64,000 nt of DNA from Mycobacteriales bacterium (GTDB lineage: Bacteria; Actinomycetota; Actinomycetes; JAFAQI01), in contig DATAUF010000002.1 in assembly GCA_036268405.1 (NCBI GenBank), positions 6,910 to 70,909 of the forward strand, written 5' to 3'. Of the stretch, positions 1 through 64,000 are shown one piece after another. Below the pieces are notes generated by a model. The model saw only the letters and a list, made by a program, of their open reading frames with translations, did not search any database and had not been told where the DNA came from. Numbering within the stretch: the stretch's first letter is position 1; the number at the start of each line of letters is the position of its first letter. The position numbers and the translations under genes are program-made.

Positions 1-522
1 AGGCTTCGGGCGTCGTTGTGGCGAGCACGACGATCGCCATCGGTGAGCCGCCCCCCGATCCGTTGGCCCCCTCGACTCATTCTGCAACGTCGAAGCAAAC
101 CGCGGGCAGTCAGGTGGCAAACCGTTGCCAATATCTGCCTCGAATCGATCGTCTGGTCGTGCCACCGGAACTGCTTTTGCCCGTAGGAAAGGCACCCTGC
201 CACCGCAGTGGCCACGATTCCGGTCGCCAAGATGGACGTGCGCGTCGGCGGCACCCGATTGATGGGCATGGAGGTCTCGTCACCGGGCGGTGCGCGTCGA
301 ACTCGAAGACGTCGATGGTGGAACAAGGATGGTGATGACCCACAGCGGTGTACCGGCTGACTCGCCAGGTGCTGCCGGATGGACGATGGCGCTCGACAAG
401 CTGGCGGCCCACGTCGCACGCGTGGCACGCTGACAGTCATTCCCGCCTATGCAGACGGCTGGGTGACCGATCGCATTGGCCCGCGTCGTGTCCGCATCAG
501 CGCCGCGGGATGCGATCGCTGT

Positions 523-1194
523 CTAGGGAGACCCTTGGCGCCTAGTACGGCGATGGCGCGGGGGATAGACCGCAGCGAGGACGGCGGGCAACGCCTGCAG
601 CTGCGAGCTGAACCGGCCCTGACCCCAAGCAACATTGGGTTCGTTCGCCAGTGACTGACTGATCCCGCCGCTGATCAGGGTCGACGTGAGATAGATCGCG
701 TCGTCCGAGGTGGCTCCCGGGCCTAGCTGCCCGTTGGCGACGGCATCGGCAAGCGCGCGGCGCTGGATCTGCACCATCTCGATGCTCGGAGCCATTGCCT
801 CGGGCGTCGGCTCAAATCCCGGCACCGGCCGCCAGAACATCAGCTGGGTGAGCCCTGGGTGGGCAACGCACCATCGTCCGCTTGCGTCGAGTCCGGCCAT
901 AAGCGCTGGCAGGCCCGGATCGGCGTCCGCCATCGCCGCCTGCATCACGGCCAGGTGCTCCTGCTGACCTCTCGCGAACAGCGCGTCGTAGATGGCCGCG
1001 ATCGAATCGAAGTACTTGTAGATCGAGGGGGGCTTCACACCGAGACGACGCGCGATCTCCGAAAGGCTCATGCCATTGACGCCCTCGGTGTTCATCAGAG
1101 TCTCGGCGATCGTCACGATCTCCTCGATCGTCTCCTGCCGCCGGCGGGCGCGCCGGTCCCCGGTCGCCGGCGCGGCTGCAGCGACTGATGTCAT
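523..1194 (-). CDS. TetR/AcrR family transcriptional regulator
   Basis: 223-aa track ORF; N-terminal HTH segment ETIEEIVTIAETLMNTEGVNGMSLSEIARRLGVKPPSIYKYFDS is typical of TetR_N; divergent from the SRPBCC/MBL pair. Confidence 0.9.
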   Translation of the reverse strand: MTSVAAAAPATGDRRARRRQETIEEIVTIAETLMNTEGVNGMSLSEIARRLGVKPPSIYKYFDSIAAIYDALFARGQQEHLAVMQAAMADADPGLPALMAGLDASGRWCVAHPGLTQLMFWRPVPGFEPTPEAMAPSIEMVQIQRRALADAVANGQLGPGATSDDAIYLTSTLISGGISQSLANEPNVAWGQGRFSSQLQALPAVLAAVYPPRHRRTRRQGSP

Positions 1195-1232
1195 GGAAAT
1201 GATCTTAGCAGAAATAGCGCATTGACAGCACT

Positions 1233-1249
1233 AGCTAATAGCCTTAGCT
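1233..1249. promoter_or_regulatory. Inverted repeat AGCTAA-N5-TTAGCT, candidate TetR operator
   Basis: Read directly: agctaatagccttagct. Additional TTAGC/ATAGC repeats at 1204-1220. Lies between the divergent TetR (523..1194) and the SRPBCC gene. Confidence 0.35.
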
Positions 1250-1257
1250 TTATCCGC

Positions 1258-1749
1258 ATGCCGCCACAGAACCAGCGCTTCTGGTTGACCTCTGACAGCG
1301 TTTCGCTCGACATCACTGCCGATGCTGGCGCGCTTTACGCCCTCGTCTCGGACCTGCCACGGATTGGCGAGTGGAGCCCCGAGTGCGAGCGTGTCGACTG
1401 GGACGGGGACGTGACGACGCCGGTCGAAGGAAGCGAGTTCGTCGGATACAACGCCGTCGGTCCGGGTCGTCGCATCCGCTACAAGCGCCACGGCACAGTG
1501 CTCAAGGCCGAAGCCGGCAAGGCGTTCTCCTACATCACCGATGAAGGCGGCAAGCCGTCGACGGCGTGGCACTACACGTTCGAGTCGATAGGCGGGGGCC
1601 GCACCCGCGTCACCGAGACCTACGAGGTCCGATGGATCCCCGCCTGGGCCCGGATCCTCGATGTCCCGCTCAACCGCCACAAGGAGCTGCTCGAGGGCAT
1701 GCGGACCACGCTTGAGGCGCTCAAGAACACCGCGGAGGGAGGGTCATGA
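1258..1749 (+). CDS. SRPBCC (START/polyketide cyclase-like) superfamily protein
   Basis: Track ORF 1222..1749. ATG at 1258 preferred because the TTG at 1222 lies upstream of the operator-like repeat, so using it would place the repeat inside the coding region. Segment ALYALVSDLPRIGEWSPEC resembles the SRPBCC N-terminus. ATGA overlap with the next gene. Confidence 0.7.
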   Translation: MPPQNQRFWLTSDSVSLDITADAGALYALVSDLPRIGEWSPECERVDWDGDVTTPVEGSEFVGYNAVGPGRRIRYKRHGTVLKAEAGKAFSYITDEGGKPSTAWHYTFESIGGGRTRVTETYEVRWIPAWARILDVPLNRHKELLEGMRTTLEALKNTAEGGS

Positions 1750-2558
1750 CCACCGCATTCACCGCCATTCCTGGCATCGACGTGATCACGCGCACTGCGG
1801 ACATTCCGATGCTTGGCTCCCTCGCGGTCAACGCGTTCGTGCTCCACGGCGAGGAGCCGATCCTCGTCGACACCGGGACGGTCGCCGGCAGCGACGAGTT
1901 CATGGACGTTCTCGAGACGGTGATCAACCCGGCCGCCATCCGATGGATCTGGCTGACCCATACCGACTTCGACCACATCGGGTCGCTGGCACGATTGCTC
2001 GACACGAACCCGAACCTGCGAGTGCTGACGTCGTTCCTTGGCGTCGGCATCATGGGACTGTCCTCATCGCCGCTCCCGATGGACCGGGTTCATCTCATCA
2101 ACGTCGGCCAGACCATGACCACGGGAGATGGCCGCAAGCTGACGGCGATCAGGCCACCGACGTACGACAACCCGATCACGGCGGGATTCGTCGATGACCG
2201 TACCGGGGTCCTCTTCAGCTCCGACTGCTTCGGCGGGCTGCTGCCGGAGGTTCCGCAGAACGCCGCGGACCTCGACATCGGGACACTGCAAGCCGGTCAG
2301 GTGCGCTGGGCGACAATCGACTCGTCGTGGGTGCACGACGTCGACACTCAAGTCTTCGGGCGTGCGCTCGCAGCGACTCAGGCGATTGAGCCGACGATGG
2401 TGTGCAGCAGCCACCTGCCGCCAGCTCCGGGCGACATGCTGAGGGTGTTTGTGGACTCGCTCAGCCAGGTGCCGAGCGCCGACCGTTTCCAGGGCCCGGA
2501 CCAGGCAGCGCTCGAGATGATGATCGCAGGGATGGCCGCGGTCCCAGCGGGCGTATAG
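1746..2558 (+). CDS. MBL-fold metallo-hydrolase
   Basis: 270 aa; metal-binding motif variant WLTHTDFDHIG; GGAGGG upstream; ATGA coupling to the SRPBCC gene. Confidence 0.85.
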   Translation: MTTAFTAIPGIDVITRTADIPMLGSLAVNAFVLHGEEPILVDTGTVAGSDEFMDVLETVINPAAIRWIWLTHTDFDHIGSLARLLDTNPNLRVLTSFLGVGIMGLSSSPLPMDRVHLINVGQTMTTGDGRKLTAIRPPTYDNPITAGFVDDRTGVLFSSDCFGGLLPEVPQNAADLDIGTLQAGQVRWATIDSSWVHDVDTQVFGRALAATQAIEPTMVCSSHLPPAPGDMLRVFVDSLSQVPSADRFQGPDQAALEMMIAGMAAVPAGV

Positions 2559-2564
2559 CCGTTG

Positions 2565-2880
2565 CGGCGACGCGGAAGGCGGACGCTGATGTCGAGCCCG
2601 CCAGTGCCGTTGGCGATCGCCGCGACCGTACCGCCGTCGACGGCGGCGATCGAGGACACGAGGGCCAGACGGGACGTGTCTTGGTCCGCGCTTGTCGAGA
2701 TCATGATGCTGCCGTCGGGGATGTTGTACCGCTCGGCGTTGTCGATCAGGTTGGCAGCGAGCCGTCCGAGCAGCACGGCGTCACCGGTAACGGGCGCTTC
2801 GCCAAGTTTGGTGATGACCGTCAGGCCGCTGCCGACGCGTTCCTCGAGGGCTCGAGCGAGAACGGAGCCGGCCGTGAACC
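2565..2880 (-). pseudogene. Remnant of sensor histidine kinase ATPase domain (3' fragment, internally deleted)
   Basis: Minus-frame translation (ORF 2378..3046) reads APVTGDAVLLGRLAANLIDNAERYN (N-box), then jumps to SSIAAVDGGTVAAIANGTGGLDISVRLP (HK C-terminus). No HisKA/H-box, TM or G1/G2 boxes. Occupies the gap between two well-supported plus-strand genes. Confidence 0.4.
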
Positions 2881-2987
2881 GCCGTATGGCGAGGTACGTC
2901 GAAGCCGCGCTCGCCGCCGTCGGGCCTCGGGCTCGCTCGTCGCACCACCGAGCTGCACATCGAGTTCGCTCCAGTAGAGTCCGCCGG

Positions 2988-3731
2988 ATGAGCCGGGTCG
3001 CAGTCGTGACCGGCGCCGCATCCGGGATCGGGCTCGGCGTGGCCAAGCAGTTCGTCGCCGATGGCTATCAGGTCGCGCTGCTCGATCTCAACGCCGACGC
3101 CGTCGACGCTGCCACAGCCGAGCTGACGGGTGGCGGCGCGCGGGCCATCGGGGTAGCGGCCGACGTGACGGACCGTGCCGCCGTACGGGCCGGCTACGAA
3201 CGCGTCCGCTCCGAGCTCGGACCGATCGAGATCCTCGTCACCAGCGCCGGAGTCGAATCCTTCAAACCGGTCCTGGAGATCACCGATGACAACTGGGACA
3301 AGCTCATCGCGGTCAACCTGACGGGCACTTTCACCTGTATCCACGCGGCGCTTCCCGACATGATCGCGGCGCACTGGGGCCGGATCGTGACGATCTCCTC
3401 GCAGAGCGCACAGTCGGGCGCCCCGAACATGGCGCACTACTCCGCCTCCAAGGGAGGCGTCATCGCCCTCACCAAGTCGCTCGCCGTCGAGCTCGCCCGG
3501 CAGAACATCACCGTCAACACCGTCTCCCCGAGCCTCGTCGACACACCGATGGCACGCAAGGCTGAAGCCGACGGCGACTTTCCCGGGGTCGACGTCGTGG
3601 GGCCCATGGTCCCGCTCGGGCGTGCCGGCACGCCCGCCGACATCGCGGCGGCCTGCTCATACCTGTGCGCCGAGACCGGCAGCTACATCACCGGCCAGCT
3701 GCTCGGCGTGAACGGCGGCATGTACATCTGA
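2988..3731 (+). CDS. SDR family oxidoreductase (3-oxoacyl reductase-like)
   Basis: ATG at 2988 inside long ORF 2562..3731; VAVVTGAASGIG cofactor motif, NLTG, YSASKGG catalytic motif. Confidence 0.92.
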   Translation: MSRVAVVTGAASGIGLGVAKQFVADGYQVALLDLNADAVDAATAELTGGGARAIGVAADVTDRAAVRAGYERVRSELGPIEILVTSAGVESFKPVLEITDDNWDKLIAVNLTGTFTCIHAALPDMIAAHWGRIVTISSQSAQSGAPNMAHYSASKGGVIALTKSLAVELARQNITVNTVSPSLVDTPMARKAEADGDFPGVDVVGPMVPLGRAGTPADIAAACSYLCAETGSYITGQLLGVNGGMYI

Positions 3732-3791
3732 GCGAGGGAACAACCATCGACGCCGACCGCGACGTCTGAGTGCGCGCCTCCTTACCTGTCG

Positions 3792-6167
3792 TCAAACAAC
3801 GGCGTCGAGAGCGTCCACGTCGATCGTCGTGCTCGACGATGCTGAGACCTTGCGGCCCAGATAGCGGAAGGTGAAGGTACGGCTGGCGAGGCTCGAGGCC
3901 AGCGAGCCATAGATCGGGATGGTCTCGACGTGTGTTGTCGAGCTGTAGAGGTCGATGGTCCTGAGCCGGGTCCCGGCACGATCGACCGCGAGCTTCCCGC
4001 GGTTCGGACCGACCTCGACGACGAGGTAGTAAATGCGACCGGTCGCCGTCGCCTTCGCGTAGGCACCGGGTGAGCCGGTGACGTCGATCGAGCCGCTGAT
4101 CGCCGCTGAGCTGACCTCTCGTTGCCACTTGCCATGTGTGACGAACTGCCTGTCATCGAGGGGTACGACGGCGGCGACGGTTTGGACGGTCGATGCTGTT
4201 CCCGCGGTGTCCACGGCCTCGGCGTAGAGCGCGTAGGTCGCACCGGCCTTGCCGGTGAAGGAATACGAGCCGGCTGCCGCGGCCGTGGTGGACCGATGGA
4301 CGACGCTCCCGGTCCCGGCGCGGACGATGGCGACAGCGACGGATTTCACGGCTGCGCCGCCGACCCCCTTGTCGGCGGACCATGTCGCGGTTACTTGTCG
4401 CGGGCTCGTCCTGCTGTGCGCATGGGTGAGGGACATGGCGGCTGTCAGCGTCGGCGCGACATCTGTGGCGTCCGATCCGAGCTGGCCGGCGATGGCCGGC
4501 CAAAGCGCGGCACCGAGGCCGCTGACCGTGTCGTAGCCGGACTGCGCGCCCACCGACGGGTCGGCGGACGCGGCTCCACTCGCTCCGTTGGTGCCGATGG
4601 TGATATCGCGGAAGGCGCCATCGTCCAGCGAGCTCGCCTCGTAGAGGAGGTCCTGGATGTCTCCGACGCCGGCTGTCGCGCCGCGGGCGGCGAGGGCATT
4701 GGTGAACAGCGCCGCACTGACGGGCGTCGCGAGGCTGGTGCCGCCGATCGCGAAGCTGGTTCCGTACTTTCGGCTGTCGGTCGGGTCGCTCGTGTAGATC
4801 TCGAAGCCGGTGGCCGGATCGCCGTCGGCGCTGATGTCGGGGACCAGCCGCTGCGTCGAGTCGGCGAACGGCGAGTCCGCGATGGCCGACTGGTAGCTCG
4901 GTGCGCTGAACACCGACGATGCGCCGCCTCCGCTGCCGCCGTTGGCCGCGCAGCTTGACGCCGACGTGCAGCTCCAGGCCTGCTCGCTCCAGTTGCCTCC
5001 GTCGTTCGGCGCCGGCGACCCGGTGGAGGTGAGCGTCGTTCCTCCGACCCCGACCACCTCAGGAGATGAGGCGGGGTAGTCCACCCCCGTCGAGTCGTTG
5101 TCGCAGTCGTAGACGCCCTGGTCGCCGGAAGAGGCGAAGACGGTCACGCCGGCAGCGACCAATGACGCCATGATCGGCTCGAGGGTGTTCTTGATGACGC
5201 TGGCGCCGGTATCTGCCTCACACTCTCCCCAGGTCACGGACAGCGCGGTGATGGCGCTGTCTCCGCCGGCGTACGCGTCGCCGTTCTGCAAAACGTCGTC
5301 GAGCACCTGGCTGAGCGCGTCGGCGTATCCGGCGGCGGTGTTGGGGGCGAAGTACGGCCGCTGGTGGGCGTAGGGATCAGTTGCCAGGATCGACTCCTGG
5401 TCGAGATCGACCTCCACGTCGCCGTCGTCCCTGGACGACGGCGAGGGCACGCTCTGCTGGTCGACCGGGACCGTGGTCACGTCGTTCGCCGCGTTGAAGC
5501 TGGTATCGCCGGTCTCGCTGGCGTAGTTCGTGAGATCGCTCTCGTTCCAGCCCGCAAGCTGGATCGTCGCGATGGTGAGCGTGCCAGCGGCGTCCTTGCC
5601 GCTGTCGGGACTCTCACCGGCCGCGGTCGACGCGGATGACGTGTACGCGTCGCGGAGCTCCTCGCCGTCCAACGTCGATGCGTTGTTCTGGAACGTCGCC
5701 GGCCCAGTGCTGGTCGGATACGCGACCGTCGCTACCGACCGAAGGTCGCCGGGCAGCTGCGGATAGGAGCCGGTTGACGCACGACGCTGGGCGCTGGTCG
5801 GATCAGAGGGCAGGGTCGGTCGCGAACCGAATCGGCTGGCGACGACGCCGGGCGTCGCACTGGCTGTGACCGACCACGCGGTCTGCGACGTGACAGATAG
5901 GCCGTCAGCGACGAGATCACTAGTTGCCGTGTCGCGCTCCGCTGCTGTCGGCAGAAGCTTCTCGACTGCTGCCACGCGCTGGGCATGGGTGAGGCCGCGT
6001 TTGGCCGCAAGATCGGCCAACGCGGTCGTGTCCGGAGCCTTGAGAAAGACGGTGACACTGATCTGTGGGGCCGCCTGTGCAGATGAGGCGCCGGTCACGG
6101 CTCCTCCGATGGTCAGCAGGGCGGCGGCGCCGAACGCCGTACCCCGGCGCAACCTTCGGTCACCCAT
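3792..6167 (-). CDS. Secreted S53 (sedolisin/kumamolisin-like) serine peptidase with C-terminal beta-sandwich domains
   Basis: Signal peptide MGDRRLRRGTAFGAAALLTIGGAVTGASSAQA; pro-domain; EVDLDQESI acid residues; GGTSLATP serine motif; about 250-aa C-terminal extension. Start is ATG 6167 (alternative GTG 6188). Confidence 0.82.
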   Translation of the reverse strand: MGDRRLRRGTAFGAAALLTIGGAVTGASSAQAAPQISVTVFLKAPDTTALADLAAKRGLTHAQRVAAVEKLLPTAAERDTATSDLVADGLSVTSQTAWSVTASATPGVVASRFGSRPTLPSDPTSAQRRASTGSYPQLPGDLRSVATVAYPTSTGPATFQNNASTLDGEELRDAYTSSASTAAGESPDSGKDAAGTLTIATIQLAGWNESDLTNYASETGDTSFNAANDVTTVPVDQQSVPSPSSRDDGDVEVDLDQESILATDPYAHQRPYFAPNTAAGYADALSQVLDDVLQNGDAYAGGDSAITALSVTWGECEADTGASVIKNTLEPIMASLVAAGVTVFASSGDQGVYDCDNDSTGVDYPASSPEVVGVGGTTLTSTGSPAPNDGGNWSEQAWSCTSASSCAANGGSGGGASSVFSAPSYQSAIADSPFADSTQRLVPDISADGDPATGFEIYTSDPTDSRKYGTSFAIGGTSLATPVSAALFTNALAARGATAGVGDIQDLLYEASSLDDGAFRDITIGTNGASGAASADPSVGAQSGYDTVSGLGAALWPAIAGQLGSDATDVAPTLTAAMSLTHAHSRTSPRQVTATWSADKGVGGAAVKSVAVAIVRAGTGSVVHRSTTAAAAGSYSFTGKAGATYALYAEAVDTAGTASTVQTVAAVVPLDDRQFVTHGKWQREVSSAAISGSIDVTGSPGAYAKATATGRIYYLVVEVGPNRGKLAVDRAGTRLRTIDLYSSTTHVETIPIYGSLASSLASRTFTFRYLGRKVSASSSTTIDVDALDAVV

Positions 6168-6478
6168 TCCTTCGATTGCCGACGTCACGGCTAGCGAGCA
6201 GTCGGCAGGTTGAGAGTGAGGCGTTCCGGCATCGGACGTCTGCTCCTTCGCTTGGTCATCGCAGGTCGCGGCAAGCGTGGGCGAGCTCTCTGAAGCGATG
6301 ATGTGCCGGGCCTGTGGACTTCCTGTATGGAGCGAAGAAGTGTGGTGAGTGCGTGCGCTCTGGCCCAATCCAAGCGCGGGCGGGCGGGAGTGACAGCCTT
6401 ACGGGTAGTCCGACTCAGCCCACCAGGAGACTATCGCTCTCGGCAAGAGCTTCGGTGGTGAGAAGAAAGGTGTGCGAG

Positions 6479-7381
6479 ATGGGGATCTGCGACGGTCGGA
6501 TCGTGGTCGTCACGGGGGCCGGAAACGGCATCGGGCGCGAGCACGCCCTGCTGTTCGGCCGAGAAGGCGCCAAGGTGGTGGTCAACGATCTGGGCGGAGC
6601 GCGCGACGGAGCCGGAAGCGATGCGGGTGCCGCGCAGGCCGTCGTCGACCAGATCACCGACGAGGGTGGTGTAGCCGTCGCCAACACCAGCAATGTGGCG
6701 ACTCACGATGGCTCGAAAGCGATGATCGACCAGGCCGTGGAGACGTTCGGCGACCTTCACGCGGTCGTCAACAACGCCGGCATTCTTCGCGACCGCATGC
6801 TCGTGAACATGACCGAAGACGAGTGGGACGCGGTCATCGCGGTTCACCTCAAGGGGACGTACGGCGTCATGCATCACGCCGCCGCGTACTGGCGCGACCA
6901 GTCCAAGGCGGGCAAGCCGGTCGACGCCCGCATCATCAACACCTCGTCGGCTTCCGGAGTGTTCGGCAACGTCGGCCAGTCGAACTACGGAGCCGCGAAG
7001 GCGGGAATCGCGGCAATGACGATCATCGCCGCCGCCGAGCTCGCCCGCTACGGCGTGACCGTGAACGCCATCTCGCCGACCGCGCTCACGCGTATGACCG
7101 AGGACCTAGATCGGTTCAAGCAAGAGGACGCCGCGCAGGAGCTGCCGCCGGCCGCCATCTCGCCGCTCGTGGTCTGGCTCGCCAGCGCGGAGTCAGCTGG
7201 CACCACCGGTCGGGTCTTCGGAGTGCGGGGCGGCCGCATCACTGTTTTCGAGGGATGGGTGAACGGTCCATTCGCCGAGACGTCGGGAATCTGGAGTGCC
7301 GGCGAGCTCTCCGAGGTGATTCCGGGCCTCGTCGCCGAGGCAGCGGGCAACGCGGCGATGGACGGCGTCAGGCGGACATAG
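6479..7381 (+). CDS. SDR family oxidoreductase
   Basis: ATG 6479 preceded by GAAAGG; VVVTGAGNGIGRE, NNAGI, NYGAAKAG motifs. Confidence 0.9.
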   Translation: MGICDGRIVVVTGAGNGIGREHALLFGREGAKVVVNDLGGARDGAGSDAGAAQAVVDQITDEGGVAVANTSNVATHDGSKAMIDQAVETFGDLHAVVNNAGILRDRMLVNMTEDEWDAVIAVHLKGTYGVMHHAAAYWRDQSKAGKPVDARIINTSSASGVFGNVGQSNYGAAKAGIAAMTIIAAAELARYGVTVNAISPTALTRMTEDLDRFKQEDAAQELPPAAISPLVVWLASAESAGTTGRVFGVRGGRITVFEGWVNGPFAETSGIWSAGELSEVIPGLVAEAAGNAAMDGVRRT

Positions 7382-7441
7382 CCGGAGGCCGGTTTACTCC
7401 GTTCGATCGTGGCAGCGCTGGTGGACACCATTCCCTCGGCT

Positions 7442-7636
7442 TCAGTCAGTGACCAAGCTGAGCGCGAAGGTCGGGCAGGCTGCAACGGCGTCTTCGATGA
7501 GCCGACGTTGGTCGTCGTTCACGTTCTCATCGAGCAGCATCACGATGCCGTCGTCGTTGACCTCGAAATGATCGGGGGCAAGCGACTCGCAGATTCCCAG
7601 TCCGGAGCACTTCGTCCGGTCCACCACGATCCTCAT
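7442..7636 (-). CDS. Small ferredoxin (single-cluster, 3Fe-4S/4Fe-4S type; P450 partner type)
   Basis: 64 aa, CSGLGICESLAP ... ACP cysteine pattern. Confidence 0.85.
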   Translation of the reverse strand: MRIVVDRTKCSGLGICESLAPDHFEVNDDGIVMLLDENVNDDQRRLIEDAVAACPTFALSLVTD

Positions 7637-7637
7637 G

Positions 7638-7656
7638 GTTTTTACTTTAGATTCAA
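7638..7656 (-). promoter_or_regulatory. AT-rich 19-nt element, copy D (TTGAATCTAAAGTAAAAAC)
   Basis: Reverse complement of gtttttactttagattcaa; ends 1 nt before the ferredoxin ATG (7636). Confidence 0.45.
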
Positions 7657-7669
7657 TAACGGCCCCGGG

Positions 7670-8854
7670 TCAAGCACCGACGATCGAGACGAACGACACA
7701 CAGCTGCCAGGTCGGCCGCCGAGGTTGTGGGTCATCGCCAGCCGCGGGTTGCTCAGCTGGCGCTCACCGGCCTCGCCGCGGAACTGTAGCCAGCACTCGT
7801 AGAGCATCCGGAGTCCACTCGCGCCCACCGGATGGCCGAAGGACTTCAGTCCGCCGTCGGGGTTGATCGGGAGTCGGCCATCGAGCTCGAAGTCGCCCGC
7901 GAGGATGTCCTTCCATGCCTGTCCTCGCTCGCTGAAGCCCATGTCCTCCATCAACACCAGCTCGGTCGGGGTGAAGCAGTCGTGCACCTCGGCGAAGGAC
8001 ACCTGCGATCGCGGGTCGGTGATTCCTGCCTGCTGATACGCGTCCCGGGCGGAGCGGACTACCTCAGGAAACGTCGTGAAGTCGTAGTCCGGGTCCACCG
8101 CACCTGCTCCTGGGCCGGCGACGAACGACAGCCCCTTCACGTACATGGGGCGCTCGGTGTAGTCCAGCGCGTCCTCGGCGCGGACGATCAGCGCGCATGC
8201 GGCGCCGTCGGATACCCCGGAGCAGTCGAAGACGCCGAGCCGGCCGGCGACCTTCGGAGCGTTCTCGATCTTCTCCTTCGTGACGACCGACCGGAACTGC
8301 GCCTTCGGATTGCGCGCGCCGTTGTAGTGGTTCTTCCAGGCGATATGCGTCATCGCTTCGCGCATCTGCTCCGGGTCCACGCCGTATTTCGCGCAGTACG
8401 CCGGGTCGAGCATCGAGAAGGCGGCGGGAGCCGTGACCGACAGCTCGGCGGCGGTGCCGTCGCCGGGCGGGTCACCGCGCAGCAAACCTGAGAACCCGGA
8501 GTCCTTCAGCTTCTCGACCCCGACCGCCATCACTCGGTCGTAGGCGCCGGAGGCCACGGCGTAGCACGCGTTGCGAAAGGCCTCAGATCCGGAGGCGCAG
8601 TAGTTCTCGACGCGTGTCACCGGTTTGTAGTCCAGTGCCAGGGCCTTGCTCAAGGTCAGCCCTGACTGGCCGGAGCCCAGGGTGCCGAGCCAGTAGGCGT
8701 CGACATCCACGCGGGGCAACGACGGTGTCGCGTCGAAGCACTCGCTCGTGGCATCGAGCAGCAGGTCCGTGACCGACTTCTCCCAGTGCTCGCCGAACGC
8801 GGTGCAGCCCATGCCGACGATGGCGACCCGGTCCGCGATCCCATTGCTTGCCAT
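7670..8854 (-). CDS. SCPx-type thiolase / lipid-transfer protein (Ltp-like)
   Basis: 394 aa; VAIVGMGCTAFG N-terminus; nucleophile motif ENYCASGSEA; 1-nt TGATG overlap with the upstream gene. Confidence 0.88.
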   Translation of the reverse strand: MASNGIADRVAIVGMGCTAFGEHWEKSVTDLLLDATSECFDATPSLPRVDVDAYWLGTLGSGQSGLTLSKALALDYKPVTRVENYCASGSEAFRNACYAVASGAYDRVMAVGVEKLKDSGFSGLLRGDPPGDGTAAELSVTAPAAFSMLDPAYCAKYGVDPEQMREAMTHIAWKNHYNGARNPKAQFRSVVTKEKIENAPKVAGRLGVFDCSGVSDGAACALIVRAEDALDYTERPMYVKGLSFVAGPGAGAVDPDYDFTTFPEVVRSARDAYQQAGITDPRSQVSFAEVHDCFTPTELVLMEDMGFSERGQAWKDILAGDFELDGRLPINPDGGLKSFGHPVGASGLRMLYECWLQFRGEAGERQLSNPRLAMTHNLGGRPGSCVSFVSIVGA

Positions 8855-10230
8855 CAGAGCAGCCTGGCCTTCCAGAAGTAGTTGTGCACTCCGCCCGCGG
8901 TGAAGAGCCGGCGAAACGTCACATCAACCCGTGCCCCGACCGCCAACCGCTGCGGGTCCGCGTCGGCGACCTCCAGGGCGCAGCGCCCGCCGCCGTCGAA
9001 GTCGACGACGGCACTGACCAGCGGCGGCGACGGTGAGAAAGCGAGCCGGTCGACGGTGTACGTCGCGATCGTGCCGGTGCGGTTCGCCACCGAGTACGCC
9101 GCCATCGCATCGATCGCGCCGCAGCCCTTGCACACCCGTTCAGGAGGGAGATGCACCATGCCGCAGCTCGTGCAGCGAGAGCCGGTCAGGTGGAACTTCC
9201 ACTGCTCGCCGCGGGCGCTCGGCGGCGCCGCCGGGCGATCGGGATCCGGTCGGCGCGGCGCCTCTCGCGTCAGCTGACCTCGCCAGGTGAGGGAGGTCGG
9301 GTACGAGACCGGCGCACCGGCGGCGAGCTGATCGACGACCGGCCGGCTCTGCCTGCGGCCGGCGAGCCGATCGGTCGCGCGCAGCACGAGTGCGTCGCAG
9401 CCATCGACGGCTGAGACGGCGAGGATCGTCTCGCCGGGCTTGGCCTGGTCAAGAACGGCAGCGAGCCCGATGCCAAGATCCGCTGCGCCGCAGTGCCCGA
9501 TTGGCGAACCGGTTACCTCGGCGGCGTCCGGGACGAGGGCTTGAGCGCGTTTCGCCACCCCGGTGTTCGGCGAGGTCACAACGGCGTGGTCGACCCCGGT
9601 CAGCCCGGCCGCATCGAGTGCTTGTCGCGCCGCTTGCCGGACGAGCGGCTCGTACGTCTCGAGCCCGAACCGCTCCTCCCATACCTCGGCATCGGGTCGG
9701 TCCGGAACGCGCCAGCGGTCGAGCAGTTCGGCCGTGAACGACACCACTGCGAGGACGTCGGCGATCGACTCGGCCGGATCACCGAAGAGCAAGGCGGCTG
9801 CGCCGTCGCCGCCGGCTCGTTCGTCCACCGAGCCCGGTTGGCCGATGCGGACGTCGGAGAGCAACGCGAGCCCGCCGCCGGCTAGTGCGGCACGTAACGC
9901 TGCCGTGCCTGACCGCGCCGAGCCCGCGACATCGGCGGCGAAGCAGTCAGTCGGCAGGCCGAGTGCGGCGTGGATCGCCGCGGCGTTGGTCTTGTCGAGG
10001 TAGGGCGGGGAGGTCGTCGCGAAGTAGATCGCCGAGACCGGCGCCGCGATGTCGGCGCCGAGAACGCGGCGGGCCGCCTCCACGGCCATCGTCGTCGCGT
10101 CTTCGTCGTAGCCGGCGACCACGCGGTCACCGCGACCATTGGCAGCGCCGAGCGCGGTTGCGATGTCCTCGCGCGACAACCGGTGATGGGGCAGGTACGT
10201 CGCATAGCCGACGAGGGCGAATCCGGTCAT
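8854..10230 (-). CDS. HMG-CoA synthase/KAS-III-like domain fused to DUF35 (Zn-ribbon + OB-fold)
   Basis: ATG 10230 (ATGA overlap with the thiolase stop). N-terminal 330 aa align by eye to HMGCS. C-terminus CTSCGMVHLPPERVCKGCG plus an OB-fold segment is typical of DUF35. Confidence 0.8.
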   Translation of the reverse strand: MTGFALVGYATYLPHHRLSREDIATALGAANGRGDRVVAGYDEDATTMAVEAARRVLGADIAAPVSAIYFATTSPPYLDKTNAAAIHAALGLPTDCFAADVAGSARSGTAALRAALAGGGLALLSDVRIGQPGSVDERAGGDGAAALLFGDPAESIADVLAVVSFTAELLDRWRVPDRPDAEVWEERFGLETYEPLVRQAARQALDAAGLTGVDHAVVTSPNTGVAKRAQALVPDAAEVTGSPIGHCGAADLGIGLAAVLDQAKPGETILAVSAVDGCDALVLRATDRLAGRRQSRPVVDQLAAGAPVSYPTSLTWRGQLTREAPRRPDPDRPAAPPSARGEQWKFHLTGSRCTSCGMVHLPPERVCKGCGAIDAMAAYSVANRTGTIATYTVDRLAFSPSPPLVSAVVDFDGGGRCALEVADADPQRLAVGARVDVTFRRLFTAGGVHNYFWKARLL

Positions 10231-11438
10231 GCGGCTTCGAACAGGGCGGCGATTCCCTGCCCTCCGCCGATGCACATCGTCTCCAGCGCGTAGCGGCCGC
10301 CACGGCGCCGCAGCTCGTGAAGCATCGTCGTGAGGATCCGTACGCCGGTCGCGCCGATCGGGTGGCCGAGCGAGATGCCGGACCCGTTGACGTTGAGTCG
10401 TGAGTCGACGTCGCTGAGGGCGACGCCCCAGCCCTGCAGGACCGCGAGCACCTGGACCGCGAACGCCTCGTTGACCTCGATCAGGTCGAGGTCGTCGAAG
10501 CCGATGCCGGTGCGGGCGAACAGCTTGGCCACCGCGGGCACCGGACCGATGCCCATCGTTGCCGGCTCGCAACCGACCGCTGCCCAGTCCCGCAGGAACC
10601 CGATCGGTTCGAGGCCGAGCTCGTCAAGCTTGTCCTCGGCGACCACGAGGCAAGCTGCTGCCGCATCGTTCTGCTGCGCCGCGTTGCCCGCGGTCACCAC
10701 CCCGCCACGGGTCATCGGACGGAGTCCGGCGAGGACGTCGAGGGTCGAGTCCGCCCGGACGCCCTCGTCGTGATCGAAGCTCACGGGCTCGCCCCGGCGC
10801 TGTGGCACCTCGACCGCCACCACCTCGGCGTCGAACGCGCCGTCTTTCCAGGCGGCGCTGGCGCGTTCGTGGCTGCGCAGCGCAAAGGCGTCGGCCGCTT
10901 CGCGACTGATCGCGTACTCGCGCGCGAGATTCTCGGCGGTCTCGATCATTCCGGTGATCGGCCCGAACCGCCATTCGGGCTGCGAGAGCTGCCGGCCGCG
11001 TTCGAGCCGGTCGTAGAGCGTCACGTTGCCCGAGCGGCTGCCCCACCGGGCCGTCGTCGAGACGTACTCGATGTTGCTCATGCTCTCGACGCCACCCGCG
11101 ATGACCATGTCGGCGGCACCGGTCTGCACCATCATCGCGGCGGTGATGACGGCCTGAAGTCCGCCGCCACAGCGTCGGTCGATCTGCAAACCGGGCACCG
11201 CGATGGGCAGACCTGCGTGCAGCGCGGCCCACCGTCCGATGCACGGCGCCTCGGAGTTGGCGTACGACTGGGCGATCACGACGTCGTCGATCCGCTCGGG
11301 GTCGGCGCCGGATGCTTCCACGACCGCGCTGATCACCCGGGCGGCGAGGTCGGCCGCCGGCACCGGTCGCAACGTGCCGCCGAAGCTGCCGACCGCGGTA
11401 CGCCGGGGTGCGACGATCGCCGCACGGCCGGCGCTCAC
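10227..11438 (-). CDS. Acetyl-CoA C-acyltransferase (thiolase II family)
   Basis: QIDRRCGGGLQAV nucleophile region; NGSGISLGHPIGATG and MCIGGGQGIA C-terminal motifs. GTG 11438 chosen (GTGA overlap with the upstream stop); track ORF extends to 11504. Confidence 0.9.
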   Translation of the reverse strand: MSAGRAAIVAPRRTAVGSFGGTLRPVPAADLAARVISAVVEASGADPERIDDVVIAQSYANSEAPCIGRWAALHAGLPIAVPGLQIDRRCGGGLQAVITAAMMVQTGAADMVIAGGVESMSNIEYVSTTARWGSRSGNVTLYDRLERGRQLSQPEWRFGPITGMIETAENLAREYAISREAADAFALRSHERASAAWKDGAFDAEVVAVEVPQRRGEPVSFDHDEGVRADSTLDVLAGLRPMTRGGVVTAGNAAQQNDAAAACLVVAEDKLDELGLEPIGFLRDWAAVGCEPATMGIGPVPAVAKLFARTGIGFDDLDLIEVNEAFAVQVLAVLQGWGVALSDVDSRLNVNGSGISLGHPIGATGVRILTTMLHELRRRGGRYALETMCIGGGQGIAALFEAA

Positions 11439-11659
11439 GATTCGTCTCGCCAGCGGTCCGAGCCGGGGTCGAGCAGCTTCGCGAGGTTCCCGTCCTTGAG
11501 CCACACGACCGTCTCGAGCTCGAGTGCGTCGAGATAGCGGACCCGACCGGTGCGGGTGTCCTCGAGCCGCAGCCGGGGGCCGTTCGCGTCGACATCGATG
11601 GCGACCGACACCGATGCGAACTCACTGTCGACGACGCCCGGCAGCGCGCCGCCAGTCAA
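11435..11659 (-). CDS. Hypothetical small acidic protein (74 aa)
   Basis: TTG start overlapping the beta-subunit stop (TTGA), stop overlapping the thiolase GTG. Third-codon positions almost all G/C. No recognizable motif and no cysteines. Confidence 0.55.
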   Translation of the reverse strand: MTGGALPGVVDSEFASVSVAIDVDANGPRLRLEDTRTGRVRYLDALELETVVWLKDGNLAKLLDPGSDRWRDES

Positions 11660-12168
11660 ATCAGGAAGCCCAACGTCGCGAGTGGCTTGTCGAGCCCGAC
11701 CAGCACGACCTTCTTATACGCCAGCCGGATCTCGCCATCGACGGCCCGCAGCCGGTACGTCGTGCGTCCACCCCATAGCTCGCTGCCACGGGCCTTGGAC
11801 TCGAAGAGCAGGAAGTTCGCCGCCACCTCGACCTCCGCCGTTGCGGGATCCTCGCCGATCACCTCGACGTTGGAGATCACTCGGCGCAGTTGTGACGCGG
11901 GCGCTTGTGCATAGCGCTTGCCCGTGCGCAGCTGCTTGAGCCTGGTCGAGATGCGGCTGCGGTTGTCGAAGATCACCGAGACCGTGGTGTTGGGGTCGCT
12001 GTCGGGATCGTCGGCGGGCACCCAATAGATCGCGTCGTCGGTCCACAACGACTCCCACGCGTCGTAGTCCGACTCGTCGGCATGCCGCGCCTCGCGGTAG
12101 AGGAACTGCTCGATCCGATCCCGCGTGAACGTCGGATGGTCAGTGGCGGGCGGTGCGCTGCTGATCAT
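11656..12168 (-). CDS. Aromatic-ring-hydroxylating dioxygenase beta subunit (NTF2/SnoaL-like)
   Basis: 170 aa; IEQFLYREARHADESDYDAWESLWTDDAIYWVP is typical of the beta subunit; ATGA overlap with the alpha subunit. Confidence 0.88.
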   Translation of the reverse strand: MISSAPPATDHPTFTRDRIEQFLYREARHADESDYDAWESLWTDDAIYWVPADDPDSDPNTTVSVIFDNRSRISTRLKQLRTGKRYAQAPASQLRRVISNVEVIGEDPATAEVEVAANFLLFESKARGSELWGGRTTYRLRAVDGEIRLAYKKVVLVGLDKPLATLGFLI

Positions 12169-13436
12169 GAGGCATCCATCAACGCTCGGTAGTGAGACCA
12201 GAAACCGCGCATGCCGACCTCGTCGGTCGCGCCGCCGATGGTGAACCCGTCGTCGTCGACGCTTTCGCGGTTGGTGCCCCGACTCACCTCGAGCCATTCC
12301 GGGGATCGGGCCGCGACGCCGCGCTGGTTGCGCTCGTACATCTCGGTGTCGTCGGCAAGCAACATTCCGGCTGGTCCGACCGACCCTATCGACTGAGAGA
12401 GCATCCTGCGGTTGAGCTCTCCCGAGCCGGTCAGCTGCACGGCCGTCGAGTACTGCACGCAGTCGTCGACCGCGACCGGCTGGATGTTGAAAACCTGGAT
12501 CTCGGCGACGAAGAGGTTCGGAAAGATCATGACGTGCGGGCCGCCCTCGATCATGATTCGCTCGGCGTCCTCGCCGTAGGCCGCGCGCATTGCGGCCGCA
12601 TACTCCGGCACCCGTTCCGGCGTCGTCCCGAACCATCGCATCGGCTCGGCATAGTTGCGAAACTCCGGGCGCAGGTCGTTCTCGCTGTGTCCGTTGCCGA
12701 GGTTTCGGGTGACCGCGGTCGACTTCTCGCTGTAGAGCGCACCGATCGGGCTGCCTGTCACGCCAAAGATCGAGGCGTGGACGAACTGCGGGTGATAGCC
12801 GTCGGTCTCGTTCTCGGCGAGCAGCTTCCAGTTGGCCTGCGTGCGGTGCTTGAGCCACCCGGCGGTCAGCTCCACCTTGCCCACCGGCGATAGCCGGGCA
12901 AGCCGGTCGAGCTCGCCAGCCGCGGCGCCGAGGTGATCGATCAGTGAGGGTCCGTCGGTGGCAAAGCTGCCGAACACGAATCCCTGGTACGACGCGACGC
13001 GCGGCACAGACGCCATGCGCAGGTCCAGCTTGCCCTTGCCGCCGTAGCCCTGGTGGTAGGGGTAGCCGAGCAGCTCGCCGGTGTTGCGGTAGGTCCAGCC
13101 GTGATATGGGCAACGGAACGACTTGGAGTTGCCCTTGGCCGAATCGCACACCTGGTTGCCGCGATGCGCGCAGCGGTTGAGCAGCAGGTGGACCTGTCTG
13201 TCGCTGTCTCGGGTCATGATCACGTCTTGCGTTCCGAGTGTTTTTCGGACGTAGTCGCCGGGCTCGCCGACCTCGCTGTCGTGGCCCACGAACACCCAGG
13301 TGGTATGCCAGATCTTCGCGAGTTCCTCAGTGAAGATCTCCGGGTTCGTGTAGAGCGACCCGTGCACCTGGCGCGGCCGGATGAGTTGGTCGAACCGGCT
13401 CGGCGCGGTCGTTGCGGGTTCGAGGAGTTCGGTCAC
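12165..13436 (-). CDS. Rieske [2Fe-2S] aromatic-ring-hydroxylating oxygenase alpha subunit
   Basis: CAHRGNQV...CPYHGWTY Rieske motif; ENETDGYHPQFVH mononuclear iron motif; GTG start with GGGAG 8 nt upstream. Confidence 0.93.
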   Translation of the reverse strand: MTELLEPATTAPSRFDQLIRPRQVHGSLYTNPEIFTEELAKIWHTTWVFVGHDSEVGEPGDYVRKTLGTQDVIMTRDSDRQVHLLLNRCAHRGNQVCDSAKGNSKSFRCPYHGWTYRNTGELLGYPYHQGYGGKGKLDLRMASVPRVASYQGFVFGSFATDGPSLIDHLGAAAGELDRLARLSPVGKVELTAGWLKHRTQANWKLLAENETDGYHPQFVHASIFGVTGSPIGALYSEKSTAVTRNLGNGHSENDLRPEFRNYAEPMRWFGTTPERVPEYAAAMRAAYGEDAERIMIEGGPHVMIFPNLFVAEIQVFNIQPVAVDDCVQYSTAVQLTGSGELNRRMLSQSIGSVGPAGMLLADDTEMYERNQRGVAARSPEWLEVSRGTNRESVDDDGFTIGGATDEVGMRGFWSHYRALMDAS

Positions 13437-13451
13437 TGCGGGCTCCCTGCT

Positions 13452-13470
13452 CTTTTAATAGGGATTAGAA
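13452..13470 (-). promoter_or_regulatory. AT-rich 19-nt element, copy A (TTCTAATCCCTATTAAAAG)
   Basis: Reverse complement of cttttaatagggattagaa, upstream of the Rieske operon. Half-sites TTCTAAT / ATTAAAA form an imperfect inverted repeat. Confidence 0.5.
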
Positions 13471-13497
13471 TAAGGCGGCGTCCGGTCGCTGGCAAGG

Positions 13498-15111
13498 TCA
13501 GGGCAGGTCGGGACATTCGTCGCGGTCCAGCAGGTCAGCGAGACGGAACTTCTGCACCTTGCCGGTCGGGGTTCGAGGCAAGGCGTCGAGCCGATACCAA
13601 TCCGATGGCGTCTTGTGTGGGGCGAGATGGCTCCGACAGTGCGCGGTCAACCGCTCGGCGATCCCGGGCGCGGCGTCGCCGACCGGCGTGACGATGGCGA
13701 CGACTCGTTCGCCGAGCCGCTCGTCCGCGATGCCGACCACGGCGGCGTCGGCGACCTCGGGATGGGAGAGCAGGCAGGCTTCGATCTCGACGGGGGAGAC
13801 ATTCTCGCCCCCGCGGATGATCAGCTCTTTGAGTCGTCCGGTCAGCGTGATGTAGCCCGCAGCGTCCATCGACCCAAGATCGCCGGTGTGGACGAACCCG
13901 TCAGCGTCCACCGTTGCAGCGGTGGCCTGCGGGTCGTCGAGGTAGCAGATCAGCTGCTGGTAGCCGCGGGCGCAGATCTCGCCCGGTACTCCGAGCGGCT
14001 GCACGGCACCGGTCGCCGGATTCAAGATCGCGCAGTCCACGTGAGGAAGCGGCCGGCCAACGGTGTGCAGGTGTTCGCGATGCGGATCGCCGGGTCGAGT
14101 GGCGGTCAGCACCGGCGCGAGCTCGGTCTGCCCGAACACGTTGATGACGGACGCACCGAAGGTCCGCTCGGCGGCCTCGACCATCGCCGGTGGCACGACG
14201 GACGCGCCACCGAGGATGGTGTGCAGCTGCGGCGCCGGCTCGTTCGACGCGGCCTGTGCGGCGAGCACTGCGCCGAGGATCGTGGGCACGTAGAACAGCA
14301 CGTCGGCCTGCTCATCGCGCAGCGTCGCGAGAACGCTGACCGGCTCGAACTGCTCGACGAGCACCGCAGTGCCTGCGACCCACAGCGGTCCCAGCGTCGA
14401 GATGACGCAGCCGGCGGTATGGAACATCGGCAGCGGGTTGACCGCAGTTGCACCGTGCGGGACGCCGACCGCCTCCAACGTCAGCTTCGCGACGTTGACC
14501 AGTGAGCGGTGGCGTAGCAGTACGCCTTTCGGATTGCCGGTTGTGCCCGACGTGTACTGCAGCATCACCGCCGCATCGGGGTCAGTCGGTGACCGCACGT
14601 CGAGCGAAGGGTCGATGCCGGCGGCTTGCCAGCGGTCAGCCTCGCTCAGGCTGATCACGGTGCGCAGCGCCGGGCAGTCGCGACGTACTTCTGCCGCGAC
14701 GCCTGCCATGTCGTAGTCACGGCTCCGGTCGGCATGGACCAGTACGACGGCCTTGGAGTGGGTCAGCGCGTAGGTCAGCTCGGCCCCCCGCAACGCGGGG
14801 TTGATTGCGACGAGTACGACGCCGCTGAGTGCGGCGCCGTACTGGAGCACTGGCCATTCCACGACGTTGGGTGCCCACACCGCGACTGGCTCGCCGGGCT
14901 CGGTAAGCGCGGCGAGCGCGCTTGCCACCCGCTGCGCGCGCTCATAGAGCTCGCGGTAGGTCAGCCGGACAACGGAGCCGGTGCCGTGTTCGGTCCCGAC
15001 CAATGCGGGCGCGTCGGGCTGGGTCGAAGCCCGCTCGGCGAGCAGGCCGCCGACCGTGAAATCGACGAGCGGCGCGCGCTCGTCCTTCGGCCAGAACGAC
15101 GTCGTCAGCAC
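13498..15111 (-). CDS. AMP-dependent acyl-CoA synthetase/ligase (FadD-like)
   Basis: YTSGTTGNPKGV AMP-binding motif; GTG start overlapping the upstream TAG by 1 nt. Confidence 0.92.
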   Translation of the reverse strand: MLTTSFWPKDERAPLVDFTVGGLLAERASTQPDAPALVGTEHGTGSVVRLTYRELYERAQRVASALAALTEPGEPVAVWAPNVVEWPVLQYGAALSGVVLVAINPALRGAELTYALTHSKAVVLVHADRSRDYDMAGVAAEVRRDCPALRTVISLSEADRWQAAGIDPSLDVRSPTDPDAAVMLQYTSGTTGNPKGVLLRHRSLVNVAKLTLEAVGVPHGATAVNPLPMFHTAGCVISTLGPLWVAGTAVLVEQFEPVSVLATLRDEQADVLFYVPTILGAVLAAQAASNEPAPQLHTILGGASVVPPAMVEAAERTFGASVINVFGQTELAPVLTATRPGDPHREHLHTVGRPLPHVDCAILNPATGAVQPLGVPGEICARGYQQLICYLDDPQATAATVDADGFVHTGDLGSMDAAGYITLTGRLKELIIRGGENVSPVEIEACLLSHPEVADAAVVGIADERLGERVVAIVTPVGDAAPGIAERLTAHCRSHLAPHKTPSDWYRLDALPRTPTGKVQKFRLADLLDRDECPDLP

Positions 15112-15896
15112 TATTGGCCCCGAAACTGCGGGGTACGACGGGCCGCAAACGCTGCGACGCCCTCGGCGAAGTCGGCGGTGTCGAACAGTCGAGCCTGGGT
15201 CTCGACCTCGTGATCGAGGATCTCGAACCGGTCAGTGGCCGCCTGCGACAGCAGGGACTTGATCGCGGCCAAGGCGAGCGGCGGGCCGGCCGCGAGCCGG
15301 TGGGCGTCGGCGAGTGCGCTGGTCAAGGCGCTTCCGGGCTCGACCAGGGAATCGATCAGCCCAATCTCGAACGCCGCCGTTGCGGCGATCCGGCCGGGCA
15401 GCATCAACATCTGCTTCGCGGCGGCCTGCCCCAACCGGGCGGGGAGCGTGGCGAAGATGCCCATGTCACCGGCCAGACCGACGTTGGCGAATGCCGCACC
15501 GAACTGCGCGTCGGTCGCCGAGACGATGCGGTCGCACGCCAGCGCGAGCGACAGGCCGGCGCCGAGCGCGAAACCTTCGACGGCGGCGACGACCGGTGTG
15601 CCGCCGGTCCAAATCGCCCGCACCACTCGCTGCGCCGCCTCGGCCCGCGGGCGGGTGAGCTCGGGCGCCTGACGTTCCATCGTGGAGATGTCACCGCCGG
15701 CGCAGAACGTGCCGCCCGCTCCCGTGATGACGATCGCGCGGACCGCGGTGTCGGCCATGGCGGCCTCGAGGTGTTCGGCGAGCTCCACCCTCAGCGGCAA
15801 GTCGATCGCGTTCTTGACCTTGGGCCGGTTGAGCGTCAGGACTCGCACCGGCCCGTCGTCGCGCGTCAGGACTGTCGGCTCGCCCGCGTCGGTCAT
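15111..15896 (-). CDS. Enoyl-CoA hydratase/isomerase
   Basis: 261 aa; ITGAGGTFCAGGDI oxyanion motif. Confidence 0.9.
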   Translation of the reverse strand: MTDAGEPTVLTRDDGPVRVLTLNRPKVKNAIDLPLRVELAEHLEAAMADTAVRAIVITGAGGTFCAGGDISTMERQAPELTRPRAEAAQRVVRAIWTGGTPVVAAVEGFALGAGLSLALACDRIVSATDAQFGAAFANVGLAGDMGIFATLPARLGQAAAKQMLMLPGRIAATAAFEIGLIDSLVEPGSALTSALADAHRLAAGPPLALAAIKSLLSQAATDRFEILDHEVETQARLFDTADFAEGVAAFAARRTPQFRGQ

Positions 15897-15899
15897 CGG

Positions 15900-16709
15900 T
15901 TAGCGGCCGGTGAAGGTCGCGGCGCGCCGCTCGATGACAGCGTTGAGACCTTCGAGCGAGTCAGCGGTGCCCGACAGCTCAGAGACTGTCCGGGCCTCCT
16001 CGGGCAGTCGATCCTCGACCGACGCGCCGACGCCACCCCACAACAGTCGCTTGGTCGCGGCGAGCGCGAGCGGCGCCGACGCGGCGAGTGATTCGGCGAG
16101 GGCGTCGACACTCGCCGCGAGCTGGTCATCGGGGACCACCTGGGTGACGATGCCGAGGTCGAGGGCTTCACGCGCGGTGAGGGTCGGGTTGGTCAGCAGC
16201 AAGCGGGCGGCCTGTCGCAGCCCGACGATCTGGGTGAGCGTGACCGTCGTCCCTGCATCGGGCGCCATCCCGACCCGTACGGCGCCGGAGAACAGCTTCG
16301 CCGACTCTGCGGCCACGACGAGATCGGACGCGCACACCAGCCCGAAGCCGCCGCCGCCGGCGGCGTACCCGTGGACCGCCGCGATGACAGGCGCGCGCAG
16401 GTGAATCAGTGCTGCTGTCGCGAGCTGCAGCCAAGCGGTCGCCTCGCGCAGGTAGTCGGGCAGCTGCTCACCCTTGGAGGCGAACGTCTTGACGTCACCG
16501 CCGGCACAGAAGTTCTTGCCCTCGCCGGACAGCACGACGACCCGTACCCGTGGCTCACCGTGACATCGCAGGATCGCGGCATGCAGTGCCTGGAGCAGCT
16601 CAACATTCATCCCGTTGGACGCTTCGGGGCGGTTGAGCCGGAGTCGCGCGATGCCGGAAGGCCCGAGATCGAGGAGGACGGCGCCGTTGTCGATGAGTGC
16701 CTCGGACAC
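15900..16709 (-). CDS. Enoyl-CoA hydratase/isomerase
   Basis: GTG 16709 lies 1 nt after the upstream stop; LSGEGKNFCAGGDV. The track ORF's 5' extension to 16967 is Arg/Pro-rich and overlaps the upstream gene. Confidence 0.88.
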   Translation of the reverse strand: MSEALIDNGAVLLDLGPSGIARLRLNRPEASNGMNVELLQALHAAILRCHGEPRVRVVVLSGEGKNFCAGGDVKTFASKGEQLPDYLREATAWLQLATAALIHLRAPVIAAVHGYAAGGGGFGLVCASDLVVAAESAKLFSGAVRVGMAPDAGTTVTLTQIVGLRQAARLLLTNPTLTAREALDLGIVTQVVPDDQLAASVDALAESLAASAPLALAATKRLLWGGVGASVEDRLPEEARTVSELSGTADSLEGLNAVIERRAATFTGR

Positions 16710-16710
16710 G

Positions 16711-17478
16711 TCAGGTCTCCCTCGTCTTGAATGCCGCAACCGCGGCGGTGCCGGCGTCGCCCATGATGAACTCGACAACGGCGGTTCGTTCGGCCGCGAG
16801 TCCGGCTGCCAGCGGTAGCTCCGATCCGTCGTAGACGAGCTGCTTGATTCGACCCGCCGCGGCTCGGCTCGCGGCCGCGAGCCGGTCGACGAACGCGGTG
16901 GCCTCGGCCTCGAAGTCCGCGGCGGCCAGGCTTCGGTAGGCCAGCCCCCACTCCGCCGCCTGGGCACCCGTCAACCGCTCGCCACTGAGAATGACGCCGA
17001 GTGCCCGCTGCCGCCCGACCAGCCGCGCCAGGCGTTGCGTGCTGCCACCGCCAGGGATCCAGCCGAAGTTCGCGTGGTTGTCGGCGAGCTTCGCCTCGTC
17101 GCGAACCAGCGCGATGTCGCAGGCGAGCGCGAGCTCGAAGCCGCCCGCCATGGCGTAACCCTCGACGAGGGCGACGACCGGAACTGCGAGGCCGCCGATC
17201 GCTTCGCAGGCACGGCCAAAGTTCTCGAACAGCGGCTTGAGCTCGGCGTGTCCGGCTGCGATGAGGCGTTCGACCTCACCGAAGTCACCGCCGACCGAGA
17301 AGTTTCCGCCGGCCCCCCGGATGGTGATCACGTTGATTGCCGGGTCGGCGCCGAGGCTGACGAGCGCGTCGTGCAGCTGTGCGCCGAGCTCGACCGTGAC
17401 GGCGTTCATCGCCTCCGGCCGGTTGAGCACGATCCGTCCGATCGCGCCGTCGCGTTCGACCAGGACGACCGGCTTCAC
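16711..17478 (-). CDS. Enoyl-CoA hydratase/isomerase
   Basis: GTG 17478 with AAGAGG upstream (alternative GTG 17484); IRGAGGNFSVGGDF. Confidence 0.86.
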   Translation of the reverse strand: MKPVVLVERDGAIGRIVLNRPEAMNAVTVELGAQLHDALVSLGADPAINVITIRGAGGNFSVGGDFGEVERLIAAGHAELKPLFENFGRACEAIGGLAVPVVALVEGYAMAGGFELALACDIALVRDEAKLADNHANFGWIPGGGSTQRLARLVGRQRALGVILSGERLTGAQAAEWGLAYRSLAAADFEAEATAFVDRLAAASRAAAGRIKQLVYDGSELPLAAGLAAERTAVVEFIMGDAGTAAVAAFKTRET

Positions 17479-17502
17479 GACCACCTCTTGGCAAGATAGA
17501 GT

Positions 17503-17521
17503 TTCGAATCGAGGATAAAAT
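17503..17521 (+). promoter_or_regulatory. AT-rich 19-nt element, copy E (TTCGAATCGAGGATAAAAT)
   Basis: In the 62-nt divergent region between the hydratase operon and SDR 17541; followed by the leader CCAGCAGGGAGCGGCGGAGTG. Confidence 0.45.
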
Positions 17522-17540
17522 ACCAGCAGGGAGCGGCGGA

Positions 17541-18338
17541 GTGGATTTAGGCCTCGACGGCGCCCGCGTCGTGGTGACCGGCGGCGCATCGAACATCGGC
17601 CGTGGCATCGTCCACGCGTTCGCTGCCGAACACGCACGAATCGTCATCGCGGATCTTGACGGCGTGCAGGCAGCGAGGGTGCAGGCCGAGGCGACCGATC
17701 TCGGTGCGGCCGAGGTCGTCATGGCGATCGAGGACCTGACGATCGACGGTGCCCCCGAACGGTCGGTGGCGGCCGCGGCAGATCGTTGGGGCGGGATCGA
17801 CGTGCTGGTCAACAACGCCGGTTGGAGCGTGCCGGGCTTTCTCGTCGAGGACACCGACCGCGCGCGCTGGCAGCGGCTCGTCGAGGTCAACCTGTTCACC
17901 GCGATCGCCTGCACCCAGGCCGCCATCCCGTCGATGCGTGAGGCCGGCGCCGGTTCCGTCATCTACATCGCCAGCGATGCGGCGTTCGGACAGATCCGCC
18001 AGGCGGTGTACGGCGCCACCAAGGCGGCGGTGCTCGCGCTCGCCCGCACCACAGCCCGCGAGCACGGGCGGCACGGCATCCGCTCGAACGTGGTGTGCCC
18101 GGGCCTCGTCGTACCTGAAGGACCCGAAGCGGTCGGCCAGTCGAGCCTGTGGGCGGTCGGCCAGGACGCGGTGTTCAACGAGAGCCAGATCGACTACCTG
18201 CGCAAGGACACCCCACTGCGCCGTCTCACCGAAGCCAAGGACGTCGCCGGCGCGGTGTTGTGGTTCGCCTCGCCGACCGCGGCCCGCCAGGTCACCGGCC
18301 AGGTGATCTCGGTCAGCGGCGGCTACACGATGCCCTAG
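17541..18338 (+). CDS. SDR family oxidoreductase
   Basis: VVVTGGASNIGRG, NNAG, YGATKAA motifs; GTG start with GGGAG upstream. Confidence 0.9.
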   Translation: MDLGLDGARVVVTGGASNIGRGIVHAFAAEHARIVIADLDGVQAARVQAEATDLGAAEVVMAIEDLTIDGAPERSVAAAADRWGGIDVLVNNAGWSVPGFLVEDTDRARWQRLVEVNLFTAIACTQAAIPSMREAGAGSVIYIASDAAFGQIRQAVYGATKAAVLALARTTAREHGRHGIRSNVVCPGLVVPEGPEAVGQSSLWAVGQDAVFNESQIDYLRKDTPLRRLTEAKDVAGAVLWFASPTAARQVTGQVISVSGGYTMP

Positions 18339-18363
18339 GAAGCTGGGACGCAGTCGGGAGTAT

Positions 18364-18768
18364 TCAGGCGACCACGAGGTCGTCGCGGCCGTCCGCCTTC
18401 AACCGGTCGATGTAGACCGGGTACAGCGACTTGCCGAGCGGCGCCAGTTTGAGCAGCTGCGCGACGTTGCCCTCGACCTTGACCTTGCCGCGTGCCATCG
18501 CGAACGGCAGGTTGACCTTGCCCTGCCAGTAGGCGTTCTGCATCTCGGCACTCATCGTCATCGTCGCCGACACCACCGAGTCGGTGTCACCGGGGATCAC
18601 TTTGTGGTTGCCCATGTCGAGGACGAACGCCGACTCGGGATCGGTGGAGATGACCCGCAGCACGATGCCGGTCGCCGCCAGCTTCGGACCGATCTCGGGG
18701 TCGGCGAACGCGGTCTCAAAGATGCCGCCGATGTAGTGGACGACCTCATCAGCGTTGCTGAACGGCAT
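18364..18768 (-). CDS. SCP2 sterol/lipid-binding domain protein
   Basis: ATG 18768; 134 aa with AYWQGKVNLPFAMARGKVKVEGN, typical of the SCP2 C-terminus. Confidence 0.8.
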   Translation of the reverse strand: MPFSNADEVVHYIGGIFETAFADPEIGPKLAATGIVLRVISTDPESAFVLDMGNHKVIPGDTDSVVSATMTMSAEMQNAYWQGKVNLPFAMARGKVKVEGNVAQLLKLAPLGKSLYPVYIDRLKADGRDDLVVA

Positions 18769-18809
18769 GTCGGAATCCTTCTTTGGGTGGGAGGTCGAGG
18801 TCGGCCTGG

Positions 18810-19592
18810 TCAGATCTCCGGAGCGGGGACGATGCCGGTCAACACCGCGCCTGCGATGCCGCCGTCGGCGATGATGTTGTGGCCGTTGATCCATCCGGAT
18901 TCAGATGAGGCCAGGAACGCCACGACCCTTGCGATGTCGAGCGGTGTCGCATGGCGGCCGACGAGCTCCCTTACTCCGTCGATGATGTCCTTGCCCATCG
19001 ACTCCTCGAAGTCGACGAGGATCGGCGTCTCGACCGGGCCCGGGCTGACCGCGTTCATCCGCACGCCTGCCTCGACCAGACCTGTGGCCATCGCCATCGT
19101 GTAGACGGTGAGGGCCTCCTTGGAGAAGTTGTACATGTTGCCTTGTTGCGGGTGGTCCTTGAACCACACGACGCCTTCTTCATAGGTCTCGGCGCCCATG
19201 AGGTCGCGAATAGCGTCGATGCGATCCGGCCAGCCGAAGCCAGCCGTGGAGGCGACGTTGACGATGGCGCCACCTGGCCGGAGCCGGTCGAAGAACGCCT
19301 CGGCGAGGTGGCGCGCGGCAAGGAAGTTCACCCGGAAGACAGCCTCTGCGGGATGCGTGCCGGGCAGGCCGGCGACGTTGCACAGCACGTCGAACTCGCC
19401 GTCGAGCTGGCTGAGTGCGCCCTCGATGCTGGCAAGGTCGGTCAGGTCGACCGGGACGTGCGCCTCAACGGGCGCGGTCGGGGAGTTGCGGTCGAGACTC
19501 ACAACACTCGCGCCGCGCTCCATGAGCAGACGCGCCACCGCGTCACCGGTACCGGAGGCAGCGCCCGTTACGACGCATCGCTTTCCATCCAC
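18810..19592 (-). CDS. SDR family oxidoreductase
   Basis: GTG 19592; CVVTGAASGTG and YNFSKEA motifs. Confidence 0.85.
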   Translation of the reverse strand: MDGKRCVVTGAASGTGDAVARLLMERGASVVSLDRNSPTAPVEAHVPVDLTDLASIEGALSQLDGEFDVLCNVAGLPGTHPAEAVFRVNFLAARHLAEAFFDRLRPGGAIVNVASTAGFGWPDRIDAIRDLMGAETYEEGVVWFKDHPQQGNMYNFSKEALTVYTMAMATGLVEAGVRMNAVSPGPVETPILVDFEESMGKDIIDGVRELVGRHATPLDIARVVAFLASSESGWINGHNIIADGGIAGAVLTGIVPAPEI

Positions 19593-19594
19593 GG

Positions 19595-19613
19595 CTTTTA
19601 ATCTAGAGTATAA
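19595..19613 (-). promoter_or_regulatory. AT-rich 19-nt element, copy C (TTATACTCTAGATTAAAAG)
   Basis: Reverse complement of cttttaatctagagtataa; ends 2 nt before GTG 19592. Quasi-palindromic around CTAG. Shared with the divergent ALDH-P450-FadD operon. Confidence 0.45.
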
Positions 19614-19631
19614 AAGGCGGTGGGTGTCAAC

Positions 19632-21092
19632 ATGACGAATCACGTTGGCGCGGACTCGGAGGCGAATGTGACAGCAGGCGCAACTACCGGCACCGTGACG
19701 TCGAATGCGGCCTTGGCCGCCCCGGCGCCTGGGGAGATCGAGCAGGTCATGCGGCGGCTGCGTGCAACCGCTGCGAGCGGCCGCACTCGACCGCTTGCCT
19801 GGCGGCTGAAGCAGCTCGCCGGCATCGATCGACTACTCGCTGAACGCGAGACGGAGATCGCCGAAGCGCTTGGAGCCGACCTCGGTCGGACCGGCTTCGA
19901 CGCCTGGCTCGGTGACATCGCGTCGACCCGCGCGGAGGCGTCGTACGCCCGCAAGCACTTGCGGCGCTGGATGCGGCCGCGCCGGGCCTCTGTGCCGATG
20001 AGCATGCGGCCGGGCCGCGCCTACTACGCGTACGAGCCGCTCGGCGTTGTCCTCGTCATCGGTCCGTGGAACTACCCGGTGTATCTCACGCTGGGCCCGC
20101 TCATCGGAGCGTTGGCCGCGGGCAACTGCGCGGTCGTCAAGCCCTCCGAACACGCCCCCGCAACGTCGGCTCTGCTGACGCGACTGCTCCCGGAGTACCT
20201 CGACGCGGACGCAGTCGCCGTTGTCGAGGGCGATGCGCGCGCGACCCAAGCGCTCATGGAGCAGGGCTTCGACCACGCCTTCTTCACCGGCGGACCGGAG
20301 ATCGGCAAGCTCGTCATGGCGGCGGCCGCTCCTACCCTCACCCCGGTCACCCTCGAGCTCGGTGGCAAGTCGCCGGCGATCGTCAGTCGCACCGCCGATC
20401 CCGCCATCGCAGCGCGGCGCATCGTGTGGACGAAGTTCATCAACTCCGGCCAGACCTGCATCGCGCCGGACTACGTTCTCGTCGACGCCACGGTCAAAGA
20501 CCTGTTCGTGCGCGAGCTCGGTACCGCGCTGAGCCAGATGCGGGTGGGCGCACCTCAGTACGCGCCCATCGTCAACCGCCGCCAGTACGACCGTCTCGCC
20601 GGTCTGCTCGCCGACAGCGGTGGCGATGTCGCGGTGGGCGGCGGCACCGATGCTGCAACCGGTGCCATCGAGCCGACCGTGATCGTCGAGCCCGACCCGG
20701 CGTCGCCGGTGATGCAGGAGGAGATCTTCGGCCCGATCCTGCCGGTGCTCGGCACAGCCTCGCTCGATGCGGCGATCGAGTTCGTCGGCGCTCGCGCGAA
20801 GCCGCTTGCGGCGTACCTGTTCAGTGCGAGCCGTGCCGAGCAGCGCCGGGCTACCGCCGAGATCAACGCGGGCGGCATGGTGATCAACCAAGCCTCGTTG
20901 CACGTGTTGGTCCCGTCCCTGCCGTTCGGCGGCGTGGGCAACAGCGGCATGGGCGCCTACCACGGAGAGTGGGGCTTCCAGACCTTCAGCCACCGCAAGG
21001 CCGTGTTGGTGAAACGACAGCGGCCGGACCTGTCGCTGATGTACCCGCCGTACACCGCACGCACCGAGCGACTGTTGCGACGAGTGTTCTGA
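19632..21092 (+). CDS. NAD(P)-dependent aldehyde dehydrogenase (class-3/fatty aldehyde type)
   Basis: ELGGKSPAIV and FINSGQTCIAPDYVLV catalytic motifs; ATG 19632 (track start GTG 19620). Confidence 0.92.
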   Translation: MTNHVGADSEANVTAGATTGTVTSNAALAAPAPGEIEQVMRRLRATAASGRTRPLAWRLKQLAGIDRLLAERETEIAEALGADLGRTGFDAWLGDIASTRAEASYARKHLRRWMRPRRASVPMSMRPGRAYYAYEPLGVVLVIGPWNYPVYLTLGPLIGALAAGNCAVVKPSEHAPATSALLTRLLPEYLDADAVAVVEGDARATQALMEQGFDHAFFTGGPEIGKLVMAAAAPTLTPVTLELGGKSPAIVSRTADPAIAARRIVWTKFINSGQTCIAPDYVLVDATVKDLFVRELGTALSQMRVGAPQYAPIVNRRQYDRLAGLLADSGGDVAVGGGTDAATGAIEPTVIVEPDPASPVMQEEIFGPILPVLGTASLDAAIEFVGARAKPLAAYLFSASRAEQRRATAEINAGGMVINQASLHVLVPSLPFGGVGNSGMGAYHGEWGFQTFSHRKAVLVKRQRPDLSLMYPPYTARTERLLRRVF

Positions 21093-21129
21093 TGACGGCT
21101 GTTCTGACGATCGCAGGGAGGATCCGCCC

Positions 21130-22383
21130 ATGAGTTCCGAGCGTCCGCCGTTCGACCCGGTGTCGGTGTCTCCGCTGTCCTTCTGGGACAGCACCGCCGA
21201 GGAGCGCGACGCCTCGTTCAAGATCCTTCGGGACGAGCGCCCGGTGAGCTGGCATCCGCCGCTCGAGGGCTCGCTGATGGAGGCCGAGCAGGACGGGTTC
21301 TGGGCGGTATCGCGCCACGAAGACATCGCGGCGATCAGCAAGAATCCGGAAGTGTTCTGCTCGGGCCGGGGCGTGATGATCGAAGAGGTGCCAGAGGACC
21401 TTCTCGAGGCGGCCCAGTCCTTCCTGGCGATGGACGCGCCTCGGCACGGCGCGCTGCGTCGACTCGTGAGTGTGGCGTTCACGCCCAAGCAGATCGCGAA
21501 GATCGACGAGCAGATCAAGGCGCAGGCACGGCGGATTGTCGACGACTTGCTCGACACGACCGACGGCGACTTCGTCACCCAGGTGTCGAAGCGGCTTCCG
21601 ATGTGGACGATCTACGAGCTGATCGGTTTGCCGGAGGAGCTCCGCGAAGAGGCTGCGCATCACGCCGACGGAATGGTCTCCTGGGCGGACGCGGACGTTG
21701 CAGCGGGCCGCGAGCCGGGCGAGGTGCTCAACGACAGCCTGGTCGGCCTGATCACCATCGCGTTCGAGATGGTCGAGGACCGCAAGACGCATCCGCGCGA
21801 CGACATCCTGACCAACCTGGTGCAGGCGGAGGTTGACGGTCAGCGGCTTACCGACGAGGAGATAGCGAGCTTCTTCGTCCTGCTCTCGGTGGCGGGCAAC
21901 GACACCACCCGCAACTCGACAACGCTCGGCATGAAATACCTCTGCGACTTCCCGGAGCAGCGCAAGCTGTTGGCTGACAACCCCGAAGGCCTGATTCAGC
22001 CGGCGGCCGAAGAGATCGTCCGCTACGCGACGCCGGTGATGACGTTCCGGCGTACCGCGACGCGCGACGTCGAGCTGCACGGCCAGCAGATCCGCGAAGG
22101 CGACTGGGTCGTGACGCTGTTCTCCTCGGCGAATCGCGACGAGCGGGAGTTCATGCATCCGGGTGAGTTCGACATCACCCGCACGCCGAATCGGCACGTC
22201 GGGTTCGGTGGCGGCGGCCCGCACTTCTGCATGGGCAGCATGCTGGCTCGTACGCAGCTGCGGTCGCTGTTCACTGAGCTTGCGACCCGGGCTCCGGGCC
22301 TCGAGCTCGGCGAGCCGAACTATCTGGTGGGCAACTTCGTCCACGCGGTCAAGTCGGTTCCGTACCAGCTGAACGCTCGCTGA
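21130..22383 (+). CDS. Cytochrome P450
   Basis: FGGGGPHFCMGSMLAR heme-thiolate loop; VAGNDTT I-helix; EIVRY ExxR; GGGAGGA RBS. Confidence 0.95.
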   Translation: MSSERPPFDPVSVSPLSFWDSTAEERDASFKILRDERPVSWHPPLEGSLMEAEQDGFWAVSRHEDIAAISKNPEVFCSGRGVMIEEVPEDLLEAAQSFLAMDAPRHGALRRLVSVAFTPKQIAKIDEQIKAQARRIVDDLLDTTDGDFVTQVSKRLPMWTIYELIGLPEELREEAAHHADGMVSWADADVAAGREPGEVLNDSLVGLITIAFEMVEDRKTHPRDDILTNLVQAEVDGQRLTDEEIASFFVLLSVAGNDTTRNSTTLGMKYLCDFPEQRKLLADNPEGLIQPAAEEIVRYATPVMTFRRTATRDVELHGQQIREGDWVVTLFSSANRDEREFMHPGEFDITRTPNRHVGFGGGGPHFCMGSMLARTQLRSLFTELATRAPGLELGEPNYLVGNFVHAVKSVPYQLNAR

Positions 22384-22384
22384 C

Positions 22385-23911
22385 ATGTACCCCGGAACCT
22401 TCGCGCTGACCACCCCGGACAAGCCGGCCGTGGTTGTGGCCGGCAACGGGGAAGTGCTGACGTATCGCGAGCTCGACGAGGGCTCTGCACGATTGGCGAG
22501 GCTCTTGCACGACCGCGGTCTGCGGTCGGGCGACACCATTGCGGTGCTGAGCGACAACCAGCTGCCGGTGTTCGAGGTCTACTGGGCGGCGATGCGGTCG
22601 GGGCTCTACCTCACCGCGGTCAACCACCATCTGTCGACCGACGAGGTGGCGTACATCGTCAACGACAGTGACGCGAAGGCGATCGTCGTGTCGGCGGCGA
22701 AACGGGAGCTCGCCGAGAGCATCGTCACCACGACACCGGCGGTCGAGGTCCGCCTCGCGTTCGGCGGAGAGGTGGTCGGGCACGAGAGCTACGAGAAGCT
22801 GCTCGCCGACATCCCGCCGACTCCGCTCGAGCGTCAGCCTCGTGGTGGCGACATGCTCTATTCGTCAGGTACGACGGGCCGACCCAAGGGAATCAAAGCG
22901 CCGCTGCCGGACCGGCAGGTCGACGAACCGGGCGACATGTACGTCGCATTGTTCGTGCCGCACTTCGCGATGTCGGCGGACACCGTCTACCTGTCACCGG
23001 CACCGCTCTACCACGCCGCTCCGCTGCGGTTCTGCGCCACGATCCAGTCGGTCGGCGGCACGGTCGTGATGATGGAACGGTTCGACGCCGAAGCGATGCT
23101 GGCCGCGATCGAGCGCTACCAGGTCACCCACCTGCAGGTGGTGCCGACGATGTTCGTGCGGATGCTGAAGCTGCCCGACACGGATCGCGCCCGCTATGAC
23201 GTCAGCAGCCTCAAGGTCGCGATTCATGCGGCGGCACCGTGTCCGCCCGACGTGAAGCAGGCGATGATCGAGTGGTGGGGGCCGATCCTCACCGAGTACT
23301 ACGCGTCCACCGAAGGCAACGGCGGCACTCTCATCGGCAGTGCCGACTGGCTGCGCAAGCCGGGTTCGGTCGGCAAGCCGTTCGTCGGCGTCCCGCACAT
23401 CTGCGATGACGAGGGCAACAAGGTCGGCTCGGGTGAGGTGGGCACCGTCTACTTCGAGCGGGAAGCGTTGCCGTTCACGTACCACAACGATCCGGACAAG
23501 ACGGCGGCCGCGCAGCACCCGCAGTTCCCGACCTGGACCACGGTCGGTGACCTCGGCTACCTCGACGAGGACGGCTTTCTGTTCCTCACCGACCGCAAGT
23601 CGTTCATGATCATCTCCGGCGGGGTGAACATCTACCCGCAGGAGATCGAGAACGCGCTGGCACTGCATCCGATGGTGTCCGACGTGGCCGTGATCGGCGT
23701 TCCGGACGACGAGATGGGTGAGCAGGTCAAGGCCGTCATCGTGCTCGCCCCGGGTGTCGAACCGAGTCAGACCACTAAGGACGAGCTGATTGACTTTCTC
23801 GGTGCCCGGATCGCGCGGTTCAAGCTGCCGCGCAGTATCGACTTCGTCGACGCGCTGCCGCGGACACCGACCGGCAAGCTCGCCAAGCACCTGCTGACCG
23901 GACGGTCCTAA
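22385..23911 (+). CDS. AMP-dependent acyl-CoA synthetase/ligase (FadD-like)
   Basis: YSSGTTGRPKGI motif; start 1 nt after the P450 stop. Confidence 0.92.
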   Translation: MYPGTFALTTPDKPAVVVAGNGEVLTYRELDEGSARLARLLHDRGLRSGDTIAVLSDNQLPVFEVYWAAMRSGLYLTAVNHHLSTDEVAYIVNDSDAKAIVVSAAKRELAESIVTTTPAVEVRLAFGGEVVGHESYEKLLADIPPTPLERQPRGGDMLYSSGTTGRPKGIKAPLPDRQVDEPGDMYVALFVPHFAMSADTVYLSPAPLYHAAPLRFCATIQSVGGTVVMMERFDAEAMLAAIERYQVTHLQVVPTMFVRMLKLPDTDRARYDVSSLKVAIHAAAPCPPDVKQAMIEWWGPILTEYYASTEGNGGTLIGSADWLRKPGSVGKPFVGVPHICDDEGNKVGSGEVGTVYFEREALPFTYHNDPDKTAAAQHPQFPTWTTVGDLGYLDEDGFLFLTDRKSFMIISGGVNIYPQEIENALALHPMVSDVAVIGVPDDEMGEQVKAVIVLAPGVEPSQTTKDELIDFLGARIARFKLPRSIDFVDALPRTPTGKLAKHLLTGRS

Positions 23912-25062
23912 CCGAGCCGTTCGATGATCGTGACGTTTGCCTGGCCACCGCCTTCGCACATCGTCTGCAGTCCGTAACGACCGCCGGTCCGCTCGAGCTC
24001 GTGGAGCAGCGTCGTCATGAGGCGGGCACCGGTCGCACCGATCGGGTGGCCGAGTGCGATCGCGCCGCCGTTCGGGTTGACCCGCGCCGGGTCCGCGCCG
24101 ATGTCGGCCTGCCAGGCGAGTACGACGCTGGCGAATGCCTCGTTGATCTCGATGGTGTCGATGTCCCCGATGCTCAGACCGCTCTTCTTGAACGCGTTCT
24201 CGGTCGCCGGGATCGGTGCGGTGAGCATGAGGACGGGATCGGCGCCGAGGACCGACAGGTGATGAATGCGTGCGCGCGGCGTCAGTCCGTGACGACGGAC
24301 GGCATCCTCCGACGCGATGAGCAGGGCGGCCGAGGCATCCGAGATCTGGCTGGACACCGCTGCGGTGAGCCGGCCGCCTGGCACGAGGGTGTTGAGCGAG
24401 GCCATCTTCTCGAGCGAGGTGTCCGGTCGCGGTCCCTCGTCAGCGCTCACCCCTTCGAGTGCCACGATCTCTCGATCGAAGTGGCCGCCGGCCTGCGCAG
24501 CGGCAGCGCGCTGGTGGCTGGCGAGGGCGAAGTGCTCCATGTCCTCGCGGCTGAGTCCCCACTGCTCGGCGATCCGCTCGGCCGCGACGAACTGCGAGAT
24601 CTCCTGGTCGCCGTACCGCGCATGCCAGCCCTTTGAGCCGGTCCAGGGGTCAGTGGCACCGAACGGCTCGCCGGCACCGAACGCGCTGAGGATCGGGAAC
24701 TGACTCATCTTCTGTACGCCGCCGGCGATGATCAGGTCCGAGGTGCCGCTCATCACGCCCTGTGCCGCGAAGTGGACGGCCTGTTGTGCCGATCCGCACT
24801 GCCGGTCGATCGTGACGCCGGGCACCGTCTCGGGCAGGCCTGCGGCGAGCGCGGACGTCCGGGCGATGTCGCCGGCCTGTGACCCGATCTGGTCGAGGCA
24901 GCCGAAGATCACATCGTCGATCGCCGCGGGATCGATGTCGGTGCGTTCAACCAAGGTTCGGATGACATGGGCACCCAAGTCGGACGGATGCACCTCGGCG
25001 AAGCCGCCGCCTCGTTTTCCGACTGGCGTTCGGACGGCGTCGACGATGTAGGCCTCGGGCAT
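23908..25062 (-). CDS. Acetyl-CoA C-acyltransferase (thiolase, FadA-like)
   Basis: ATG 25062 with GGAGGA RBS; TIDRQCGSAQQAV, NGGAIALGHPIGATG, MCEGGGQANV. Confidence 0.92.
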   Translation of the reverse strand: MPEAYIVDAVRTPVGKRGGGFAEVHPSDLGAHVIRTLVERTDIDPAAIDDVIFGCLDQIGSQAGDIARTSALAAGLPETVPGVTIDRQCGSAQQAVHFAAQGVMSGTSDLIIAGGVQKMSQFPILSAFGAGEPFGATDPWTGSKGWHARYGDQEISQFVAAERIAEQWGLSREDMEHFALASHQRAAAAQAGGHFDREIVALEGVSADEGPRPDTSLEKMASLNTLVPGGRLTAAVSSQISDASAALLIASEDAVRRHGLTPRARIHHLSVLGADPVLMLTAPIPATENAFKKSGLSIGDIDTIEINEAFASVVLAWQADIGADPARVNPNGGAIALGHPIGATGARLMTTLLHELERTGGRYGLQTMCEGGGQANVTIIERLG

Positions 25063-25072
25063 GGTTCCTCCT

Positions 25073-25687
25073 CTACGACGCGGCTGCGATGCCGCGTCTG
25101 ATGATCGATTGGGCGGTGGCAATGACGGAGTCGAGCGAGCCACGTTGCGGGGTCCACCACTCGGTGGCCCAGTTCAAGCTCCCGATGACGAGCAGCCGGG
25201 CGAGCTCGGGGTCCAGGTCGGCACGCATGCTGCCGTCGGCATGGGCGACACGGAAGAGCGACCGCCAGATCTCGGCGTACTTGCGCTCTTCGATCAGCTG
25301 CCGGCCGCGGATCGCAGGTGGAAGCTGGCCGACGTTGCGAATGACGGCGTGGGCGAAGCTCGACTCGGACATCAGCTGGCGGATGTGGGCGTCGATCGCG
25401 ATGTCGAGTCGGTCGAGCGCCGTCGCCGAGGCGGGTGCGCGGTCAAGCGCTGCGGCAACGTAGTCCCGCAGCTTGATCGTCCCGACGACGACGACCTCTT
25501 CGATGAGGTGGTCTCGCGAAGGGAAGTAGTAGTAGATCGCCGGAGCTTGCAGCCCGGCTTCTTCGGCGACATCGACGAGCCGCGTGCCGCTGTAGCCCAG
25601 GCGACTCAACGTCATGGCCGCCGCCGAGATGACGCGCTCGCGGGTTCGCTCGGACTTCGACCCGGCTTCGGTCGTGCGAGTGCTCAC
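25073..25687 (-). CDS. TetR family regulator (paralog 1), embedded in the operon
   Basis: GTG 25687 overlaps the acyl-CoA dehydrogenase stop (GTGA). HTH RLGYSGTRLVDVAEEAGLQAPAIYYYF. Shares QAPAIYYYF and NW(A/T)(T/A)EWW with TetR 28087..28779. Confidence 0.88.
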   Translation of the reverse strand: MSTRTTEAGSKSERTRERVISAAAMTLSRLGYSGTRLVDVAEEAGLQAPAIYYYFPSRDHLIEEVVVVGTIKLRDYVAAALDRAPASATALDRLDIAIDAHIRQLMSESSFAHAVIRNVGQLPPAIRGRQLIEERKYAEIWRSLFRVAHADGSMRADLDPELARLLVIGSLNWATEWWTPQRGSLDSVIATAQSIIRRGIAAAS

Positions 25688-26847
25688 CGTCGGGCGCCTG
25701 CTCGACTCATGAGCTGCGAGACGATGACATTGCGCTGGATCTCGTTGGTGCCTTCTCCGACGATCATCAGCGGAGCGTCGCGAAAGTAGCGCTCGACGTC
25801 GAACTCGGTGGAGTAGCCGTAGCCGCCATGAATCCGGACCGCGTTGAGGGCGATCTGCATGGCCGTCTCGGAGGCGAACAGCTTGGCCATGCCAGCCTCC
25901 ATGTCGCACCGCTCACCGGCCTCGAGACGTTCGGCGGCATAGAGCACGAGCTGGCGTGCGGCGGTCAGCTGCGTCGCCATGTCGGCGAGGTAGTTGCCGA
26001 TCGACTGGTGCTTCCAGATCGGCTTGCCGAAAGACGTCCGGTCCTGCGCGTACTGCATCGCGTCCTCGAACGCCGCGCGCGCGACGCCTAGTGCGCGAGC
26101 AGCGACTTGAATCCGGCCGGTCTCAAGGCCCTTCATCATCTGTGAGAAGCCCTGGCCCGGCGTCTCGCCCAGCAGCGCCGTGCTGGGCGTGCGATAGTCG
26201 TGGAAGACGAGCTCGCAAGTCTCGACCCCCTTGTAACCGAGCTTGCCGAGGTCCTTCGAGATGGTGAATCCGGCGCCCGGCTCGACGAGGATGATGCTGA
26301 TTCCGCGGTGACGTGGCTCGGCCTTGGGGTCGGTCTTGCACAGCAGCGCGATCATTCCGGATCGGCGCGGATTGGTGATCCACGTCTTCGAGCCGTTGAT
26401 CACGTACTCGCTGCCGTCGTCGGACAGGGTCGCAGTGGTCGTGATCGCCTGCAGGTCGGATCCTCCGCTGGGCTCGGTGAGCGCCATCGCGGCCCGGAGC
26501 TCGCCGGTTGCCATGAGCGGTAGGTAGGTCTTCTTCTGGTCATCTGTACCGAACTCACAGAGGAGCTTCGAGACGACCGTGTGGCCACCCATTGCGCCTG
26601 CCAGGCTCATCCAGCCGCGCGAGAGCTCCTCGGTGATCAGCGCGTAGCAAGGCATCGACACCTTGGCCTCGCCGTAGGGCACGGGGATCGCCAACCCGAA
26701 GATCCCCAGCTGCTTCATTGCCTCGATCAGCTTCTCGGGGTACGTGTTCGCGTGCTCAAGGTCTCGGACGACCGGCTTGACGTCGCGGTCGACGAAGTCG
26801 CGGACCGTCGCGACGATGTCCTGCTCGTCCTGGCTCAGGGTCGCCAT
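25684..26847 (-). CDS. Acyl-CoA dehydrogenase
   Basis: ATG 26847 with GAAAGGA RBS; ALTEPSGGSDL; C-terminal IVGEGTNEIQRNVI. Confidence 0.93.
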   Translation of the reverse strand: MATLSQDEQDIVATVRDFVDRDVKPVVRDLEHANTYPEKLIEAMKQLGIFGLAIPVPYGEAKVSMPCYALITEELSRGWMSLAGAMGGHTVVSKLLCEFGTDDQKKTYLPLMATGELRAAMALTEPSGGSDLQAITTTATLSDDGSEYVINGSKTWITNPRRSGMIALLCKTDPKAEPRHRGISIILVEPGAGFTISKDLGKLGYKGVETCELVFHDYRTPSTALLGETPGQGFSQMMKGLETGRIQVAARALGVARAAFEDAMQYAQDRTSFGKPIWKHQSIGNYLADMATQLTAARQLVLYAAERLEAGERCDMEAGMAKLFASETAMQIALNAVRIHGGYGYSTEFDVERYFRDAPLMIVGEGTNEIQRNVIVSQLMSRAGARR

Positions 26848-26859
26848 GGCGGGTCCTTT

Positions 26860-26873
26860 CGGTGCTTGCACCG
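26860..26873. promoter_or_regulatory. Palindrome CGGTGC-TT-GCACCG in the 5' region of the acyl-CoA dehydrogenase/TetR/thiolase operon
   Basis: Read directly at 26860-26873, immediately upstream of the RBS of the minus-strand gene; operator or leader hairpin. Confidence 0.3.
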
Positions 26874-26888
26874 TTGTCGACGTACGGA

Positions 26889-26907
26889 TTCTAACCTATA
26901 TTAAAAC
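26889..26907 (+). promoter_or_regulatory. AT-rich 19-nt element, copy B (TTCTAACCTATATTAAAAC)
   Basis: Ends 1 nt before ATG 26909; contains TATATT 6 nt upstream of the start codon. Confidence 0.5.
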
Positions 26908-26908
26908 C

Positions 26909-28090
26909 ATGGATTTCGCGTTGCCTGAGTCGGCGCTCGCGGTGCAGGAAGGCGTCGGCCGGGTCGCAGCAAAGTTCGACCTTGCGTACTGGGACCGTTG
27001 CGACGCCGAGCACACCTGGCCCGAAGAGCTGTGGCAGGAGCTCGCCGGGTCGGGCTGGATCGGCCTGGCAATTCCCGAGGAGTACGGCGGCGGGGGACAA
27101 GGTCTCCTTGAGCTTGTCGTTGCGACCGAGTGCTTGGCGGCAAGTGGGGCCGGCGGCGCTGCGTCGTTGCTCTACGTGCTCACTCCGGGATTCGGTGGGC
27201 TGACCGTTTCGAGGCACGGCACGGCGGAGCAGAAGGCGGAGCTGTTGCCTGGCATGGCGACCGGCGAGATCGAGGCGTGCTTTGCGATCACCGAACCGGA
27301 CGCCGGCAGCAACGCGTTTGCGATCACGACCTTTGCTCGTCGGGAGGGGTCGGACTTCGTCGTCAACGGCCGCAAGATCTGGACCTCGGGTGCGGCGCGC
27401 TCGAAGTGGATGCTCCTGGTCTGCCGGACGACGCTTGCGATCGACAACCCGCGATCGAGCAGTGGCTTCACGATCCTGCTGGTCGACATCCCAGAGGCGC
27501 TCGCCAACGGATCACTGACACTGACACCGGTGCCGAAGATGGGCACCAACGTCGTGCCGTCCTACATGGTCTATCTGGACGACGTCCATGTCCCGGCGTC
27601 GCGGGTGCTGGGTGAGGTCGATCGCGGCTTCACGGTGTTGTGGGACATCCTCAATCCGGAGCGCGCACTGGTAGCGGCGGGTGCCGTCGGAAGCGCGGAC
27701 CTCACCCTTCGGCTCGCCTGTGACTACGCCAACCAACGCGAGGTCTTCGACCGGCCGATCGGCGCCAACCAAGGCGTCGCGTTCCCGTTGGCACACGTCA
27801 AGGCACAGACCGAGCTCGCGCGGTTGATGACGTACAAGGCGGCCTGGCTCTACGACAACGACCTGCCCAGCGGAACCGAGTCCAACGTTGCGAAGTACAC
27901 CGCCGCGAACGCGTGCTTTGACGCGGCGGACCGCGCATTCCAGACCTTCGGCGGGATGGCGTACGCCACCGAGTACCCGATCGCGCGGATCTTTCGCGAT
28001 GCCCGCATCCTCCGGACCATCCCGGTCTCAGAGGAGCTGATCCTCTCTCACATCGCCACGCAGTCGTTGGGCCTGCCGCGCAGCTACTAA
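26909..28090 (+). CDS. Acyl-CoA dehydrogenase
   Basis: FAITEPDAGSNAF; ACAD C-terminal helices; no spaced SD, so possibly leaderless. Confidence 0.9.
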   Translation: MDFALPESALAVQEGVGRVAAKFDLAYWDRCDAEHTWPEELWQELAGSGWIGLAIPEEYGGGGQGLLELVVATECLAASGAGGAASLLYVLTPGFGGLTVSRHGTAEQKAELLPGMATGEIEACFAITEPDAGSNAFAITTFARREGSDFVVNGRKIWTSGAARSKWMLLVCRTTLAIDNPRSSSGFTILLVDIPEALANGSLTLTPVPKMGTNVVPSYMVYLDDVHVPASRVLGEVDRGFTVLWDILNPERALVAAGAVGSADLTLRLACDYANQREVFDRPIGANQGVAFPLAHVKAQTELARLMTYKAAWLYDNDLPSGTESNVAKYTAANACFDAADRAFQTFGGMAYATEYPIARIFRDARILRTIPVSEELILSHIATQSLGLPRSY

Positions 28091-28779
28091 GAGGTCGCGC
28101 GACCTAAAGCCGGCCGTCCGCGTCGCTTGGCGTGCGCCTTGAGTGTCGCGTCATCGCACAAGCTGTGCTCGACAATCGCTTGCGCGGTGCGCAGCACGGT
28201 TTCTAGTGGGTCCCGCTTCGGGTTCCACCACTCGGCCGTCCAGTTGAGGGCGCCGAGCAGGAGCATGCGCGCGCTGAACGGATCGAGCTCGGGCCGGAGC
28301 AGGCCCTCCTTCTCGGCGTCGCGGATAAGCAGCCGCCAGATCTCGCCGTACTTGGCTTCCTCATCCAGCTGGTGTTTGCGGATCGCGTCGGGAACCTGGC
28401 CGGCGTTGCGGATGGCGGCGGTGGTGTAGTCGGAGATGCCGAGCTCGTACCGCAGGTGGGCTTCTGCGGCGACCTTGATCCGGCTGATGGCGTCGGTGCC
28501 CTTCGGGAGCGCGTCGAGCTGGGCCTGGACGTGCTCTCGCATGTGCTCGAGGCCGACCGACATCACGGCCTCGATCAGGTCATCGCGAGATTCGAAGTAG
28601 TAGTAGATCGCTGGAGCCTGGATCTCGGCCTTGTCCGCGACGTCGGTCAGACGAGTGCCTGAGTACCCCTTGCGGCTGAGAACGTAAGCAGCAGCATCAA
28701 GAATCCGCTCTCGGGTGCGCGCTGACTTGCTGTCGTCGCCATCCGTCGGACGTCGACGTGCGGCGACTGCCTTTGCCAT
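28087..28779 (-). CDS. TetR family regulator (paralog 2)
   Basis: ATG 28779; HTH RKGYSGTRLTDVADKAEIQAPAIYYYF. Upstream TATGAT-N6-ATG suggests a leaderless transcript. 3' end overlaps the convergent ACAD by 4 nt. Confidence 0.88.
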   Translation of the reverse strand: MAKAVAARRRPTDGDDSKSARTRERILDAAAYVLSRKGYSGTRLTDVADKAEIQAPAIYYYFESRDDLIEAVMSVGLEHMREHVQAQLDALPKGTDAISRIKVAAEAHLRYELGISDYTTAAIRNAGQVPDAIRKHQLDEEAKYGEIWRLLIRDAEKEGLLRPELDPFSARMLLLGALNWTAEWWNPKRDPLETVLRTAQAIVEHSLCDDATLKAHAKRRGRPALGRATS

Positions 28780-28786
28780 TTTCGAA

Positions 28787-29602
28787 TCATAGAAGAGATG
28801 CGCGAGGGTCGTTGACTGCGATCTCGACGGCCTCACTACCGAGGTACGCGGCGCGCACGATGTCGCTCGAGCCGACCTCGGACGCCGTGCCCTGGAAGAT
28901 CGGCTGACCGAAGTCGAGGACGTGAATGTAGTCACAGACGCTCATGACAAGGCTCATATCGTGCTCGACCAGCAGAACCCCCACACCGTGGTTGGTGACG
29001 AGGCTTCGCAGAATCCGCCCGAACGCGATGGTCTCCACCTTGTCCAGCCCAGAGCTCGGCTCATCGAGCAGCAGGATCTTGAAATCGCCGGCGATTACCC
29101 GCGCGAGCTCCACCAGTCGTCGCTGCCCGGTGCTGAGGTCCGCCGGTCGTCGATCGGCGAGGTCACTGATGCCGCATTGGCTCATCGCCGTCCGCGCTGC
29201 GTCGGTCACGACGACCTGGTCAGCGCGCGAGCTGCGCAGATGCCGGAACGGCTGGCTGCCGGCCATGCCGGCCTCTCGGCCGAGGGCGACGTTCTCGCGA
29301 ACCGACAGCGAGTCGAAGAGCTCCATCTGCTGGAACGTCCGGCCCATACCGAGCTGCGCCCGGTGCTGTGCCGACCGGTGGGTCACATCGTGGCCGAACA
29401 ACTCGACGCGCCCAGAGGTAGGGCGCACTAAGCCGGTGCAGGCGTTGAAGGTCGTGGTCTTTCCCGCGCCGTTGGGTCCGATCAGGCCGGTGATCTGACC
29501 GATCGGTGCTGCGAGGCCGATCTTGTTGACGGCGACGTGGCCGCCATATCGGACGACGATGTCGGAGATGACGAGTCCGGCTGCGGGACGGTCGAGTGTC
29601 AT
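28787..29602 (-). CDS. Branched-chain amino acid-type ABC transporter ATP-binding protein (LivG-like)
   Basis: GPNGAGKTT Walker A, LSTGQRRLVELAR signature, LLLDEPSSGL Walker B. Confidence 0.92.
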   Translation of the reverse strand: MTLDRPAAGLVISDIVVRYGGHVAVNKIGLAAPIGQITGLIGPNGAGKTTTFNACTGLVRPTSGRVELFGHDVTHRSAQHRAQLGMGRTFQQMELFDSLSVRENVALGREAGMAGSQPFRHLRSSRADQVVVTDAARTAMSQCGISDLADRRPADLSTGQRRLVELARVIAGDFKILLLDEPSSGLDKVETIAFGRILRSLVTNHGVGVLLVEHDMSLVMSVCDYIHVLDFGQPIFQGTASEVGSSDIVRAAYLGSEAVEIAVNDPRASLL

Positions 29603-30303
29603 GACACCCCCACCTCGGCGCCGACGTATCGGCTGAACACATCCTCACCTTCGAGCTCGCCAGGATCACCGGCAAAGGCGACCTCGCCGCGGTTCATGAG
29701 ATAGACGATGTCGGCGACTTCGAGTGCTCGGACGACGTACTGCTCGACGAGCAGCAGGCTGACACCTTCGGTTCGAAGCAGCGCGAAGAACGCGAAGATC
29801 TCGTCGACGATCTTAGGGGCGAGCCCCATCGATACTTCGTCAAGCAGGACGATGCGTGGTCGTTGTACGTAGGTCCGCGCCAGCGCCAGCATCTGCTGCT
29901 CGCCGCCGGACATGGTGCGCGCGACTTGACCGAGCCGCTCGCCCAGTCGTGGGAAGGCGCTGACGGCGCGGCTAATGGCACCGGCCTGCTCGCCGCGCGG
30001 TGCCTGGACCAGAAGATTGTCGCGAACCGTCAGGTTGGGGAAGATGCCGCGGCCCTCGGGCACGTGGCACACACCGTGGGCTACGAGTTGGTGCGGCGCC
30101 ATTCCGGTGACGTCATGACCATCGATCTCGATGCGCCCACTGGTGGGGCGGAGCAGCCCCGACGCCACCCGCAGCAACGTCGTCTTGCCGGCACCGTTGG
30201 AGCCAAGGAGTGCGACCACCGAGTGGTCCGGCACGGTGATGCTGACGTTGCGCAGCACTGTCGTGCCGCCATACCCGGCCACGATCCGCTCGAGTGAGAA
30301 CAC
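29599..30303 (-). CDS. Branched-chain amino acid-type ABC transporter ATP-binding protein (LivF-like)
   Basis: GSNGAGKTT, MSGGEQQMLALAR, VLLDEVSMGL; GTG start with GGAGG RBS; ATGA overlap with the LivG-like gene. Confidence 0.92.
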   Translation of the reverse strand: MFSLERIVAGYGGTTVLRNVSITVPDHSVVALLGSNGAGKTTLLRVASGLLRPTSGRIEIDGHDVTGMAPHQLVAHGVCHVPEGRGIFPNLTVRDNLLVQAPRGEQAGAISRAVSAFPRLGERLGQVARTMSGGEQQMLALARTYVQRPRIVLLDEVSMGLAPKIVDEIFAFFALLRTEGVSLLLVEQYVVRALEVADIVYLMNRGEVAFAGDPGELEGEDVFSRYVGAEVGVS

Positions 30304-30336
30304 AGATGCCTCCGACCGATGTTGAACGAAAGCTCA

Positions 30337-30355
30337 TTATTGAAAGTAGGTTCAA
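30337..30355 (-). promoter_or_regulatory. AT-rich 19-nt element, copy H (TTGAACCTACTTTCAATAA)
   Basis: Reverse complement of ttattgaaagtaggttcaa, in the divergent region between the ABC ATPase operon and the surface-module/permease operon. Confidence 0.4.
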
Positions 30356-30399
30356 ATCGGTGTTACGTTACCGCCGTGTTCCTGTCTTGGAAAGCGCGG

Positions 30400-31734
30400 A
30401 TGTCGCTGTGGCTCGGCGCCGTCGGGCTCGTCGGGATCGCGGTCATGCTGCCCGGCCTGGTGGATGCCGCGCACGCCGCATCTGAACCGACGTTCGATGC
30501 GGTAGCAACGGCGTACGGGCTTGACGTGACCGTTGCCAACCAGGACATCCCTCTTGGCCTCACCATCGAAGGCGCCGGTCCAGTGGCGCAGGCCGAGCTG
30601 ACGTCGCTGCCGCAGTCGACGTCGTTCGCGTCGTTGCCGTATCCGGGCGGGACGTTGGTCCAGCTGCCGGGGCTGGTCGGGGCACTGGTGCCTGGCACTC
30701 CCGCGCTGCCCGCGTACCCGGCCTATGTGAGTGCAGCTCTCGATTCAGGGCCACAGAGCAACGACATTCCGGGTGTCACGCTGACTGCCCAGTCGACTCC
30801 GACCAACAGCCAGGCCACCGCGATCGGTGGCACCGGCAGCACCGGATACAGCGCCACCGCCAGTGTCGAGCTGGACTCGGCGGGCAATGTGACCGCCGCC
30901 GGCGACGCGACGTTCAGCGACCTTGGGCTTGGTCAGCTGGTGTCGATCAGCAACGTGCACTCGGCGGCGAGCGAGATCCTCAACAACGGCAGCGGGCAGC
31001 TGACGCATACCTCGTCGCTGACGATCGGCGACATCTCGGTGCCGGGGCTGAAGCTGGCTATCCCGAAGACCACGCCGACGCAGGTTCCGGTGCTCGGCAA
31101 GCTTCCGCCGATTCCGCTGCCGTTCGGTGGCATGACGATCGACGCGCCCGAGCTCGGGTTTGAGAACGGGACGTTCACCGTCTCGCTTCCACTTCTCGGA
31201 AGCGGCAACTACGCGGTGCCCTTCAGCGTGGTGGCGACGGCCCTGAAGGCGGTCGGAATCACCGCGACGTTCGAGCAGCCGATCGTGAAGAAGCAGAGCA
31301 TCGTGTCATCTGCGCTGGTCCTCAGCACCGTCTTGCCCTCGCCGCCCAAGAACCTCCCGATCACCGGACCGGTGCCGGTGACGGTGACCATCGGACGGTC
31401 GACGGCGGCGTTCAGCGGCCACTTGTTGAGCGCACCGGAGTCGACCGGTCCGGCCACAGGTGGCTCACTGCCGGCGACGTCAGCGGGATCATCGTCGTCC
31501 GGAGTTGGTGCCGGCGCCCTTCCGGGACTCGGCGCGATCCCCGGCGATGGGGCGGCGCCACCTGAGCTCGCCGGTCCCCCCACCCAACCCGGGTCCGACT
31601 ATCTCGTCTCCCAAGGTGTGAACCTCCCGGACACCTCGGACATCTATTTGGTCGTCGTTGGCGCGGCGATCATCGGCTCGATCGCTGCACAGGCCCTTCG
31701 AGTGCTAGGGGTGCGTATCCGATGGAACTCATGA
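30400..31734 (+). CDS. Uncharacterized secreted protein with C-terminal membrane anchor
   Basis: ATG 30400 (GGAAAG upstream). Signal peptide MSLWLGAVGLVGIAVMLPGLVDAAHA. T/S/G/A-rich body, G/P/S linker, C-terminal TM IYLVVVGAAIIGSIAAQAL followed by RVLGVRIRW. No family recognized. Confidence 0.75.
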   Translation: MSLWLGAVGLVGIAVMLPGLVDAAHAASEPTFDAVATAYGLDVTVANQDIPLGLTIEGAGPVAQAELTSLPQSTSFASLPYPGGTLVQLPGLVGALVPGTPALPAYPAYVSAALDSGPQSNDIPGVTLTAQSTPTNSQATAIGGTGSTGYSATASVELDSAGNVTAAGDATFSDLGLGQLVSISNVHSAASEILNNGSGQLTHTSSLTIGDISVPGLKLAIPKTTPTQVPVLGKLPPIPLPFGGMTIDAPELGFENGTFTVSLPLLGSGNYAVPFSVVATALKAVGITATFEQPIVKKQSIVSSALVLSTVLPSPPKNLPITGPVPVTVTIGRSTAAFSGHLLSAPESTGPATGGSLPATSAGSSSSGVGAGALPGLGAIPGDGAAPPELAGPPTQPGSDYLVSQGVNLPDTSDIYLVVVGAAIIGSIAAQALRVLGVRIRWNS

Positions 31735-32132
31735 CATTTCTGCGGCGTCAGTGGGACCGCGTTGCGGCCGGCGTGCTGCTGCTTGCCGGGGTCCTGGTGA
31801 TCCTTCTCGGCTGGGTGGGCGTGAGCGGGACGACGCATGTCGCCGCGCAGCTGCCGTACTTCATCTCGGGTGGCTTGTTCGGGTTGTTCCTGCTCGGGGT
31901 CGGCCACATGCTCTGGACGTCTGCCGACCTTCGCGACGAATGGGCCGAGCTGCGCGCTATCCGGACGCTTCTCGAGGATCAAGCGTCGACAACACCAACC
32001 GGCGAACCCGCTGGCGAGCAAGTTGTCGTTGCGACGGAGGCCCCCAACGGCGTCACGCGTCATCCTGCAGCGCGTCGTACGGCGACCGCGGCGGGTGCGG
32101 CGAGGACTCGCCGCGCGAAGGCCGCGCCGTGA
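31731..32132 (+). CDS. Uncharacterized 2-TM membrane protein (paralog a)
   Basis: ATG 31731 overlaps the upstream stop (ATGA); alternative ATG 31722. Motif W-x-G-x3-TTHV-x2-QL-x4/5-GG between two TM segments. Confidence 0.7.
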   Translation: MTFLRRQWDRVAAGVLLLAGVLVILLGWVGVSGTTHVAAQLPYFISGGLFGLFLLGVGHMLWTSADLRDEWAELRAIRTLLEDQASTTPTGEPAGEQVVVATEAPNGVTRHPAARRTATAAGAARTRRAKAAP

Positions 32133-32209
32133 TCCCTCGGCCGTCGATCGTTCGCGAACGCGGCTTCGGGCGGCGAACCATCTCCGGCGCGCGCGACGAA
32201 GGTGCCGCG

Positions 32210-32692
32210 ATGGACCGGAGCTTCGGAGCGTTCGCCATGGGCGCTCCTTGGCAGGTGGCTGACGTCAGCCGATTGCTGTTCCGCGTCGCCTTGGCGTTGG
32301 TCGCGTTTCTCGTCACTTGGTATGGCGCCGCCCACACGACGCATGTCAATCGTCAGTTGGCCTGGCTTGCTGGTGGTTCGGCCGCTGCGGCGATCGGTTT
32401 GGTGGCAGTTGTCGCGTGGGAGACCGCAGGTCTGGCCCGAGTCAGGTATCTCAAGCTCGAGGTTGCCTCAACGATTCGGGTCCGGTACGAAGGCACCGCC
32501 ACCGCCGCGGAAATCCGCAATGCGATCAAGACCACCGATCCCGCGAAGGCCGCGCTCTGGGTCTCTGCTCCCGGAATGCGCCTCTACCATCGGCCCGGCT
32601 GCCAGCTCGCACTAGGCAAACCCGTCAAGCCGGTGAACCGCGCCACGATCGACCGGGCCGGCCTCGCGCCGTGCGGAGCGTGTGACGCGTAG
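32210..32692 (+). CDS. Uncharacterized 2-TM membrane protein (paralog b) with C-terminal Ada-like Zn-binding motif
   Basis: ATG 32210 with GAAGG upstream. Same WYGAAHTTHVNRQLAWLAGG motif. C-terminus YHRPGC-x22-PCGAC. Stop overlaps the permease GTG by 1 nt. Confidence 0.72.
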   Translation: MDRSFGAFAMGAPWQVADVSRLLFRVALALVAFLVTWYGAAHTTHVNRQLAWLAGGSAAAAIGLVAVVAWETAGLARVRYLKLEVASTIRVRYEGTATAAEIRNAIKTTDPAKAALWVSAPGMRLYHRPGCQLALGKPVKPVNRATIDRAGLAPCGACDA

Positions 32693-34608
32693 TGGCCATC
32701 TACCTGGTGATCGGCATCGTGGTCGGCTCCGCCTACGGGATCGCCGCCATGGGCCTCGTGCTGAGCTACAAGACCTCTGGGGTCTTCAACTTCGGCCACG
32801 GCGCGATTGCCGCAGTGGCCGCCTACATCTTCTTCGACCTGCATCAGCGGCACGGCATGGCGTGGCCGCTGGCTGCGCTGGTCGCTGTGGTCGGCTTCGG
32901 TGCGGTTGCCGGGCTGATCATGGAGTACCTCGCTCGCGGCCTGTCGGGGCTTCCCACCCAGGCTCGTGTTGTTGCGACCGTCGGCATCATCGTCTTTGTC
33001 GTCGGGCTGATGCAGCTGATCTTCGGGCCGTCGTCGCTGGACTTCAACAGCTTCCTGTCCCAGCACGTGGTCTTCTCCGTGTCCGGAGTACAGATCACGA
33101 CCGAACGGATTGTGACAATCGGGTTCGGTCTGGTCTCGGCACTTGCGCTGTTCGTGTTCTTCCGGCGTACCTATATCGGCACCGCGATGCGGGCTGTTGT
33201 CGATGACCCTCACCTGCTCGACCTCACTGGCGTTGCGCCGGCGCGGGTCCGGCGGATCTCCTGGGTGATCGGATGCATGTTCGCGGCCGTCTCGGGTCTG
33301 CTCTTTGCGTCCAGCGAGCAGCAGCTTGACGCCACGCTGTTGTCACTGCTCGTGGTGCAGGCATTCGGTGCCGCAGCGATCGGGGCATTTACCAACCTGC
33401 CGCTCGCCTACGCCGGTGGGTTGTTCCTCGGGGTGGTGCAGGAGGTCATCAGCAAGGTGGAGGCCACCCACCAGGCACTCACCGGGCTGGACCAGGTCGT
33501 GCCGTTCATCGCGCTGTTCGTCGTTCTGATCGCCTACCGATCGCGATGGCTCGTCGAACTCGGCGAGTTCGTGCGGACCAGATCGGCATCGACTGCGCAT
33601 CTGCTGAGCAAGCGAACGCTGACCGCGTCGTACGGCATGGTCGCCGTGGCGGCGGTGCTCATCCCGTTTGTCGTCGGCACCAAACTGCCGTCCTGGAACG
33701 CCGGGATGGCGCAGATCGTGCTGTTCCTCTCACTTGGTCTTCTGGTCCGAACCTCAGGACAGATCTCGTTGTGCCAGTGGGGCTTCGCGGCGATCGGGGG
33801 AGCCACGCTTGGTCACCTGCTCGGCCACGGCGTGCCGTGGTTGCTCGCGGTGTTCATCGCCGGACTGGCTGCCGTGCCGGCCGGCCTACTTGTGGCGATC
33901 CCGGCGATTCGCCGGTCCGGGTTGTACCTCGCGCTCGCCACTCTGGGCTTTGGCGTCGTCCTGGAAGAGTTCGTCTACAACCGAAGCTTCCTGTTCGGCG
34001 GCACGGGTGGTCTGATGACCCCGCGGCCGCATCTCTTCGGATTGGAGACGGACAAGGGCTATTACTACACGATGCTGGCGATCGTCGTGTTGTGCATCGG
34101 CCTTGTCGTCGCCGTCGAGCGCTCGCGGCTCGGCCGGTTGCTGCGGGGTCTGGCCGACAGCCCCGTCGCACTCACAACGCTTGGCGCCAACATCAACATC
34201 ACCCGCGTCATCATCTTCTGCACGTCGTCGTTCCTCGCAGGCATCAGCGGCGCCATGCTCGCCTCGCTCTACGGTCAGGTGAACCAAGGGTCGTACAACT
34301 ACTTCTCGTCCATCACCATGCTCGCCGTCTTGTTCGTCTCCGGCCGGACGACGGTGTCGGCGTCGATCGTCGCCGTCCTGCTGAGTGTCGTGCTCCCGGG
34401 CTACATCCAGGGACAGAACTTCTCGGAAGCTCTTCAGATGTCGTTCGGACTTGCGGCGATCGTCTTCGCCCTCATGTCGCAAGGCAGGTTCGGAACCTTC
34501 TTCGGCGCAGCAGCGGCGCGATCCGAGGACCGAACCGAAGGCTCCCGGTTGCGCTCGCGTTCCTCGGTTGCCGCAGTTGAGAACCACTCGTACCTCGTCC
34601 AGGCCTGA
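32692..34608 (+). CDS. Fused LivH-LivM type branched-chain amino acid ABC permease
   Basis: 638 aa. The N-terminal half has LivH features (GVFNFGHGA, GTAMRAVVDDPHLLDLTG). The C-terminal half has LivM features (GQISLCQWGFAAIGG, GRLLRGLADSPVALTTLGANI). Confidence 0.9.
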   Translation: MAIYLVIGIVVGSAYGIAAMGLVLSYKTSGVFNFGHGAIAAVAAYIFFDLHQRHGMAWPLAALVAVVGFGAVAGLIMEYLARGLSGLPTQARVVATVGIIVFVVGLMQLIFGPSSLDFNSFLSQHVVFSVSGVQITTERIVTIGFGLVSALALFVFFRRTYIGTAMRAVVDDPHLLDLTGVAPARVRRISWVIGCMFAAVSGLLFASSEQQLDATLLSLLVVQAFGAAAIGAFTNLPLAYAGGLFLGVVQEVISKVEATHQALTGLDQVVPFIALFVVLIAYRSRWLVELGEFVRTRSASTAHLLSKRTLTASYGMVAVAAVLIPFVVGTKLPSWNAGMAQIVLFLSLGLLVRTSGQISLCQWGFAAIGGATLGHLLGHGVPWLLAVFIAGLAAVPAGLLVAIPAIRRSGLYLALATLGFGVVLEEFVYNRSFLFGGTGGLMTPRPHLFGLETDKGYYYTMLAIVVLCIGLVVAVERSRLGRLLRGLADSPVALTTLGANINITRVIIFCTSSFLAGISGAMLASLYGQVNQGSYNYFSSITMLAVLFVSGRTTVSASIVAVLLSVVLPGYIQGQNFSEALQMSFGLAAIVFALMSQGRFGTFFGAAAARSEDRTEGSRLRSRSSVAAVENHSYLVQA

Positions 34609-34640
34609 TCAGCGTCGATGCCGTCCGTAAGGAGTACGTC

Positions 34641-36158
34641 ATGAGCTCACTCCCACGACCGAGCCGTCACCGCGCCCGTCGCAATGGCACCTTGGTTCTG
34701 GCTGCGGTTGTTGCTCTGCTTGCATCGGCGTGCGGAAGCCGGGAGTCGACCGCGAGCATCGTGGCGACCGAGCGAGGCGGCTCGAAGGTCTTGACGTCTG
34801 GTCAGCCCGGCGCGCCCGGTACGACTCCCGATGGCACCGCGACCTCCGCCACAGGGACGACCGGTGGCACGGTCGCCGGTGGCAGTGGGGGAAGCGCCCC
34901 GCCGGTTTCGGGCGCATCGGGAAGCGGCGGAACCGTGGCTGGCGGAGCCGGCCCATCGCCGGGTGCGGGCACCACGGGGAGCGGCGGCACGACCGGCGGC
35001 AGCGGCTCGACGTCGGCGACTTGCAGCGGTCACGCGAGCCCGATCAAGATCGGCGAGGTCGGAGCGTTCAGCGGCCTGGTCGGCGCAAGCATCCCGGGCG
35101 CGCACGCGGCACTGCCGGTGTGGGTGCGTTACGTCAACGCCCATGGAGGGATCGCCTGCCATCAGGTCGTGCTCTTCCAGGACGATGATCAGTCCAATCC
35201 CGCGATCAGCAGCTCGGACGTCCACACTCTCGTTCAGAGCGACCATGTCGCCGCAATCGTCGGAGACTGGGTCCCTCTTGACGTCGCGGGCTTCCGCCAG
35301 GCGATCGAGTCGGTGAAGGTCCCGGCAGTCGGTGGTGACATGGTCACCACCGACTGGAACCAGAGTCCGTACATGTACGGCGTCGGTGGTGCGGCCCGCG
35401 CGCAGTTCGTCGGTTCGGTCGCCGGTCAGGCCAAGCAAGGCTTGACCAGGATTGCGGTCTTCTACTGCATCGAGTCGACGGCGTGCACGAGCTACAACGC
35501 AGCGCTGGGGCCCCAGGGCGGGGCAGCGCACAACGGCCAGAAGGTCGTCTATACCGCAGCGACGTCGCTCACCCAGCCGGATTTCACGTCACAGTGTGAG
35601 AACGCCAAGAAGGCGAACGCACAGATCATCGTCGCGGCCGGCGACGACTCCTATGTGCAGCGGGCCGCGCGGTCGTGCGCCGGTATCAACTACTACCCGG
35701 TGATGGCACTGTCTGCGACGCAGGGCGACTTCGACAGGTCGGATCGCAACCTTCGCAAGGATGGCGCGTCACTCGGCAGTGCCGCGGCGCCGTACGTGCT
35801 GGACAACACCCCCGCGCTTCAGGCGTTCCACAGTGCGATGAAGGAGTACGCCCCGACCGCGCCAGTTGAGAACTCGGCGATCGTGACCTGGTCGGACGGC
35901 ATGATGTTCAAGGCGGCGATCGACGCGCTGGGACCGGCCGCCCAGACCGAAGACATCACCCCAGCGCTGGTCATGAAAGGTCTCAGCAGAATCAAGAGCG
36001 AGACCCTCGGCGGCTTGATCCCGCCGACGACGTACGGCGCGGGTGGCGGCTCGCGGTCGCCATCGCCGGAGATCCTCTGCTACTACCCGATGCTGTTCGG
36101 ACACAACGGAGAGTTCACTGCACCCGAGGGCAACAAGTACCTGTGCTTCAAGTTCTGA
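34641..36158 (+). CDS. ABC transporter substrate-binding lipoprotein (type-1 periplasmic binding fold, LivJ/K-like)
   Basis: Lipobox LLASAC; about 80-aa G/T/S-rich tether; then IKIGEVGAFSGL...VAAIVGD, typical of PBP type 1. Confidence 0.88.
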   Translation: MSSLPRPSRHRARRNGTLVLAAVVALLASACGSRESTASIVATERGGSKVLTSGQPGAPGTTPDGTATSATGTTGGTVAGGSGGSAPPVSGASGSGGTVAGGAGPSPGAGTTGSGGTTGGSGSTSATCSGHASPIKIGEVGAFSGLVGASIPGAHAALPVWVRYVNAHGGIACHQVVLFQDDDQSNPAISSSDVHTLVQSDHVAAIVGDWVPLDVAGFRQAIESVKVPAVGGDMVTTDWNQSPYMYGVGGAARAQFVGSVAGQAKQGLTRIAVFYCIESTACTSYNAALGPQGGAAHNGQKVVYTAATSLTQPDFTSQCENAKKANAQIIVAAGDDSYVQRAARSCAGINYYPVMALSATQGDFDRSDRNLRKDGASLGSAAAPYVLDNTPALQAFHSAMKEYAPTAPVENSAIVTWSDGMMFKAAIDALGPAAQTEDITPALVMKGLSRIKSETLGGLIPPTTYGAGGGSRSPSPEILCYYPMLFGHNGEFTAPEGNKYLCFKF

Positions 36159-36176
36159 CCGAGCGGCGAACCGCCG

Positions 36177-37064
36177 TCAGAGCAGTCGCAGGATCCCTTG
36201 TTCGCTGAAGCCGGCTCCCGTCTGGCCGTCGAGCTCGATGTCGGCGGCATCGTCGTAGGCGCTGAACGTCGGCGGTGGTCCGCCGGCGCCCATCGGTACC
36301 CAAAGGCCACCCCGCGCGCTTTGCATGTGCATCGTCAGCGTCTGCTCGTCGGCGGTGGTGAGCACCGCACCGTTGACGAGACCCGAGCCGTCCCGGCGCA
36401 GATCCATGCCCGTGACTGTCACGGTGTGATCCGGATACATCAGGAACCCGTGCGTCGTCCGCTTGTCGTCCATAGCTCGGAACTTCATGACGGTGAGGTC
36501 GAAGTCGGGAAGGCACGCGACGACAGCGACGTACTCAGCCCACGCGGCCGACTCGTCACGGGGACCCCAACTGCGGTCACGCCACCCTTGGCCCGTCACG
36601 GTGACGCGCTCGGAGCCGAGGGTGAGCTGTCCGCTGATGTCGGCGCCTTGCTGGAAGTGACGTAGCGGCACGTCGGCGACGAGGTCGGGGATCAAGCCGG
36701 TCGGTGAGTAGTCCGCGCAGACGAACCGGGGCGTCATCGCCAGGTCTGCCTTAAGCCCGGGTGCGTCGACGGTCACGGTGTTGTTCGCAACGTCGAAGCC
36801 GATGTGCTCGCTGCTGAAGCTGCCCCGCTCGAGCGGCTCGATCAGTTCCATCGCCTGTCCGGCCAGCACCACGCTGAACCTGGCGCGACGTCCTTCGGCG
36901 TTGGGCGAGGTCGAGACGTGGGCAACGCCGAATAGATCTTGGCCGGGGTCCCAAAATGCCAGGAAGGCGTTGTCTCGCCACGGTGCGTCGGTGGTCGGTG
37001 CGCCGGAGTGGATCGGCTGGCTGAGCTGGCCCCACGCGCTGTCCGGGATGGTCTCTGTGGTCAA
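36177..37064 (-). CDS. Uncharacterized protein, RD(R/H)SW-motif family (paralog 1)
   Basis: TTG 37064 with AAGGAG 10 nt upstream; GQGWRDRSWGPRD motif shared with 38751..39803 and the C-terminal half of 53722..55704. Confidence 0.75.
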   Translation of the reverse strand: MTTETIPDSAWGQLSQPIHSGAPTTDAPWRDNAFLAFWDPGQDLFGVAHVSTSPNAEGRRARFSVVLAGQAMELIEPLERGSFSSEHIGFDVANNTVTVDAPGLKADLAMTPRFVCADYSPTGLIPDLVADVPLRHFQQGADISGQLTLGSERVTVTGQGWRDRSWGPRDESAAWAEYVAVVACLPDFDLTVMKFRAMDDKRTTHGFLMYPDHTVTVTGMDLRRDGSGLVNGAVLTTADEQTLTMHMQSARGGLWVPMGAGGPPPTFSAYDDAADIELDGQTGAGFSEQGILRLL

Positions 37065-37098
37065 GACAGATGCTCCTTGCGGTGGTGTTGGCGATTCG

Positions 37099-37731
37099 CT
37101 AGCTGGTCTCAGTCACGATCGGTCGACGAACGATCTCGGTCGCGTCGGCGGTGGGTACGCCGAGGGCGCGCAGCGAGATCTCGGCGAAGGCGACTTCCGC
37201 GCCCTTGCCCAGACGGCCGTCGACGATGCTGCGCATCAGAGCTAACGATCCGCCCAGGATCGATGTCACGGCCACCTCGATATCGGTGACCTCGAAGCGC
37301 CCCGAGTCCACACCGAGATCGACCGCTCGGCGGGCAGCGGGTTGTACTGCGGTGGCGAACAGCGCGTCGGCGTGGTTGAGGTGAACGACCAGGCGAGCGA
37401 ACGCCGGGTCGTCGTAGGCCAGTCCGACGAACCGTCGGATGGCAACGCTCACGAGTTCGGCCGGATCGTCGACCGCGCCCGTCGCCAGTGCTTCGGCGAG
37501 CTCGCGCAGGCTCTCGGTGACGACCGCGTCGACGATGTCTTCCTTGGACTCGAAGTGGTTGTAGAACGAGCCGAGCGCCACGTCGGCGCGCTCGGTGATC
37601 TCGTTGATCCGCAGTCCGCTGACGCCCTTCTCGGTGATCAACGCACGGGTTGCCTCGGTGAGGCGCGCCCGGGTTCGCTCACGGCGGCGATCGGTGCGGG
37701 TGGGTGCGGGGTCGGGTTTCGTCTGCGTCAC
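37099..37731 (-). CDS. TetR family transcriptional regulator
   Basis: GTG start; HTH EKGVSGLRINEITERADVALGSFYNHFESKE. Confidence 0.9.
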   Translation of the reverse strand: MTQTKPDPAPTRTDRRRERTRARLTEATRALITEKGVSGLRINEITERADVALGSFYNHFESKEDIVDAVVTESLRELAEALATGAVDDPAELVSVAIRRFVGLAYDDPAFARLVVHLNHADALFATAVQPAARRAVDLGVDSGRFEVTDIEVAVTSILGGSLALMRSIVDGRLGKGAEVAFAEISLRALGVPTADATEIVRRPIVTETS

Positions 37732-37767
37732 GTCTATATGGTCTCAGGTCTCAGTCGTGAAATGAAG

Positions 37768-37779
37768 TTCAATATTGAA
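37768..37779. promoter_or_regulatory. Perfect 12-bp palindrome TTCAATATTGAA, candidate TetR operator
   Basis: Read directly; flanked by further GTTCA/TTCAA repeats (37766-37806) in the 116-nt divergent region. Confidence 0.4.
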
Positions 37780-37847
37780 GTTTCTTTCAACTATGGGTTA
37801 AGTTCACCTCACGAACCTGCTTGGGTAGGCGTGGCGAAGGGACAACG

Positions 37848-38723
37848 ATGCTGTCGACCGTGCTGATGTCCATCCCGCTGCCGCCCGTCAACGGTCATGC
37901 TCCGCATTCCTCCGAGACCGTCTTCGACATCTTCATCTTCATTCCGCTCGCGGTTGCGCTGGCTCTCGCGGTCCGGCAGATCCTCGGCCGCAAGGGCCCG
38001 GTGCTGCTCTACTGCATCATCGGCGGCGCATTCGCCGCCACCCTCGAGCCGGTCGTCGACGTGCTCGGTCTGGTCTTCCTCAAACAACACGGCGCGGTCG
38101 AGACATTCACCGTCCTCGGTCGCACGATGCCGCTGTATATCTGCTTCGTCTATCCCTGGTACGTCGGCGGCCTCGGCTACCTCGCCTACAAGCTGTTCCA
38201 GAACGGCATCACCGCGCGCGGGCTGTTTCAGCTGTGGGCGCTGGACTTCGTGATCGACATCTTCCTGGAGTCGCCCGGCATTCTTGCCAAGACGTACTCC
38301 TACTACGGTCACCAGCCGTTCAACATCTGGGGTTTCCCGCTGTGGTGGGGTTTCGTGAATCCTGTGATGCCGATGGCGGCCGGTGCCATGATCTACAAGA
38401 TCCTTCCGCGGCTGCGGGGTGTGCAGCTGCTCGCGATCATCCCGCTGATCCCGATGGCTGACGGCCTGGCCAATGGCGCGACGGCCTGGCCGATGTGGGT
38501 CACGCTCAACCAGCAGAACGTGTCCTACGTCTGGACCTACCTGGCGAGCTTCATCACGCTCGGGCTGGCGTTGTACTCGGTTTGGATGATCTCGCTGGTC
38601 GTCGCACGACCGGTCGAGGAGGTCGGGGACGAGTCGATCTTCGTCAAGCTCAAGGCGCTCGTCGCAAAGCCGGCCGCCGAGCTTCCCGCCGTTCCCGCCG
38701 CCTCGCTGACCCTGACTCACTGA
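37848..38723 (+). CDS. Uncharacterized polytopic membrane protein
   Basis: ATG 37848 with GAAGGGA RBS; at least 7 hydrophobic segments; W/F/Y-rich loop YYGHQPFNIWGFPLWWGF; no family recognized. Confidence 0.75.
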   Translation: MLSTVLMSIPLPPVNGHAPHSSETVFDIFIFIPLAVALALAVRQILGRKGPVLLYCIIGGAFAATLEPVVDVLGLVFLKQHGAVETFTVLGRTMPLYICFVYPWYVGGLGYLAYKLFQNGITARGLFQLWALDFVIDIFLESPGILAKTYSYYGHQPFNIWGFPLWWGFVNPVMPMAAGAMIYKILPRLRGVQLLAIIPLIPMADGLANGATAWPMWVTLNQQNVSYVWTYLASFITLGLALYSVWMISLVVARPVEEVGDESIFVKLKALVAKPAAELPAVPAASLTLTH

Positions 38724-38750
38724 TCTGCCGGACCTCGAGGAGATCACCGC

Positions 38751-39803
38751 ATGTCCATCGCGACGCATCCGCCGGAGAGCGATCTGATCCTGCCGTTGCC
38801 CGGCGCGGGTGAGGACTGGGATCCGCACACGATCCACACGCACTACTTCGGACTATCAGTGCCCGAGGCTGCGATCGGTGCCTTCATCTACATCCGCTAC
38901 CAGCCCGCGCTTGCGCTGTGCCAGGGCGGTGTCGTGATCTTCCGCGGCACGGACAACGTGTCGATCCTCGATGCCGAGCACGTCAACTACGAGATTACGA
39001 TGCCGTGGCCGCAGGTCGACGGCAATACGATCCGGACGGCCAACGGTCTGTCCATCGAGTTCGTCGAGCCGGGCCGGGTTGCGCGGGTGTCCTACGCCAG
39101 TGCGGACGGCTCGGTGTCGCTCGATGTGACACAGACCGCCGTTACGCCGCTCCTGGTTCGCGGGCACGTCATGCCCGGCGAGGAGGACCACCACGGCGAC
39201 CCGGGCCGGGTGCCTGGCGGCAGCGAGCAGTTCATGCACTGCGTCGGCGAGCTGGTGGTTGGTGGGGAGCGCTTCTCCGTCGACTGTTACGCGGCGCGCG
39301 ACCGATCGTGGCGGCAGGTACGCACCGAGACGCAGGGTGGCGTGCCGGTCCCGCCGGTCGGCTGGTCGCCGATGTACTTCGGTCCCGACCTGATCTTAAA
39401 CCAGATCAGCTTTGAGGCACCGGACACCGATCCGTCGTGGACGGGCATCTACGAGATGCCCGCGGACCGCCCGACCCATCACTTCGCGTGGCTCCAACAG
39501 GGCGAGGAGACCCTGAACATCGTCCGGGTGCGTCGCGAAGTCCTGGAGTTTCAGCCCTTGACCTTCGCGACGCTGCGCCAGCAGATCGAGGCCGAGGACG
39601 AGAACGGCCGGGTGCACCGATTCACCGGTGAGGCAATCGCGACCGCGGTCATCCCTGCCTGGCCGAATGTGTCGTTCCACGACAGCGTCTTCCGCTGGGA
39701 AGACGAGCAGGGTCGCATCACGCACTGCACGTATCAAGAGATCTGGTTCGACCGCTACCAGCGGGCAATGAAGGCGCGCGCCGCGCGCGGCGTACTGGTC
39801 TAG
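38751..39803 (+). CDS. Uncharacterized protein, RD(R/H)SW-motif family (paralog 2)
   Basis: GGAGA RBS; YAARDRSWRQVR motif; 350 aa. Confidence 0.78.
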   Translation: MSIATHPPESDLILPLPGAGEDWDPHTIHTHYFGLSVPEAAIGAFIYIRYQPALALCQGGVVIFRGTDNVSILDAEHVNYEITMPWPQVDGNTIRTANGLSIEFVEPGRVARVSYASADGSVSLDVTQTAVTPLLVRGHVMPGEEDHHGDPGRVPGGSEQFMHCVGELVVGGERFSVDCYAARDRSWRQVRTETQGGVPVPPVGWSPMYFGPDLILNQISFEAPDTDPSWTGIYEMPADRPTHHFAWLQQGEETLNIVRVRREVLEFQPLTFATLRQQIEAEDENGRVHRFTGEAIATAVIPAWPNVSFHDSVFRWEDEQGRITHCTYQEIWFDRYQRAMKARAARGVLV

Positions 39804-39821
39804 AGAAACAAGGAGCGCACC

Positions 39822-40934
39822 GTGGCACTCGCCAATACTCGTGACCCGCAGGAGTCCGCAGCCCAGCTGTCGGCCTGGCTGCAGACCAAGCTCGACGGAG
39901 CGACCGACGTCGTCGTGACCGACGTCGAGACGCCCCAGGCAAGCGGGATGTCCAACGAGACGCTGCTGTTCACCGCGTCGTGGACCTCCGACGGTGCGCC
40001 GCAAAGTCGTCGGTACGTCGCGCGGGTTGCCCCGACGGCTGCCGGCGTCTTCCCGCGCTACGACCTAGTAGCCGAGCAGCGGGTGATGCAGGCGCTCAAC
40101 GCACACAGCGAGGCGCCGACGCCGGCGACGCCGTGGGTGGAGACCGACGAGTCGGTGCTGGGGTCGCAGTTCCTGGTCATGGAGCGGCTCGACGGCCGGG
40201 TTGCGTCCGACGATCCGCCGTTCACAGCTGCGGGCTGGGTGCTCGACCTCACGCCGGAACAGCGCGCCTCGATGTGCGACAACGCGTTGGTGGCCCTCGC
40301 TGCGATCCACAAGGCTGACTACCTGGAGCTCGGCCTCGGCTTCCTCGACCGTCCGGATCTCGGCAAGACGCCCCTCGACCAGCAGATCGCCGACTGGACG
40401 CAAACCTATGACTGGGCGCGCGAGGACGAGATCAACCCAACGATTGCCGCCGGCTTCGAGTGGATCGCGGCGAACCGGCCGACCGACGAGCAGACCGTTC
40501 TCAACTGGGGTGACGCCCGGATCGGCAACATGCTGGTCGCGGATGACATGACCATCAACGGTGTTCTTGACTGGGAGATGGTCACGATCGGCTCGCCGGA
40601 TCAGGACCTGGGGTGGTGGCTGTTCTTGCTGCGCCACCACACAGAAGGAATCGGCATGGAGCTTCCCGCCGGCTTCCCTAGTCGCGAGCAAACCATCGCG
40701 CGCTATGAGGAGCTGTCAGGCAATCGCGTCGAGAACATCGACTTCTACGAGGCGTTCGCCGCGTTGAAGCTGTCGATCCTCATGCACCGCGCGGGCAACA
40801 TGATGATCGCTGGCGGGATGCTCCCGCCGGATGCGCCGATGAAGTTCAGCAACCCGGCCAGCCAGCTGCTGGCGAAGCTGATCGGTGCGCCGGCACCCAC
40901 GGGTACCTCGCAGAGCTTCATCGGCAACCGCTAA
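39822..40934 (+). CDS. Phosphotransferase (APH/aminoglycoside-phosphotransferase-like kinase fold)
   Basis: GTG with AAGGAG 6 nt upstream; SGMSNETLLF, FLVMERLDG, NWGDARIGNML (catalytic loop), LDWEM. Confidence 0.88.
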   Translation: MALANTRDPQESAAQLSAWLQTKLDGATDVVVTDVETPQASGMSNETLLFTASWTSDGAPQSRRYVARVAPTAAGVFPRYDLVAEQRVMQALNAHSEAPTPATPWVETDESVLGSQFLVMERLDGRVASDDPPFTAAGWVLDLTPEQRASMCDNALVALAAIHKADYLELGLGFLDRPDLGKTPLDQQIADWTQTYDWAREDEINPTIAAGFEWIAANRPTDEQTVLNWGDARIGNMLVADDMTINGVLDWEMVTIGSPDQDLGWWLFLLRHHTEGIGMELPAGFPSREQTIARYEELSGNRVENIDFYEAFAALKLSILMHRAGNMMIAGGMLPPDAPMKFSNPASQLLAKLIGAPAPTGTSQSFIGNR

Positions 40935-40944
40935 CCCCAGCAGC

Positions 40945-41040
40945 ATCGAAGTAGCACACAACTCTCGCCGAACGCCCGCGCGAATCGGACATCAGGTCTC
41001 ACGGCGCCGCGTGGGAGCTTGAGTTGTGTGCTCCTTCGAT
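40945..41040. terminator. Long inverted repeat (20-nt arms, 19/20 complementary, 56-nt loop) between convergent genes
   Basis: Left arm atcgaagtagcacacaactc (40945-40964); right arm gagttgtgtgctccttcgat (41021-41040); each arm lies 10-11 nt from the adjacent stop codon. Confidence 0.35.
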
Positions 41041-41051
41041 CCGAGCAGGGG

Positions 41052-42683
41052 CTAGGACCTGCGCAGGGCTCGCTTCGCTTTGGCGACCGCGCCGCCACCG
41101 CGACCGCTCCGCTTGATCATCGTCTTGGCGGCGACCATGCCGGGGATGCCGCTGATGCCGCCGGTGGGATGGGTGCCGGCGCCGGTGATCCAGAGGCCCG
41201 GCACCGGCGTCTCGTAGCCGCCGAAGCCCTGCGCCGGACGCAGCGGTCCGAAGCGCCACATCGTGGGCTCGACGTGGTAGACGTTTCCGTCCGGAACGTT
41301 GAAGCGCTCCGCAAGATCGGGCGCGGAGTAGACGCGTCGGCCGATCTCAAGAGTGTCCAGTCCTTCATAGACCGTGGCGCACTCCTTGAGGACGCGGTTG
41401 CCGATCTCGTCGCGGACGTCAGCCCAGGGCACGTCGGGGTTGCGCGGCACGATGCCCGACCACAGCCAGAAGGTGTCCTGCCCCTCCGGTGCTTGGGTCG
41501 GGTCGATGGCCGACGGCACGATCCCGATGAAGCAGATCGGGTCGGGCCAGCGCCTGCCGACGACGTTGTTCCACGAGTCGATGTGGTTCTCGTAGCTCTG
41601 CCAGCTCACGATCGGACGGCGAAGGTCCAGCCCGTCCTTGCGCCAAGCATTGTGACGCGGCGTCGTGATCCTGCCTGATGCCGCGACGTCGATCTTCAAC
41701 GTCGTCGTCTCCAACACGTTCGTCGGGATGCGATCGGCGCGGCGTTGCAGATGCTCGGGAAGGACGTCGCGAGGTAGCAGCTGAGAAAGCGTCGCCTTCG
41801 GGCTGCACGAAGCCATGACCTGCGACGCGCGCAGCTCCTCGCCGTCGGCCAGCCGGACTCCGGTGACCGCGCCAGCCGTGACCAGCAACTCGTCGACCCG
41901 AGCCGACGTGCGAACCGTCGTGCCGTGATCGATCAGCCAGGCGTTCAGTGCATTCGTCAGCGCTCCGGTGCCGCCTTCGAACCGCGCCGAGTTGGTGCGG
42001 TGACACATCGCGATATAGATCAGGGCCCAGCCCGTACCGTCCTGCGCCATCCAGCAGAACGGCGGCATCGAGGCGAGCGCGCCGCGAACCAACGGATGGT
42101 CGAACCGCTCCTCGATGACCTCGGCGTGCGAGGTGGTCAGGAAGCTGAGCAACGGCGCGAGATCCTTGCGCCGGCGTACCGCCACCGGGAGGGCCTTGAG
42201 GACGTCGCGCGGGTTCGGGCGGAGTGGGTGGCCGAGCATGAGCGGCATGACCAGGTCCATCGCCGCGTCGAGGGAGTTCGCGAACTCCAGGTAGTTGGCG
42301 GCGTCGTGGGGGGAGAAGTGACGGATCTCGTCCGCGGTCTTGCGGGGGTCGCACCAGAACGCCAGCGACGGTCCCTCGGGGTCCAGATGGACGTGGAACG
42401 GATCGGCGATGAGCTGCTTGAAGCCGTAGCGCGACAGGTCGAAGTCGCGCTCGATCGACGTCGCCCGGAACAGCGACGCCTGGATCCCGCCTTCGTTGAT
42501 CCGGTGGTTCGGAGCGCCGGGAATCACGGCGTTGGTGGAGATCATGCCGCCGACGCCGGGCGACGCCTCGAGCACCGTGACCTCGAATCCGGCCTTGCGG
42601 AGGTACGCAGCAGCCACCAGTCCGTTATGGCCGGCACCGACCACGATCACGTCGGCGTTGCCCTTGGTCGATCCGATCGTCAT
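41052..42683 (-). CDS. NAD(P)/FAD-dependent oxidoreductase, phytoene desaturase (CrtI)-like family
   Basis: ATG 42683 with GAAGAGG RBS; dinucleotide fold VIVVGAGHNGLVAAAYLRKAGFEVTVLEA; 543 aa. Confidence 0.85.
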   Translation of the reverse strand: MTIGSTKGNADVIVVGAGHNGLVAAAYLRKAGFEVTVLEASPGVGGMISTNAVIPGAPNHRINEGGIQASLFRATSIERDFDLSRYGFKQLIADPFHVHLDPEGPSLAFWCDPRKTADEIRHFSPHDAANYLEFANSLDAAMDLVMPLMLGHPLRPNPRDVLKALPVAVRRRKDLAPLLSFLTTSHAEVIEERFDHPLVRGALASMPPFCWMAQDGTGWALIYIAMCHRTNSARFEGGTGALTNALNAWLIDHGTTVRTSARVDELLVTAGAVTGVRLADGEELRASQVMASCSPKATLSQLLPRDVLPEHLQRRADRIPTNVLETTTLKIDVAASGRITTPRHNAWRKDGLDLRRPIVSWQSYENHIDSWNNVVGRRWPDPICFIGIVPSAIDPTQAPEGQDTFWLWSGIVPRNPDVPWADVRDEIGNRVLKECATVYEGLDTLEIGRRVYSAPDLAERFNVPDGNVYHVEPTMWRFGPLRPAQGFGGYETPVPGLWITGAGTHPTGGISGIPGMVAAKTMIKRSGRGGGAVAKAKRALRRS

Positions 42684-42733
42684 CCCGACCTCTTCCGCGC
42701 GGTTCACCCTCAACCTAGACAAGGCTGAATGAT

Positions 42734-42752
42734 TTTTCAATAATGACTAGAA
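42734..42752 (-). promoter_or_regulatory. AT-rich 19-nt element, copy G (TTCTAGTCATTATTGAAAA)
   Basis: Reverse complement of ttttcaataatgactagaa; 15/19 identical to copy A; in the divergent region between the CrtI-like gene and membrane protein 42773. Confidence 0.45.
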
Positions 42753-42772
42753 TTTCAGAAAAGGGAGGCTCC

Positions 42773-43468
42773 ATGAAGGTCAACACGCAGAAGGCGTATG
42801 CCTACAGCGGTGTCGCGATGATGGTTATGCTGCTGGCCGCGCTCCTCATCGCTGGGTGGCTGCCGCCTCCGGGACCGCACGAGTCCGCCCGACAAGTTGC
42901 GCACGACTATCAGGCCCACACCACGGCGATCCGCATCGGAATGATGGTGGGGATCTTCGGCGCCGCACTGCTCGGTCCGTTCGTCGCATCGATCGCCGTC
43001 CAGATGCGACGCATCGACGACGGCGTCGGCCCATCGGCCTACTGCCAGCTCGCGCTGGGTTCCATGTTGATCATCGAGTTCGTTCTCCCGTTCATGATCT
43101 TCGAGGTTGCTGCCTTCAGGCCGGACCGCTCCCCGGACATCACGCTGGCCCTCAGCGACATCGGATGGATCCTGCTCGTCGCCACGGTGAGTACCGCGGT
43201 GGTCGAGCTGCTTCTGGTCGGACTCGCGATCGGCGCCGACAAGCACGAGACGCCTATCTTCCCGAAGTGGGCGGCGACGTTCAGCTATTTCGTCGCGGCG
43301 GTGTTCAGCCTCGGCGCCGGTGCGGTCTTCACTGAGCACGGCCCGTTCGCGTGGAACGGGTTGCTGTCGTTCTGGGTGCCGCTCAGTGTGTTCGGCGCCT
43401 GGCTTCTCGTGATGACGGTGCTGTTGGCTCGGGCGATCGACTCGCAGGCGGTCGAGCTCACGCGATGA
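42773..43468 (+). CDS. Uncharacterized membrane protein (6 predicted TM)
   Basis: ATG 42773 with GGGAGG RBS; repeated hydrophobic segments; no family recognized. Confidence 0.72.
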   Translation: MKVNTQKAYAYSGVAMMVMLLAALLIAGWLPPPGPHESARQVAHDYQAHTTAIRIGMMVGIFGAALLGPFVASIAVQMRRIDDGVGPSAYCQLALGSMLIIEFVLPFMIFEVAAFRPDRSPDITLALSDIGWILLVATVSTAVVELLLVGLAIGADKHETPIFPKWAATFSYFVAAVFSLGAGAVFTEHGPFAWNGLLSFWVPLSVFGAWLLVMTVLLARAIDSQAVELTR

Positions 43469-44066
43469 CGCGCAGCGGCCCTGACTCGAGGACGTCGAAT
43501 GCATCCTGCAGATAGTCCACGACCGACGCCGCCTTTCGGGGCGGTCGCTCAGCCTGAACCTGGAACGCCGATCGGAGCGCGCCGACGATGCAGGCAGCTG
43601 CGACTTGCGCGGCGATGTCGGTCCGCGAATCTGCGTTGCGGCTGCCCGAGATGAGCTCGGTCAGCCAGACCTCGTACTCCAGGCAGTACTCGAGGTAGCG
43701 GCTGGTCAGCGACGGTTCGCGATGGAGCAGCCGCACGCGCGCGGCCGCGAATGCCGGGTCATCGGCTTCCCAGGTGTGGGCGTGCTCCAACAGGGCGGCC
43801 CGAAGGTCCGCCCAGCGCGAGCCTGGCGCGAGGGTGATGCGGAGGTTCTCGAGGCGGTCCGGCATGTCGAAGAAGACCGCATCTTCCTTGCGCGTGAACA
43901 TGCGGAAGAACGTGCTTGCGGAGTAGTCCGCGGCGGCCGCGATCTCTTCGACGGTCGTGGCCGCGAAGCCTTGCTGGTCGAAGAGCGTCACGGCTGCCAA
44001 CGCGAGGTCGCGGCGGGCTCGTAGCTTGCGACGATCGCGTGCGCTCTCCACCGGCGCCGCGGTCAT
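43458..44066 (-). CDS. TetR family transcriptional regulator
   Basis: HTH QQGFAATTVEEIAAAADYSASTFFRMF. Confidence 0.88.
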   Translation of the reverse strand: MTAAPVESARDRRKLRARRDLALAAVTLFDQQGFAATTVEEIAAAADYSASTFFRMFTRKEDAVFFDMPDRLENLRITLAPGSRWADLRAALLEHAHTWEADDPAFAAARVRLLHREPSLTSRYLEYCLEYEVWLTELISGSRNADSRTDIAAQVAAACIVGALRSAFQVQAERPPRKAASVVDYLQDAFDVLESGPLRVIA

Positions 44067-44067
44067 G

Positions 44068-44090
44068 TACGAAGCCTATCGGGCTTCGTA
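44068..44090. promoter_or_regulatory. Perfect inverted repeat TACGAAGCC-N5-GGCTTCGTA, candidate TetR operator
   Basis: Read directly; begins 2 nt upstream of the TetR ATG (44066), in the divergent region toward the kinase-LLM-SDR operon. Confidence 0.45.
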
Positions 44091-44191
44091 AGCAAAATGC
44101 GAGCGACTGTCATAAGCCAAGTAACTCTCGTATTGACGGTGACTTCAATCACGCGTTACGGTGCGCCCGCACGTCGACCAGTGGAGCACTG

Positions 44192-45271
44192 ATGCCGCCA
44201 GCACTGACCGGTCCCGTACCCGCCGCCCTCCACGCACTAGACGCGGCTTGGTTCGACGAGGCGATGCGATCCTCCGATGCCTCGCTGGCCACCATCGTCG
44301 GCGTGTCGATGGAGCCGTTGGAGATCAGCGGCGCCACCGGCGAGCTGGGCCGGATCAGGTTCGACTACGACCCGGCCGGGACGCCGTCCCCGGCGAGCGT
44401 GGTCGCGAAGCTTCGAGGAAGCAGTCCGACACAGAAGGCGATGGATGGTGCGTTGGGTCTGTTCGACCGCGAGCGACGCTTCTATCTCGATGCTGCGCCG
44501 GCACTTGCCGTCGCAACGCCGCAGTGCTACTTCGCCGGTGATGGCCATCAGACGCCGATGCTGCTCGAGGACCTGAATGAGCTGCGGATGGGTGATCAGG
44601 TCGACGGCCTGAGCCTGGCCGAGGCACAGCGGTTGATGGATGTGCTCGGTGACCTGCACGCGACCTATTGGGGCAAGCCGGTCCCCGGCGGCGTCGACTG
44701 GATGGTGTCGCTCGCCGACCCCACGTTCGGTGGGATGCTCACCCAGCTGATCAGCAGTGGGTTGCCCGCGTTGAACGAGCAGTACGACGGACGGGTGCCG
44801 TCCTCGATCATCACGGCGATCACTGCGGCCGCGCCGACGTGGTCCGACGTCCTCGTGCGTTGCAACGAGGGCCCGCGCACCCTCGTGCACAACGACTGCC
44901 GATTGGACAACATGTTCTTCCGGGCGAGTGGGGAGCCGGTGCTGTTCGACTGGCAGCTCTGCGGCTACACGCGCGGAACGCAGGACGTGGCCTACCTGTT
45001 GTCGGGCAGCCTGGACTCTTCGCTGCTCGGCGAGCAGTGGGAGTCGCTGCTGCGCGAATATCACGCGCGACTTCTGGCGAACGGCGTCGAGAACTACAGC
45101 TGGGAACAGTGTCTGCTCCACTACAGGCAGAGCCTGCTCTACACGTTGGCACCCGGTGTCGCGATGCTCGGCGCGATGGCGATCCCCAACGACGAGCGCG
45201 GTCTTGCCGACACGTTGGTGATGCGCACCCTCACCCACGCCGCCGACCTCGACGCCTTCGCCACGTTGTGA
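44192..45271 (+). CDS. EcKL/CHK-type kinase-like phosphotransferase
   Basis: ATG 44192; LLLEDL, HNDCRLDNMFF catalytic loop, FDWQ; paralogous to the N-terminal half of 53722..55704. Confidence 0.82.
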   Translation: MPPALTGPVPAALHALDAAWFDEAMRSSDASLATIVGVSMEPLEISGATGELGRIRFDYDPAGTPSPASVVAKLRGSSPTQKAMDGALGLFDRERRFYLDAAPALAVATPQCYFAGDGHQTPMLLEDLNELRMGDQVDGLSLAEAQRLMDVLGDLHATYWGKPVPGGVDWMVSLADPTFGGMLTQLISSGLPALNEQYDGRVPSSIITAITAAAPTWSDVLVRCNEGPRTLVHNDCRLDNMFFRASGEPVLFDWQLCGYTRGTQDVAYLLSGSLDSSLLGEQWESLLREYHARLLANGVENYSWEQCLLHYRQSLLYTLAPGVAMLGAMAIPNDERGLADTLVMRTLTHAADLDAFATL

Positions 45272-46398
45272 CCAGTCCGCACGGTGGGTCGCCACTGCCC
45301 GATCTGAGTGCGTACGTCATCAGCGGGCGAGTCGTGGCGCGTGCCCGGGAGTCGCGCTACCCGACCGACGCGCGAAGCGTCGCGCGGGGAATCCAGGACG
45401 GGATCGATGCCGAGAACATCGGCTTCCGGCGGGTGTTCCTGTCCGAGCGGTGGAACCTCAAGGAAGCGGGCGTCGTGCTCGCCGCGATCGCGGCCAGTAC
45501 GAGCCGGATCGACGTCGCGAGCGGCATCATCACCACCCCTGCCCGCCACCCGCTGCACGCCGCCGGACTCGGCGCCACGATGCAGGCTGCGTTCGAGGCG
45601 CGGTTCGTACTGGGCCTGGGCCGCGGCAACCCCGGCTGGTTCAGCGGTGCCGGCCTGACGATGCCGACCTACCGCGGGCTGGTCGACTACGTCGACATCC
45701 TGCGCCGACTGTGGGCGGGCGAGGTGGTCAGCTACGACGGACCGGCCGGCACGTTCACTCACCTGGAGCTGGAAGACGTCGACCCGACGGTGGCGGCGCC
45801 GCCGGTGTGGTTCGGCACCCTCGGCCAGGACCTTGGCGCGAAGGCGGCGGCTGCGGCGTTCGATGGCGTACTGCTCCCACCGGTCTTCACGCCGCGCGCC
45901 ACCCGGGCCATCGTCGACCGCCTGCACCACGAGTGCCGTGAGATCGGTCGCGATCCTGCCTCGCTGCACATCTGTCAGTCGGTCATCACCGCGCCTGACC
46001 TCGCCGACACCGAGACCAGGACTCTCGCCCACGCGCGCGCCGTGACATATCTCGATGCACCTGGCTATGGCGAGATGCTGGTCGCGATCAACGGGTGGGA
46101 CCCGGCGCCGCTGGAAGCATTGCGTAACCACGACCAGTTCCAGGGGATGGACTCGGTCAGCGACCTGAAGTTCCATCGCTCGGAGCTATTGGGCCCCGCG
46201 TCGCTCGTGCCCGACGAATGGATGGATGAGTGCTGCGCCCTCGGGTCGGTCGACCAGTGCATCGATGTGCTGCAGCGATTTCGCGACGCCGGCGCAGACG
46301 AGATCACGACGTACGGCAGTACGCCGCGCCAGAACGCCGGGCTGGCGGCGGCCTGGGCAGAACGCTCCGCAGCCATGACAACGAACGGACTCCAATGA
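45268..46398 (+). CDS. Luciferase-like monooxygenase (LLM) family oxidoreductase, possibly F420-dependent
   Basis: GTG 45268 overlaps the kinase stop (GTGA); FRRVFLSERW, LGLGRGN, TIM-barrel-like pattern; cofactor not determinable from sequence. Confidence 0.72.
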   Translation: MTSPHGGSPLPDLSAYVISGRVVARARESRYPTDARSVARGIQDGIDAENIGFRRVFLSERWNLKEAGVVLAAIAASTSRIDVASGIITTPARHPLHAAGLGATMQAAFEARFVLGLGRGNPGWFSGAGLTMPTYRGLVDYVDILRRLWAGEVVSYDGPAGTFTHLELEDVDPTVAAPPVWFGTLGQDLGAKAAAAAFDGVLLPPVFTPRATRAIVDRLHHECREIGRDPASLHICQSVITAPDLADTETRTLAHARAVTYLDAPGYGEMLVAINGWDPAPLEALRNHDQFQGMDSVSDLKFHRSELLGPASLVPDEWMDECCALGSVDQCIDVLQRFRDAGADEITTYGSTPRQNAGLAAAWAERSAAMTTNGLQ

Positions 46399-47240
46399 CC
46401 ATCGACTACACCGGGCGCGTTGTCCTTGTCACCGGCGCGACCAGGGGGATCGGCAGGGCGTTGAGCCTTGCGTTCGCTGCGCGCGGCGCGGCGATCGTCG
46501 GCACCGCGCGCAACCCCGAGCCTGCCGAGGCGTTCGCGAAGGAGATCGCCGAGCTGGGTTCGACGTTCACCTTCGTCGAAGCCGATGCAGGCAGCTTTGC
46601 GGACTGCAAGGCGGTGGCGGCGTCCGCCGTCAAGCACCACGGACGCATCGATGTCCTGATCAATAACGCGGGCACCTCCTTGCCCCAGGTGCGCATTGAT
46701 CTGATCGAGGAGGACCAGTGGCGTTCGGTCGCGGGGCCGACCCTCGACGGTCCCTTGTTCATGTCGCGAGCCGTTCTTCCGACGATGCGAGCGCAGGGTG
46801 ACGGCGTCATCATCAACGTCGCCTCCGGCGCGGGCATCCAGGCCCTCGCCACGATGGGCGCCTACGGGATGGCCAAGGCGGCCGCGATCCAGCTCGCCCG
46901 GGTGATCGCCGTGGAGAACGCGGCGTTCGGAGTACGGGCCAACGCGCTCATCGTCGGTGCCGTCGCCACCGAGCTGTCGCTGGCATCGCTGGTCGCGCGC
47001 GGTCAGGACATGTTCGGGCCCGACTGGACCCCGACGCCGCCGGCGGATGACTCTGCCGGCTCACCGATGGACTCAGTGATGATCCCTCCGGAGGCGCTCG
47101 CCGATTCGGTGCTGATGCTGTGCGCGCCCGAGTCTCGTGAGATCAACGGTGCGGTCATCGCTATCGATCGTGGATTCTCCGCGGGGGCTTACAACTCCGC
47201 GTTCGTGGGTCTGGCAGCCGCGGGGCTTCTTCCCGGCTAA
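46395..47240 (+). CDS. SDR family oxidoreductase
   Basis: ATGA overlap with the LLM gene; VLVTGATRGIGRA, NNAG, YGMAKAA. Confidence 0.9.
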   Translation: MTIDYTGRVVLVTGATRGIGRALSLAFAARGAAIVGTARNPEPAEAFAKEIAELGSTFTFVEADAGSFADCKAVAASAVKHHGRIDVLINNAGTSLPQVRIDLIEEDQWRSVAGPTLDGPLFMSRAVLPTMRAQGDGVIINVASGAGIQALATMGAYGMAKAAAIQLARVIAVENAAFGVRANALIVGAVATELSLASLVARGQDMFGPDWTPTPPADDSAGSPMDSVMIPPEALADSVLMLCAPESREINGAVIAIDRGFSAGAYNSAFVGLAAAGLLPG

Positions 47241-47477
47241 GCGAGTGGAGCGTCCGGACCGACCGATGTCTTGAGCTGGGTGGACCCCCGACGAGATCGG
47301 CGATGAGCACCGCCACCATTCGGACGGATTCATGGGCCACCCGCCGCGTTGTCGCAGCGTCTCGGCAGAGGCGCCTGCGGAAGACGGCTGAGTGCCTTCG
47401 GCAGACAGATTGCCGACACGAAGATCAGCGTCCGAATCCCGCCAGTATCGGCGACGCTGAGACGCAACGATCGAGTC

Positions 47478-47954
47478 ATGAACAGCACCCAGCGCTTCCA
47501 GATCCGCCCGATTCCGGCTACCTGTCTCCAGGCAGTCAGGGCTTCGCGTCTCGACGCCGCGGGGAACCCGGTGATGCGCGCGACTGACGCCGTCGGCTCG
47601 CCACTGCGCTGCTGCCTGCGCAACGTCCGCGAAGGTGAGGACGTCATCCTGTTCGGCTACGAGCCGCCGCTTCCTGGCGCGGCGAGCCCCTACCGAGAGG
47701 TCGGCGCCGTCTTTGCGCATGCCCGCGACTGCGAAGCGCCAGAGACTTGGGACACCTACCCGAGTGACTGGCAGGGACGTCCGCAGGTGCTCCGCGCCTA
47801 CGACGATCGTGGCTGGATCCACCCGGCAAGCACGACCCACGATGGATCGGATCCGGCTGCAGCGATTGCCGAGGTGCTCGCCGCACCTGGTGTAGTCGAG
47901 GTGCACAGCCGCAACGTCGTCTACGGCTGCTTCATGTTCGCCGCGACCGCGTGA
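47478..47954 (+). CDS. DUF1203 family protein
   Basis: 158 aa; PLRCCLRNVREGEDVILFGYEPP...SPYREVGAVFAH matches my recollection of DUF1203. Confidence 0.7.
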   Translation: MNSTQRFQIRPIPATCLQAVRASRLDAAGNPVMRATDAVGSPLRCCLRNVREGEDVILFGYEPPLPGAASPYREVGAVFAHARDCEAPETWDTYPSDWQGRPQVLRAYDDRGWIHPASTTHDGSDPAAAIAEVLAAPGVVEVHSRNVVYGCFMFAATA

Positions 47955-50171
47955 TCAGTCGCGGCAGGTCTGCGCCTTCAGTGGTAGATGCGCGGAGGAG
48001 TCACCGACGTTGATGGAGTAACAGCCCGGTGCGACGCGCCACCCGTTCGCCTTGGTGTTCCAGTAGGCAAACGACCGGCGGTTCAGGTGCAGCGTGATCG
48101 ACTTGTGCGCGCCGGGCCGCAGTGCGACCTTCTGGTAGCCCTTCAGCTGGATCGGTGGCTCGTGCGCCGCCTTCGGATCGCCGACATAGAGCTGTGCGAC
48201 CTCGGCGCCGTACTTCGTGCCGACGTTGGTCACGGCGAACCGCACCCTCGCGCCACCCGCCGTCTTCTTCACCCGAAGATGTGAGAACGCGAACTTCGTA
48301 TACGACAGCCCGAAGCCGAACGGGAACAACGGTGTGATGTGTTTCGCGTCGTACCAGCGGTAGCCGACCAGCAGGCCCTCGCTGTAGTGCGACTGTGGGA
48401 CGCCGTGCTTGTCCGGTACGCCGGGCCACTGTTGTGCGGACTTGATCGGGTCCTGGCTCACCGACTTCGGGAACGTGACAGGAAGCTTGCCTGACGGGTT
48501 GACGTCGCCGAAAAGTAGCGATGCGGCAGCGTTGCCGTCCTGCTCACCCGGGTACCACATGTCGAGCACGCCGCGGACCTGGTTGAGCCAGGGCATCGCG
48601 ATCGGGCCGCCGGCCTGCACGACGACGATCGTGTTGGGGTTGGCCTTCGCGACGGCGGAGACCAACGCGTTCTGGTCCGGACCAACGGCAGGCAGACACG
48701 TCAGCGTGCACTCCCCGTCGACGGCGCTCAGCGTCTTGCGGTCCACGCCCTCGGTCTCGCCATCGCCGATGAAGACCACCGCTGTCTTGGCGGTCTTTGC
48801 CGCGAGGACCGCATCCGCGATGGTGAGGCCGGGAGCGGGCGTCACCGTGTCGGCATTGGCCTCGGCGCGCAACGTGATCGCCGTCAGCGGATCGACCACG
48901 ACCGGGTTCACGCCGACGAGCGGCACCTTGGAGCTGCCGCCGCCCTGGTAGTCGATCTGCGCGCCGACCGGCGTCGACGGCAGTCCGATCAGTGCGATGT
49001 TCTGGTGGGCGCCGCGCAACGGCAGGGCGTTACCGGCGTCCTTCAGCAGGACGGCGCCGCCTTCGGCGGCCTCGAGTGCGATCGCCTTGTCCTGTGGGGT
49101 GTTCACGATCGCCGTGGCCGCGAGCGGAGCCGACGGTGGCGGGTCGTTGAACGCACCGACGGAGAACAGGCCGTACATGATCCGCTCGACCATCTCGTTC
49201 ACCGTCGACATCGCGACCTTGTGCTGCGCGATTGCCGCCAGCAGTGCCTTGGGGGCGAAGTACGTGCCCGCGGTGATGTTCTGTTCCTGGTCGAGGCCGT
49301 TGTTGGCGGCTGCGACGGTCGAGTGCGTGCCACCCCAGTCCGACATCACCCAGCCCTTGAAGCCGAACTGCTTGTCCAGGACGGTCCGCAGCAAGTAGTG
49401 GTTCTGGCAGGCGTCGACGTTGTTGACCAGGTTGTAGCTGCACATCACCGACGCGACGTGCGCCTGCTTCACCGCGGTCTCGAACGCCGGTAGGTCGATC
49501 TCCTGCATCGTGCGCACGCTCGCGTCCGAGGAGTCCGTCATCCGGTCGGTCTCCTGGTCGTTGAGCGCGTAGTGCTTCACCGTCGCCGCGACGTGCTGGC
49601 TCTGGATTCCTTCGATCTCGGCGGCCCCGGTCTGACCGGCGAGGTACGGATCCTCCCCGGCGTACTCGAAGCTGCGTCCCGCCAGCGGGTTGCGGGCGAT
49701 ATCGATGCCCGGAGCCAGCTGGACGTTGATGCCCTTGTGCCAGGCCTCCCAGCCGAGCGCGGATCCGACCTTGTACTGCATCGACGTGTCCCAGCTGGCC
49801 GCCTGCGTCACCCCGTCCGGGAATGCCGTCACAAGTAGCTGCACATCGCCGAGTCCGGCTCCCGCGTCGTTGGAGACCTGCTCCGGGATGCACAGCGACG
49901 GGATGGCGGGGATCGAGTTGGCCGCGCCGTAGTGGGTGATGTCGCCGCGGCCGTAGAGCTCACTGATCTTCTGCGCCAGTGTCATGCGCGCGACGAGCTC
50001 CTGCGCGCGACGGTTTGCCGAAAGGTGAGTGTTCATCCACGGGCACGACGCCGTCGCGGACGACGCGGCGCTCGCGCTGGTGAGCGACGTGGCCGTGACG
50101 GCTCCGAATCCGGATGCGGCGACGAGCGAGGTGGCGACAAGGGCACGGAGACCTGCTGCTTTGCGGGGCAC
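47955..50171 (-). CDS. Secreted glycoside hydrolase family 3 beta-glucosidase
   Basis: GTG 50171 gives the signal peptide MPRKAAGLRALVATSLVAASGFGAVTATSLTSASA (alternative ATG 50258). KHYALNDQE; nucleophile motif GWVMSDWGG; C-terminal FN3-like domain. Confidence 0.88.
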   Translation of the reverse strand: MPRKAAGLRALVATSLVAASGFGAVTATSLTSASAASSATASCPWMNTHLSANRRAQELVARMTLAQKISELYGRGDITHYGAANSIPAIPSLCIPEQVSNDAGAGLGDVQLLVTAFPDGVTQAASWDTSMQYKVGSALGWEAWHKGINVQLAPGIDIARNPLAGRSFEYAGEDPYLAGQTGAAEIEGIQSQHVAATVKHYALNDQETDRMTDSSDASVRTMQEIDLPAFETAVKQAHVASVMCSYNLVNNVDACQNHYLLRTVLDKQFGFKGWVMSDWGGTHSTVAAANNGLDQEQNITAGTYFAPKALLAAIAQHKVAMSTVNEMVERIMYGLFSVGAFNDPPPSAPLAATAIVNTPQDKAIALEAAEGGAVLLKDAGNALPLRGAHQNIALIGLPSTPVGAQIDYQGGGSSKVPLVGVNPVVVDPLTAITLRAEANADTVTPAPGLTIADAVLAAKTAKTAVVFIGDGETEGVDRKTLSAVDGECTLTCLPAVGPDQNALVSAVAKANPNTIVVVQAGGPIAMPWLNQVRGVLDMWYPGEQDGNAAASLLFGDVNPSGKLPVTFPKSVSQDPIKSAQQWPGVPDKHGVPQSHYSEGLLVGYRWYDAKHITPLFPFGFGLSYTKFAFSHLRVKKTAGGARVRFAVTNVGTKYGAEVAQLYVGDPKAAHEPPIQLKGYQKVALRPGAHKSITLHLNRRSFAYWNTKANGWRVAPGCYSINVGDSSAHLPLKAQTCRD

Positions 50172-50239
50172 GGCTAGATCTTCGCGGACGTACCGACAGC
50201 CACCTGCACCGGCGGCGAACTTGGCGCCGACAGAGCGCC

Positions 50240-51160
50240 TCAGCCGTTGGGCAACCATCGGAGCTTGATGGGCCTGCGCGGGTCCGACCCGCGACCTTCG
50301 ATCGCGCAGGCCTCCGCTACGAGGACGGGTCGGATCTCGCGGAAGAGCGCGCGGTAGCGATACCACGGCACCGACGGAAACAGATGGTGCACCAGATGGC
50401 GGTCCTGCTGGAGCAGCAACCATGTCGATCCGCGGAACGTGTTGACCCGGGTGTTGGCGAACCGCTTCGTGCTGTCGAACGGCACGTGCGGCAGCCACTG
50501 GAACAGCACCATGAGCGCGAGGATGCCGACCCGTCCCGGCAGCCACCACAGGAAGAAGACGGGCATGAACAGTCCGAGCGGGATCGACGCGATCACGACC
50601 ACGACAGCGAGCTGCATGTAGCGGCGGAGCTGTCGGTTCTCGATCTGGATCCGCTCGGTCGGCTCCGGAAAGTCGTCGGGAGTCGCCACGGCGAGGGCGC
50701 GCTGGAAGATCTTGTCTCCCACGAACGGGAGCGCGCCGGCGACGGCCAGCGTCATCATGGCGAGCCATTTGAGCGGCACTGCCCACAGCGGCCCGGCGAC
50801 GATCATGTCGGGGTCGTGCAGCGGGTCGTTCGTGTGTGAGTGGTGGCGAAGGTGTTCGGACGACCAGCCTGAGAAGTTGAGCAGCAGCGGGATCGCCGCG
50901 ATCTCCCCACACACCCGGTCGAGCCACCGCCACTTCGCATTGCGCCCGCTGATGGACTTGTGGTTCGCGTCATGGTGGACGGTGTAGAAGGCGTACGTCA
51001 CTGTCGCGTTCACCATGAAACCTGCCCATAGCGGCACCACGCCGTAGGACCACCCGACGATGACGAGCACATAGACGCTCGTCAGGACAAGGCACAGCAG
51101 CACGGTGGGCCAGCCGACCGCACCGGTATAGCGGCGGCTGACCGCGGTCGGGTCGATCAC
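50240..51160 (-). CDS. Membrane fatty-acid-desaturase-family di-iron enzyme
   Basis: Histidine boxes HDANH, HLRHH, HLVHH; 4 TM segments; GTG 51160 overlaps the TetR stop (GTGA). Confidence 0.85.
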   Translation of the reverse strand: MIDPTAVSRRYTGAVGWPTVLLCLVLTSVYVLVIVGWSYGVVPLWAGFMVNATVTYAFYTVHHDANHKSISGRNAKWRWLDRVCGEIAAIPLLLNFSGWSSEHLRHHSHTNDPLHDPDMIVAGPLWAVPLKWLAMMTLAVAGALPFVGDKIFQRALAVATPDDFPEPTERIQIENRQLRRYMQLAVVVVIASIPLGLFMPVFFLWWLPGRVGILALMVLFQWLPHVPFDSTKRFANTRVNTFRGSTWLLLQQDRHLVHHLFPSVPWYRYRALFREIRPVLVAEACAIEGRGSDPRRPIKLRWLPNG

Positions 51161-51732
51161 GCGGTCACCGACTGTTTGAGCTGCGCAATCACAGTCACTT
51201 CATGCGGCAGCGGCTGGCCGCCGGAAACCGCCCGTCCCAGAGCGAGGCCGAGCAGCGTCTCCCGGGCCATCAGATACAGCGCTTGCTCGTGGTGGTCGAC
51301 AAAGCCTGCGGCAAGCCCCTGGGAGCCGACCAGCTTGGCGAAGTCCGCGACGACCGGACCGATCTCGTCGCGCAGGCTCGGATCGTTGCTCATTGCCAGC
51401 CACGCCTCGAGGACCGCCTTGAATCGTGGGTTGCTAACCGCCGACCAGGTGTGGTCGATCAACTCGACGAGGTTCGCTATCGGCGGCCGCTCATCCGGGT
51501 TCGATAACTCGGGCACCATCTCGTCGTAGAGCCGGCGCAATGCGTCGGCGAACAACACCGCGAGGCCCGGGTAGTGGTGGTGGAACGCACCTCTGCTGAC
51601 ACCGGCCAGTTTGCACACCTCGACGGCCGACACCGCGGCCCAGCCGCTGTCGACAAGCAGATCGATGGTCGCGGTCTCAAGGGCGGCGCGAGTCGTCGTA
51701 CTGCGGTCGGCCTGCGTACGTCGCGACGGCAT
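51157..51732 (-). CDS. TetR family transcriptional regulator
   Basis: ATG 51732; HTH DSGWAAVSAVEVCKLAGVSRGAFHHHY. Confidence 0.85.
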   Translation of the reverse strand: MPSRRTQADRSTTTRAALETATIDLLVDSGWAAVSAVEVCKLAGVSRGAFHHHYPGLAVLFADALRRLYDEMVPELSNPDERPPIANLVELIDHTWSAVSNPRFKAVLEAWLAMSNDPSLRDEIGPVVADFAKLVGSQGLAAGFVDHHEQALYLMARETLLGLALGRAVSGGQPLPHEVTVIAQLKQSVTA

Positions 51733-51768
51733 GTCCAAGGGCACGCGAAGCACAGTAGAGCATAAAAC

Positions 51769-51790
51769 ATACGTACACAAACGTACGTAT
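51769..51790. promoter_or_regulatory. Perfect inverted repeat ATACGTAC-N6-GTACGTAT, candidate TetR operator
   Basis: Read directly, 37 nt upstream of the TetR ATG in an AT-richer 91-nt intergenic region. Confidence 0.45.
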
Positions 51791-51823
51791 CAAGGTGTCT
51801 GAACGCCCTAACCGTCCATTCCG

Positions 51824-52681
51824 TCAGGCAGCGAGCAGATCGGCGTCGAAGCCGCACAACTGCCACACCTTGCGGAACATTGGCGACGCCCCCGTGACAG
51901 TGAGCGGTCGGCCGGTCGAGATGCGGTTGTGGAGCTCCAAATGCAGGATGCTCGCGGCCCGAGCGTCGACGAACGACAACCGACGCAGGTCGAGCTGTCG
52001 GTCCGTGTCAGGAAGGCCGGCCAGCACGCCCTCGAGAGCCGCCGCCACGCATCCGTCGAGCTCGCCCTCGACAGCCGCCGTCGCAGGTCCCATGCCGTAG
52101 ACCGCGAACATCGGCTCACCAGGACCTTGCAGTGGGTGCGCCGCAGCGATCGCGTCGAGATCAGGCAGCACGCTGGCGTCATAGAGGCATAGCGGAGCGA
52201 GCGGATGCTGCGTCATGTAGCGGTCGGCGATCTGCTCCCATCTCAGATGCGATGGGCGCCGCGAGGCATCGAGCACGAGAGGCGTGATGTCTGCGGCGAT
52301 CCGCAAGCCTTGGTATCCATCCGCGATCGCCTGCCGAACTGCCTGGTCATACATCGCGAGCTGCGACGACGGATCGATGGGGACGCTGAGGTCATAGAGG
52401 GCCCGCGTCGGCGCCAGGACCAGCGCCCCGGACTCGATGGCCGCATCGCCGTCCGGCAGGTCCGCCACCTCGGCTCGCAGCTCGTCCATCGACGCGTCGT
52501 AGACGTACATGGTCCGTTCGTTGCGTTCCAGTCCGAGGCGCAGCCAGTCCACGACCGCCTGGATCCGGCCGGCCGCGGAACGGTAGGACATGCAGGCGTG
52601 ATCACCGGGAGCGGCATCCTCGGCGGCGCCTAGCGCGCCGGAGCGCCGGGGCAGCACAGCGACGACTTCTTCGATGCTCAC
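51824..52681 (-). CDS. MEDS domain - STAS domain protein (anti-sigma-factor antagonist-like)
   Basis: N-terminal MEDS pattern (HACMSY...LCLYD); C-terminal STAS (LDLRRLSFVDARAASIL...TVTGASPMFRKVWQLCGF); GTGA overlap with the upstream gene. Confidence 0.78.
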   Translation of the reverse strand: MSIEEVVAVLPRRSGALGAAEDAAPGDHACMSYRSAAGRIQAVVDWLRLGLERNERTMYVYDASMDELRAEVADLPDGDAAIESGALVLAPTRALYDLSVPIDPSSQLAMYDQAVRQAIADGYQGLRIAADITPLVLDASRRPSHLRWEQIADRYMTQHPLAPLCLYDASVLPDLDAIAAAHPLQGPGEPMFAVYGMGPATAAVEGELDGCVAAALEGVLAGLPDTDRQLDLRRLSFVDARAASILHLELHNRISTGRPLTVTGASPMFRKVWQLCGFDADLLAA

Positions 52682-53667
52682 TGCGCATCCGAGCCGTCAT
52701 CGCCACCGAGCTCGGCCCACACCAACTTGCCGGAACCCGACGTCCGGTGTCCCCATTGACGTGCGGTCGCATCGACGATCCGCAGGCCGCGTCCGTGCTC
52801 GGCCGCAGTGGAAGCATCGCCCGGCTCCGGCACTCGGGGATCGGTGTCTCCCACGGCCAGTCGCACGCCGCCTGGCCCGCGAGCGATCGACACCGAGAAG
52901 TCGCACTCGCCATGCCGCACGGCGTTGGTCGCGAGCTCACTTGCGACGAGAATCGCGTCGTCACTCAGGTCGGACAGACCCCATGCCCGCAATGTGTCGC
53001 GGACGTACTGGCGAGCCGCGAGCGGTGCTCCCGGGTGGCCCGCGAAGTGCCGCGCCGTCTCGGCGTCGGCAGCGACGGGAGGGCCGAGGACGACCGAGGA
53101 ATGTACCGCGCACACCTCGCTGACACCTTCGGGTGCGTGCTCGGCAAGCATGAGATGCGAGGGATATGCGCACAGCAGAGTGAACGGGTGCGATGCGAGC
53201 AGTCCCTCCCACAGCCGCTCGAGCGCGAGCGCGCCCTCGCGGTTCCCGGCCTGCCAGAGCAAAGCCACCATCTCGCCGAATGCGCAGACGTCGCCGTGGC
53301 TGCGGAGCGCGCTGCGAACTGCCGAAGCGACATTTCGATCGAATGCGTCAGGGTCGGGCAGATCGCCGACCATGAACGAGTCGAGCGTGGCCTGCGCATC
53401 GAGGCAGAGGAGCTGATCTTTCTCGAGTGCGCTGCCGCTGACCGGCAGGGTGGATCGGAAGGCTTCGAGGTGGGACGGGGTCGCGATGGCGATCACGGCA
53501 GCGCCGCGCCGGACAGCCGCAGCGAATCGCTTGTCGGCCAGCGCGAGCAGGTCCTCGTCTCGGCGGTAGAAGGCGACGCTGTGGCGCTCGTCATCCTCCG
53601 GCAGGAGGCGAACCGCCCCGACCGACATGACGCCCACCCCCGGCTCGCGCGACCCCTTGCGTTTCAT
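52678..53667 (-). CDS. MEDS domain - HATPase_c (RsbW/SpoIIAB-like anti-sigma Ser kinase) protein
   Basis: N-terminal MEDS (HSVAFYRRDEDLL...LLCAYP); C-terminal ASELATNAVRHG N-box and EHGRGLRIV G2 box; start ATG 53667 (alternative ATG 53628). Confidence 0.8.
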   Translation of the reverse strand: MKRKGSREPGVGVMSVGAVRLLPEDDERHSVAFYRRDEDLLALADKRFAAAVRRGAAVIAIATPSHLEAFRSTLPVSGSALEKDQLLCLDAQATLDSFMVGDLPDPDAFDRNVASAVRSALRSHGDVCAFGEMVALLWQAGNREGALALERLWEGLLASHPFTLLCAYPSHLMLAEHAPEGVSEVCAVHSSVVLGPPVAADAETARHFAGHPGAPLAARQYVRDTLRAWGLSDLSDDAILVASELATNAVRHGECDFSVSIARGPGGVRLAVGDTDPRVPEPGDASTAAEHGRGLRIVDATARQWGHRTSGSGKLVWAELGGDDGSDAQ

Positions 53668-53721
53668 ATTGCCACTCGACGTCGATCGGAAACCAGGGAT
53701 GACCGTGGTAGATACCGAGGT

Positions 53722-55704
53722 GTGACCGCGCCCGTACTGGACACGCCCGCTGATCTGAGCGTCGAGTGGCTCACGGCGGCGCTGCCATTACCGGAGGGCG
53801 CTCGGGTCATCGGCTTCACAGCTACGCCGGTCGGCACCGGGCAGATGGCCGACACCGTGCGGATCGAGTTGGACTACGAGCCTGTGAATGCCGGCCCCGC
53901 GACGGTGGTCGCGAAGTTCGCCTCCTCCGACCCGAACAGCCGCGCCGCCGGGCGGCTGGTGCGCTGCTATGAGATCGAAGTCTCGATCTACTCCGAGCTG
54001 CCCGCGTTGCCGGGCGTCCCCGAGCACTACTTCGCTCAGTGGGATGCGGACACCGACTCGTTCACTCTTCTGCTCGCCGACCTCGCACCCTGCAGCCAGG
54101 GAGACGACATCGCGGGCTGCGACCAGGCTGTCGCGGCGGAAGCGCTGAAGCGGCTAGCCAAGCTGCATGCCTTCGTGTGGGAGAGCGAGGAGCACGCAGC
54201 GCGCACCTGGCTGAACCGCTCTTCGCCGGAGAACACCGCCACCCTGACCGGAATCATCACGATGGTGGCGCCGTCATTTCTCGAGCGTTTCGATCGTCAT
54301 CTCGCGGCGGAGCACCGGGCGCTGGTCGAGCGCCTGATCCCGAATGTCACGACGCTGATCGGCTGGTACGACGGGCCGAGGACGCTTGTTCACGGCGACT
54401 ACCGGCTGGACAACATGCTGTTCCCCGATGCCTCCACCACGCCGATGATCGTCGACTGGCAGACCGCGTCATGGGGCTCGCCCGCCACCGACGTCGCCTA
54501 CTTCATCGGCGGAAGCCTGACGACCGAGTTGCGGCGCGAGCACTCGGTCGCGCTGCTCGACGTCTACTACGACGCGCTGGTGGCCGGGGGCGTCACGTCG
54601 TACTCCCGCGAGCAGCTTGAGCTCGACGTCCGGTTGGCTTCCTTCGGCGGCGTCATGATGGCCGTCATGGCGGCCATCCTCGTCGTCCAGACCGAACGCG
54701 GGGATGAGATGTTCGCGGAGATGTTCCGGCGCCACGCGCAGCACGCTCTCGACCTCGACGCAGAGGCGTTGTTGCCAGACGCGCCGGCGGAACCCAGCCA
54801 CATCGTCGATGCGGTCGACGAAGGGCGGCACGAGCCTGACGCCGAGCCGTTGTGGAACGAGTCCTGGTATGCCGATGTCGTCGCATCGGATGGCTCGGTC
54901 GCGGCGTACATCCGCCTCGGCCTCTATCCCAACCTCGATGCGGCGTGGTGGCACGTAGCCGTCGTCGGTCCGGATCGCCCGGTGGTGGTCTGTCAGCGTG
55001 TTGATCTCGACGTCCCCGCCGACGGTCTGACCGTGTCTGTCGAGGGTGTCGACATCGCGCTGACGGTCGACAAGGAGCTCGAGTCGTTCACGGTGCGCGG
55101 CACGATGACCGGCGCTTGCTACCCGGTGGCCGCCGACGTGTACGGCGGCAAGCCGTGCGATCCGGTGCGGATCGACATCGACCTGACCTGGGCGACCGAC
55201 GGTGTCCCGTACCGGTACCCGTGGACGACGAGGTATGAGATCCCGTGCACCGTGAGCGGCACCGTGACGGTTGATGACGAGCAGCTGCGATTCGACGGTC
55301 CCGGCCAGCGCGACCACTCCTGGGGGGTCCGCGACTGGTGGTCCTTCGGCTGGTGCTGGTCCTCCGGCCACTTTGACGACGGGACCCACACTCACCTGAC
55401 GGAGGTCCGACTAGAGGGCGGGCCGTTCCATGCCGGATATGTCCAGCGCGCAGACGAGGTCATCGCTGTGGCGAGCGGTTCTGTCAGCGAGGACATCGCT
55501 GAGCACGGCTTCCCGCGGCATGCCACGGTGCGTCACGACGACCTCGTGGTCGAGGTCGAGCCGCTTGCCTTCGGACCGATCCTGCTGACGTCGCCGGACG
55601 GCCGGGTCGGGCGCTTCCCGCGGGCGTCAGCGCGGTTCACCACGGCGGATGGACGCCATGGCCTGGGCTGGATCGAGTGGAACCAGCCGCCGAGCCAACC
55701 CTGA
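53722..55704 (+). CDS. Fusion protein: EcKL/CHK-type kinase-like domain + RD(R/H)SW-motif domain (paralog 3)
   Basis: Only in-frame start after the divergent gene is GTG 53722. N-terminal half has HGDYRLDNMLF and VDWQ. C-terminal half has GQRDHSWGVRDWW and is collinear with 36177..37064 and 38751..39803. Confidence 0.8.
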   Translation: MTAPVLDTPADLSVEWLTAALPLPEGARVIGFTATPVGTGQMADTVRIELDYEPVNAGPATVVAKFASSDPNSRAAGRLVRCYEIEVSIYSELPALPGVPEHYFAQWDADTDSFTLLLADLAPCSQGDDIAGCDQAVAAEALKRLAKLHAFVWESEEHAARTWLNRSSPENTATLTGIITMVAPSFLERFDRHLAAEHRALVERLIPNVTTLIGWYDGPRTLVHGDYRLDNMLFPDASTTPMIVDWQTASWGSPATDVAYFIGGSLTTELRREHSVALLDVYYDALVAGGVTSYSREQLELDVRLASFGGVMMAVMAAILVVQTERGDEMFAEMFRRHAQHALDLDAEALLPDAPAEPSHIVDAVDEGRHEPDAEPLWNESWYADVVASDGSVAAYIRLGLYPNLDAAWWHVAVVGPDRPVVVCQRVDLDVPADGLTVSVEGVDIALTVDKELESFTVRGTMTGACYPVAADVYGGKPCDPVRIDIDLTWATDGVPYRYPWTTRYEIPCTVSGTVTVDDEQLRFDGPGQRDHSWGVRDWWSFGWCWSSGHFDDGTHTHLTEVRLEGGPFHAGYVQRADEVIAVASGSVSEDIAEHGFPRHATVRHDDLVVEVEPLAFGPILLTSPDGRVGRFPRASARFTTADGRHGLGWIEWNQPPSQP

Positions 55705-55715
55705 CCTGACCGCGG

Positions 55716-58298
55716 TCAGGCCGGCTGCGAGACGAGCAACGCGACCGGGAGCCGACTGAGCACGCTCGCCACCTCGAGCCGGCCGCCGTCGCACGTCACG
55801 GTGACACCGGTCAGCGCATCGACGAAACGACGGGAGGCCAGCTCCGCAAGATCGATCGCGGTGTCCTGCCAGAGCTCTCCCACGGCGAACGCGTCACTAC
55901 CGGCAAGGGTCAGCGTCAGCCGCGGCACGAGGCAGATCGCCGCGTCGTCGCCGTCGCGGCGGGCGAACGCGACGACGTGATCGCGCGCCGAGCCATGGAC
56001 CGCCAGCGCGCGGTACGTGCCGCGCGCGAACAGGTCGGGGTGGGACCGCCGCACGTGCAACGCGGCGCGCAGCACGGCCTGCTTGACTCGCCCGTCCCGC
56101 CAGTCGGCGAGCAGTCGGACGGCTTCGGTGGCGCGCTCGGGATCGCCCATCGCAGACAGCGTGCTGAGAGCAGCGCGATGGTGCTCGAGATCGAGCGGTC
56201 GGCGGTTGTCCGGGTCGACCAGTGCCAGAAACCACAGGTCATCGGACTGGTAGACGTCCGGCACGCCGGGCGCGACGGCACGCAGGACGACCGAAGCGAG
56301 CGAGTTCGTCACCCCGGGTCTGTCGAGCGTTGCGGAGACCCCCCGGAGGATGGATCGCGATGCGGGTTCGCGCAACGTCTGCTCCGCGAGGTCCCGCAGT
56401 CGTTGTTCGTACCGCTCGTCGGGCCGCAACCAGCTGGTGTTGCGCTTGGCTTCGCGCGCGGCCTTCACCAGATGGTCCTGGATTCGTCCGATGAATGTCC
56501 CGTCGATGTCCCCGGCCGTTGGCCAGGCGCCGACGATGGTCTCGTAGGCGTAGCGGCGATCGGCGGCGTCGGGCCCGGAGCGGCCGTGACGCACTTCCAG
56601 GTCCGCGACCGCCGCTTCCCAATCTTGTGGGCTCTCCGAGAGGACCGCGAGGCGACACCGTACGTCGTGGCTCCGCTTGCTGTCGTGGGTGGACAGCGTG
56701 CTCAGCCCGAGCGAGCTGTGTCGGGCGCGGTCCGAGAGCGCCTCATGCAGCTGCGACGGAGCCACGGCCGGGTCGTCCGGATGGCCGCCGACGTCCGCCA
56801 CTGCCAGCAGCGTCCCGGGCGTGTAGAGCGCCGTGTCCTCGACGCCCTTCGCGACGACCGCCGGCGTGAACTGCTGCCATGCCCCGATCGCGTCCCATCC
56901 GCTTCCGGCGAGATCGGTCGGTCCCCGCAGGACCGCCAGCACTGAGTCGAGCGCGGCGACCTCGCGCTCGGCCAGCTTGTCGCGTGCCGCCGCCGCGGCC
57001 TCGCCGAGTCGCCGATGGTCGCTCGCTGTCACCGGCTGATCGATACACCGGTAGGTCCGGTAGACCGCGAGGTTCGACGTGAGAGCCTGCACCGCTGCCG
57101 CGACGTCAGCGGAGTTGGGCCGCGTCGATGAGGCGCTCGCAACGGCACGGGTCATCCGGCTGCTGACGTACCCGAGCCGGGCGGGGAACAGCGAGGCGAT
57201 GGCGTGGTCCTTGGCCTCCGTCGCGCGGGTCCGGAACGAGCGTTCATCGCTCGTCGCCGCCGCGAGAGCCTGAGTTGCCCGCGCGGCTCCGGCCTCGTCG
57301 ATGAACAGACCAGTGACGAGCATGGCGAACTCGTATCCCGTGGTGCCTTCGACCGGCCATCCGGGAAGCTGCTCGTCGCGCTCGAGGATCTTCTCGACGA
57401 GGATCACCGGGCGGTCCATCCCGCCGGTGGTCACACCGTCGAGTGCGTCGCGCAGCATCGCGAGGTACGCCGCCGGGTCGCGAAGACCGTCGACGTGGTC
57501 GACCCGGACTCCCGCGACTCTCGGATCGGCCGCGAGCTCGATGATCAGCTGGTGCGTGACCGCGAAGACTTCCGGATCCTCTTGGCGAAGGCCGATCAGA
57601 TCGTTGATGTCGAAGAACCGCCGGTAGTTGACGGTGTTCCCGGCGCTTTGCCAGTCCACGAGCCGATAGTGCTGGTGGGACAGCACAAGCTCCAGCTGCC
57701 TGCGGGCCGGTGGTTCCTTGACGTCACGCGCGTCTGCCAGGTCGGCGGCGATGTCCTCGTCGCCGGCCGGATCGACAGGGAGTTGGAGGTCGCCGTAGGC
57801 CAGCAGATAGCCCGAACCTGCCTTGGGCCGGGTCAGGCGCAGCTGTCCGGCATCCATGACGTCAACGACGTTGCCGTCGAGGACGGGGAGGACGACTTTG
57901 TTGTCCGCGGCCTCCCACGCGATGTCGAACACCTGGGCGTAGCGCGACCCGCGACCGTAACGGAGAACGTCGGCGAACATCGGGTTCTCCACTGACGCAG
58001 CCATGTGGTTGGGCACGATGTCGACGAGCAGACGCATCCCGTGGGCCTCGAGGGACTCCAGCAGCCCGTCGAGATCCGCGCGGCTGCCGAGCTCGGGATC
58101 GAGGACGGTCGGGTCGACGACGTCGTAGCCGTGAGCGCTTCCGCTGCGCGCCCGGGTGATCGGCGAGACATAGAGCGTCTCGACGCCGAGCTCGTGCAGG
58201 AAAGGCACCACGCGACCGGCAGCGGTGAAGCCGAGTCCGTTGAGCTGCAACCGATAGGTCGATCCGAGCTGCCGGAGCGGCGCGCTGTCGGTGGACAT
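55716..58298 (-). CDS. treY: Malto-oligosyltrehalose synthase
   Basis: ATG 58298; TYRLQL...LGVETLYVSPI...GYDV and DIVPNHMA, GH13 TreY hallmarks. Confidence 0.9.
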   Translation of the reverse strand: MSTDSAPLRQLGSTYRLQLNGLGFTAAGRVVPFLHELGVETLYVSPITRARSGSAHGYDVVDPTVLDPELGSRADLDGLLESLEAHGMRLLVDIVPNHMAASVENPMFADVLRYGRGSRYAQVFDIAWEAADNKVVLPVLDGNVVDVMDAGQLRLTRPKAGSGYLLAYGDLQLPVDPAGDEDIAADLADARDVKEPPARRQLELVLSHQHYRLVDWQSAGNTVNYRRFFDINDLIGLRQEDPEVFAVTHQLIIELAADPRVAGVRVDHVDGLRDPAAYLAMLRDALDGVTTGGMDRPVILVEKILERDEQLPGWPVEGTTGYEFAMLVTGLFIDEAGAARATQALAAATSDERSFRTRATEAKDHAIASLFPARLGYVSSRMTRAVASASSTRPNSADVAAAVQALTSNLAVYRTYRCIDQPVTASDHRRLGEAAAAARDKLAEREVAALDSVLAVLRGPTDLAGSGWDAIGAWQQFTPAVVAKGVEDTALYTPGTLLAVADVGGHPDDPAVAPSQLHEALSDRARHSSLGLSTLSTHDSKRSHDVRCRLAVLSESPQDWEAAVADLEVRHGRSGPDAADRRYAYETIVGAWPTAGDIDGTFIGRIQDHLVKAAREAKRNTSWLRPDERYEQRLRDLAEQTLREPASRSILRGVSATLDRPGVTNSLASVVLRAVAPGVPDVYQSDDLWFLALVDPDNRRPLDLEHHRAALSTLSAMGDPERATEAVRLLADWRDGRVKQAVLRAALHVRRSHPDLFARGTYRALAVHGSARDHVVAFARRDGDDAAICLVPRLTLTLAGSDAFAVGELWQDTAIDLAELASRRFVDALTGVTVTCDGGRLEVASVLSRLPVALLVSQPA

Positions 58299-58300
58299 CG

Positions 58301-60420
<2,120 letters not shown>

Positions 60421-60424
<4 letters not shown>

Positions 60425-62253
60425 GCTGCACCCCGCGTGCAGACCGCGAACCCGAACGGCTCCAGCGACAGCAGGCCGTCCACGACGTCCGCTGCCGCCG
60501 CTTCGGGCTGCGCCGCAACGTCAGTCGAGCCGAGCGCTTGACGCCAGGCGGTCGTGCCTGGCAACCGCATGTCGCGCGGCTCGTCGCAGAAGTTGAGCGC
60601 CACCGCGAGCTCGTCCCCGCCCTGCCGCCGGTAGATGATCACGACTCCGTCCTCCAGATAGCTGATGGACTCCTCGACCCGCGGCTGGCGGATCAGCGGC
60701 AGGGCGCGGCGCAGCCCGAGGAGCCGGCGCACCAGGTCGAGCATGGCCACGCCGTCGGGCGACCGCCGCCCGGCGCGGTCGAGCCGCGCCAGTGCGAATG
60801 TCTCGGGGGAGGCCGGATCGAACTGATCCGCGTCTCGACCGAACTCCGCAGCCCGCCCACGGCGCACGTCGTCGAGCAGTCCGGGGTCGCCGTGGTCGAC
60901 GAAGTACGGGAACGGCGTGGTGGCGGCGTACTCCTCGCCCATGAAGATCAGGGGCACGTTGGGGGACAGCAGTGTGGCGGCCGCCGCGAGCCGGGTCCTT
61001 CGTTCGTCGACGATGCTCGCCAGCCGCTCGGCGCCGGCCCGGTTGCCGACCTGGTCGTGGTTCTGGGCGAAGACAACGAGCCGATCGGCGGGGGTGCTCG
61101 GTGCGATGCAGCCGTGTCGCCGGCCGCGGAACTGCGAGTACTCGCCGCGAAAGACGAAGCCGTGGGTGTAGGCGGTCACGAGCTGCTCGAGGGAGCCGTA
61201 GTCGCGGTAGTAGCCGTCGCGCTCACTGGTGAGCACCGCGTGCAACGCGTGGTGGAAGTCGTCGTTCCACTGCATGCGGAAGCCGAAGCCGGCCGGCGGC
61301 GCCGTGACGACGAGCGGGTTGTTGTCCGCGCTCTCCGCGATCGTGATGAGCGGCCGGCCGACCCGCTCGGACAACGCTCCCACCGCCAGCGTCAGCTCGC
61401 GCAGAAACGGCGAGGCGGTCGGGTCGACGATTCCGTGTACGGCGTCGAATCGCAGCCCGTCGACATGGAAGTCGCGCAGCCACATCAGCGCGTTGTCGGT
61501 GAAGTAGCGCCGCACCTCGTCGGATCCGGCCTCCGAGAAGTTCATCGCCGGCCCCCACGGCGTGGCATAGGTGTCGGTGACGTAGGGCCCGAAGTGCTGG
61601 TGCACCGAACCTTCGGGACCGAGATGGTTGTAGACCACGTCAAGGATCACCGCGAGCCCACGGGCGTGACACGCATCGACGAAGCGCTGGAAACCTTCCG
61701 GCCCGCCATATCCCTCGTGGACCGCGAACGGGAAGACGCCGTCGTACCCCCAGTTGCGGTTGCCGGGAAACGCGGCAATCGGCATCGGCTCGACCGCGTT
61801 GACGCCGAGATCGGCCAGCTCGTCGAGATGCTCGACCGCCGTATCGAACGTCCCTCCGTCGCTGAACGTGCCGACGTGGAGCTCGTAGATCACCAGCTCG
61901 CCGGCGGCGGGCGGGACGAACGTCGCGTCGCGCCAGACGTAGCGGCTCGGGTCGAAGCCGCGGGACGGCCCGTGCACCCCCTCGGGTTGGCGACGCGATG
62001 CCGGGTCCGCGAACGCCCGGCCGTCGGCCAGCACGAAGTGGTACGTCGGCTCGCTCTGGAGCTCGCCGACCGTGCCGTAGTGGTAGCCGCAGCCGCCGGG
62101 CTGCAACGCCACGTCTCGCGTGCCGCCCGGCTCGTCGATGCGGACGCGGAGCCCCTCGCGGTCGGGCGCCCAGACCGTGAACGCCCACTCGCCGTCGCCG
62201 ATCCGGCTCGCTCCGAGCGGCAAGGACCGAGGCGGATCGGTGTCCGCCGTCAC
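60421..62253 (-). CDS. treZ: Malto-oligosyltrehalose trehalohydrolase
   Basis: GTG 62253 overlaps the glgB stop (GTGA); VILDVVYNHLGPEG; DGLRFDAVH; 610 aa. Confidence 0.9.
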
Positions 62254-64000
62254 CCCGCCGCCCGGAAGGCGACAACGGCCAGCGGCGGCAGCGTCATCTC
62301 GAGGCAGTGTTGGAAGCCGCCCCATTGATCCTCGGTTGCAGTAATGCCCCCGAGGTTGCCGACGCCGCTGCCACCGTAGGTCTCGGCGTCGCTGTTGAGC
62401 ACCTCGTCCCAGCGACCACCGACCGGCACCCCCAGCCGGTGGTGGAGGCGGGGGATGGGGGTGAAGTTCAACGCGACGAGCACGGTCTCGCCCGATCGGG
62501 ACCGGCGCAAGAAGCTCGCCGTGCTTTCGGGCGCGTCGTCGTAGCGCACCCACTGGAAGCCATCGGCGTCGCAGTCGAGCTCGTGCAGAGCGGGTTCGGC
62601 GCGGTAGGCGCGGTTGAGGTCGCCGACCCAGCGCAGCATGCCTGCGTGCAACGGCTCGGCGAGCAGATCCCAGTCCAGCGATTGCTCGTGCGCCCACTCC
62701 CGAAGCTGGGCGAACTCCCCGCCCATGAACACCAGCTTCTTGCCGGGCTGCGTGTACTGGTAGCCGAACAGCAGCCGCAGGTTCGCGAACCTCTGCCACT
62801 CGTCGCCCGGCATCTTGGTGAGCAACGAACCCTTGCCGTGCGTCACCTCGTCGTGCGAGAGCGGCAGTACGTAGTTCTCGGTGAATGCATAGACGGCTCT
62901 GAAGGTGAGCTGCCCGTGGTGATGACGGCGGTGGACCGGGTCGTACTCGAGATAGGCGAGCGTGTCGTGCATCCAGCCCATGTCCCACTTCATGCCGAAG
63001 CCCAGCCCGCCTGCCTCGATCGGCCGCGAGACGCCCGGCCACGCCGTCGACTCCTCAGCGATCATCTGCACGTCCGGATGGTCGGCATAGACGCCGGCAT
63101 TGAGCGCCTTGAGGAAGTCGACCGCCTCGAGGTTCTCCCTGCCGCCGTACCGGTTCGGCAGCCACTCTCCGGGTTGGCGGGAGTAGTCGCGGTAGAGCAT
63201 CGACGCGACGGCGTCGACCCGAAGCCCGTCTGCGTGGAACATCCGCAGCCAGTGGTCGGCTGAGGATGCGAGGAACGACCGCACCTCGTGCCGGTCGTAG
63301 TTGAAGATCAGGCTGCCCCAGTCCGGGTGGTAGCCCAGCCGAGGGTCCTCGTGCTCGTAGAGGTGGGTGCCGTCGAAGCCGGCCAGGGCGAACGAGTCGC
63401 CGGGGAAGTGCGACGGCACCCAGTCGATGATCACGCCGATGCCGGCCTGATGCAGCTGGTCGATGAGGAACATCAGGTCCTGGGGTGTCCCTTGCCGTGC
63501 GCTTGCCGCGAAGTACGACGTCACCTGATAGCCCCACGAGCCGTAGAACGGGTGCTCCATCACCGGCAGGAACTCCACGTGGGTGAACCCGGTGGCAGTG
63601 AGGTACTCGATCAGCGGCTCGGCGAGCTCGCGGTAGCCGAGCGGCTCGGACGGCTGCTGTGGGTCACGCCGCCACGATCCGAGGTGCATCTCGTAGATCG
63701 ACATCGGTGCGTCGAGTGCGTTGCGACGTCCGCGTGATCCCATCCACTCGGCGTCGTGCCACTCGTAGTCCAGATCCCACAGCACCGACCCGGTGAGCGG
63801 CGGCACCTCAGTCCGGATCGCGAACGGGTCGGCCTTCTCCAGCACCAGTCCGTTGCGAGTCGTGATCTCGTACTTGTAGATCTGGCCTTTCTTCGCATTG
63901 GCGACGACGCCCTCCCAGATCCCCGAGCTGCCCCGCGCCTGCAGCGGCGTGTCATCACCTGTCCACCCGTTGAAGTCGCCGACGACGTTGACGGCCGTGG
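62250..64000 (-). CDS. glgB: 1,4-alpha-glucan branching enzyme (5'-partial, continues beyond window)
   Basis: VIIDWVPSHFP, DGLRVDAVASMLY, MIAEESTAWPGV. The frame stays open upstream of track start 63845 to the window edge (VVGDFNGWTGDDTPLQARGSSGIWEGVVANAKKGQIYKYEI). Confidence 0.93.
   Translation of the reverse strand, partial: TAVNVVGDFNGWTGDDTPLQARGSSGIWEGVVANAKKGQIYKYEITTRNGLVLEKADPFAIRTEVPPLTGSVLWDLDYEWHDAEWMGSRGRRNALDAPMSIYEMHLGSWRRDPQQPSEPLGYRELAEPLIEYLTATGFTHVEFLPVMEHPFYGSWGYQVTSYFAASARQGTPQDLMFLIDQLHQAGIGVIIDWVPSHFPGDSFALAGFDGTHLYEHEDPRLGYHPDWGSLIFNYDRHEVRSFLASSADHWLRMFHADGLRVDAVASMLYRDYSRQPGEWLPNRYGGRENLEAVDFLKALNAGVYADHPDVQMIAEESTAWPGVSRPIEAGGLGFGMKWDMGWMHDTLAYLEYDPVHRRHHHGQLTFRAVYAFTENYVLPLSHDEVTHGKGSLLTKMPGDEWQRFANLRLLFGYQYTQPGKKLVFMGGEFAQLREWAHEQSLDWDLLAEPLHAGMLRWVGDLNRAYRAEPALHELDCDADGFQWVRYDDAPESTASFLRRSRSGETVLVALNFTPIPRLHHRLGVPVGGRWDEVLNSDAETYGGSGVGNLGGITATEDQWGGFQHCLEMTLPPLAVVAFRAAG

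Follow-up and report, generated by a model that had tools for sequence, protein, structure and literature searches.

Two types of AT-rich candidate operators associate with different TetR-family regulators in an actinobacterial acyl-CoA catabolic gene cluster

The locus combines a large set of catabolic genes with genes for three TetR-family regulators. In the window, by which we mean the whole 64-kb stretch of DNA that was analysed (67% GC), a minus-strand ferredoxin gene (ATG at 7636) lies beside a minus-strand unit with Pfam assignments to Rieske oxygenase alpha and beta, a thiolase, a DUF35 protein and an SCPx-type thiolase (7670–13436), whose gene order recurs in three other loci (L160–L162). 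Further Pfam assignments identify three enoyl-CoA hydratases (ECHs) and an acyl-CoA ligase (13498–17460, minus strand), an SDR (17541–18338, plus strand), an SDR with an SCP2-like protein (18364–19592, minus strand), an aldehyde dehydrogenase with a P450 and an acyl-CoA ligase (19620–23911, plus strand), and an ACAD with the regulator TetR25 and a thiolase (23908–26847, minus strand), divergent from a second ACAD gene (26909–28090). All three regulators are encoded on the minus strand. TetR25 (25073–25687), which is FadR-like, and its paralogue TetR28 (28087–28779; 53% identity) both pair TetR_N with TetR_C_24 and have the same recognition helix, QAPAIYYYF, which hardly varies among homologues (a single aligned homologue has YYH in place of YYY). 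TetR37 (37099–37731) pairs TetR_N with TetR_C_40, and its recognition helix differs (VALGSFYNHF). The nearest solved relatives of TetR25 and TetR28 are DarR, Bacillus FadR and KstR2, and no curated NCBIfam equivalog reaches its cutoff for any of the TetRs.

Recurrent AT-rich sequences between these genes resemble one another far more than AT-richness would predict. An initial annotation had read seven 19-nt elements (A–E, G and H) and a degenerate eighth copy as one regulon; each of the seven 19-mers was recovered at its position and on its strand, and 8 of the 12 AT-rich islands in the window (30-nt stretches with GC ≤ 0.40) coincide with the eight sites. Island density is like that of other actinobacterial loci (12 in 64 kb vs. 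257 in 1.49 Mb), so the unusual feature is the similarity of the islands and not their AT-richness. A de novo motif search over the eight islands gave an LLR of 168 at width 19 and 190 at width 22, as compared with 130 ± 5.6 and 140 ± 5.9 in null sets of eight real AT-rich islands drawn at random from 79 unrelated actinobacterial loci (0/70 null sets at or above the observed LLR; z about 7–8). Sets of eight islands taken from one locus reached 122–139 and 132–149, respectively. Real islands of other loci replaced dinucleotide shuffles of 70-nt regions as the null because shuffling disperses the local AT cluster and inflates z. Similarity among the eight sites is uneven, with leave-one-out PWM scores of 28 bits for B, 24 for A, 22 for C, 18 for G, 10.6 for E, 10.1 for D and 7.9 for H. 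The recurrence is thus genuine, and the sequences most likely serve as repressor sites over the promoters of fatty-acyl-CoA breakdown genes. They comprise two site types, each linked to different regulators of the TetR family, a common form of gene control in bacteria. An RNA element was rejected, as no Rfam family matched and sites B, C and D would lie upstream of the transcript.

The first site type, M1, is an 18-bp palindrome, TTyTAAT-N4-ATTArAA, with CTAG as its preferred spacer. It is essentially the inverted repeat TTyTAry-N4-ATTrAAA of the initial annotation, now backed by comparative data. Matches of at least 11/14 to TTYTAAT-N4-ATTARAA occur in the window only at A, B, C, G, E and D. 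Candidate site A (TTTTAATAGGGATTAGAA, 13453–13470; 14/14) lies upstream of the Rieske oxygenase alpha gene, candidate site B (TTCTAACCTATATTAAAA, 26889–26906; 13/14) between the divergent ACAD genes and upstream of the ACAD-TetR25 operon, and candidate site C (TTTTAATCTAGAGTATAA, 19596–19613; 12/14) between the divergent SDR and ALDH-P450-FadD units. Candidate site E (TTCGAATCGAGGATAAAA, 17503–17520) separates the ECH-FadD operon from the SDR gene, and candidate site D (TTTTACTTTAGATTCAAT, 7640–7657) is immediately upstream of the ferredoxin gene; D fits M1 in a register shifted by 1–2 nt from that first assigned to it. E and D are the weak members, at only 11/14 each.

M1 arms are conserved where the surrounding DNA is not. 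Between close relatives, changes affect 2/70 arm positions, 4/20 spacer positions and 61/200 flanking positions. At L160, a 91% relative, site A is kept with one spacer change and one arm-base change, and site D has identical arms and a different spacer. At L001, site C is identical at 18/18 positions, the arms of E are identical, and B is conserved. The motif also precedes the ACAD-TetR operon in six other loci, and the intergenic position of site E holds M1 in four, Gordonia among them; in one of these, L011, it is a perfect 16-bp palindrome (TCTAATCTAGATTAGA). Promoter function could account for some of this conservation, given that M1 coincides with −10 boxes and that its consensus with the CTAG spacer reads TAGATT on both strands.

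Across genomes, M1 follows homologues of TetR25 and TetR28, the two paralogues that the initial annotation had named as candidate binders. Among 86 loci encoding such a homologue, M1 is present in 28–45% of AT-rich islands (45% in genome loci, 28% in metagenome loci), and in the window in 50%. Unrelated AT-rich intergenic DNA does not carry it at comparable density: 1.3% of islands (3/229) match in 73 comparable TetR-less actinobacterial loci. Counted as matches of at least 11/14 per 100 kb, the values are 12.2 for the 7 genome loci, 16.7 for the 79 metagenome loci, which were gathered solely through TetR homology, 9.4 for the window and 0.22 for the TetR-less loci, which have the same GC, were picked via an ACAD gene and span ~20 kb each. 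The control genomes may encode an M1 regulator outside the sampled loci, as M1 matches at L033 and L016 suggest. Matches peak 0–250 nt upstream of the TetR gene. The element recurs at orthologous promoters across genera, lying upstream of ACAD-TetR operons, SDR17 homologues and FadD homologues at nine loci, Gordonia included. Genes adjoining 50 distinct M1 sites elsewhere encode ACADs (10), ECHs (7), FadDs (6), the TetR itself (5) and HpcH/CitE-like lyases (3).

The sequence preceding TetR28 is a half-site. The degenerate eighth copy of the initial annotation, found one base from its original coordinates (28777–28794, minus strand), has a single M1-like arm, TTCGAAT (28781–28787), beside the TetR28 ATG. 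The window scan gave no match of at least 10/14 to the M1 consensus at this position, and we rejected it as a full M1 site given its one arm and the overly close spacing of its arm-like pentamers. L001 retains it, with TTCTAAT as the arm. Relatives in the TetR28 clade have a different, longer upstream site, and a de novo search upstream of their genes returned the variant GTTTTCTAGGCACGAnTCAA, which has only one arm in common with M1 and is not taken as independent confirmation of it. Because only a half-site precedes TetR28 in the window, autoregulation of this gene and its exact specificity are uncertain.

A second palindrome, M2 (TTCAATAnTGA(A)), has a half-site spacing of 0 nt vs. 4 nt in M1 and tracks TetR37 across genera. 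It is carried by site H, by the core of site G and by a site at 37768 that the initial annotation had not listed. Candidate site H (TTCAATAATGA, 30334–30344, minus strand) is an exact M2 that separates the ABC ATPase genes from the permease-side genes; it is conserved in L001 and L163, and L164, whose TetR37 homologue is 73% identical, has an equivalent in the same intergenic position. Candidate site G (42735–42752) is composite: an M2 core identical in sequence to site H (42736–42746) is combined with a 12/14 match to M1 and a −10 box for the plus-strand gene. In L163 the core of G is unchanged and the opposite arm is altered at 3 bases; the site may be shared by both regulators. The third candidate is a 32-bp imperfect palindrome (37758–37789) centered on TTCAATATTGAA (37768–37779) in the divergent region between TetR37 and a gene of unknown function; L060 has a perfect TTTCAATATTGAAA at the orthologous place, and M2 sites also lie upstream of the TetR37 homologues of L164 and L165. 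The window contains 3 exact M2 matches, and the 83 kb of the four other loci with a TetR37 homologue that form the comparison base contain 7, some of them orthologous in position. In 2.12 Mb elsewhere there is a single match, the site H orthologue of a close relative.

These distributions bear on whether all the sites belong to one regulon. In that reading, the seven sites and the eighth would be variants of one operator of TetR25 and/or TetR28, with TTCAATAnTGA as a sub-variant; the half-sites of M1 and M2 are indeed alike (TTyTAAT vs. TTTCAAT), G scores 12/14 for M1 both in the window and in L163, and the de novo search places all eight islands in one high-scoring alignment. However, H falls below 10/14 for M1, the half-site spacing differs, and TetR37 has a recognition helix of its own. 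Furthermore, M2 is found only with a TetR37 homologue, including at loci that lack TetR25/28: L164 and L165 encode TetR37 alone and have M2 without M1, a double dissociation. A single regulon is therefore unlikely. H, the core of G and the 37768 site follow the third TetR, which the initial annotation had not considered; since M2 follows TetR37, the ABC transporter and the CrtI-like oxidoreductase, originally placed with the rest, would belong rather to a second regulon.

The sites also coincide with predicted promoters. Between 7.4 and 45 kb we found only four sigma-70-like promoter matches, and all overlap sites: TTGCCA-17-TATTCT at A (13467–13495, minus strand; −10 TATTCT), TTGACC-18-TAAAGT at D (7644–7673, minus strand), TTGTCG-17-TATATT at B (26874–26902, plus strand) and TAGACA-17-AATAAT at G (42716–42744, plus strand). 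Plausible TAnnnT-type −10 hexamers are present at all sites. At D, TAAAGT lies 7 nt before the ATG at 7636 (L160 also keeps the −35 and ATG); at B, TATATT lies 6 nt before the ATG at 26909; and at C, TAGATT, read directly from the sequence, lies 7 nt before the GTG at 19592 on the minus strand. The ferredoxin and plus-strand ACAD mRNAs would be leaderless. A plain −35/−10 reading of the 19-mer itself was rejected, as its halves are 4 nt apart and the −10 register relative to the motif varies between sites.

Such overlap would also be expected if there were no dedicated regulator and the shared sequence were simply the promoter architecture of the organism, with a TAnnnT −10, AT-rich surroundings and often leaderless genes. 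The −10 hexamer at every site, the four of four regional promoter matches and the start codons 6–7 nt past the hexamer at B, C and D all fit this explanation. Nevertheless, islands in TetR-less loci should hold promoters too and almost never match M1 (the 3/229 above), the motif has dyad symmetry and tracks a specific TetR family across genera, and the −10 box sits in differing registers (5′ arm at A, center at B, C and D, 3′ arm at E). We consider a promoter-only origin very improbable.

We favor, with a probability of roughly 0.7, the reading that the AT-rich elements are TetR-family repressor operators over −10 boxes and that they are of two types, M1 for TetR25/TetR28 and M2 for TetR37. 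Motif–regulator co-occurrence across genomes holds for both types, and candidate operators lie in the promoters of the regulators' own operons, with site B before ACAD-TetR25 and the 37768 M2 before TetR37. M1 would be bound by TetR25 and TetR28 at A, B, C, D, E and possibly G, and would control a beta-oxidation-like set of ACADs, enoyl-CoA hydratases, acyl-CoA ligases, SDRs and thiolases, together with the Rieske oxygenase and its ferredoxin, the ALDH-P450 genes and the TetR25 operon itself. M2 would be bound by TetR37 at H, at the core of G and at its own divergent promoter, and would control the Liv-type ABC transporter, the CrtI-like oxidoreductase and the DUF7064/APH genes. The motifs, their statistics, conservation and co-occurrence with regulators are observed; in the mechanism that we infer, the repressor, either as a dimer or, like DarR, as two paired dimers, would cover the −10 hexamer and transcription start and block RNA polymerase. 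Transcription at B, C and D would begin at the start codon, yielding leaderless mRNAs, and the repressor would presumably be released when its C-terminal domain binds an acyl-CoA-type intermediate of the pathway. Which paralogue acts at which site is likewise assigned provisionally.

A further, speculative possibility, to which we give only a small chance, is that the M1 operator doubles as a promoter for divergent, often leaderless genes, at which two paralogous repressors compete with sigma and integrate two metabolic signals across many Actinomycetes. The 18-bp M1 with a CTAG spacer would then represent back-to-back −10 boxes, TAGATT on both strands, and the paralogues would have identical reading heads and different ligand pockets, possibly forming heterodimers.

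Least probable of all is that the true M1 binder is another protein from elsewhere in the genome, such as a CRP/FNR-type regulator, with the TetR genes as mere regulon members: co-occurrence cannot separate binder from target, and the TAAT-N4-ATTA core and 5-N4-5 layout nearly reproduce the (de)halobox TTAAT-N4-ATTAA of CprK, a CRP/FNR-family protein of Desulfitobacterium (PMC2610375), but that box is a Firmicutes activator site of a cNMP-domain protein, whereas M1 tracks a TetR family, covers the −10 box and start as a repressor site would instead of lying at −41.5, shares its N4 geometry with the operator of DarR, a solved relative of these TetRs, and peaks directly upstream of TetR genes as autoregulation predicts, and neither the window nor the annotated loci contain a cNMP-binding or CRP-type gene.

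If confirmed, these sites would give uncharacterised TetR regulators two operator motifs that are specific and widely conserved, and would delimit the corresponding regulons across many soil Actinomycetes, among them cultured Gordonia, Nocardia, Nocardioides, Microtetraspora and Sporichthya. They would also link an orphan catabolic cluster, comprising the Rieske oxygenase, DUF35, SCPx-thiolase, hydratases, ligases, ACADs, Liv-type transporter and DUF7064/DUF7065/kinase genes, to defined switches, and would supply high-GC hosts with compact promoter/operator parts that probably respond to acyl-CoA. The general understanding of TetR regulation is unchanged by them. In the open-access literature we found no description of either motif, these regulons or the cluster, and sequence matches were to primers, restriction sites and the CprK box.

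Comparison with known systems places the regulators among TetR repressors of lipid catabolism. KstR and KstR2, also of the TetR family, repress cholesterol catabolism in Mycobacterium and Rhodococcus. Like the system proposed here, they act on many lipid/steroid-type catabolic operons from palindromes located in the promoters, with similar gene content (ACADs, hydratases, ligases, thiolases and P450). Their operator sequences are unrelated to M1 and M2; neither the KstR box (TnnAACnnGTTnnA) nor the KstR2 box (AnCAAGnnCTTGnT) occurs in the 64-kb window, in agreement with the initial annotation, and the NCBIfam KstR model scores 32–33 bits against a cutoff of 280, which argues against KstR equivalogs. 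TetR25 and TetR28 have the same C-terminal domain family (TetR_C_24) as Bacillus subtilis FadR and Thermus PfmR/FadR, and 3whb, 8sv6 and 3vpr are the matched solved structures. In FadR and PfmR, which regulate genes of beta-oxidation, binding of acyl-CoA brings about release. The NCBIfam FadR model (NF053878) gives 47–50 bits against a cutoff of 200, below the FadR equivalog level.

DarR offers the closest parallel in operator layout. In Mycolicibacterium smegmatis its operator, TAGATACT-CCGG-AGTATCTA (ATACT-N4-AGTAT), occurs in its own and target promoters (PMC10636190). Sequence comparison matches TetR25 and TetR28 to DarR chains of solved structure (E about 1e-12), M1 has the same layout of AT-rich arms around a 4-nt spacer, and the left arm of site C reads ATACT. 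However, the M1 arms are TAAT/ATTA vs. TACT/AGTA in DarR, the DarR box ATACT-N4-AGTAT is absent from the 64-kb window, and only the N4 geometry is common to the two, which does not make these genes a DarR regulon. The base-contacting Lys44 and Gly45 of DarR align with Ala and Pro in TetR25 and TetR28, a substitution that would fit the loss of the G:C pair in the M1 arms. The system as a whole is of an already known kind: FadR/DarR-like TetR repressors acting on acyl-CoA catabolic genes.

The 64-kb window (GC 67%), drawn from a MAG of an uncultured Mycobacteriales bacterium, contains only 12 AT-rich islands (30-nt stretches with GC ≤ 0.40), an ordinary density, since other actinobacterial loci totaling 1.49 Mb have 257. 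Eight of the 12 hold the sites of the initial annotation, and the others lie at 1183–1259, 37744–37815, 44105–44151 and 51746–51803. All seven of its AT-rich 19-mers (A, B, C, D, E, G and H) were found at the coordinates and strands reported; the sequence of an eighth, "degenerate" copy (X) is likewise present, at 28777–28794(−), one base from its reported position. Pfam assignments give an SDR and then ferredoxin (7442–7636, −); SCPx-type thiolase, DUF35 protein, thiolase, and Rieske oxygenase beta and alpha (to 13436, −); acyl-CoA ligase and three enoyl-CoA hydratases (13498 to about 17460, −); SDR (17541–18338, +); SCP2-like protein and SDR (to 19592, −); ALDH, P450 and ligase (19620–23911, +); thiolase, TetR25 (25073–25687) and ACAD (to 26847 or 26871, −); ACAD (26909–28090, +); TetR28 (28087–28779) and two ABC ATPases (−); two unknown genes, LivHM and LivK (+); DUF7065 (−); TetR37 (37099–37731, −); an unknown gene, DUF7064 and APH (+); a CrtI-like oxidoreductase (−) and, beyond it, an unknown gene (+); and an MftR-like TetR (43458–44066, −). 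Two more TetR genes lie at 523–1194 and 51157–51780 (−).

A de novo motif search (one site per sequence) on the eight islands gave LLRs of 168 (width 19) and 190 (width 22), attained by 0/70 random sets of eight real islands drawn from 79 unrelated loci (130 ± 5.6 and 140 ± 5.9, respectively); eight islands all from one foreign locus gave 122–139 and 132–149. Real islands served as the null because dinucleotide shuffles, dropped as unfair, disperse the local AT cluster. Leave-one-out scores were uneven, with 18–28 bits for A, B, C and G and 8–11 bits for E, D and H.

Matches of at least 11/14 to the palindrome TTYTAAT-N4-ATTARAA (M1, a putative operator) are confined in the window to A (14), B (13), C (12), G (12), E (11) and D (11, best register 7640–7657); H and X fall below this threshold. 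Among 80 genome loci of about 20 kb each, fetched via the ACAD gene, strong matches were restricted to loci encoding a homolog of TetR25/28, plus L033, which has a strong match yet no such homolog within the about 20 kb fetched. Foreign matches are clearly palindromic (TTCTAATCATCATTAAAAG, TTCTAATGGCGATTAAAAG and the perfect TCTAATCTAGATTAGA) and intergenic, lying upstream of ACAD-ACAD-TetR operons, homologs of SDR17 and FadD, and TetR itself. An independent set of 79 metagenome loci was fetched solely by TetR25/28 homolog alignment, with the recognition helix QAPAIYY and LNWATEWW as anchor peptides. M1 matches (≥ 11/14) number 16.7 per 100 kb in this set (87/313 islands, 28%), 12.2 in the seven genome loci with TetR (17/38, 45%) and 9.4 in the window (6/12, 50%), vs. 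0.22 in the 73 genome loci of the same GC without TetR (3/229, 1.3%). They are most frequent within 250 nt upstream of the TetR gene, and the spacer, unselected in the search, favors CTAG (49 distinct sites). Main neighbors of 50 distinct M1 sites in other genomes are ACADs, hydratases, ligases, TetR itself, CitE/HpcH-like lyases and alpha/beta hydrolases. Separately, a strongly conserved 20-mer, GTTTTCTAGGCACGAnTCAA, which has only one arm in common with M1, lies upstream of most TetR28-clade genes in soil metagenomes (L098–L159); it may be either a promoter or a site of autoregulation specific to the clade.

Co-occurrence of M1 with TetR is by itself compatible with a different binding protein, for example of the CRP/FNR family, whose member CprK has the box TTAAT-N4-ATTAA (PMC2610375); however, the position of the sites, the lack of a CRP/FNR gene in the window and the annotated loci and the precedent of DarR disfavor this explanation. 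The dyad symmetry, the link to the regulator and the low rate in loci without TetR (1.3% of islands, against 28–45% with it) contradict the alternative of a generic promoter signal alone. The same rates speak against the refuting outcome named in the initial annotation, a comparable density in unrelated AT-rich DNA.

Conservation in orthologous promoters, named as support in the initial annotation, is borne out: L160 (Rieske alpha 91% identical) retains A and D, with the −35 of D and the adjacent ATG, and L001 (ACAD 94% identical) retains B, C and E, as well as H and X. Across A–E, changes affect 2/70 arm, 4/20 spacer and 61/200 ungapped ±20-nt flank positions. At the position of E, which separates the SDR from the hydratase operon, M1 sites also occur in L011, L060, L161 and Gordonia polyisoprenivorans (L162).

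Only four sigma-70-like −35/−10 matches lie between 7.4 and 45 kb, and every one overlaps a site: TTGCCA-17-TATTCT (A), TTGACC-18-TAAAGT (D), TTGTCG-17-TATATT (B) and TAGACA-17-AATAAT (G). At B, D and C the putative operator includes a TAnnnT box with the start codon 6–7 nt on (ATG 26909, ATG 7636 and GTG 19592), so that mRNAs would be leaderless; the same spacing, with no ribosome-binding site, at ferredoxin (7636), SDR (19592), ACAD (26909) and TetR28 (28779) suggests leaderless transcripts for all four. Leaders at A and E are short and carry the ribosome-binding site GGGAG. When the spacer is CTAG, both strands of M1 read TAGATT. Because the sites overlap predicted −10 boxes and starts, we infer that a TetR repressor would occlude both and repress transcription, and that an acyl-CoA-type ligand would relieve this, as in FadR-like TetRs.

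The initial annotation suggested one regulon for all sites, with the two paralogs TetR25 and TetR28 as candidate binders; a single regulon is contradicted by a double dissociation of M1 from a second putative operator, M2 (TTCAATAnTGA type). One 12-mer, TTTCAATAATGA, is identical in G(+) and H(−), and a previously unlisted island beside TetR37, the candidate M2 binder, contains TTCAATATTGAA within a 32-bp imperfect palindrome. The window has three exact matches to the pattern TTCAATANTGA, and seven more sites lie in 83 kb of four TetR37-homolog loci (L060, L163, L164 and L165 from Sporichthya), including sites upstream of the homolog itself and, in L164, one in the intergenic region equivalent to that of H; the remaining 2.12 Mb hold it once, as the H ortholog in L001. 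Neither TetR25/28 nor an M1 match was found in L164 and L165. TetR37 homologs are syntenic with DUF7064/APH genes, the Liv-type transporter and its ATPases, and the CrtI-like gene, and the recognition helices are unlike (VALGSFYNHF vs. QAPAIYYYF). G is therefore taken as an M2 site, possibly under dual control: its L163 counterpart keeps the M2 core, the + strand TAnnnT box and an M1 score of 12/14 while the left arm originally described is altered at three bases.

Preceding the genes for the fused LivHM permease and the LivK binding protein are conserved genes without Pfam match, in the window a 471-aa gene and then a 313-aa ORF (30319–32692, +) and in L163–L165 a 457–473-aa gene and two short genes (126–187 aa); these are uncharacterized components of the Liv-type transporter locus. 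In one 985-aa protein (52747–55704, +), an EcKL/APH kinase domain is fused to DUF7065 and DUF7064; these three are encoded by separate genes in the TetR37-linked cluster (36177–40934), which suggests that they act together. Two further perfect inverted repeats are present: ATACGTAC-N6-GTACGTAT (51769–51790), in the AT-rich island at the start of the sixth TetR gene (51157–51780, −), is probably its own operator, and TACGAAGCC-N5-GGCTTCGTA (9-nt arms, 44068–44090), immediately upstream of the MftR-like TetR and facing an EcKL-type kinase gene, is probably another separate one.

Rieske alpha/beta, a small ORF, DUF35 protein, SCPx-type thiolase, acyl-CoA ligase and ferredoxin recur together at 7442–15111 and in L160, L161 and L162, with an additional ferredoxin reductase in L160 and L162; the alpha subunit is 75–81% identical across Gordonia, Nocardioides, Streptomyces, Dietzia and Mycobacterium. 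This gene set may resemble the ipfABDEF-type system, which dioxygenates a CoA thioester and removes its side chain.

TetR25 and TetR28 share 53% identity, the same recognition helix and a TetR_C_24 domain. Their nearest solved structures are 3dcf, 3vpr, DarR, Bacillus FadR, a Fad35R-like protein and KstR2; no NCBIfam equivalog attains its cutoff for these TetRs, and their homologs bear generic names only. As the initial annotation held, the element is not a KstR or KstR2 box, neither of which occurs in the 64-kb window; nor does a DarR box, there was no Rfam match, and word searches of the open-access literature returned nothing relevant for either operator sequence or the gene cluster. The DarR operator, ATACT-N4-AGTAT (PMC10636190), has the same N4 geometry as M1, whereas the base-contacting Lys44 and Gly45 of DarR align with Ala and Pro in TetR25/28, a substitution that would fit TAAT in place of TACT. 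Comparison across loci gives good support to reading the system as TetR repressors that would act through palindromic operators at operons for lipid and acyl-CoA catabolism, a known kind of control.

Follow-up and report, generated by a model that had tools for sequence, protein, structure and literature searches.

What function is left to an HMG-CoA-synthase (HMGS)-like domain that has lost its catalytic residues, is joined to a DUF35 module and is encoded between two different thiolases? Such a gene lies in the window, a 64,000-nucleotide stretch of the Mycobacteriales contig DATAUF010000002.1, within an operon that comprises, in order, three crotonases, a CoA ligase, a Rieske dioxygenase, orf74, thiolase II, the fusion gene, a second thiolase and a ferredoxin (Table 1). 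The fusion protein is likely a catalytically dead HMGS/DUF35 partner of the thiolase encoded downstream, and the complex of the two would perform thiolysis in a catabolic operon.

Table 1. Features of the operon in the window and domains of the fusion protein.
Feature	Position	Strand	Details
Fusion protein: tetrad-less HMG-CoA-synthase-like domain, linker and DUF35	8854..10230	-	458 aa
HMGS-like domain	9268..10230	-	residues 1-321; NF003274, 6esq_I, PhlA, Foldseek
Pro/Arg-rich linker	9193..9267	-	residues 322-346; partly predicted disordered, many invariant residues
DUF35 rubredoxin-like Zn ribbon	9115..9192	-	residues 347-372; C353, C356, C367, C370; PF12172
DUF35 OB-fold	8911..9087	-	residues 382-440; PF01796
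SCP2/archaeal-ACAT-type thiolase, predicted catalytic partner	7670..8854	-	PF22691, NF004810
Classical thiolase (thiolase II/I type)	10227..11438	-	catalytic motifs present; PF00108/PF02803; NF004853, 650 bits
orf74, conserved small protein of unknown family	11435..11659	-	between Rieske beta and thiolase II
Rieske oxygenase beta subunit	11656..12168	-	PF00866; 47% identical to IpfB
Rieske oxygenase alpha subunit	12165..13436	-	PF00355/PF00848
AMP-forming acyl-CoA ligase	13498..15111	-	PF00501/PF13193
Three tandem crotonase-family (enoyl-CoA hydratase/isomerase) genes	15111..15896, 15900..~16703, 16711..~17484	-	PF00378; starts of the second and third approximate
Single-cluster ferredoxin	7442..7636	-	64 aa; PF13459/PF13370; 33 nt downstream of thiolase

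The fusion polypeptide is an archaeal-type HMGS fold joined covalently to a DUF35 Zn-ribbon/OB-fold. Its start is the Met used by the 458-aa homologues; a longer TTG-initiated reading frame (to 10572) runs over the coding frame of thiolase II. The NCBIfam model of archaeal-type HMG-CoA synthase (NF003274/PRK04262) matches residues 5-321 with 150.6 bits (E 5.6e-44), which falls short of its equivalog cut-off of 244 bits, whereas the bacterial mvaS-type model reaches only 30.6 bits. Among PDB sequences the domain ranks 6esq_I (E 1.8e-24) before PhlA (9skh_A, 5m3k_A) and MucA, and the AF2 single-chain model (pLDDT 86, pTM 0.88) has 6esq_I, 9skh, 5m3k and 9vbo as top Foldseek matches. The N-terminal HMGCS-like domain proposed in the first-pass annotation is thereby borne out. 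Of the family models suggested there, those of DUF35 matched, whereas the Pfam HMGS/FabH models (PF01154, PF08540, ACP_syn_III) gave no match to the fusion protein at E <= 0.1; the domain is detectable only via the archaeal NCBIfam model, PDB sequences and fold comparison.

The C-terminal part had been recognized as DUF35, and both of its Pfam models score over their cut-offs: 25.3 bits against 23.2 for the Zn ribbon and 46.5 bits for the OB-fold. Its PDB matches are 6esq_E, PhlB and the ChsH2-DUF35 chain 6ok1_B. All four ribbon cysteines are conserved without exception in 50 sequences, and about 100 of 114 diverse representatives also have them. In the linker, pLDDT drops below 50 at residues 328-337 of the AF2 model. 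Residues W316, R317, E323, P325, R326, R327, P328, P330, P336, R340, W344 and K345 in and around it are invariant in 50 sequences, and R317, R327 and P328 are still common among representatives of 33-60% identity. An interface element of the kind formed by the N-terminal tail of PhlB would be expected to combine predicted disorder and invariance in this way.

The positions of the catalytic E-C-H-N tetrad read T73, A105, T219 and H246 in the fusion protein. In the HMMER alignment, archaeal EFACKAGT corresponds to GSARSGT, which places Ala105 (nt 9916-9918) at the position of the nucleophile Cys114, as had been supposed. Judged from the same columns, the loss is wider than the first-pass annotation saw: the Glu (archaeal SESHPY, here TTSPPY) and the Asn (GNTYSG, here GHCGAA) are replaced as well, by Thr73 and His246. 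The catalytic His had been considered retained in the DHAVV motif; because VFHQPN aligns with VVTSPN, however, the catalytic position is Thr219, and His215 of DHAVV pairs with a Tyr of the archaeal enzyme. Cys96 of the PTDCF motif, which had been raised as a possible nucleophile, lies outside the nucleophile column and is kept in only 5 of 121 close homologues.

The tetrad is absent from all homologues inspected. Neither Cys, Glu nor His occurs at its column throughout about 315 homologues inspected (121 close ones, 81 species loci and 113 representatives of 33-60% identity), and proteobacterial relatives are likewise without the tetrad. Position 105 is Ala in 111 of the close homologues (Gly in four, Val and Ser in three each). 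At the species loci the nucleophile column holds A/V/G/P/T/L, the Glu column T/S/A/V and the His column T/S/V/A; among the representatives the nucleophile column holds L/A/V/P/T, and Asn is still present at its own column in about a third. On the evidence of these alignments, the HMGS-like domain is most likely catalytically dead.

Some polar residues beside the former active site (R106, D214, H215 and H246) are nevertheless conserved within the actinobacterial clade, R106 almost invariantly and family-wide, so the pocket may keep a residual binding or catalytic role. Through one of them the domain might even have acquired a new Cys-independent activity (e.g., as a hydrolase, decarboxylase, hydratase or retro-aldolase) on the substrate or product of the thiolase; another activity was also speculated for the HMGS-like gene of the oestrogen edc cluster (PMC7793797). 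Such a gain of function is unlikely. At the position of R106, true HMGS and the non-catalytic PhlA have the Lys that adjoins the nucleophile site, D214, H215 and H246 are variable in the wider family, and the nucleophile column is mostly Leu, Ala, Val or Pro. Neither PhlA nor MucA has a catalytic role. The residues that are invariant family-wide (DED 42-44, D100, E137 and W173-R174) look structural because they are common to true archaeal HMGS.

The thiolase encoded downstream, in contrast, retains its catalytic motifs. It scores 614.8 bits with NF004810 and carries the nucleophile motif ENYCASG, as first read, with Cys86 (codon 8597-8599), H291-D-C-F294 and G340-H341 (GHP) all kept in 72 of 72 orthologues. 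Its closest match is 6esq_A, the complex-forming archaeal ACAT (E 5.8e-52), with which it shares an identical AEVHDCF motif. It is the next gene after the fusion in 73 of 77 loci, the junction being a 1-nt TGATG overlap at 8854, and the pair is also found in Novosphingobium and Azoarcus.

A fused, tetrad-less HMGS-DUF35 with its thiolase has already been published and assayed: PfACAT/HMGS-DUF35 of Pseudomonas fluorescens thiolyses acetoacetyl-CoA in vitro, yields no HMG-CoA and is inactivated by mutation of the HDxF His (Nat Commun 2026, PMC12960953). Acetoacetyl-CoA, the in vitro substrate of that relative, may not be the physiological one. By the published description, its ACAT likewise keeps Cys, HDxF and GHx, and its neighbourhood is also free of PKS/NRPS genes; thiolysis, demonstrated there, would be the reaction here. 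The P. fluorescens system belongs to a different phylum and was regarded by its authors as an 'evolutionary intermediate' without pathway recruitment, whereas the present pair lies within a catabolic operon that is both conserved and translationally coupled. This setting, an uncharacterized operon, is the less-known aspect of the architecture.

For each of the three modules, the archaeal thiolase/HMGCS/DUF35 complex (6esq) is the best match in sequence and in fold. Unlike the fusion protein, its HMGS is active (Glu82, Cys114, His and Asn), its DUF35 is a separate 130-aa protein, and it serves the anabolic mevalonate pathway. In the oestrogen edc cluster (Novosphingobium tardaugens EGO55_13555/13550; Novosphingobium sp. 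ES2-1 plasmid p3), a fused protein of 33.5% identity is also tetrad-less (LR at the Cys site), and the next gene encodes an HDCF thiolase; the cluster is catabolic and resembles beta-oxidation. The pathway, however, degrades steroid A/B rings and includes no Rieske alpha/beta pair, and its authors assigned the HMGS-like gene no role. DUF35 also docks thiolase-fold enzymes for bulky acyl-CoAs in benzoylsuccinyl-CoA thiolase (BbsAB, with HDxF kept in BbsB) and in the steroid aldolase Ltp2-ChsH2(DUF35), but neither contains an HMGS-like domain; ChsH2 has its DUF35 fused to a MaoC hydratase, and Ltp2 has no Cys.

By analogy, the fusion protein would assemble with the downstream thiolase in a manner resembling the archaeal, PhlACB and MucABC complexes. 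Catalysis would take place in the thiolase alone, with Cys86 as acyl carrier assisted by His291 (HDCF) and His341 (GHP). The fusion protein would aid folding or solubility, define the architecture of the oligomer and form one wall of a shared CoA/substrate chamber, and the complex would carry out thiolytic (retro-Claisen) cleavage of a 3-oxoacyl-CoA, possibly a bulky one. The earlier idea of a pseudoenzyme scaffold for a thiolase complex is thus supported by tetrad loss, invariant thiolase motifs, adjacency and the published homologous complex; its retro-aldol variant is not, Cys86 and HDCF being kept.

The operon is translationally coupled and conserved across Actinomycetota. Its Rieske dioxygenase is related to IpfAB and IadDE. 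The alpha subunit is 45.6% identical to IpfA (ibuprofen-CoA dioxygenase) of pIBU218 and has IadD (7yls/9o71) as nearest solved structure; an orthologue of it is present within 10 kb in 42 of 80 loci. The small orf74, called as a gene on a JGI contig, has no match in Pfam; copies with 50-87% identity come after Rieske beta in 45 loci. All NCBIfam matches of the CoA ligase are under their cut-offs, as are the best ones of the crotonases (oxepin-CoA hydrolase alt-type, PaaG and EchA19), and the ferredoxin shares 62% identity with one near the Rhodococcus opacus PD630 cluster. Gene content, conservation and coupling point to a dedicated pathway of CoA-dependent catabolism. Its substrate, processed in the form of a CoA ester, is probably a carboxylic acid that bears an aromatic or alicyclic moiety.

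An aromatic-ring oxygenase within the operon could also fit a Friedel-Crafts-type C-acyltransferase or deacylase that acts on a phenolic ketone formed by the Rieske enzyme. PhlACB (PpATase 5M3K/5MG5; CsATase 9SKH) and MucABC (9VBO/9VBT) are acyltransferases of this kind with the same three-domain set: the HMGS-like subunit is without Cys and Glu and non-catalytic but needed, DUF35 acts as a bridge, and catalysis occurs in the thiolase-fold subunit (PhlA and PhlB are both non-catalytic yet required for activity; PMC6392133). This reaction is very unlikely here, since PhlC and MucB, which acylate phenols or tetramates, have lost the HDxF motif that is invariant as HDCF in the present thiolase, and the latter scores 180 bits with the archaeal ACAT against 95-107 bits with PhlC. 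The scanned ORFs of the window contained no PKS/NRPS domains either, whereas PhlACB and MucABC are tied to PKS/NRPS clusters. These two acyltransferases also differ from the present system in consisting of three separate polypeptides.

Two further reactions are highly improbable, to the same degree. The first is retro-aldol cleavage of a 3-hydroxyacyl-CoA produced by ring dioxygenation, as by Ltp2-ChsH2(DUF35) or IpfDE. Like the present operon, the side-chain-removal pathways IpfABDEF (ibuprofen) and IadCDEFGH (indole-3-acetate) bring together a Rieske alpha/beta dioxygenase with a CoA ligase and a thiolase-fold enzyme that cleaves C-C bonds. The Rieske subunits of the window share 46% identity with IpfA and 47% with IpfB, and ipf carries a DUF35/thiolase-fold pair adjoining its Rieske genes. 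IpfD, however, is only 26% identical, over the C-terminal part alone, with YDAF in place of HDCF; IpfE is a free DUF35, and Ipf and Iad both lack an HMGS-like domain. The Cys nucleophile is missing from Ltp2-type aldolases (PMC8913865) and from IpfD-like enzymes, and the retro-aldol reading is disfavoured because the present thiolase has both invariant Cys86 and an HDxF motif with invariant His291. The second is an anabolic complex in which channelling drives Claisen condensation, as archaeal KT/DUF35 complexes do in mevalonate or fatty-acid synthesis. The thiolase reaction is reversible, but the pulling enzyme HMGS appears dead, PfACAT/HMGS-DUF35 formed no acetoacetyl-CoA from acetyl-CoA (PMC12960953), and the surroundings (CoA ligase, crotonases, oxygenase) are catabolic.

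The first-pass annotation had placed the fusion between two coupled thiolases, a classical one upstream and an SCP-type one downstream; both overlaps and both class assignments hold, but only the SCP2-type enzyme belongs to the conserved module. Despite its ATGA overlap with the fusion gene at 10227-10230, thiolase II is hardly credible as the DUF35 partner, as it adjoins the fusion in no more than 31 of 76 loci, while the SCP2-type thiolase does so in 73 of 77, and the DUF35 partners of known structure that were found (6esq_A, PhlC, BbsB and Ltp2) are all of the SCP2/archaeal type.

The fusion of a dead HMG-CoA synthase (HMGS)-like domain with DUF35 in one chain of 458 residues is real. Residues 5-321 match the archaeal-type HMGS model NF003274 of NCBIfam (150.6 bits, E = 5.6e-44), with scores under the archaeal equivalog cut-offs (150.6 against 244 bits for NF003274, 107.1 against 353 bits for TIGR00748), and the bacterial mvaS-type model gives a weak match (30.6 bits). 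Pfam models of HMGS and FabH give no match at E ≤ 0.1, so the comparison with PF01154 and PF08540 proposed in the first-pass annotation would have been uninformative; the domain was detected via NCBIfam, phmmer against PDB sequences, and Foldseek. The best PDB sequence match of the N-terminal part is 6esq_I (1.8e-24), the HMGS chain of the archaeal thiolase/HMGS/DUF35 complex, followed by the PhlA orthologues 9skh_A and 5m3k_A. The AlphaFold2 model, built with 50 homologues, is confident (pLDDT 86.2, pTM 0.88) except for the linker (residues 328-337), and Foldseek ranks 6esq_I, PhlA, and MucA at the top with it. The linker contains many invariant residues, though it is partly predicted to be disordered.

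The C-terminus was expected to be a DUF35 Zn-ribbon/OB-fold, and both Pfam models bear this out above their gathering scores (PF12172, residues 347-372, 25.3 versus 23.2 bits; PF01796, residues 382-440, 46.5 versus 27.1 bits). A four-Cys rubredoxin-like ribbon, with invariant C353, C356, C367, and C370, precedes the OB-fold, as is characteristic of DUF35. Among PDB sequences, the C-terminus best matches the archaeal DUF35 chain 6esq_E and PhlB; ChsH2-DUF35 is a weaker hit. A longer 572-aa ORF starting with TTG (to 10572) was rejected as the beginning of the gene: it overlaps the frame of thiolase II, and homologues begin with MTGF.

The catalytic E-C-H-N tetrad of HMGS, defined in 2026 along with the structure of MucABC (PMC12960953), is lost. 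In the HMMER alignment, with Glu82, Cys114, His, and Asn of the 6ESQ HMGS as reference, the nucleophile corresponds to Ala105 (archaeal EFACKAGT, window AGSARSGT; nt 9916-9918), as had been proposed by eye, Glu to Thr73 (SESHPY, TTSPPY), His to Thr219 (VFHQPN, VVTSPN), and Asn to His246 (GNTYSG, GHCGAA). The His of DHAVV, previously regarded as the retained catalytic residue, is His215 and aligns with Tyr; correction of this error strengthens the case for a pseudoenzyme. Cys96 of PTDCF, considered as an alternative nucleophile, neither aligns with the nucleophile nor shows conservation. In three distant homologues, a Cys (within CLR) is located one residue ahead of the nucleophile column.

The loss of the tetrad is not a quirk of the window sequence, as judged from alignments of its homologues. 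The nucleophile column contains Ala, Gly, Val, or Ser in 121 close homologues; in a set of 81 proteins (80 species genomes) it is occupied by A/V/G/P/T/L, with T/S/A/V in place of Glu and T/S/V/A in place of His. Leu predominates at the nucleophile position of 113 full-length representatives with 33-60% identity; Cys, Glu, and His are absent from all three columns in every one of them, and about a third retain the Asn. Proteobacterial relatives show the same loss. By these residues, HMGS chemistry is impossible for every family member examined, and the fusion differs from functional archaeal-type HMGS in both equivalog score and catalytic tetrad. The family-wide invariant residues (DED 42-44, D100, R106, E137, and W173-R174) are common to true archaeal HMGS and hence look like features of the fold or interface rather than a new active site.

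The SCP2-type thiolase is closest to the archaeal acyl-CoA acyltransferase 4yzo and second-closest to the complex-forming archaeal acetoacetyl-CoA thiolase 6esq_A (5.8e-52), in which the AEVHDCF motif is the same; scores against BbsB and PhlC are far lower. It contains C86-A-S, H291-D-C-F294, and G340-H341-P, of which Cys86, HDCF, and GH are invariant in 72/72 orthologues. Two different thiolases flanking the fusion had been described as the arrangement of interest. The SCP2-type enzyme does belong to a conserved unit, being encoded directly 3' of the fusion gene in 73 of the 77 loci with enough sequence, whereas a classical thiolase lies directly upstream in only 31/76. As the fusion-then-thiolase pair also occurs in Azoarcus and on an oestrogen-degradation plasmid of Novosphingobium, the conserved unit is the fusion with the SCP2-type thiolase rather than a fusion between two thiolases. 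In Rhodococcus opacus PD630, the orthologues of the pair are K2Z90_RS38920 and RS38925. In the edc-type cluster of Novosphingobium sp. ES2-1 plasmid p3 (locus L084, 7989..10546), the tetrad-less fusion and an HDCF thiolase are accompanied by a separate pair of a lipid-transfer protein and a free DUF35 protein; one pathway thus carries two different DUF35-dependent thiolase-fold modules.

The pair corresponds to a kind of complex that has already been described. In Pseudomonas fluorescens, a fused tetrad-less HMGS-DUF35 protein forms a complex with an ACAT possessing Cys, HDxF, and GHx; the complex thiolyses acetoacetyl-CoA, produces no HMG-CoA, and is inactivated by mutation of the HDxF His (PMC12960953). 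Like members of this class (PfACAT/HMGS-DUF35), the window encodes the HMGS-like domain and DUF35 in a single tetrad-less polypeptide, together with an ACAT that has kept the catalytic Cys (CxS) as well as HDxF and GHx; the window ORFs scanned likewise contain no Pfam domains of PKS or NRPS. The pair agrees with every sequence criterion of the class; its oligomer and thiolytic activity are predicted. The Friedel-Crafts acyltransferases PhlACB and MucABC have in common with the window an HMGS-like subunit without Cys and Glu: PhlA is non-catalytic, yet the activity of PhlC depends on both PhlA and the DUF35 protein PhlB within the complex Phl(A2C2)2B4 (PMC6392133). However, such complexes consist of three separate subunits encoded in type III PKS or NRPS-PKS clusters, and their thiolase-fold subunit lacks HDxF (PMC12960953); in the window, the A and B parts are fused, PKS/NRPS domains are missing from the ORFs scanned, and HDCF is present and invariant. 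Retro-aldolases of the Ltp2/IpfD type also have a DUF35 partner, but their thiolase fold is devoid of the Cys nucleophile, whereas Cys86 is invariant here; IpfD itself is only 26% identical and reads YDAF in place of HDCF, and the ipf analogy was retained for the oxygenase only.

The first-pass annotation had suggested a pseudoenzyme scaffold for a thiolase or a retro-aldol complex. Loss of the tetrad together with the invariant Cys86, HDCF, and GHP supports the thiolase part of this interpretation, with the fusion as a probable scaffold of a thiolase and not a partner of a retro-aldolase. By homology, the chemistry would be performed by the SCP2-type thiolase through acylation of Cys86 and subsequent CoA-dependent retro-Claisen cleavage of a 3-oxoacyl-CoA, while the fusion protein would be a structural subunit that the complex cannot do without and would form one wall of its CoA/substrate chamber. 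Its linker is a likely interface, by analogy to the N-terminal tail of PhlB (PMC6392133).

The pair is part of an operon of eleven co-directional genes, in which all junctions from Rieske alpha to the last thiolase overlap by 1-4 nt.

Coordinates of the operon and of other features in the window
Feature	Position	Strand
Large ORF (up to 858 aa)	3792..6368	-
Ferredoxin (64 aa)	7442..7636	-
SCP2-type thiolase	7670..8854	-
Fusion gene	8854..10230	-
Classical thiolase (thiolase II)	10227..11438	-
orf74 (conserved 74-codon ORF)	11435..11659	-
Rieske oxygenase beta	11656..12168	-
Rieske oxygenase alpha	12165..13436	-
AMP-forming CoA ligase	13498..15111	-
Crotonase-family gene	15111..15896	-
Crotonase-family gene	15900..~16703	-
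Crotonase-family gene	16711..~17484	-
Lipid/CoA metabolism block	17541..28090	
Divergent BadH-like SDR	17541..18338	
SCP2-domain protein	18364..18894	
Cytochrome P450	21130..22383	
Another classical thiolase	23908..25143	
DUF7065 and/or DUF7064 protein	36177..37064	
DUF7065 and/or DUF7064 protein	38751..39803	
DUF7065 and/or DUF7064 protein	52747..55704	

The window is a soil-metagenome contig, and its sequence was found only in DNA runs from soil metagenomes; the nearest genome, a Mycobacteriales MAG (L001), has an identical gene order. Conservation of the whole operon extends to Nocardia, Streptomyces, Mycobacterium, Rhodococcus, Gordonia, and Nocardioides, among others, with a second ligase and a CoA-transferase added in some lineages. 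Many Nocardia, Streptomyces, and Rhodococcus versions contain an extra gene of ~430 aa between orf74 and thiolase II (7389..8738 in locus L004 and equivalents in ~25 loci), often accompanied by a second CoA ligase. By eye, its product looks like an acetyl-CoA hydrolase/transferase. A gene annotated as a member of that family follows the fusion-thiolase pair in Azoarcus KH32C. A further gene noted in this connection is 10645..11922 of locus L085. Neither the window nor the loci most closely related to it (L001, L021-L023, and L029) have the extra gene.

The small protein encoded by orf74, which overlaps both neighbours by 4 nt, has no match in Pfam. Because copies of the ORF (50-87% identical) directly follow Rieske beta in 45 related loci, its distribution goes with the oxygenase rather than with the thiolase module, and its product may be an accessory protein of the oxygenase that has yet to be characterised. 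The single-cluster ferredoxin (PF13459), located 33 nt past the SCP2-type thiolase, is 62% identical to one near a Rhodococcus opacus PD630 cluster. A tblastn search of the window detected no ferredoxin reductase like that of R. opacus, which leaves the Rieske oxygenase with an incomplete electron supply there.

A search of the literature turned up nothing specific to the actinobacterial operon itself. The best characterised relatives found for its Rieske alpha and beta subunits are IpfA and IpfB of the ibuprofen plasmid pIBU218 (45.6% and 47% identity), and the closest solved structure is the indole-3-acetate dioxygenase IadD. The Ipf and Iad pathways each detach an acyl side chain through the joint action of a Rieske dioxygenase, a CoA ligase, and a thiolase-fold enzyme. 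Related genes in ibuprofen-degrading actinobacteria are a lead rather than evidence (Patulibacter medicamentivorans I11, locus L038, for which proteomics is a further lead; M. aubagnense HPB1.1, whose best IpfA/B matches are 45% and 44% identical). Possibly, although this is rather unlikely as a whole, the operon specifies a so far undescribed aerobic route of the CoA-dependent 'hybrid' kind that acts on an arylalkanoic or alicyclic acid (e.g., ibuprofen-, auxin-, or naphthenic-acid-like). The IpfAB/IadDE-related oxygenase would oxygenate the free acid or the CoA ester at the carbon to which the side chain is attached or at its neighbour, crotonases and SDRs would process the product, and the pseudo-HMGS-DUF35/thiolase complex would catalyze the committed C-C cleavage, the emptied HMGS pocket, in which a small or hydrophobic residue takes the place of the nucleophile, being potentially re-used as a binding chamber for the bulky acyl group.

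The fusion family comprises 519 clusters at 50% identity (E ≤ 1e-30), is present in at least 544 species genomes, and is found repeatedly in catabolic clusters; in one of these, the oestrogen edc cluster, a homologous "HMG-CoA synthase" beside a thiolase was explicitly left unexplained (PMC7793797). Its members are usually annotated as "HMG-CoA synthase" or "OB-fold domain-containing protein"; the former label is misleading because HMGS chemistry is beyond every member examined. Recognition of the fusion and thiolase as one module would correct the annotation and explain an unassigned gene of steroid and aromatic-acid pathways. Previous mining yielded 1,030 bacterial HMGS/ACAT/DUF35 loci, 1,001 of them without biosynthetic neighbours, and the fused complexes were viewed as 'unrecruited evolutionary intermediates' (PMC12960953). 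Conservation of the operon, the kinship of its oxygenase to Ipf and Iad, and the edc cluster argue for recruited catabolic thiolase modules and thereby qualify this view; should the pathway proposed here prove true, the fused complexes would be thiolases dedicated to catabolism and not unrecruited intermediates. Since the concept of a fused tetrad-less HMGS-DUF35 was published in January 2026 (PMC12960953), the window adds context and not a new principle. The remaining interest lies in the corrected annotation and in the substrate of a widely conserved operon that, with its IpfA-like dioxygenase, is a candidate degradation route for arylalkanoate pollutants or plant hormones.

Elsewhere in the window, the GTSLATP motif of the large ORF recalls subtilisin- or sedolisin-type serine peptidases; against Pfam (E ≤ 0.01) it has nothing significant, only a sub-threshold match to SdrD_B. 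The second lipid/CoA metabolism block, which adjoins the operon, also contains an SDR, an aldehyde dehydrogenase, another CoA ligase, and two acyl-CoA dehydrogenases. Three proteins contain the little-studied domains DUF7065 and/or DUF7064, and in one of these, 985 aa long, they are combined with an APH/EcKL-type kinase domain.

Follow-up and report, generated by a model that had tools for sequence, protein, structure and literature searches.

P1, P2 and P3, encoded by three coupled genes directly upstream of a fused LivH-LivM permease gene, on balance probably serve as additional, dedicated subunits in a distinct clade of SBP-dependent HAAT (Liv-type) importers in soil Actinomycetota. All three are genuine, conserved genes with an obligate link to the permease and with translation coupled to it; P2 and P3 are paralogous and in some loci naturally fused, and the neighbourhood is catabolic. 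The predicted topology and domain make-up of the three proteins were established by sequence; the formation of a physical complex, the part that each protein plays and the class of substrate are what we infer.

In the window, meaning the entire 64,000-nucleotide stretch of DNA that was analysed, a LivG-type ABC ATPase gene (271 aa; 28787..29602, minus strand), with orthologues found by phmmer in related operons, overlaps a LivF-type ABC ATPase gene (234 aa; 29599..30303, minus strand) by 4 nt, and the pair is divergent from the module. Downstream of the ATPase genes lies a TetR-family regulator (28087..28722, minus strand; TetR_N E 1.9e-13, TetR_C_24 E 5.6e-13). The plus strand carries P1 (30376..31734), P2 (31722..32132), P3 (32129..32692), the fused permease (638 aa; 32692..34608; two stretches of PF02653, E 2.6e-48) and a LivJ-type lipoprotein binding protein (505 aa; 34641..36158; Peripla_BP_6, PF13458, E 1e-35). 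The divergent ATPases, permease and binding protein named in an earlier note on this DNA were all found in the window. The ATGA (31731-31734) and TAGTG (32690-32694, P3/permease) junctions were also present as that note stated, with an additional GTGA junction between P2 and P3 (32129-32132). P1 probably starts at GTG 30376 (452 aa) and not at ATG 30400 (444 aa), since the GTG codon is kept in the related loci L011 and L001 and the ATG reads ACA in L011. The start of P2, which overlaps P1 by 13 nt, is probably ATG 31722 (136 aa, MELMTF...), as its homologues begin ME[LI]. For P3, GTG 32129 (187 aa) is the probable start because NCBI and JGI gene calls agree on it and the closest homologues (65 to 79% identity) are 183 to 187 aa long.

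The linkage was examined in about 115 loci from metagenomes and MAGs, across which the order P1-P2-P3-fused LivHM permease was essentially invariant. Homologues scattered without ABC transporters were looked for and not found: the permease lay directly downstream of the hairpin genes in 64/64 informative loci, and P1 directly upstream in 65/68. When loci were retrieved with P2 alone, the fused permease was at most 1.6 kb downstream in 34/34, and P1 ended directly upstream in 34/37. In L072, an exception to the P1-upstream order, and in L059, P1 stands at the operon end; it was not seen on the available stretch of L069 and L082. ATPase and binding-protein genes were always present in related loci, with LivF-type orthologues in every sufficiently long one, but their position was variable, and the trio and permease therefore form the invariant core. 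The tight, specific association with a Liv-type (HAAT) importer was thus upheld; the description of the module as inserted inside an operon was misleading, since this block is conserved and the mobile genes are those for the ATPases and the binding protein. Co-translation with the permease, also proposed earlier, holds across the family in the form of overlapping codons. In 77/92 loci the stop of P1 runs into the start of P2, with 13, 10, 4 or 1 nt in common; in 64/74 the stop of P3 and the start of the permease share 4 or 1 nt.

One pattern-based scan of GTDB species-representative genomes yielded 28 loci, all in MAGs. The collections searched held no cultured carrier, and tblastn of P2 against PLSDB plasmids gave no match. 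The module was also present in MAGs labelled Acidimicrobiia and Sporichthyaceae, lineages that are not known for a mycolate outer membrane. Crossing of the cell envelope, in the sense of a mycomembrane, is therefore unlikely as a general reason for the module.

All three ORFs are conserved as coding sequence. Relative to an 83%-identical relative, omega was 0.147 for P1, 0.145 for P2 and 0.346 for P3 (permease 0.09, binding protein 0.12), indicating purifying selection on each member of the trio. As the earlier note had held, none could be assigned to a curated family: searches of the Pfam, NCBIfam, PADLOC and PHROGs models, of PDB sequences and with Foldseek all stayed below threshold. PADLOC gave no match and PHROGs a single match of unknown function (E 0.025), neither placing the module among defence or phage-derived systems. 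PDB sequence and profile searches with P1, P3 and the zinc domain produced chance matches only (alpha-synuclein, uL4 and the Scribble PDZ), and nothing relevant was found in the literature on choice-of-anchor proteins, HAAT accessory proteins or DUF6233.

P1 displays all the features first described for it, namely a signal peptide, a T/S/G/A-rich core, a linker and a single C-terminal TM anchor. The N-terminal hydrophobic signal sequence ends AHA/AS. In the AF2 model the ectodomain is all-beta, with a core pLDDT of ~80 to 89, the P/G/S-rich linker is predicted to be disordered at model residues 343-412, giving a tether of ~70 residues, and the TM helix spans model residues 413-435. This C-terminal hydrophobic helix, IYLVVVGAAIIGSIAAQAL, is followed by RVLGVRIRWNS. 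Homologues comprised 16 close sequences and a deeper family, in which the only family-wide conserved residues were P, Y, G, A and S (FASLPYPG, PxYP); on this ground P1 is read as a structural or binding protein and not an enzyme. The most conserved motif, FASLPYPG...PxYP, sits in a low-confidence loop of the monomer model, which is how an interaction surface would look.

Foldseek comparison of the P1 model with PDB and BFVD retrieved porins, FadL and adenovirus fibres at E≥1e-3, with TM-scores of ~0.15 and rmsd >20 Å; these matches are read as generic antiparallel beta-meander similarity and not as a porin fold. Foldseek recognised in P1 no fold of the lipid-binding, MCE, LptC-like or SBP-like kind (best TM-score 0.15). 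The capture or gating function suggested earlier for the module was not borne out, with no ligand-binding fold and no pore fold recognised. A role for P1 as a porin or mycomembrane channel was rejected on account of the very low TM-scores, the C-terminal alpha-helical anchor and the occurrence of the module in the MAGs labelled Acidimicrobiia and Sporichthyaceae. P1 was also considered as a sortase substrate, given LPDTS just before the anchor; this was rejected, since the motif is not conserved beyond close relatives. Residues 105-233 aligned to positions 5-134 of choice-of-anchor P (NCBIfam NF040603) at 15.8 bits (E 0.01), below the curated cut-off of 27 bits, and 3/14 P1-family members matched this model (best E 1.9e-5). 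The two are alike in that a beta-rich, secreted domain is anchored at its C-terminal end.

P2 and P3 each contain two hydrophobic segments, and P3 ends in YHRPGC-x22-PCGAC, both as reported before. Their proposed paralogy was weak in BLAST (E 0.002) and clear in hhalign (probability 97%, E 8e-11, 61 columns). The P2 family, with 1,951 clusters at 50% identity (E≤1e-3), shares an 88-residue unit that aligns without gaps; neither Pfam nor NCBIfam has a model for this family, and no structure matched it. Its juxtamembrane motifs QWDR and SADLRDEW are conserved and predicted to lie on the cytoplasmic side, and the loop carries GW.GVS...QLPY. The second helices of the small hairpin proteins are glycine-rich and suited to helix packing. 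Natural P2-P3 fusions of 287 to 304 aa occur in L007, L008, L036, L037 and L038, and three-hairpin arrangements in L021 (a single ~345-aa ORF), L030 and L031; the fusions, together with the hairpin paralogy, argue for a physical interaction between P2 and P3. Foldseek returned nothing for the P3 model. The models were of monomers only and of moderate confidence (mean pLDDT 64 and 61).

In P3, the hairpin is followed by a long helix and then by the C-terminal zinc-type domain (32549..32689, plus strand), modelled by AF2 as beta-beta-beta-alpha (pLDDT 74 to 84). All 80 unique homologues keep its H, C, C and C, and these four fall in register with Ada C38/C42/C69/C72 (hhalign probability 55%). 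The likeness to the Ada N-terminal zinc domain lies in this Ada-like spacing of four invariant residues of metal-ligand type, but the first ligand of P3 is always His (H-x3-C...C-x2-C) and not the methyl-accepting Cys38 of C-x3-C...C-x2-C. DUF6233 (PF19746) was matched by 17/43 family C-terminal domains (best E 1.2e-6), the window copy not among them, and Ada_Zn_binding (PF02805) by 1/43 (E 0.0016), again without a match for the P3 of the window. The P3 domain differs from Ada and DUF6233 in being fused to a membrane hairpin. It is absent from the systems at L018, L019, L024, L070 and L116 and is therefore inessential to core function.

The remaining components place the importer in the HAAT family. 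The membrane domains are of the BPD_transp_2 (LivH/LivM) type, with LivM, LivH, UrtB and UrtC models matching both halves of the permease; the two ATPases are of LivG and LivF type, as judged by orthologues carrying ABC_tran and BCA_ABC_TP_C; and the binding protein is of the Cluster-B, LivJ type, with Peripla_BP_6 and a lipobox. PDB sequence searches found no solved relative of the permease and no close one of the binding protein. The lipobox, at Cys31, is followed by a G/S/T/P/A-rich tether of ~100 residues. Over the first ~100 residues past this Cys, a nominal span that is not gap-aware, GSTPA content was 84% in the window and 64 to 90% in nearly all other module-associated binding proteins, with one ORF at 0.53. 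Composition and mature length alone were relied on here, as linker length from alignment offsets is partly circular.

Recurrent neighbours of the module were genes for AMP-binding ligase, P450, acyl-CoA dehydrogenase, CoA-transferase III, enoyl-CoA hydratase, aldehyde dehydrogenase, SCP-x-type thiolase, zf-ChsH2/OB_ChsH2_C and TetR. The neighbouring genes suggest organic-acid catabolism, and hydrophobic organic acids as substrates instead of branched-chain amino acids; the earlier idea of a hydrophobic substrate fits them, as does that of an organic acid. LivK-type (COG0683) binding proteins often take aromatic, fatty or dicarboxylic acids rather than amino acids (PMC3223731). The two largest flanking-gene clusters without a Pfam match proved to be ORFs antisense to core genes and were set aside.

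The AT-rich element of the divergent intergenic region, to which the earlier note had drawn attention, is a conserved palindrome (30315..30361, unstranded; inverted repeats I2 and I3) with the sequence ACCGAT(G)TTGAAC-N22-GTTCAAATCGGT. It is nearly identical in L011, and in L001 the inner arms have changed in a compensatory way (TGAATG/CATTCA). A scan of the region for a sigma-70 consensus promoter and a terminator found nothing. The palindrome is likely an operator/promoter element. TetR genes recur beside related operons, and the TetR at 28087..28722 is a candidate regulator of the locus.

Taken as extra subunits, the three proteins could work as follows. The P2 and P3 hairpins would pair into a four-helix membrane adaptor that sits against the fused LivHM permease and holds the C-terminal TM helix of P1, with QWDR, SADLRDEW and the P3 zinc-type domain facing the ATPase side. 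P1 would display a non-enzymatic beta-sheet ectodomain on its flexible tether of ~70 residues, and the cognate lipoprotein binding protein would be held on one of ~100 residues. Owing to these long tethers, both are proposed to act away from the membrane, either within the cell wall or on its surface. There P1 may concentrate poorly soluble fatty, alicyclic and aromatic acids or hand them over to the binding protein; alternatively, it may dock the loaded binding protein onto the permease.

The evidence was also weighed against other explanations. P2 and P3 might instead insert or stabilise the unusually large fused LivHM, with P1 positioning or protecting the long-tethered lipoprotein, in the way that the Mce lipid importers of Actinobacteria are kept stable by Mce-associated membrane proteins, LucA and OmamA. 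The strict linkage to the fused permease, the small hairpins with second helices suited to packing and the lack of catalytic residues in P1 agree with such assembly factors. However, both faces of P2 and the P1 ectodomain motifs are conserved at about the level of the binding protein, which suggests specific, lasting contacts, and coupled translation suggests production in fixed proportion. We regard assembly factors as unlikely, and the data cannot truly separate them from dedicated subunits.

Coupling of this kind bears equally on a transport-coupled sensor or regulator, in which P2/P3 would form a membrane sensor monitoring the transporter, the P3 zinc domain would bind DNA or a cytoplasmic partner and regulate the catabolic genes, and P1 would provide the extracellular input. 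An overlap such as that between the P3 stop and the permease start is met more typically where the members of a complex are produced in a set ratio than where one product is a low-abundance regulator. "Trigger transporter" pairs such as BceAB-BceS and LysP-CadC provide the precedent, and the register of the P3 C terminus with the Ada DNA-binding zinc domain and with DUF6233, its predicted cytoplasmic location behind a long helix and the strong conservation of the juxtamembrane motifs on the predicted cytoplasmic side would all suit a sensor. Yet the domain has only ~45 residues, no helix-turn-helix or output domain was found, several systems do without it, and many loci already have dedicated TetR regulators, so that a sensor appears distinctly improbable. 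It is highly improbable that the trio is an independent surface-protein cassette, an adhesin or cell-envelope structural protein with two membrane partners that merely shares the transcript. The T/S/G/A-rich, adhesin-like sequence of P1 and the weak similarity of its central region to choice-of-anchor P would be consistent with that, but 0/64 informative loci lacked a permease directly downstream, in most loci the end of P3 overlaps the start codon of the permease, and the trio and permease stay together as one invariant block around which the genes for the ATPases and the binding protein change places.

Within the reading of P1 to P3 as dedicated subunits, a bolder proposal, which we hold to be possible but doubtful, is a new SBP-dependent ABC importer architecture of monoderm Actinomycetota. 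A five-helix accessory membrane complex (the P1 anchor and the P2/P3 hairpins) built into the fused LivHM permease would couple both a cell-wall-spanning tethered beta-domain and a long-tethered binding protein to the transporter. The resulting relay would extract poorly soluble organic acids at the surface and pass them to the membrane; made of unrelated proteins, it would be a functional counterpart of the Mce and Lpt bridges, and its cytoplasmic zinc domain would modulate the ATPase. If true, a relay of this kind, bringing hydrophobic acids from the surface to the membrane, would add a third independent way of taking up lipids to FadL and Mce. The clade is concentrated in uncultured soil Actinomycetota, beside genes for fatty, alicyclic and aromatic acid breakdown, and these organisms matter for soil carbon turnover. 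P1, P2 and the P3 hairpin each represent a new, well-defined protein family that merits a database model, and the module provides context for DUF6233.

Several known systems share parts of this arrangement. CbiMNQO and NikMNQO are ABC-type importers with accessories for substrate loading, CbiN and NikL/NikK, encoded within the operon: they need a small 2-TM hairpin and, in some versions, an extra extracytoplasmic protein. Unlike the present system, they are of the ECF type, lack a soluble binding protein and carry metal ions, and Pfam scans detected no homology to CbiN or its relatives. LptC, in LptB2FGC, is a single-pass protein with a beta-rich extracytoplasmic domain whose TM helix lies on the ABC membrane domains, which likens it to P1; LptC, however, belongs to an exporter and is anchored N-terminally, and neither LptC nor LptA was retrieved with P1 by Foldseek. 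The Mce lipid importers of Actinobacteria, accompanied by Mce-associated membrane proteins, LucA and OmamA, resemble the module as actinobacterial importers of hydrophobic substrates with small accessory membrane proteins, membrane-anchored extracytoplasmic proteins and neighbours of beta-oxidation or steroid type. They differ in that the anchor is N-terminal there and C-terminal here, where a LivJ-type binding protein is used, and Pfam and NCBIfam scans of P1 to P3 and the permease gave no MCE or YrbE/MlaE match.

With LivHMGF-LivJ/K and other HAAT systems (TC 3.A.1.4), by contrast, the BPD_transp_2 permease domains, LivG/LivF-type ATPases and Peripla_BP_6 binding protein are shared. The present system departs from them in the fusion of LivH and LivM into one polypeptide of ~640 aa, in the ~100-residue tether of the binding protein and in three extra conserved genes that bring five TM helices, an ectodomain and a zinc-type domain. 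Such extra subunits are not known to have been described for HAAT systems. Liv/HAAT ABC importers are textbook five-component systems, and a large clade invariably accompanied by three extra unannotated components would alter the annotation and modelling of these transporters. P1 to P3 have the look of additional subunits, not described before, in a type of transporter that is otherwise well known.

Seven genes were mapped within 28.8 to 36.2 kb of the window. Genes for a LivG-type (28787-29602) and a LivF-type (29599-30303) ABC ATPase lie on the minus strand and are separated by an AT-rich spacer of ~70 to 100 nt from the plus-strand genes for P1 (30376/30400-31734), P2 (31722-32132), P3 (32129-32692), a fused LivH-LivM permease (32692-34608; PF02653 matched twice, E 2.6e-48), and a lipoprotein binding protein (34641-36158; Peripla_BP_6, E 1e-35). 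The features described in the earlier note were present: in P1, a signal sequence and a T/S/G/A-rich body, then a P/G/S linker, a single C-terminal hydrophobic helix, and RVLGVRIRWNS; two hydrophobic helices each in P2 and P3; YHRPGC-x22-PCGAC as the end of P3; and the ATGA and TAGTG gene junctions. Judging from the sequence, however, the three start codons should be shifted from the positions assigned there. P3 probably starts at GTG 32129, giving 187 aa and a GTGA overlap with P2; its closest homologs (65 to 79% identity) are 183 to 187 aa long, and the public gene call (MAG TPA: hypothetical protein VHV76_00455 [Mycobacteriales bacterium]) is 100% identical. P2 probably begins at ATG 31722 (MELMTF...), matching homologs that begin ME[LI]. 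For P1, the probable start is GTG 30376, which is retained in two related loci and gives the signal peptide an extra basic K-A-R n-region; ATG 30400 is ACA in L011, an 83%-identical locus. An AT-rich palindrome in the spacer between P1 and the divergent ATPase genes (30315-30361; ACCGAT(G)TTGAAC-N22-GTTCAAATCGGT) was near-identical in L011 and showed a compensatory change of the inner arms (TGAATG...CATTCA) in the related locus L001. It is probably an operator for one adjacent TetR regulator.

Three sets of loci were compared: eight from an exact look-up of P1 homologs, 28 from species-representative genomes matching a P1 pattern, and 80 metagenome loci matching a P2 pattern. HMMs of P1, P2, and P3, together with phmmer searches using the window permease, binding protein, and ATPases, served to annotate all loci, and linkage was counted in the 115 loci with a strong P2 match. 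The fused permease lay within 1.6 kb downstream in all 64 loci having more than 1.5 kb of downstream sequence, and P1 ended directly upstream in 65 of the 68 having more than 1.5 kb of upstream sequence. Loci selected by P2 only, which test P1 and the permease independently, gave 34/37 for upstream P1 and 34/34 for the permease. Of the three exceptions, only L072 had P1 elsewhere on the locus, at the operon end after the ATPases; it was not seen on the stretches covered of L069 and L082. L069 has the layout of L072, but its stretch stops within the permease. Locus L059 places P1 as L072 does, and the two (P1 at 4925-6202 and 11694-13001, respectively) belong to a subgroup with P1 at the operon end. 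In L069, the slot upstream of P2 holds an unrelated ORF of ~172 aa (6445-6963), part of a three-locus cluster.

All 24 wide-flank loci also had genes for the binding protein and the ATPases, but the position of these genes varied: divergent upstream, same-strand upstream, or downstream. Because these genes shift, P1-P2-P3-permease is the invariant core, and the trio is not an insertion inside a Liv operon, as the earlier note had described it. The association of the trio with Liv-type genes was borne out by the neighborhood counts, and its link to the transporter is obligate. Overlapping junctions recurred across the family. Measured from the start of the second gene to the stop of the first, the overlap of P1 with P2 was 13 nt (35 loci), 4 nt (22 loci), 10 nt (12 loci), or 1 nt (8 loci), and that of P3 with the permease gene was 4 nt (57 loci) or 1 nt (7 loci). 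A homologous operon in L119 (contig_99, 2.6 Mb, ERZ25039546) was split into many short gene calls, likely by frameshifts of long-read assembly, and was left out of the statistics.

Nei-Gojobori omega values against L011 were 0.147, 0.145, and 0.346 for P1, P2, and P3, respectively, beside 0.086 for the permease and 0.119 for the binding protein; by this measure, all three of the trio are real genes. Close P1 homologs numbered 16, every one metagenomic. The profile alignment of the 88-residue P2 unit was gap-free across the whole family. A search with it returned at least 1,250 proteins from a 90%-clustered database, and an exhaustive search of 50%-identity clusters gave 1,951 at E≤1e-3, of which 718 remained at a cut-off of 1e-10 and 212 at 1e-30. 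All P2-unit matches found lacked both a Pfam domain and an informative name.

All 28 genome matches were MAGs, labeled as Actinomycetota (Mycobacteriales, Sporichthya/Sporichthyaceae, Acidimicrobiia/Acidimicrobiales, or unclassified) except for one bin labeled Acidobacteria; an Actinophytocola MAG held the canonical operon. Metagenome matches bore JGI (Ga...) or GenBank WGS contig names, and the few sample labels seen were farmland and forest. No homolog was found among PLSDB plasmids, and no cultured carrier in one pattern-based scan of species-representative genomes. Several MAGs contained at least three operon copies, and CAVRLI01 contained four (L012, L014, L015, L017), with L015 and L017 adjacent on one contig at overlapping contig coordinates. 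Such paralogous whole-operon copies suggest diversification toward different substrates. The copies in JBFLYK01 are L019, L025, and L030, and those in CAVRTC01 are L021, L032, and L033.

P2 has a basic N terminus with an invariant W-D-R, helix 1, a short loop (GW.GVS...QLPY), a glycine-rich helix 2, and then an invariant S-A-D-L-R-D-E-W; by the positive-inside rule, both ends are predicted to be cytoplasmic. P3 repeats the hairpin and continues into a long helix. The paralogy proposed earlier for the two was marginal by BLAST alone (E 0.002) but clear when the P2 unit and P3 hairpin were compared profile to profile (probability 97%, E 8e-11, 61 columns), and the P3 HMM matched P2 genes throughout the annotated loci. 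In L007, L008, L036, L037, and L038, P2 and P3 are fused as one protein of 287 to 304 aa. Since gene fusion is a classical sign of physical interaction, these natural fusions argue that the paralogs P2 and P3 act together. Three hairpin units occur in L021, as one ORF of ~345 aa, and in L030 and L031; an additional P2-like unit is fused ahead of the P3 unit (9349-10386, 9432-10283, and 2230-3186, respectively).

The end of P3 is predicted to form a small beta-beta-beta-alpha domain (pLDDT 74 to 84), with H-x3-C...C-x2-C invariant in 80 unique sequences. In a Pfam scan of 43 such domains, 17 matched DUF6233 (best E 1.2e-6) and one matched Ada_Zn_binding. The description of this ending as Ada-like held as a resemblance, the four residues aligning by hhalign in register with Ada Cys38, Cys42, Cys69, and Cys72 (probability 55%), but not as membership by the Pfam threshold. 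The methyl-accepting Cys of Ada is replaced in P3 by His. In L018, L019, L024, L070, and L116, the second hairpin protein is short and lacks the C-terminal domain; some such versions are 97 to 99 aa long (L018, 9523-9822; L024, 9513-9806).

The AlphaFold2 model of P1, built from 14 sequences (mean pLDDT 64), has a confident all-beta core with blocks at pLDDT 80 to 89 and long hairpins (strands 150-158, 164-177, 181-194, and 201-213), followed by a disordered stretch (343-412) and a terminal helix (413-435). Foldseek against PDB and BFVD gave no real match, with porins and FadL at a TM-score of ~0.15, and 3 of 14 family members matched NCBIfam choice-of-anchor P, below its cut-off. The trio has, as first supposed, no assignable curated family, and it has no structural match. 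Because every position that reaches at least 80% conservation (71 sequences) holds P, Y, G, A, or S, P1 is, on this pattern, not an enzyme. The conserved positions cluster in FASLPYPG and PxYP (window 30640-30720, residues ~76-107 from ATG 30400), where pLDDT falls below 50; in the model, this loop looks like a partner-dependent interaction surface.

Binding proteins of these operons carry ~100 residues after the lipobox cysteine that are 64 to 90% G/S/T/P/A in nearly all (0.53 in one ORF), against 19 residues at that position in an unrelated binding protein, also Liv-type, that belongs to a different system on the L001 contig (706-1965); the scripted absolute linker lengths are partly circular, whereas composition and mature length are not. 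In the window binding protein (34641-36158), the tether spans residues 32-133.

Neighbors of the window operon include two acyl-CoA dehydrogenases, two TetR regulators, and a CrtC-like DUF7065/DUF7064 protein. Recurrent neighbors across loci were AMP-binding ligases (11 loci), P450s (9), acyl-CoA dehydrogenases (8), family III CoA-transferases and enoyl-CoA hydratases (6 each), and aldehyde dehydrogenases, SCP-x-type thiolases, TetR_C_40 regulators, and AveC-like proteins (5 each), together with Rieske oxygenases, SDRs, and zf-ChsH2/OB_ChsH2_C proteins. For LivK-type binding proteins, aromatic, fatty, and dicarboxylic acids are known to be commoner ligands than branched-chain amino acids (PMC3223731). 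Given these catabolic neighbors and this ligand preference, the cargo is most likely a hydrophobic organic acid. The neighborhood common to the window and L001 reaches far past the transporter. In the window, the genes there encode the CrtC-like protein (36177-37064, minus strand), a TetR_C_40 regulator (37099-37731, minus), a 300-aa polytopic membrane protein of no Pfam family (37821-38723, plus; L001 counterpart, E 6e-142), a 350-aa protein (38751-39803, plus), a 560-aa FAD oxidoreductase (41052-42740, minus), and a 241-aa protein (42743-43468, plus), the last lying ahead of COX3-like and COX4_pro-like genes in L001 and the related locus L004.

By the sequence tests of the HAAT family, the importer core is an ordinary HAAT importer. 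Its fused permease is always accompanied by a conserved, co-translated five-helix membrane set, an ectodomain, and a zinc-type domain, the last predicted to be cytoplasmic. We infer that P2 and P3 would pair into a four-helix adaptor that binds the permease and holds the P1 anchor, with the charged juxtamembrane motifs and the zinc-type domain oriented to the ATPases. The P1 beta-domain and the binding protein, both long-tethered, may act within the wall or at its surface, collecting or passing on poorly soluble substrates or docking the loaded binding protein. The trio could instead consist of assembly or stabilizing factors, which we consider unlikely, or form a transport-coupled sensor or regulator, which appears somewhat less probable still. 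That it is an unrelated surface cassette is highly improbable, since the linkage data effectively exclude this.

With the trio read as an adaptor and surface apparatus of the importer, a well-known transporter class would have a widespread, previously undescribed extra component set; no literature on the accessory trio was found. Homology of the trio to CbiN, NikKL, Mam/LucA/OmamA, or LptC was not detected. The likeness is functional: CbiN and NikKL of the ECF importers likewise belong to ABC systems needing small membrane or anchored extracytoplasmic helpers, and Mam/LucA/OmamA, in the Mce importers, and LptC resemble the trio as helpers of ABC systems.
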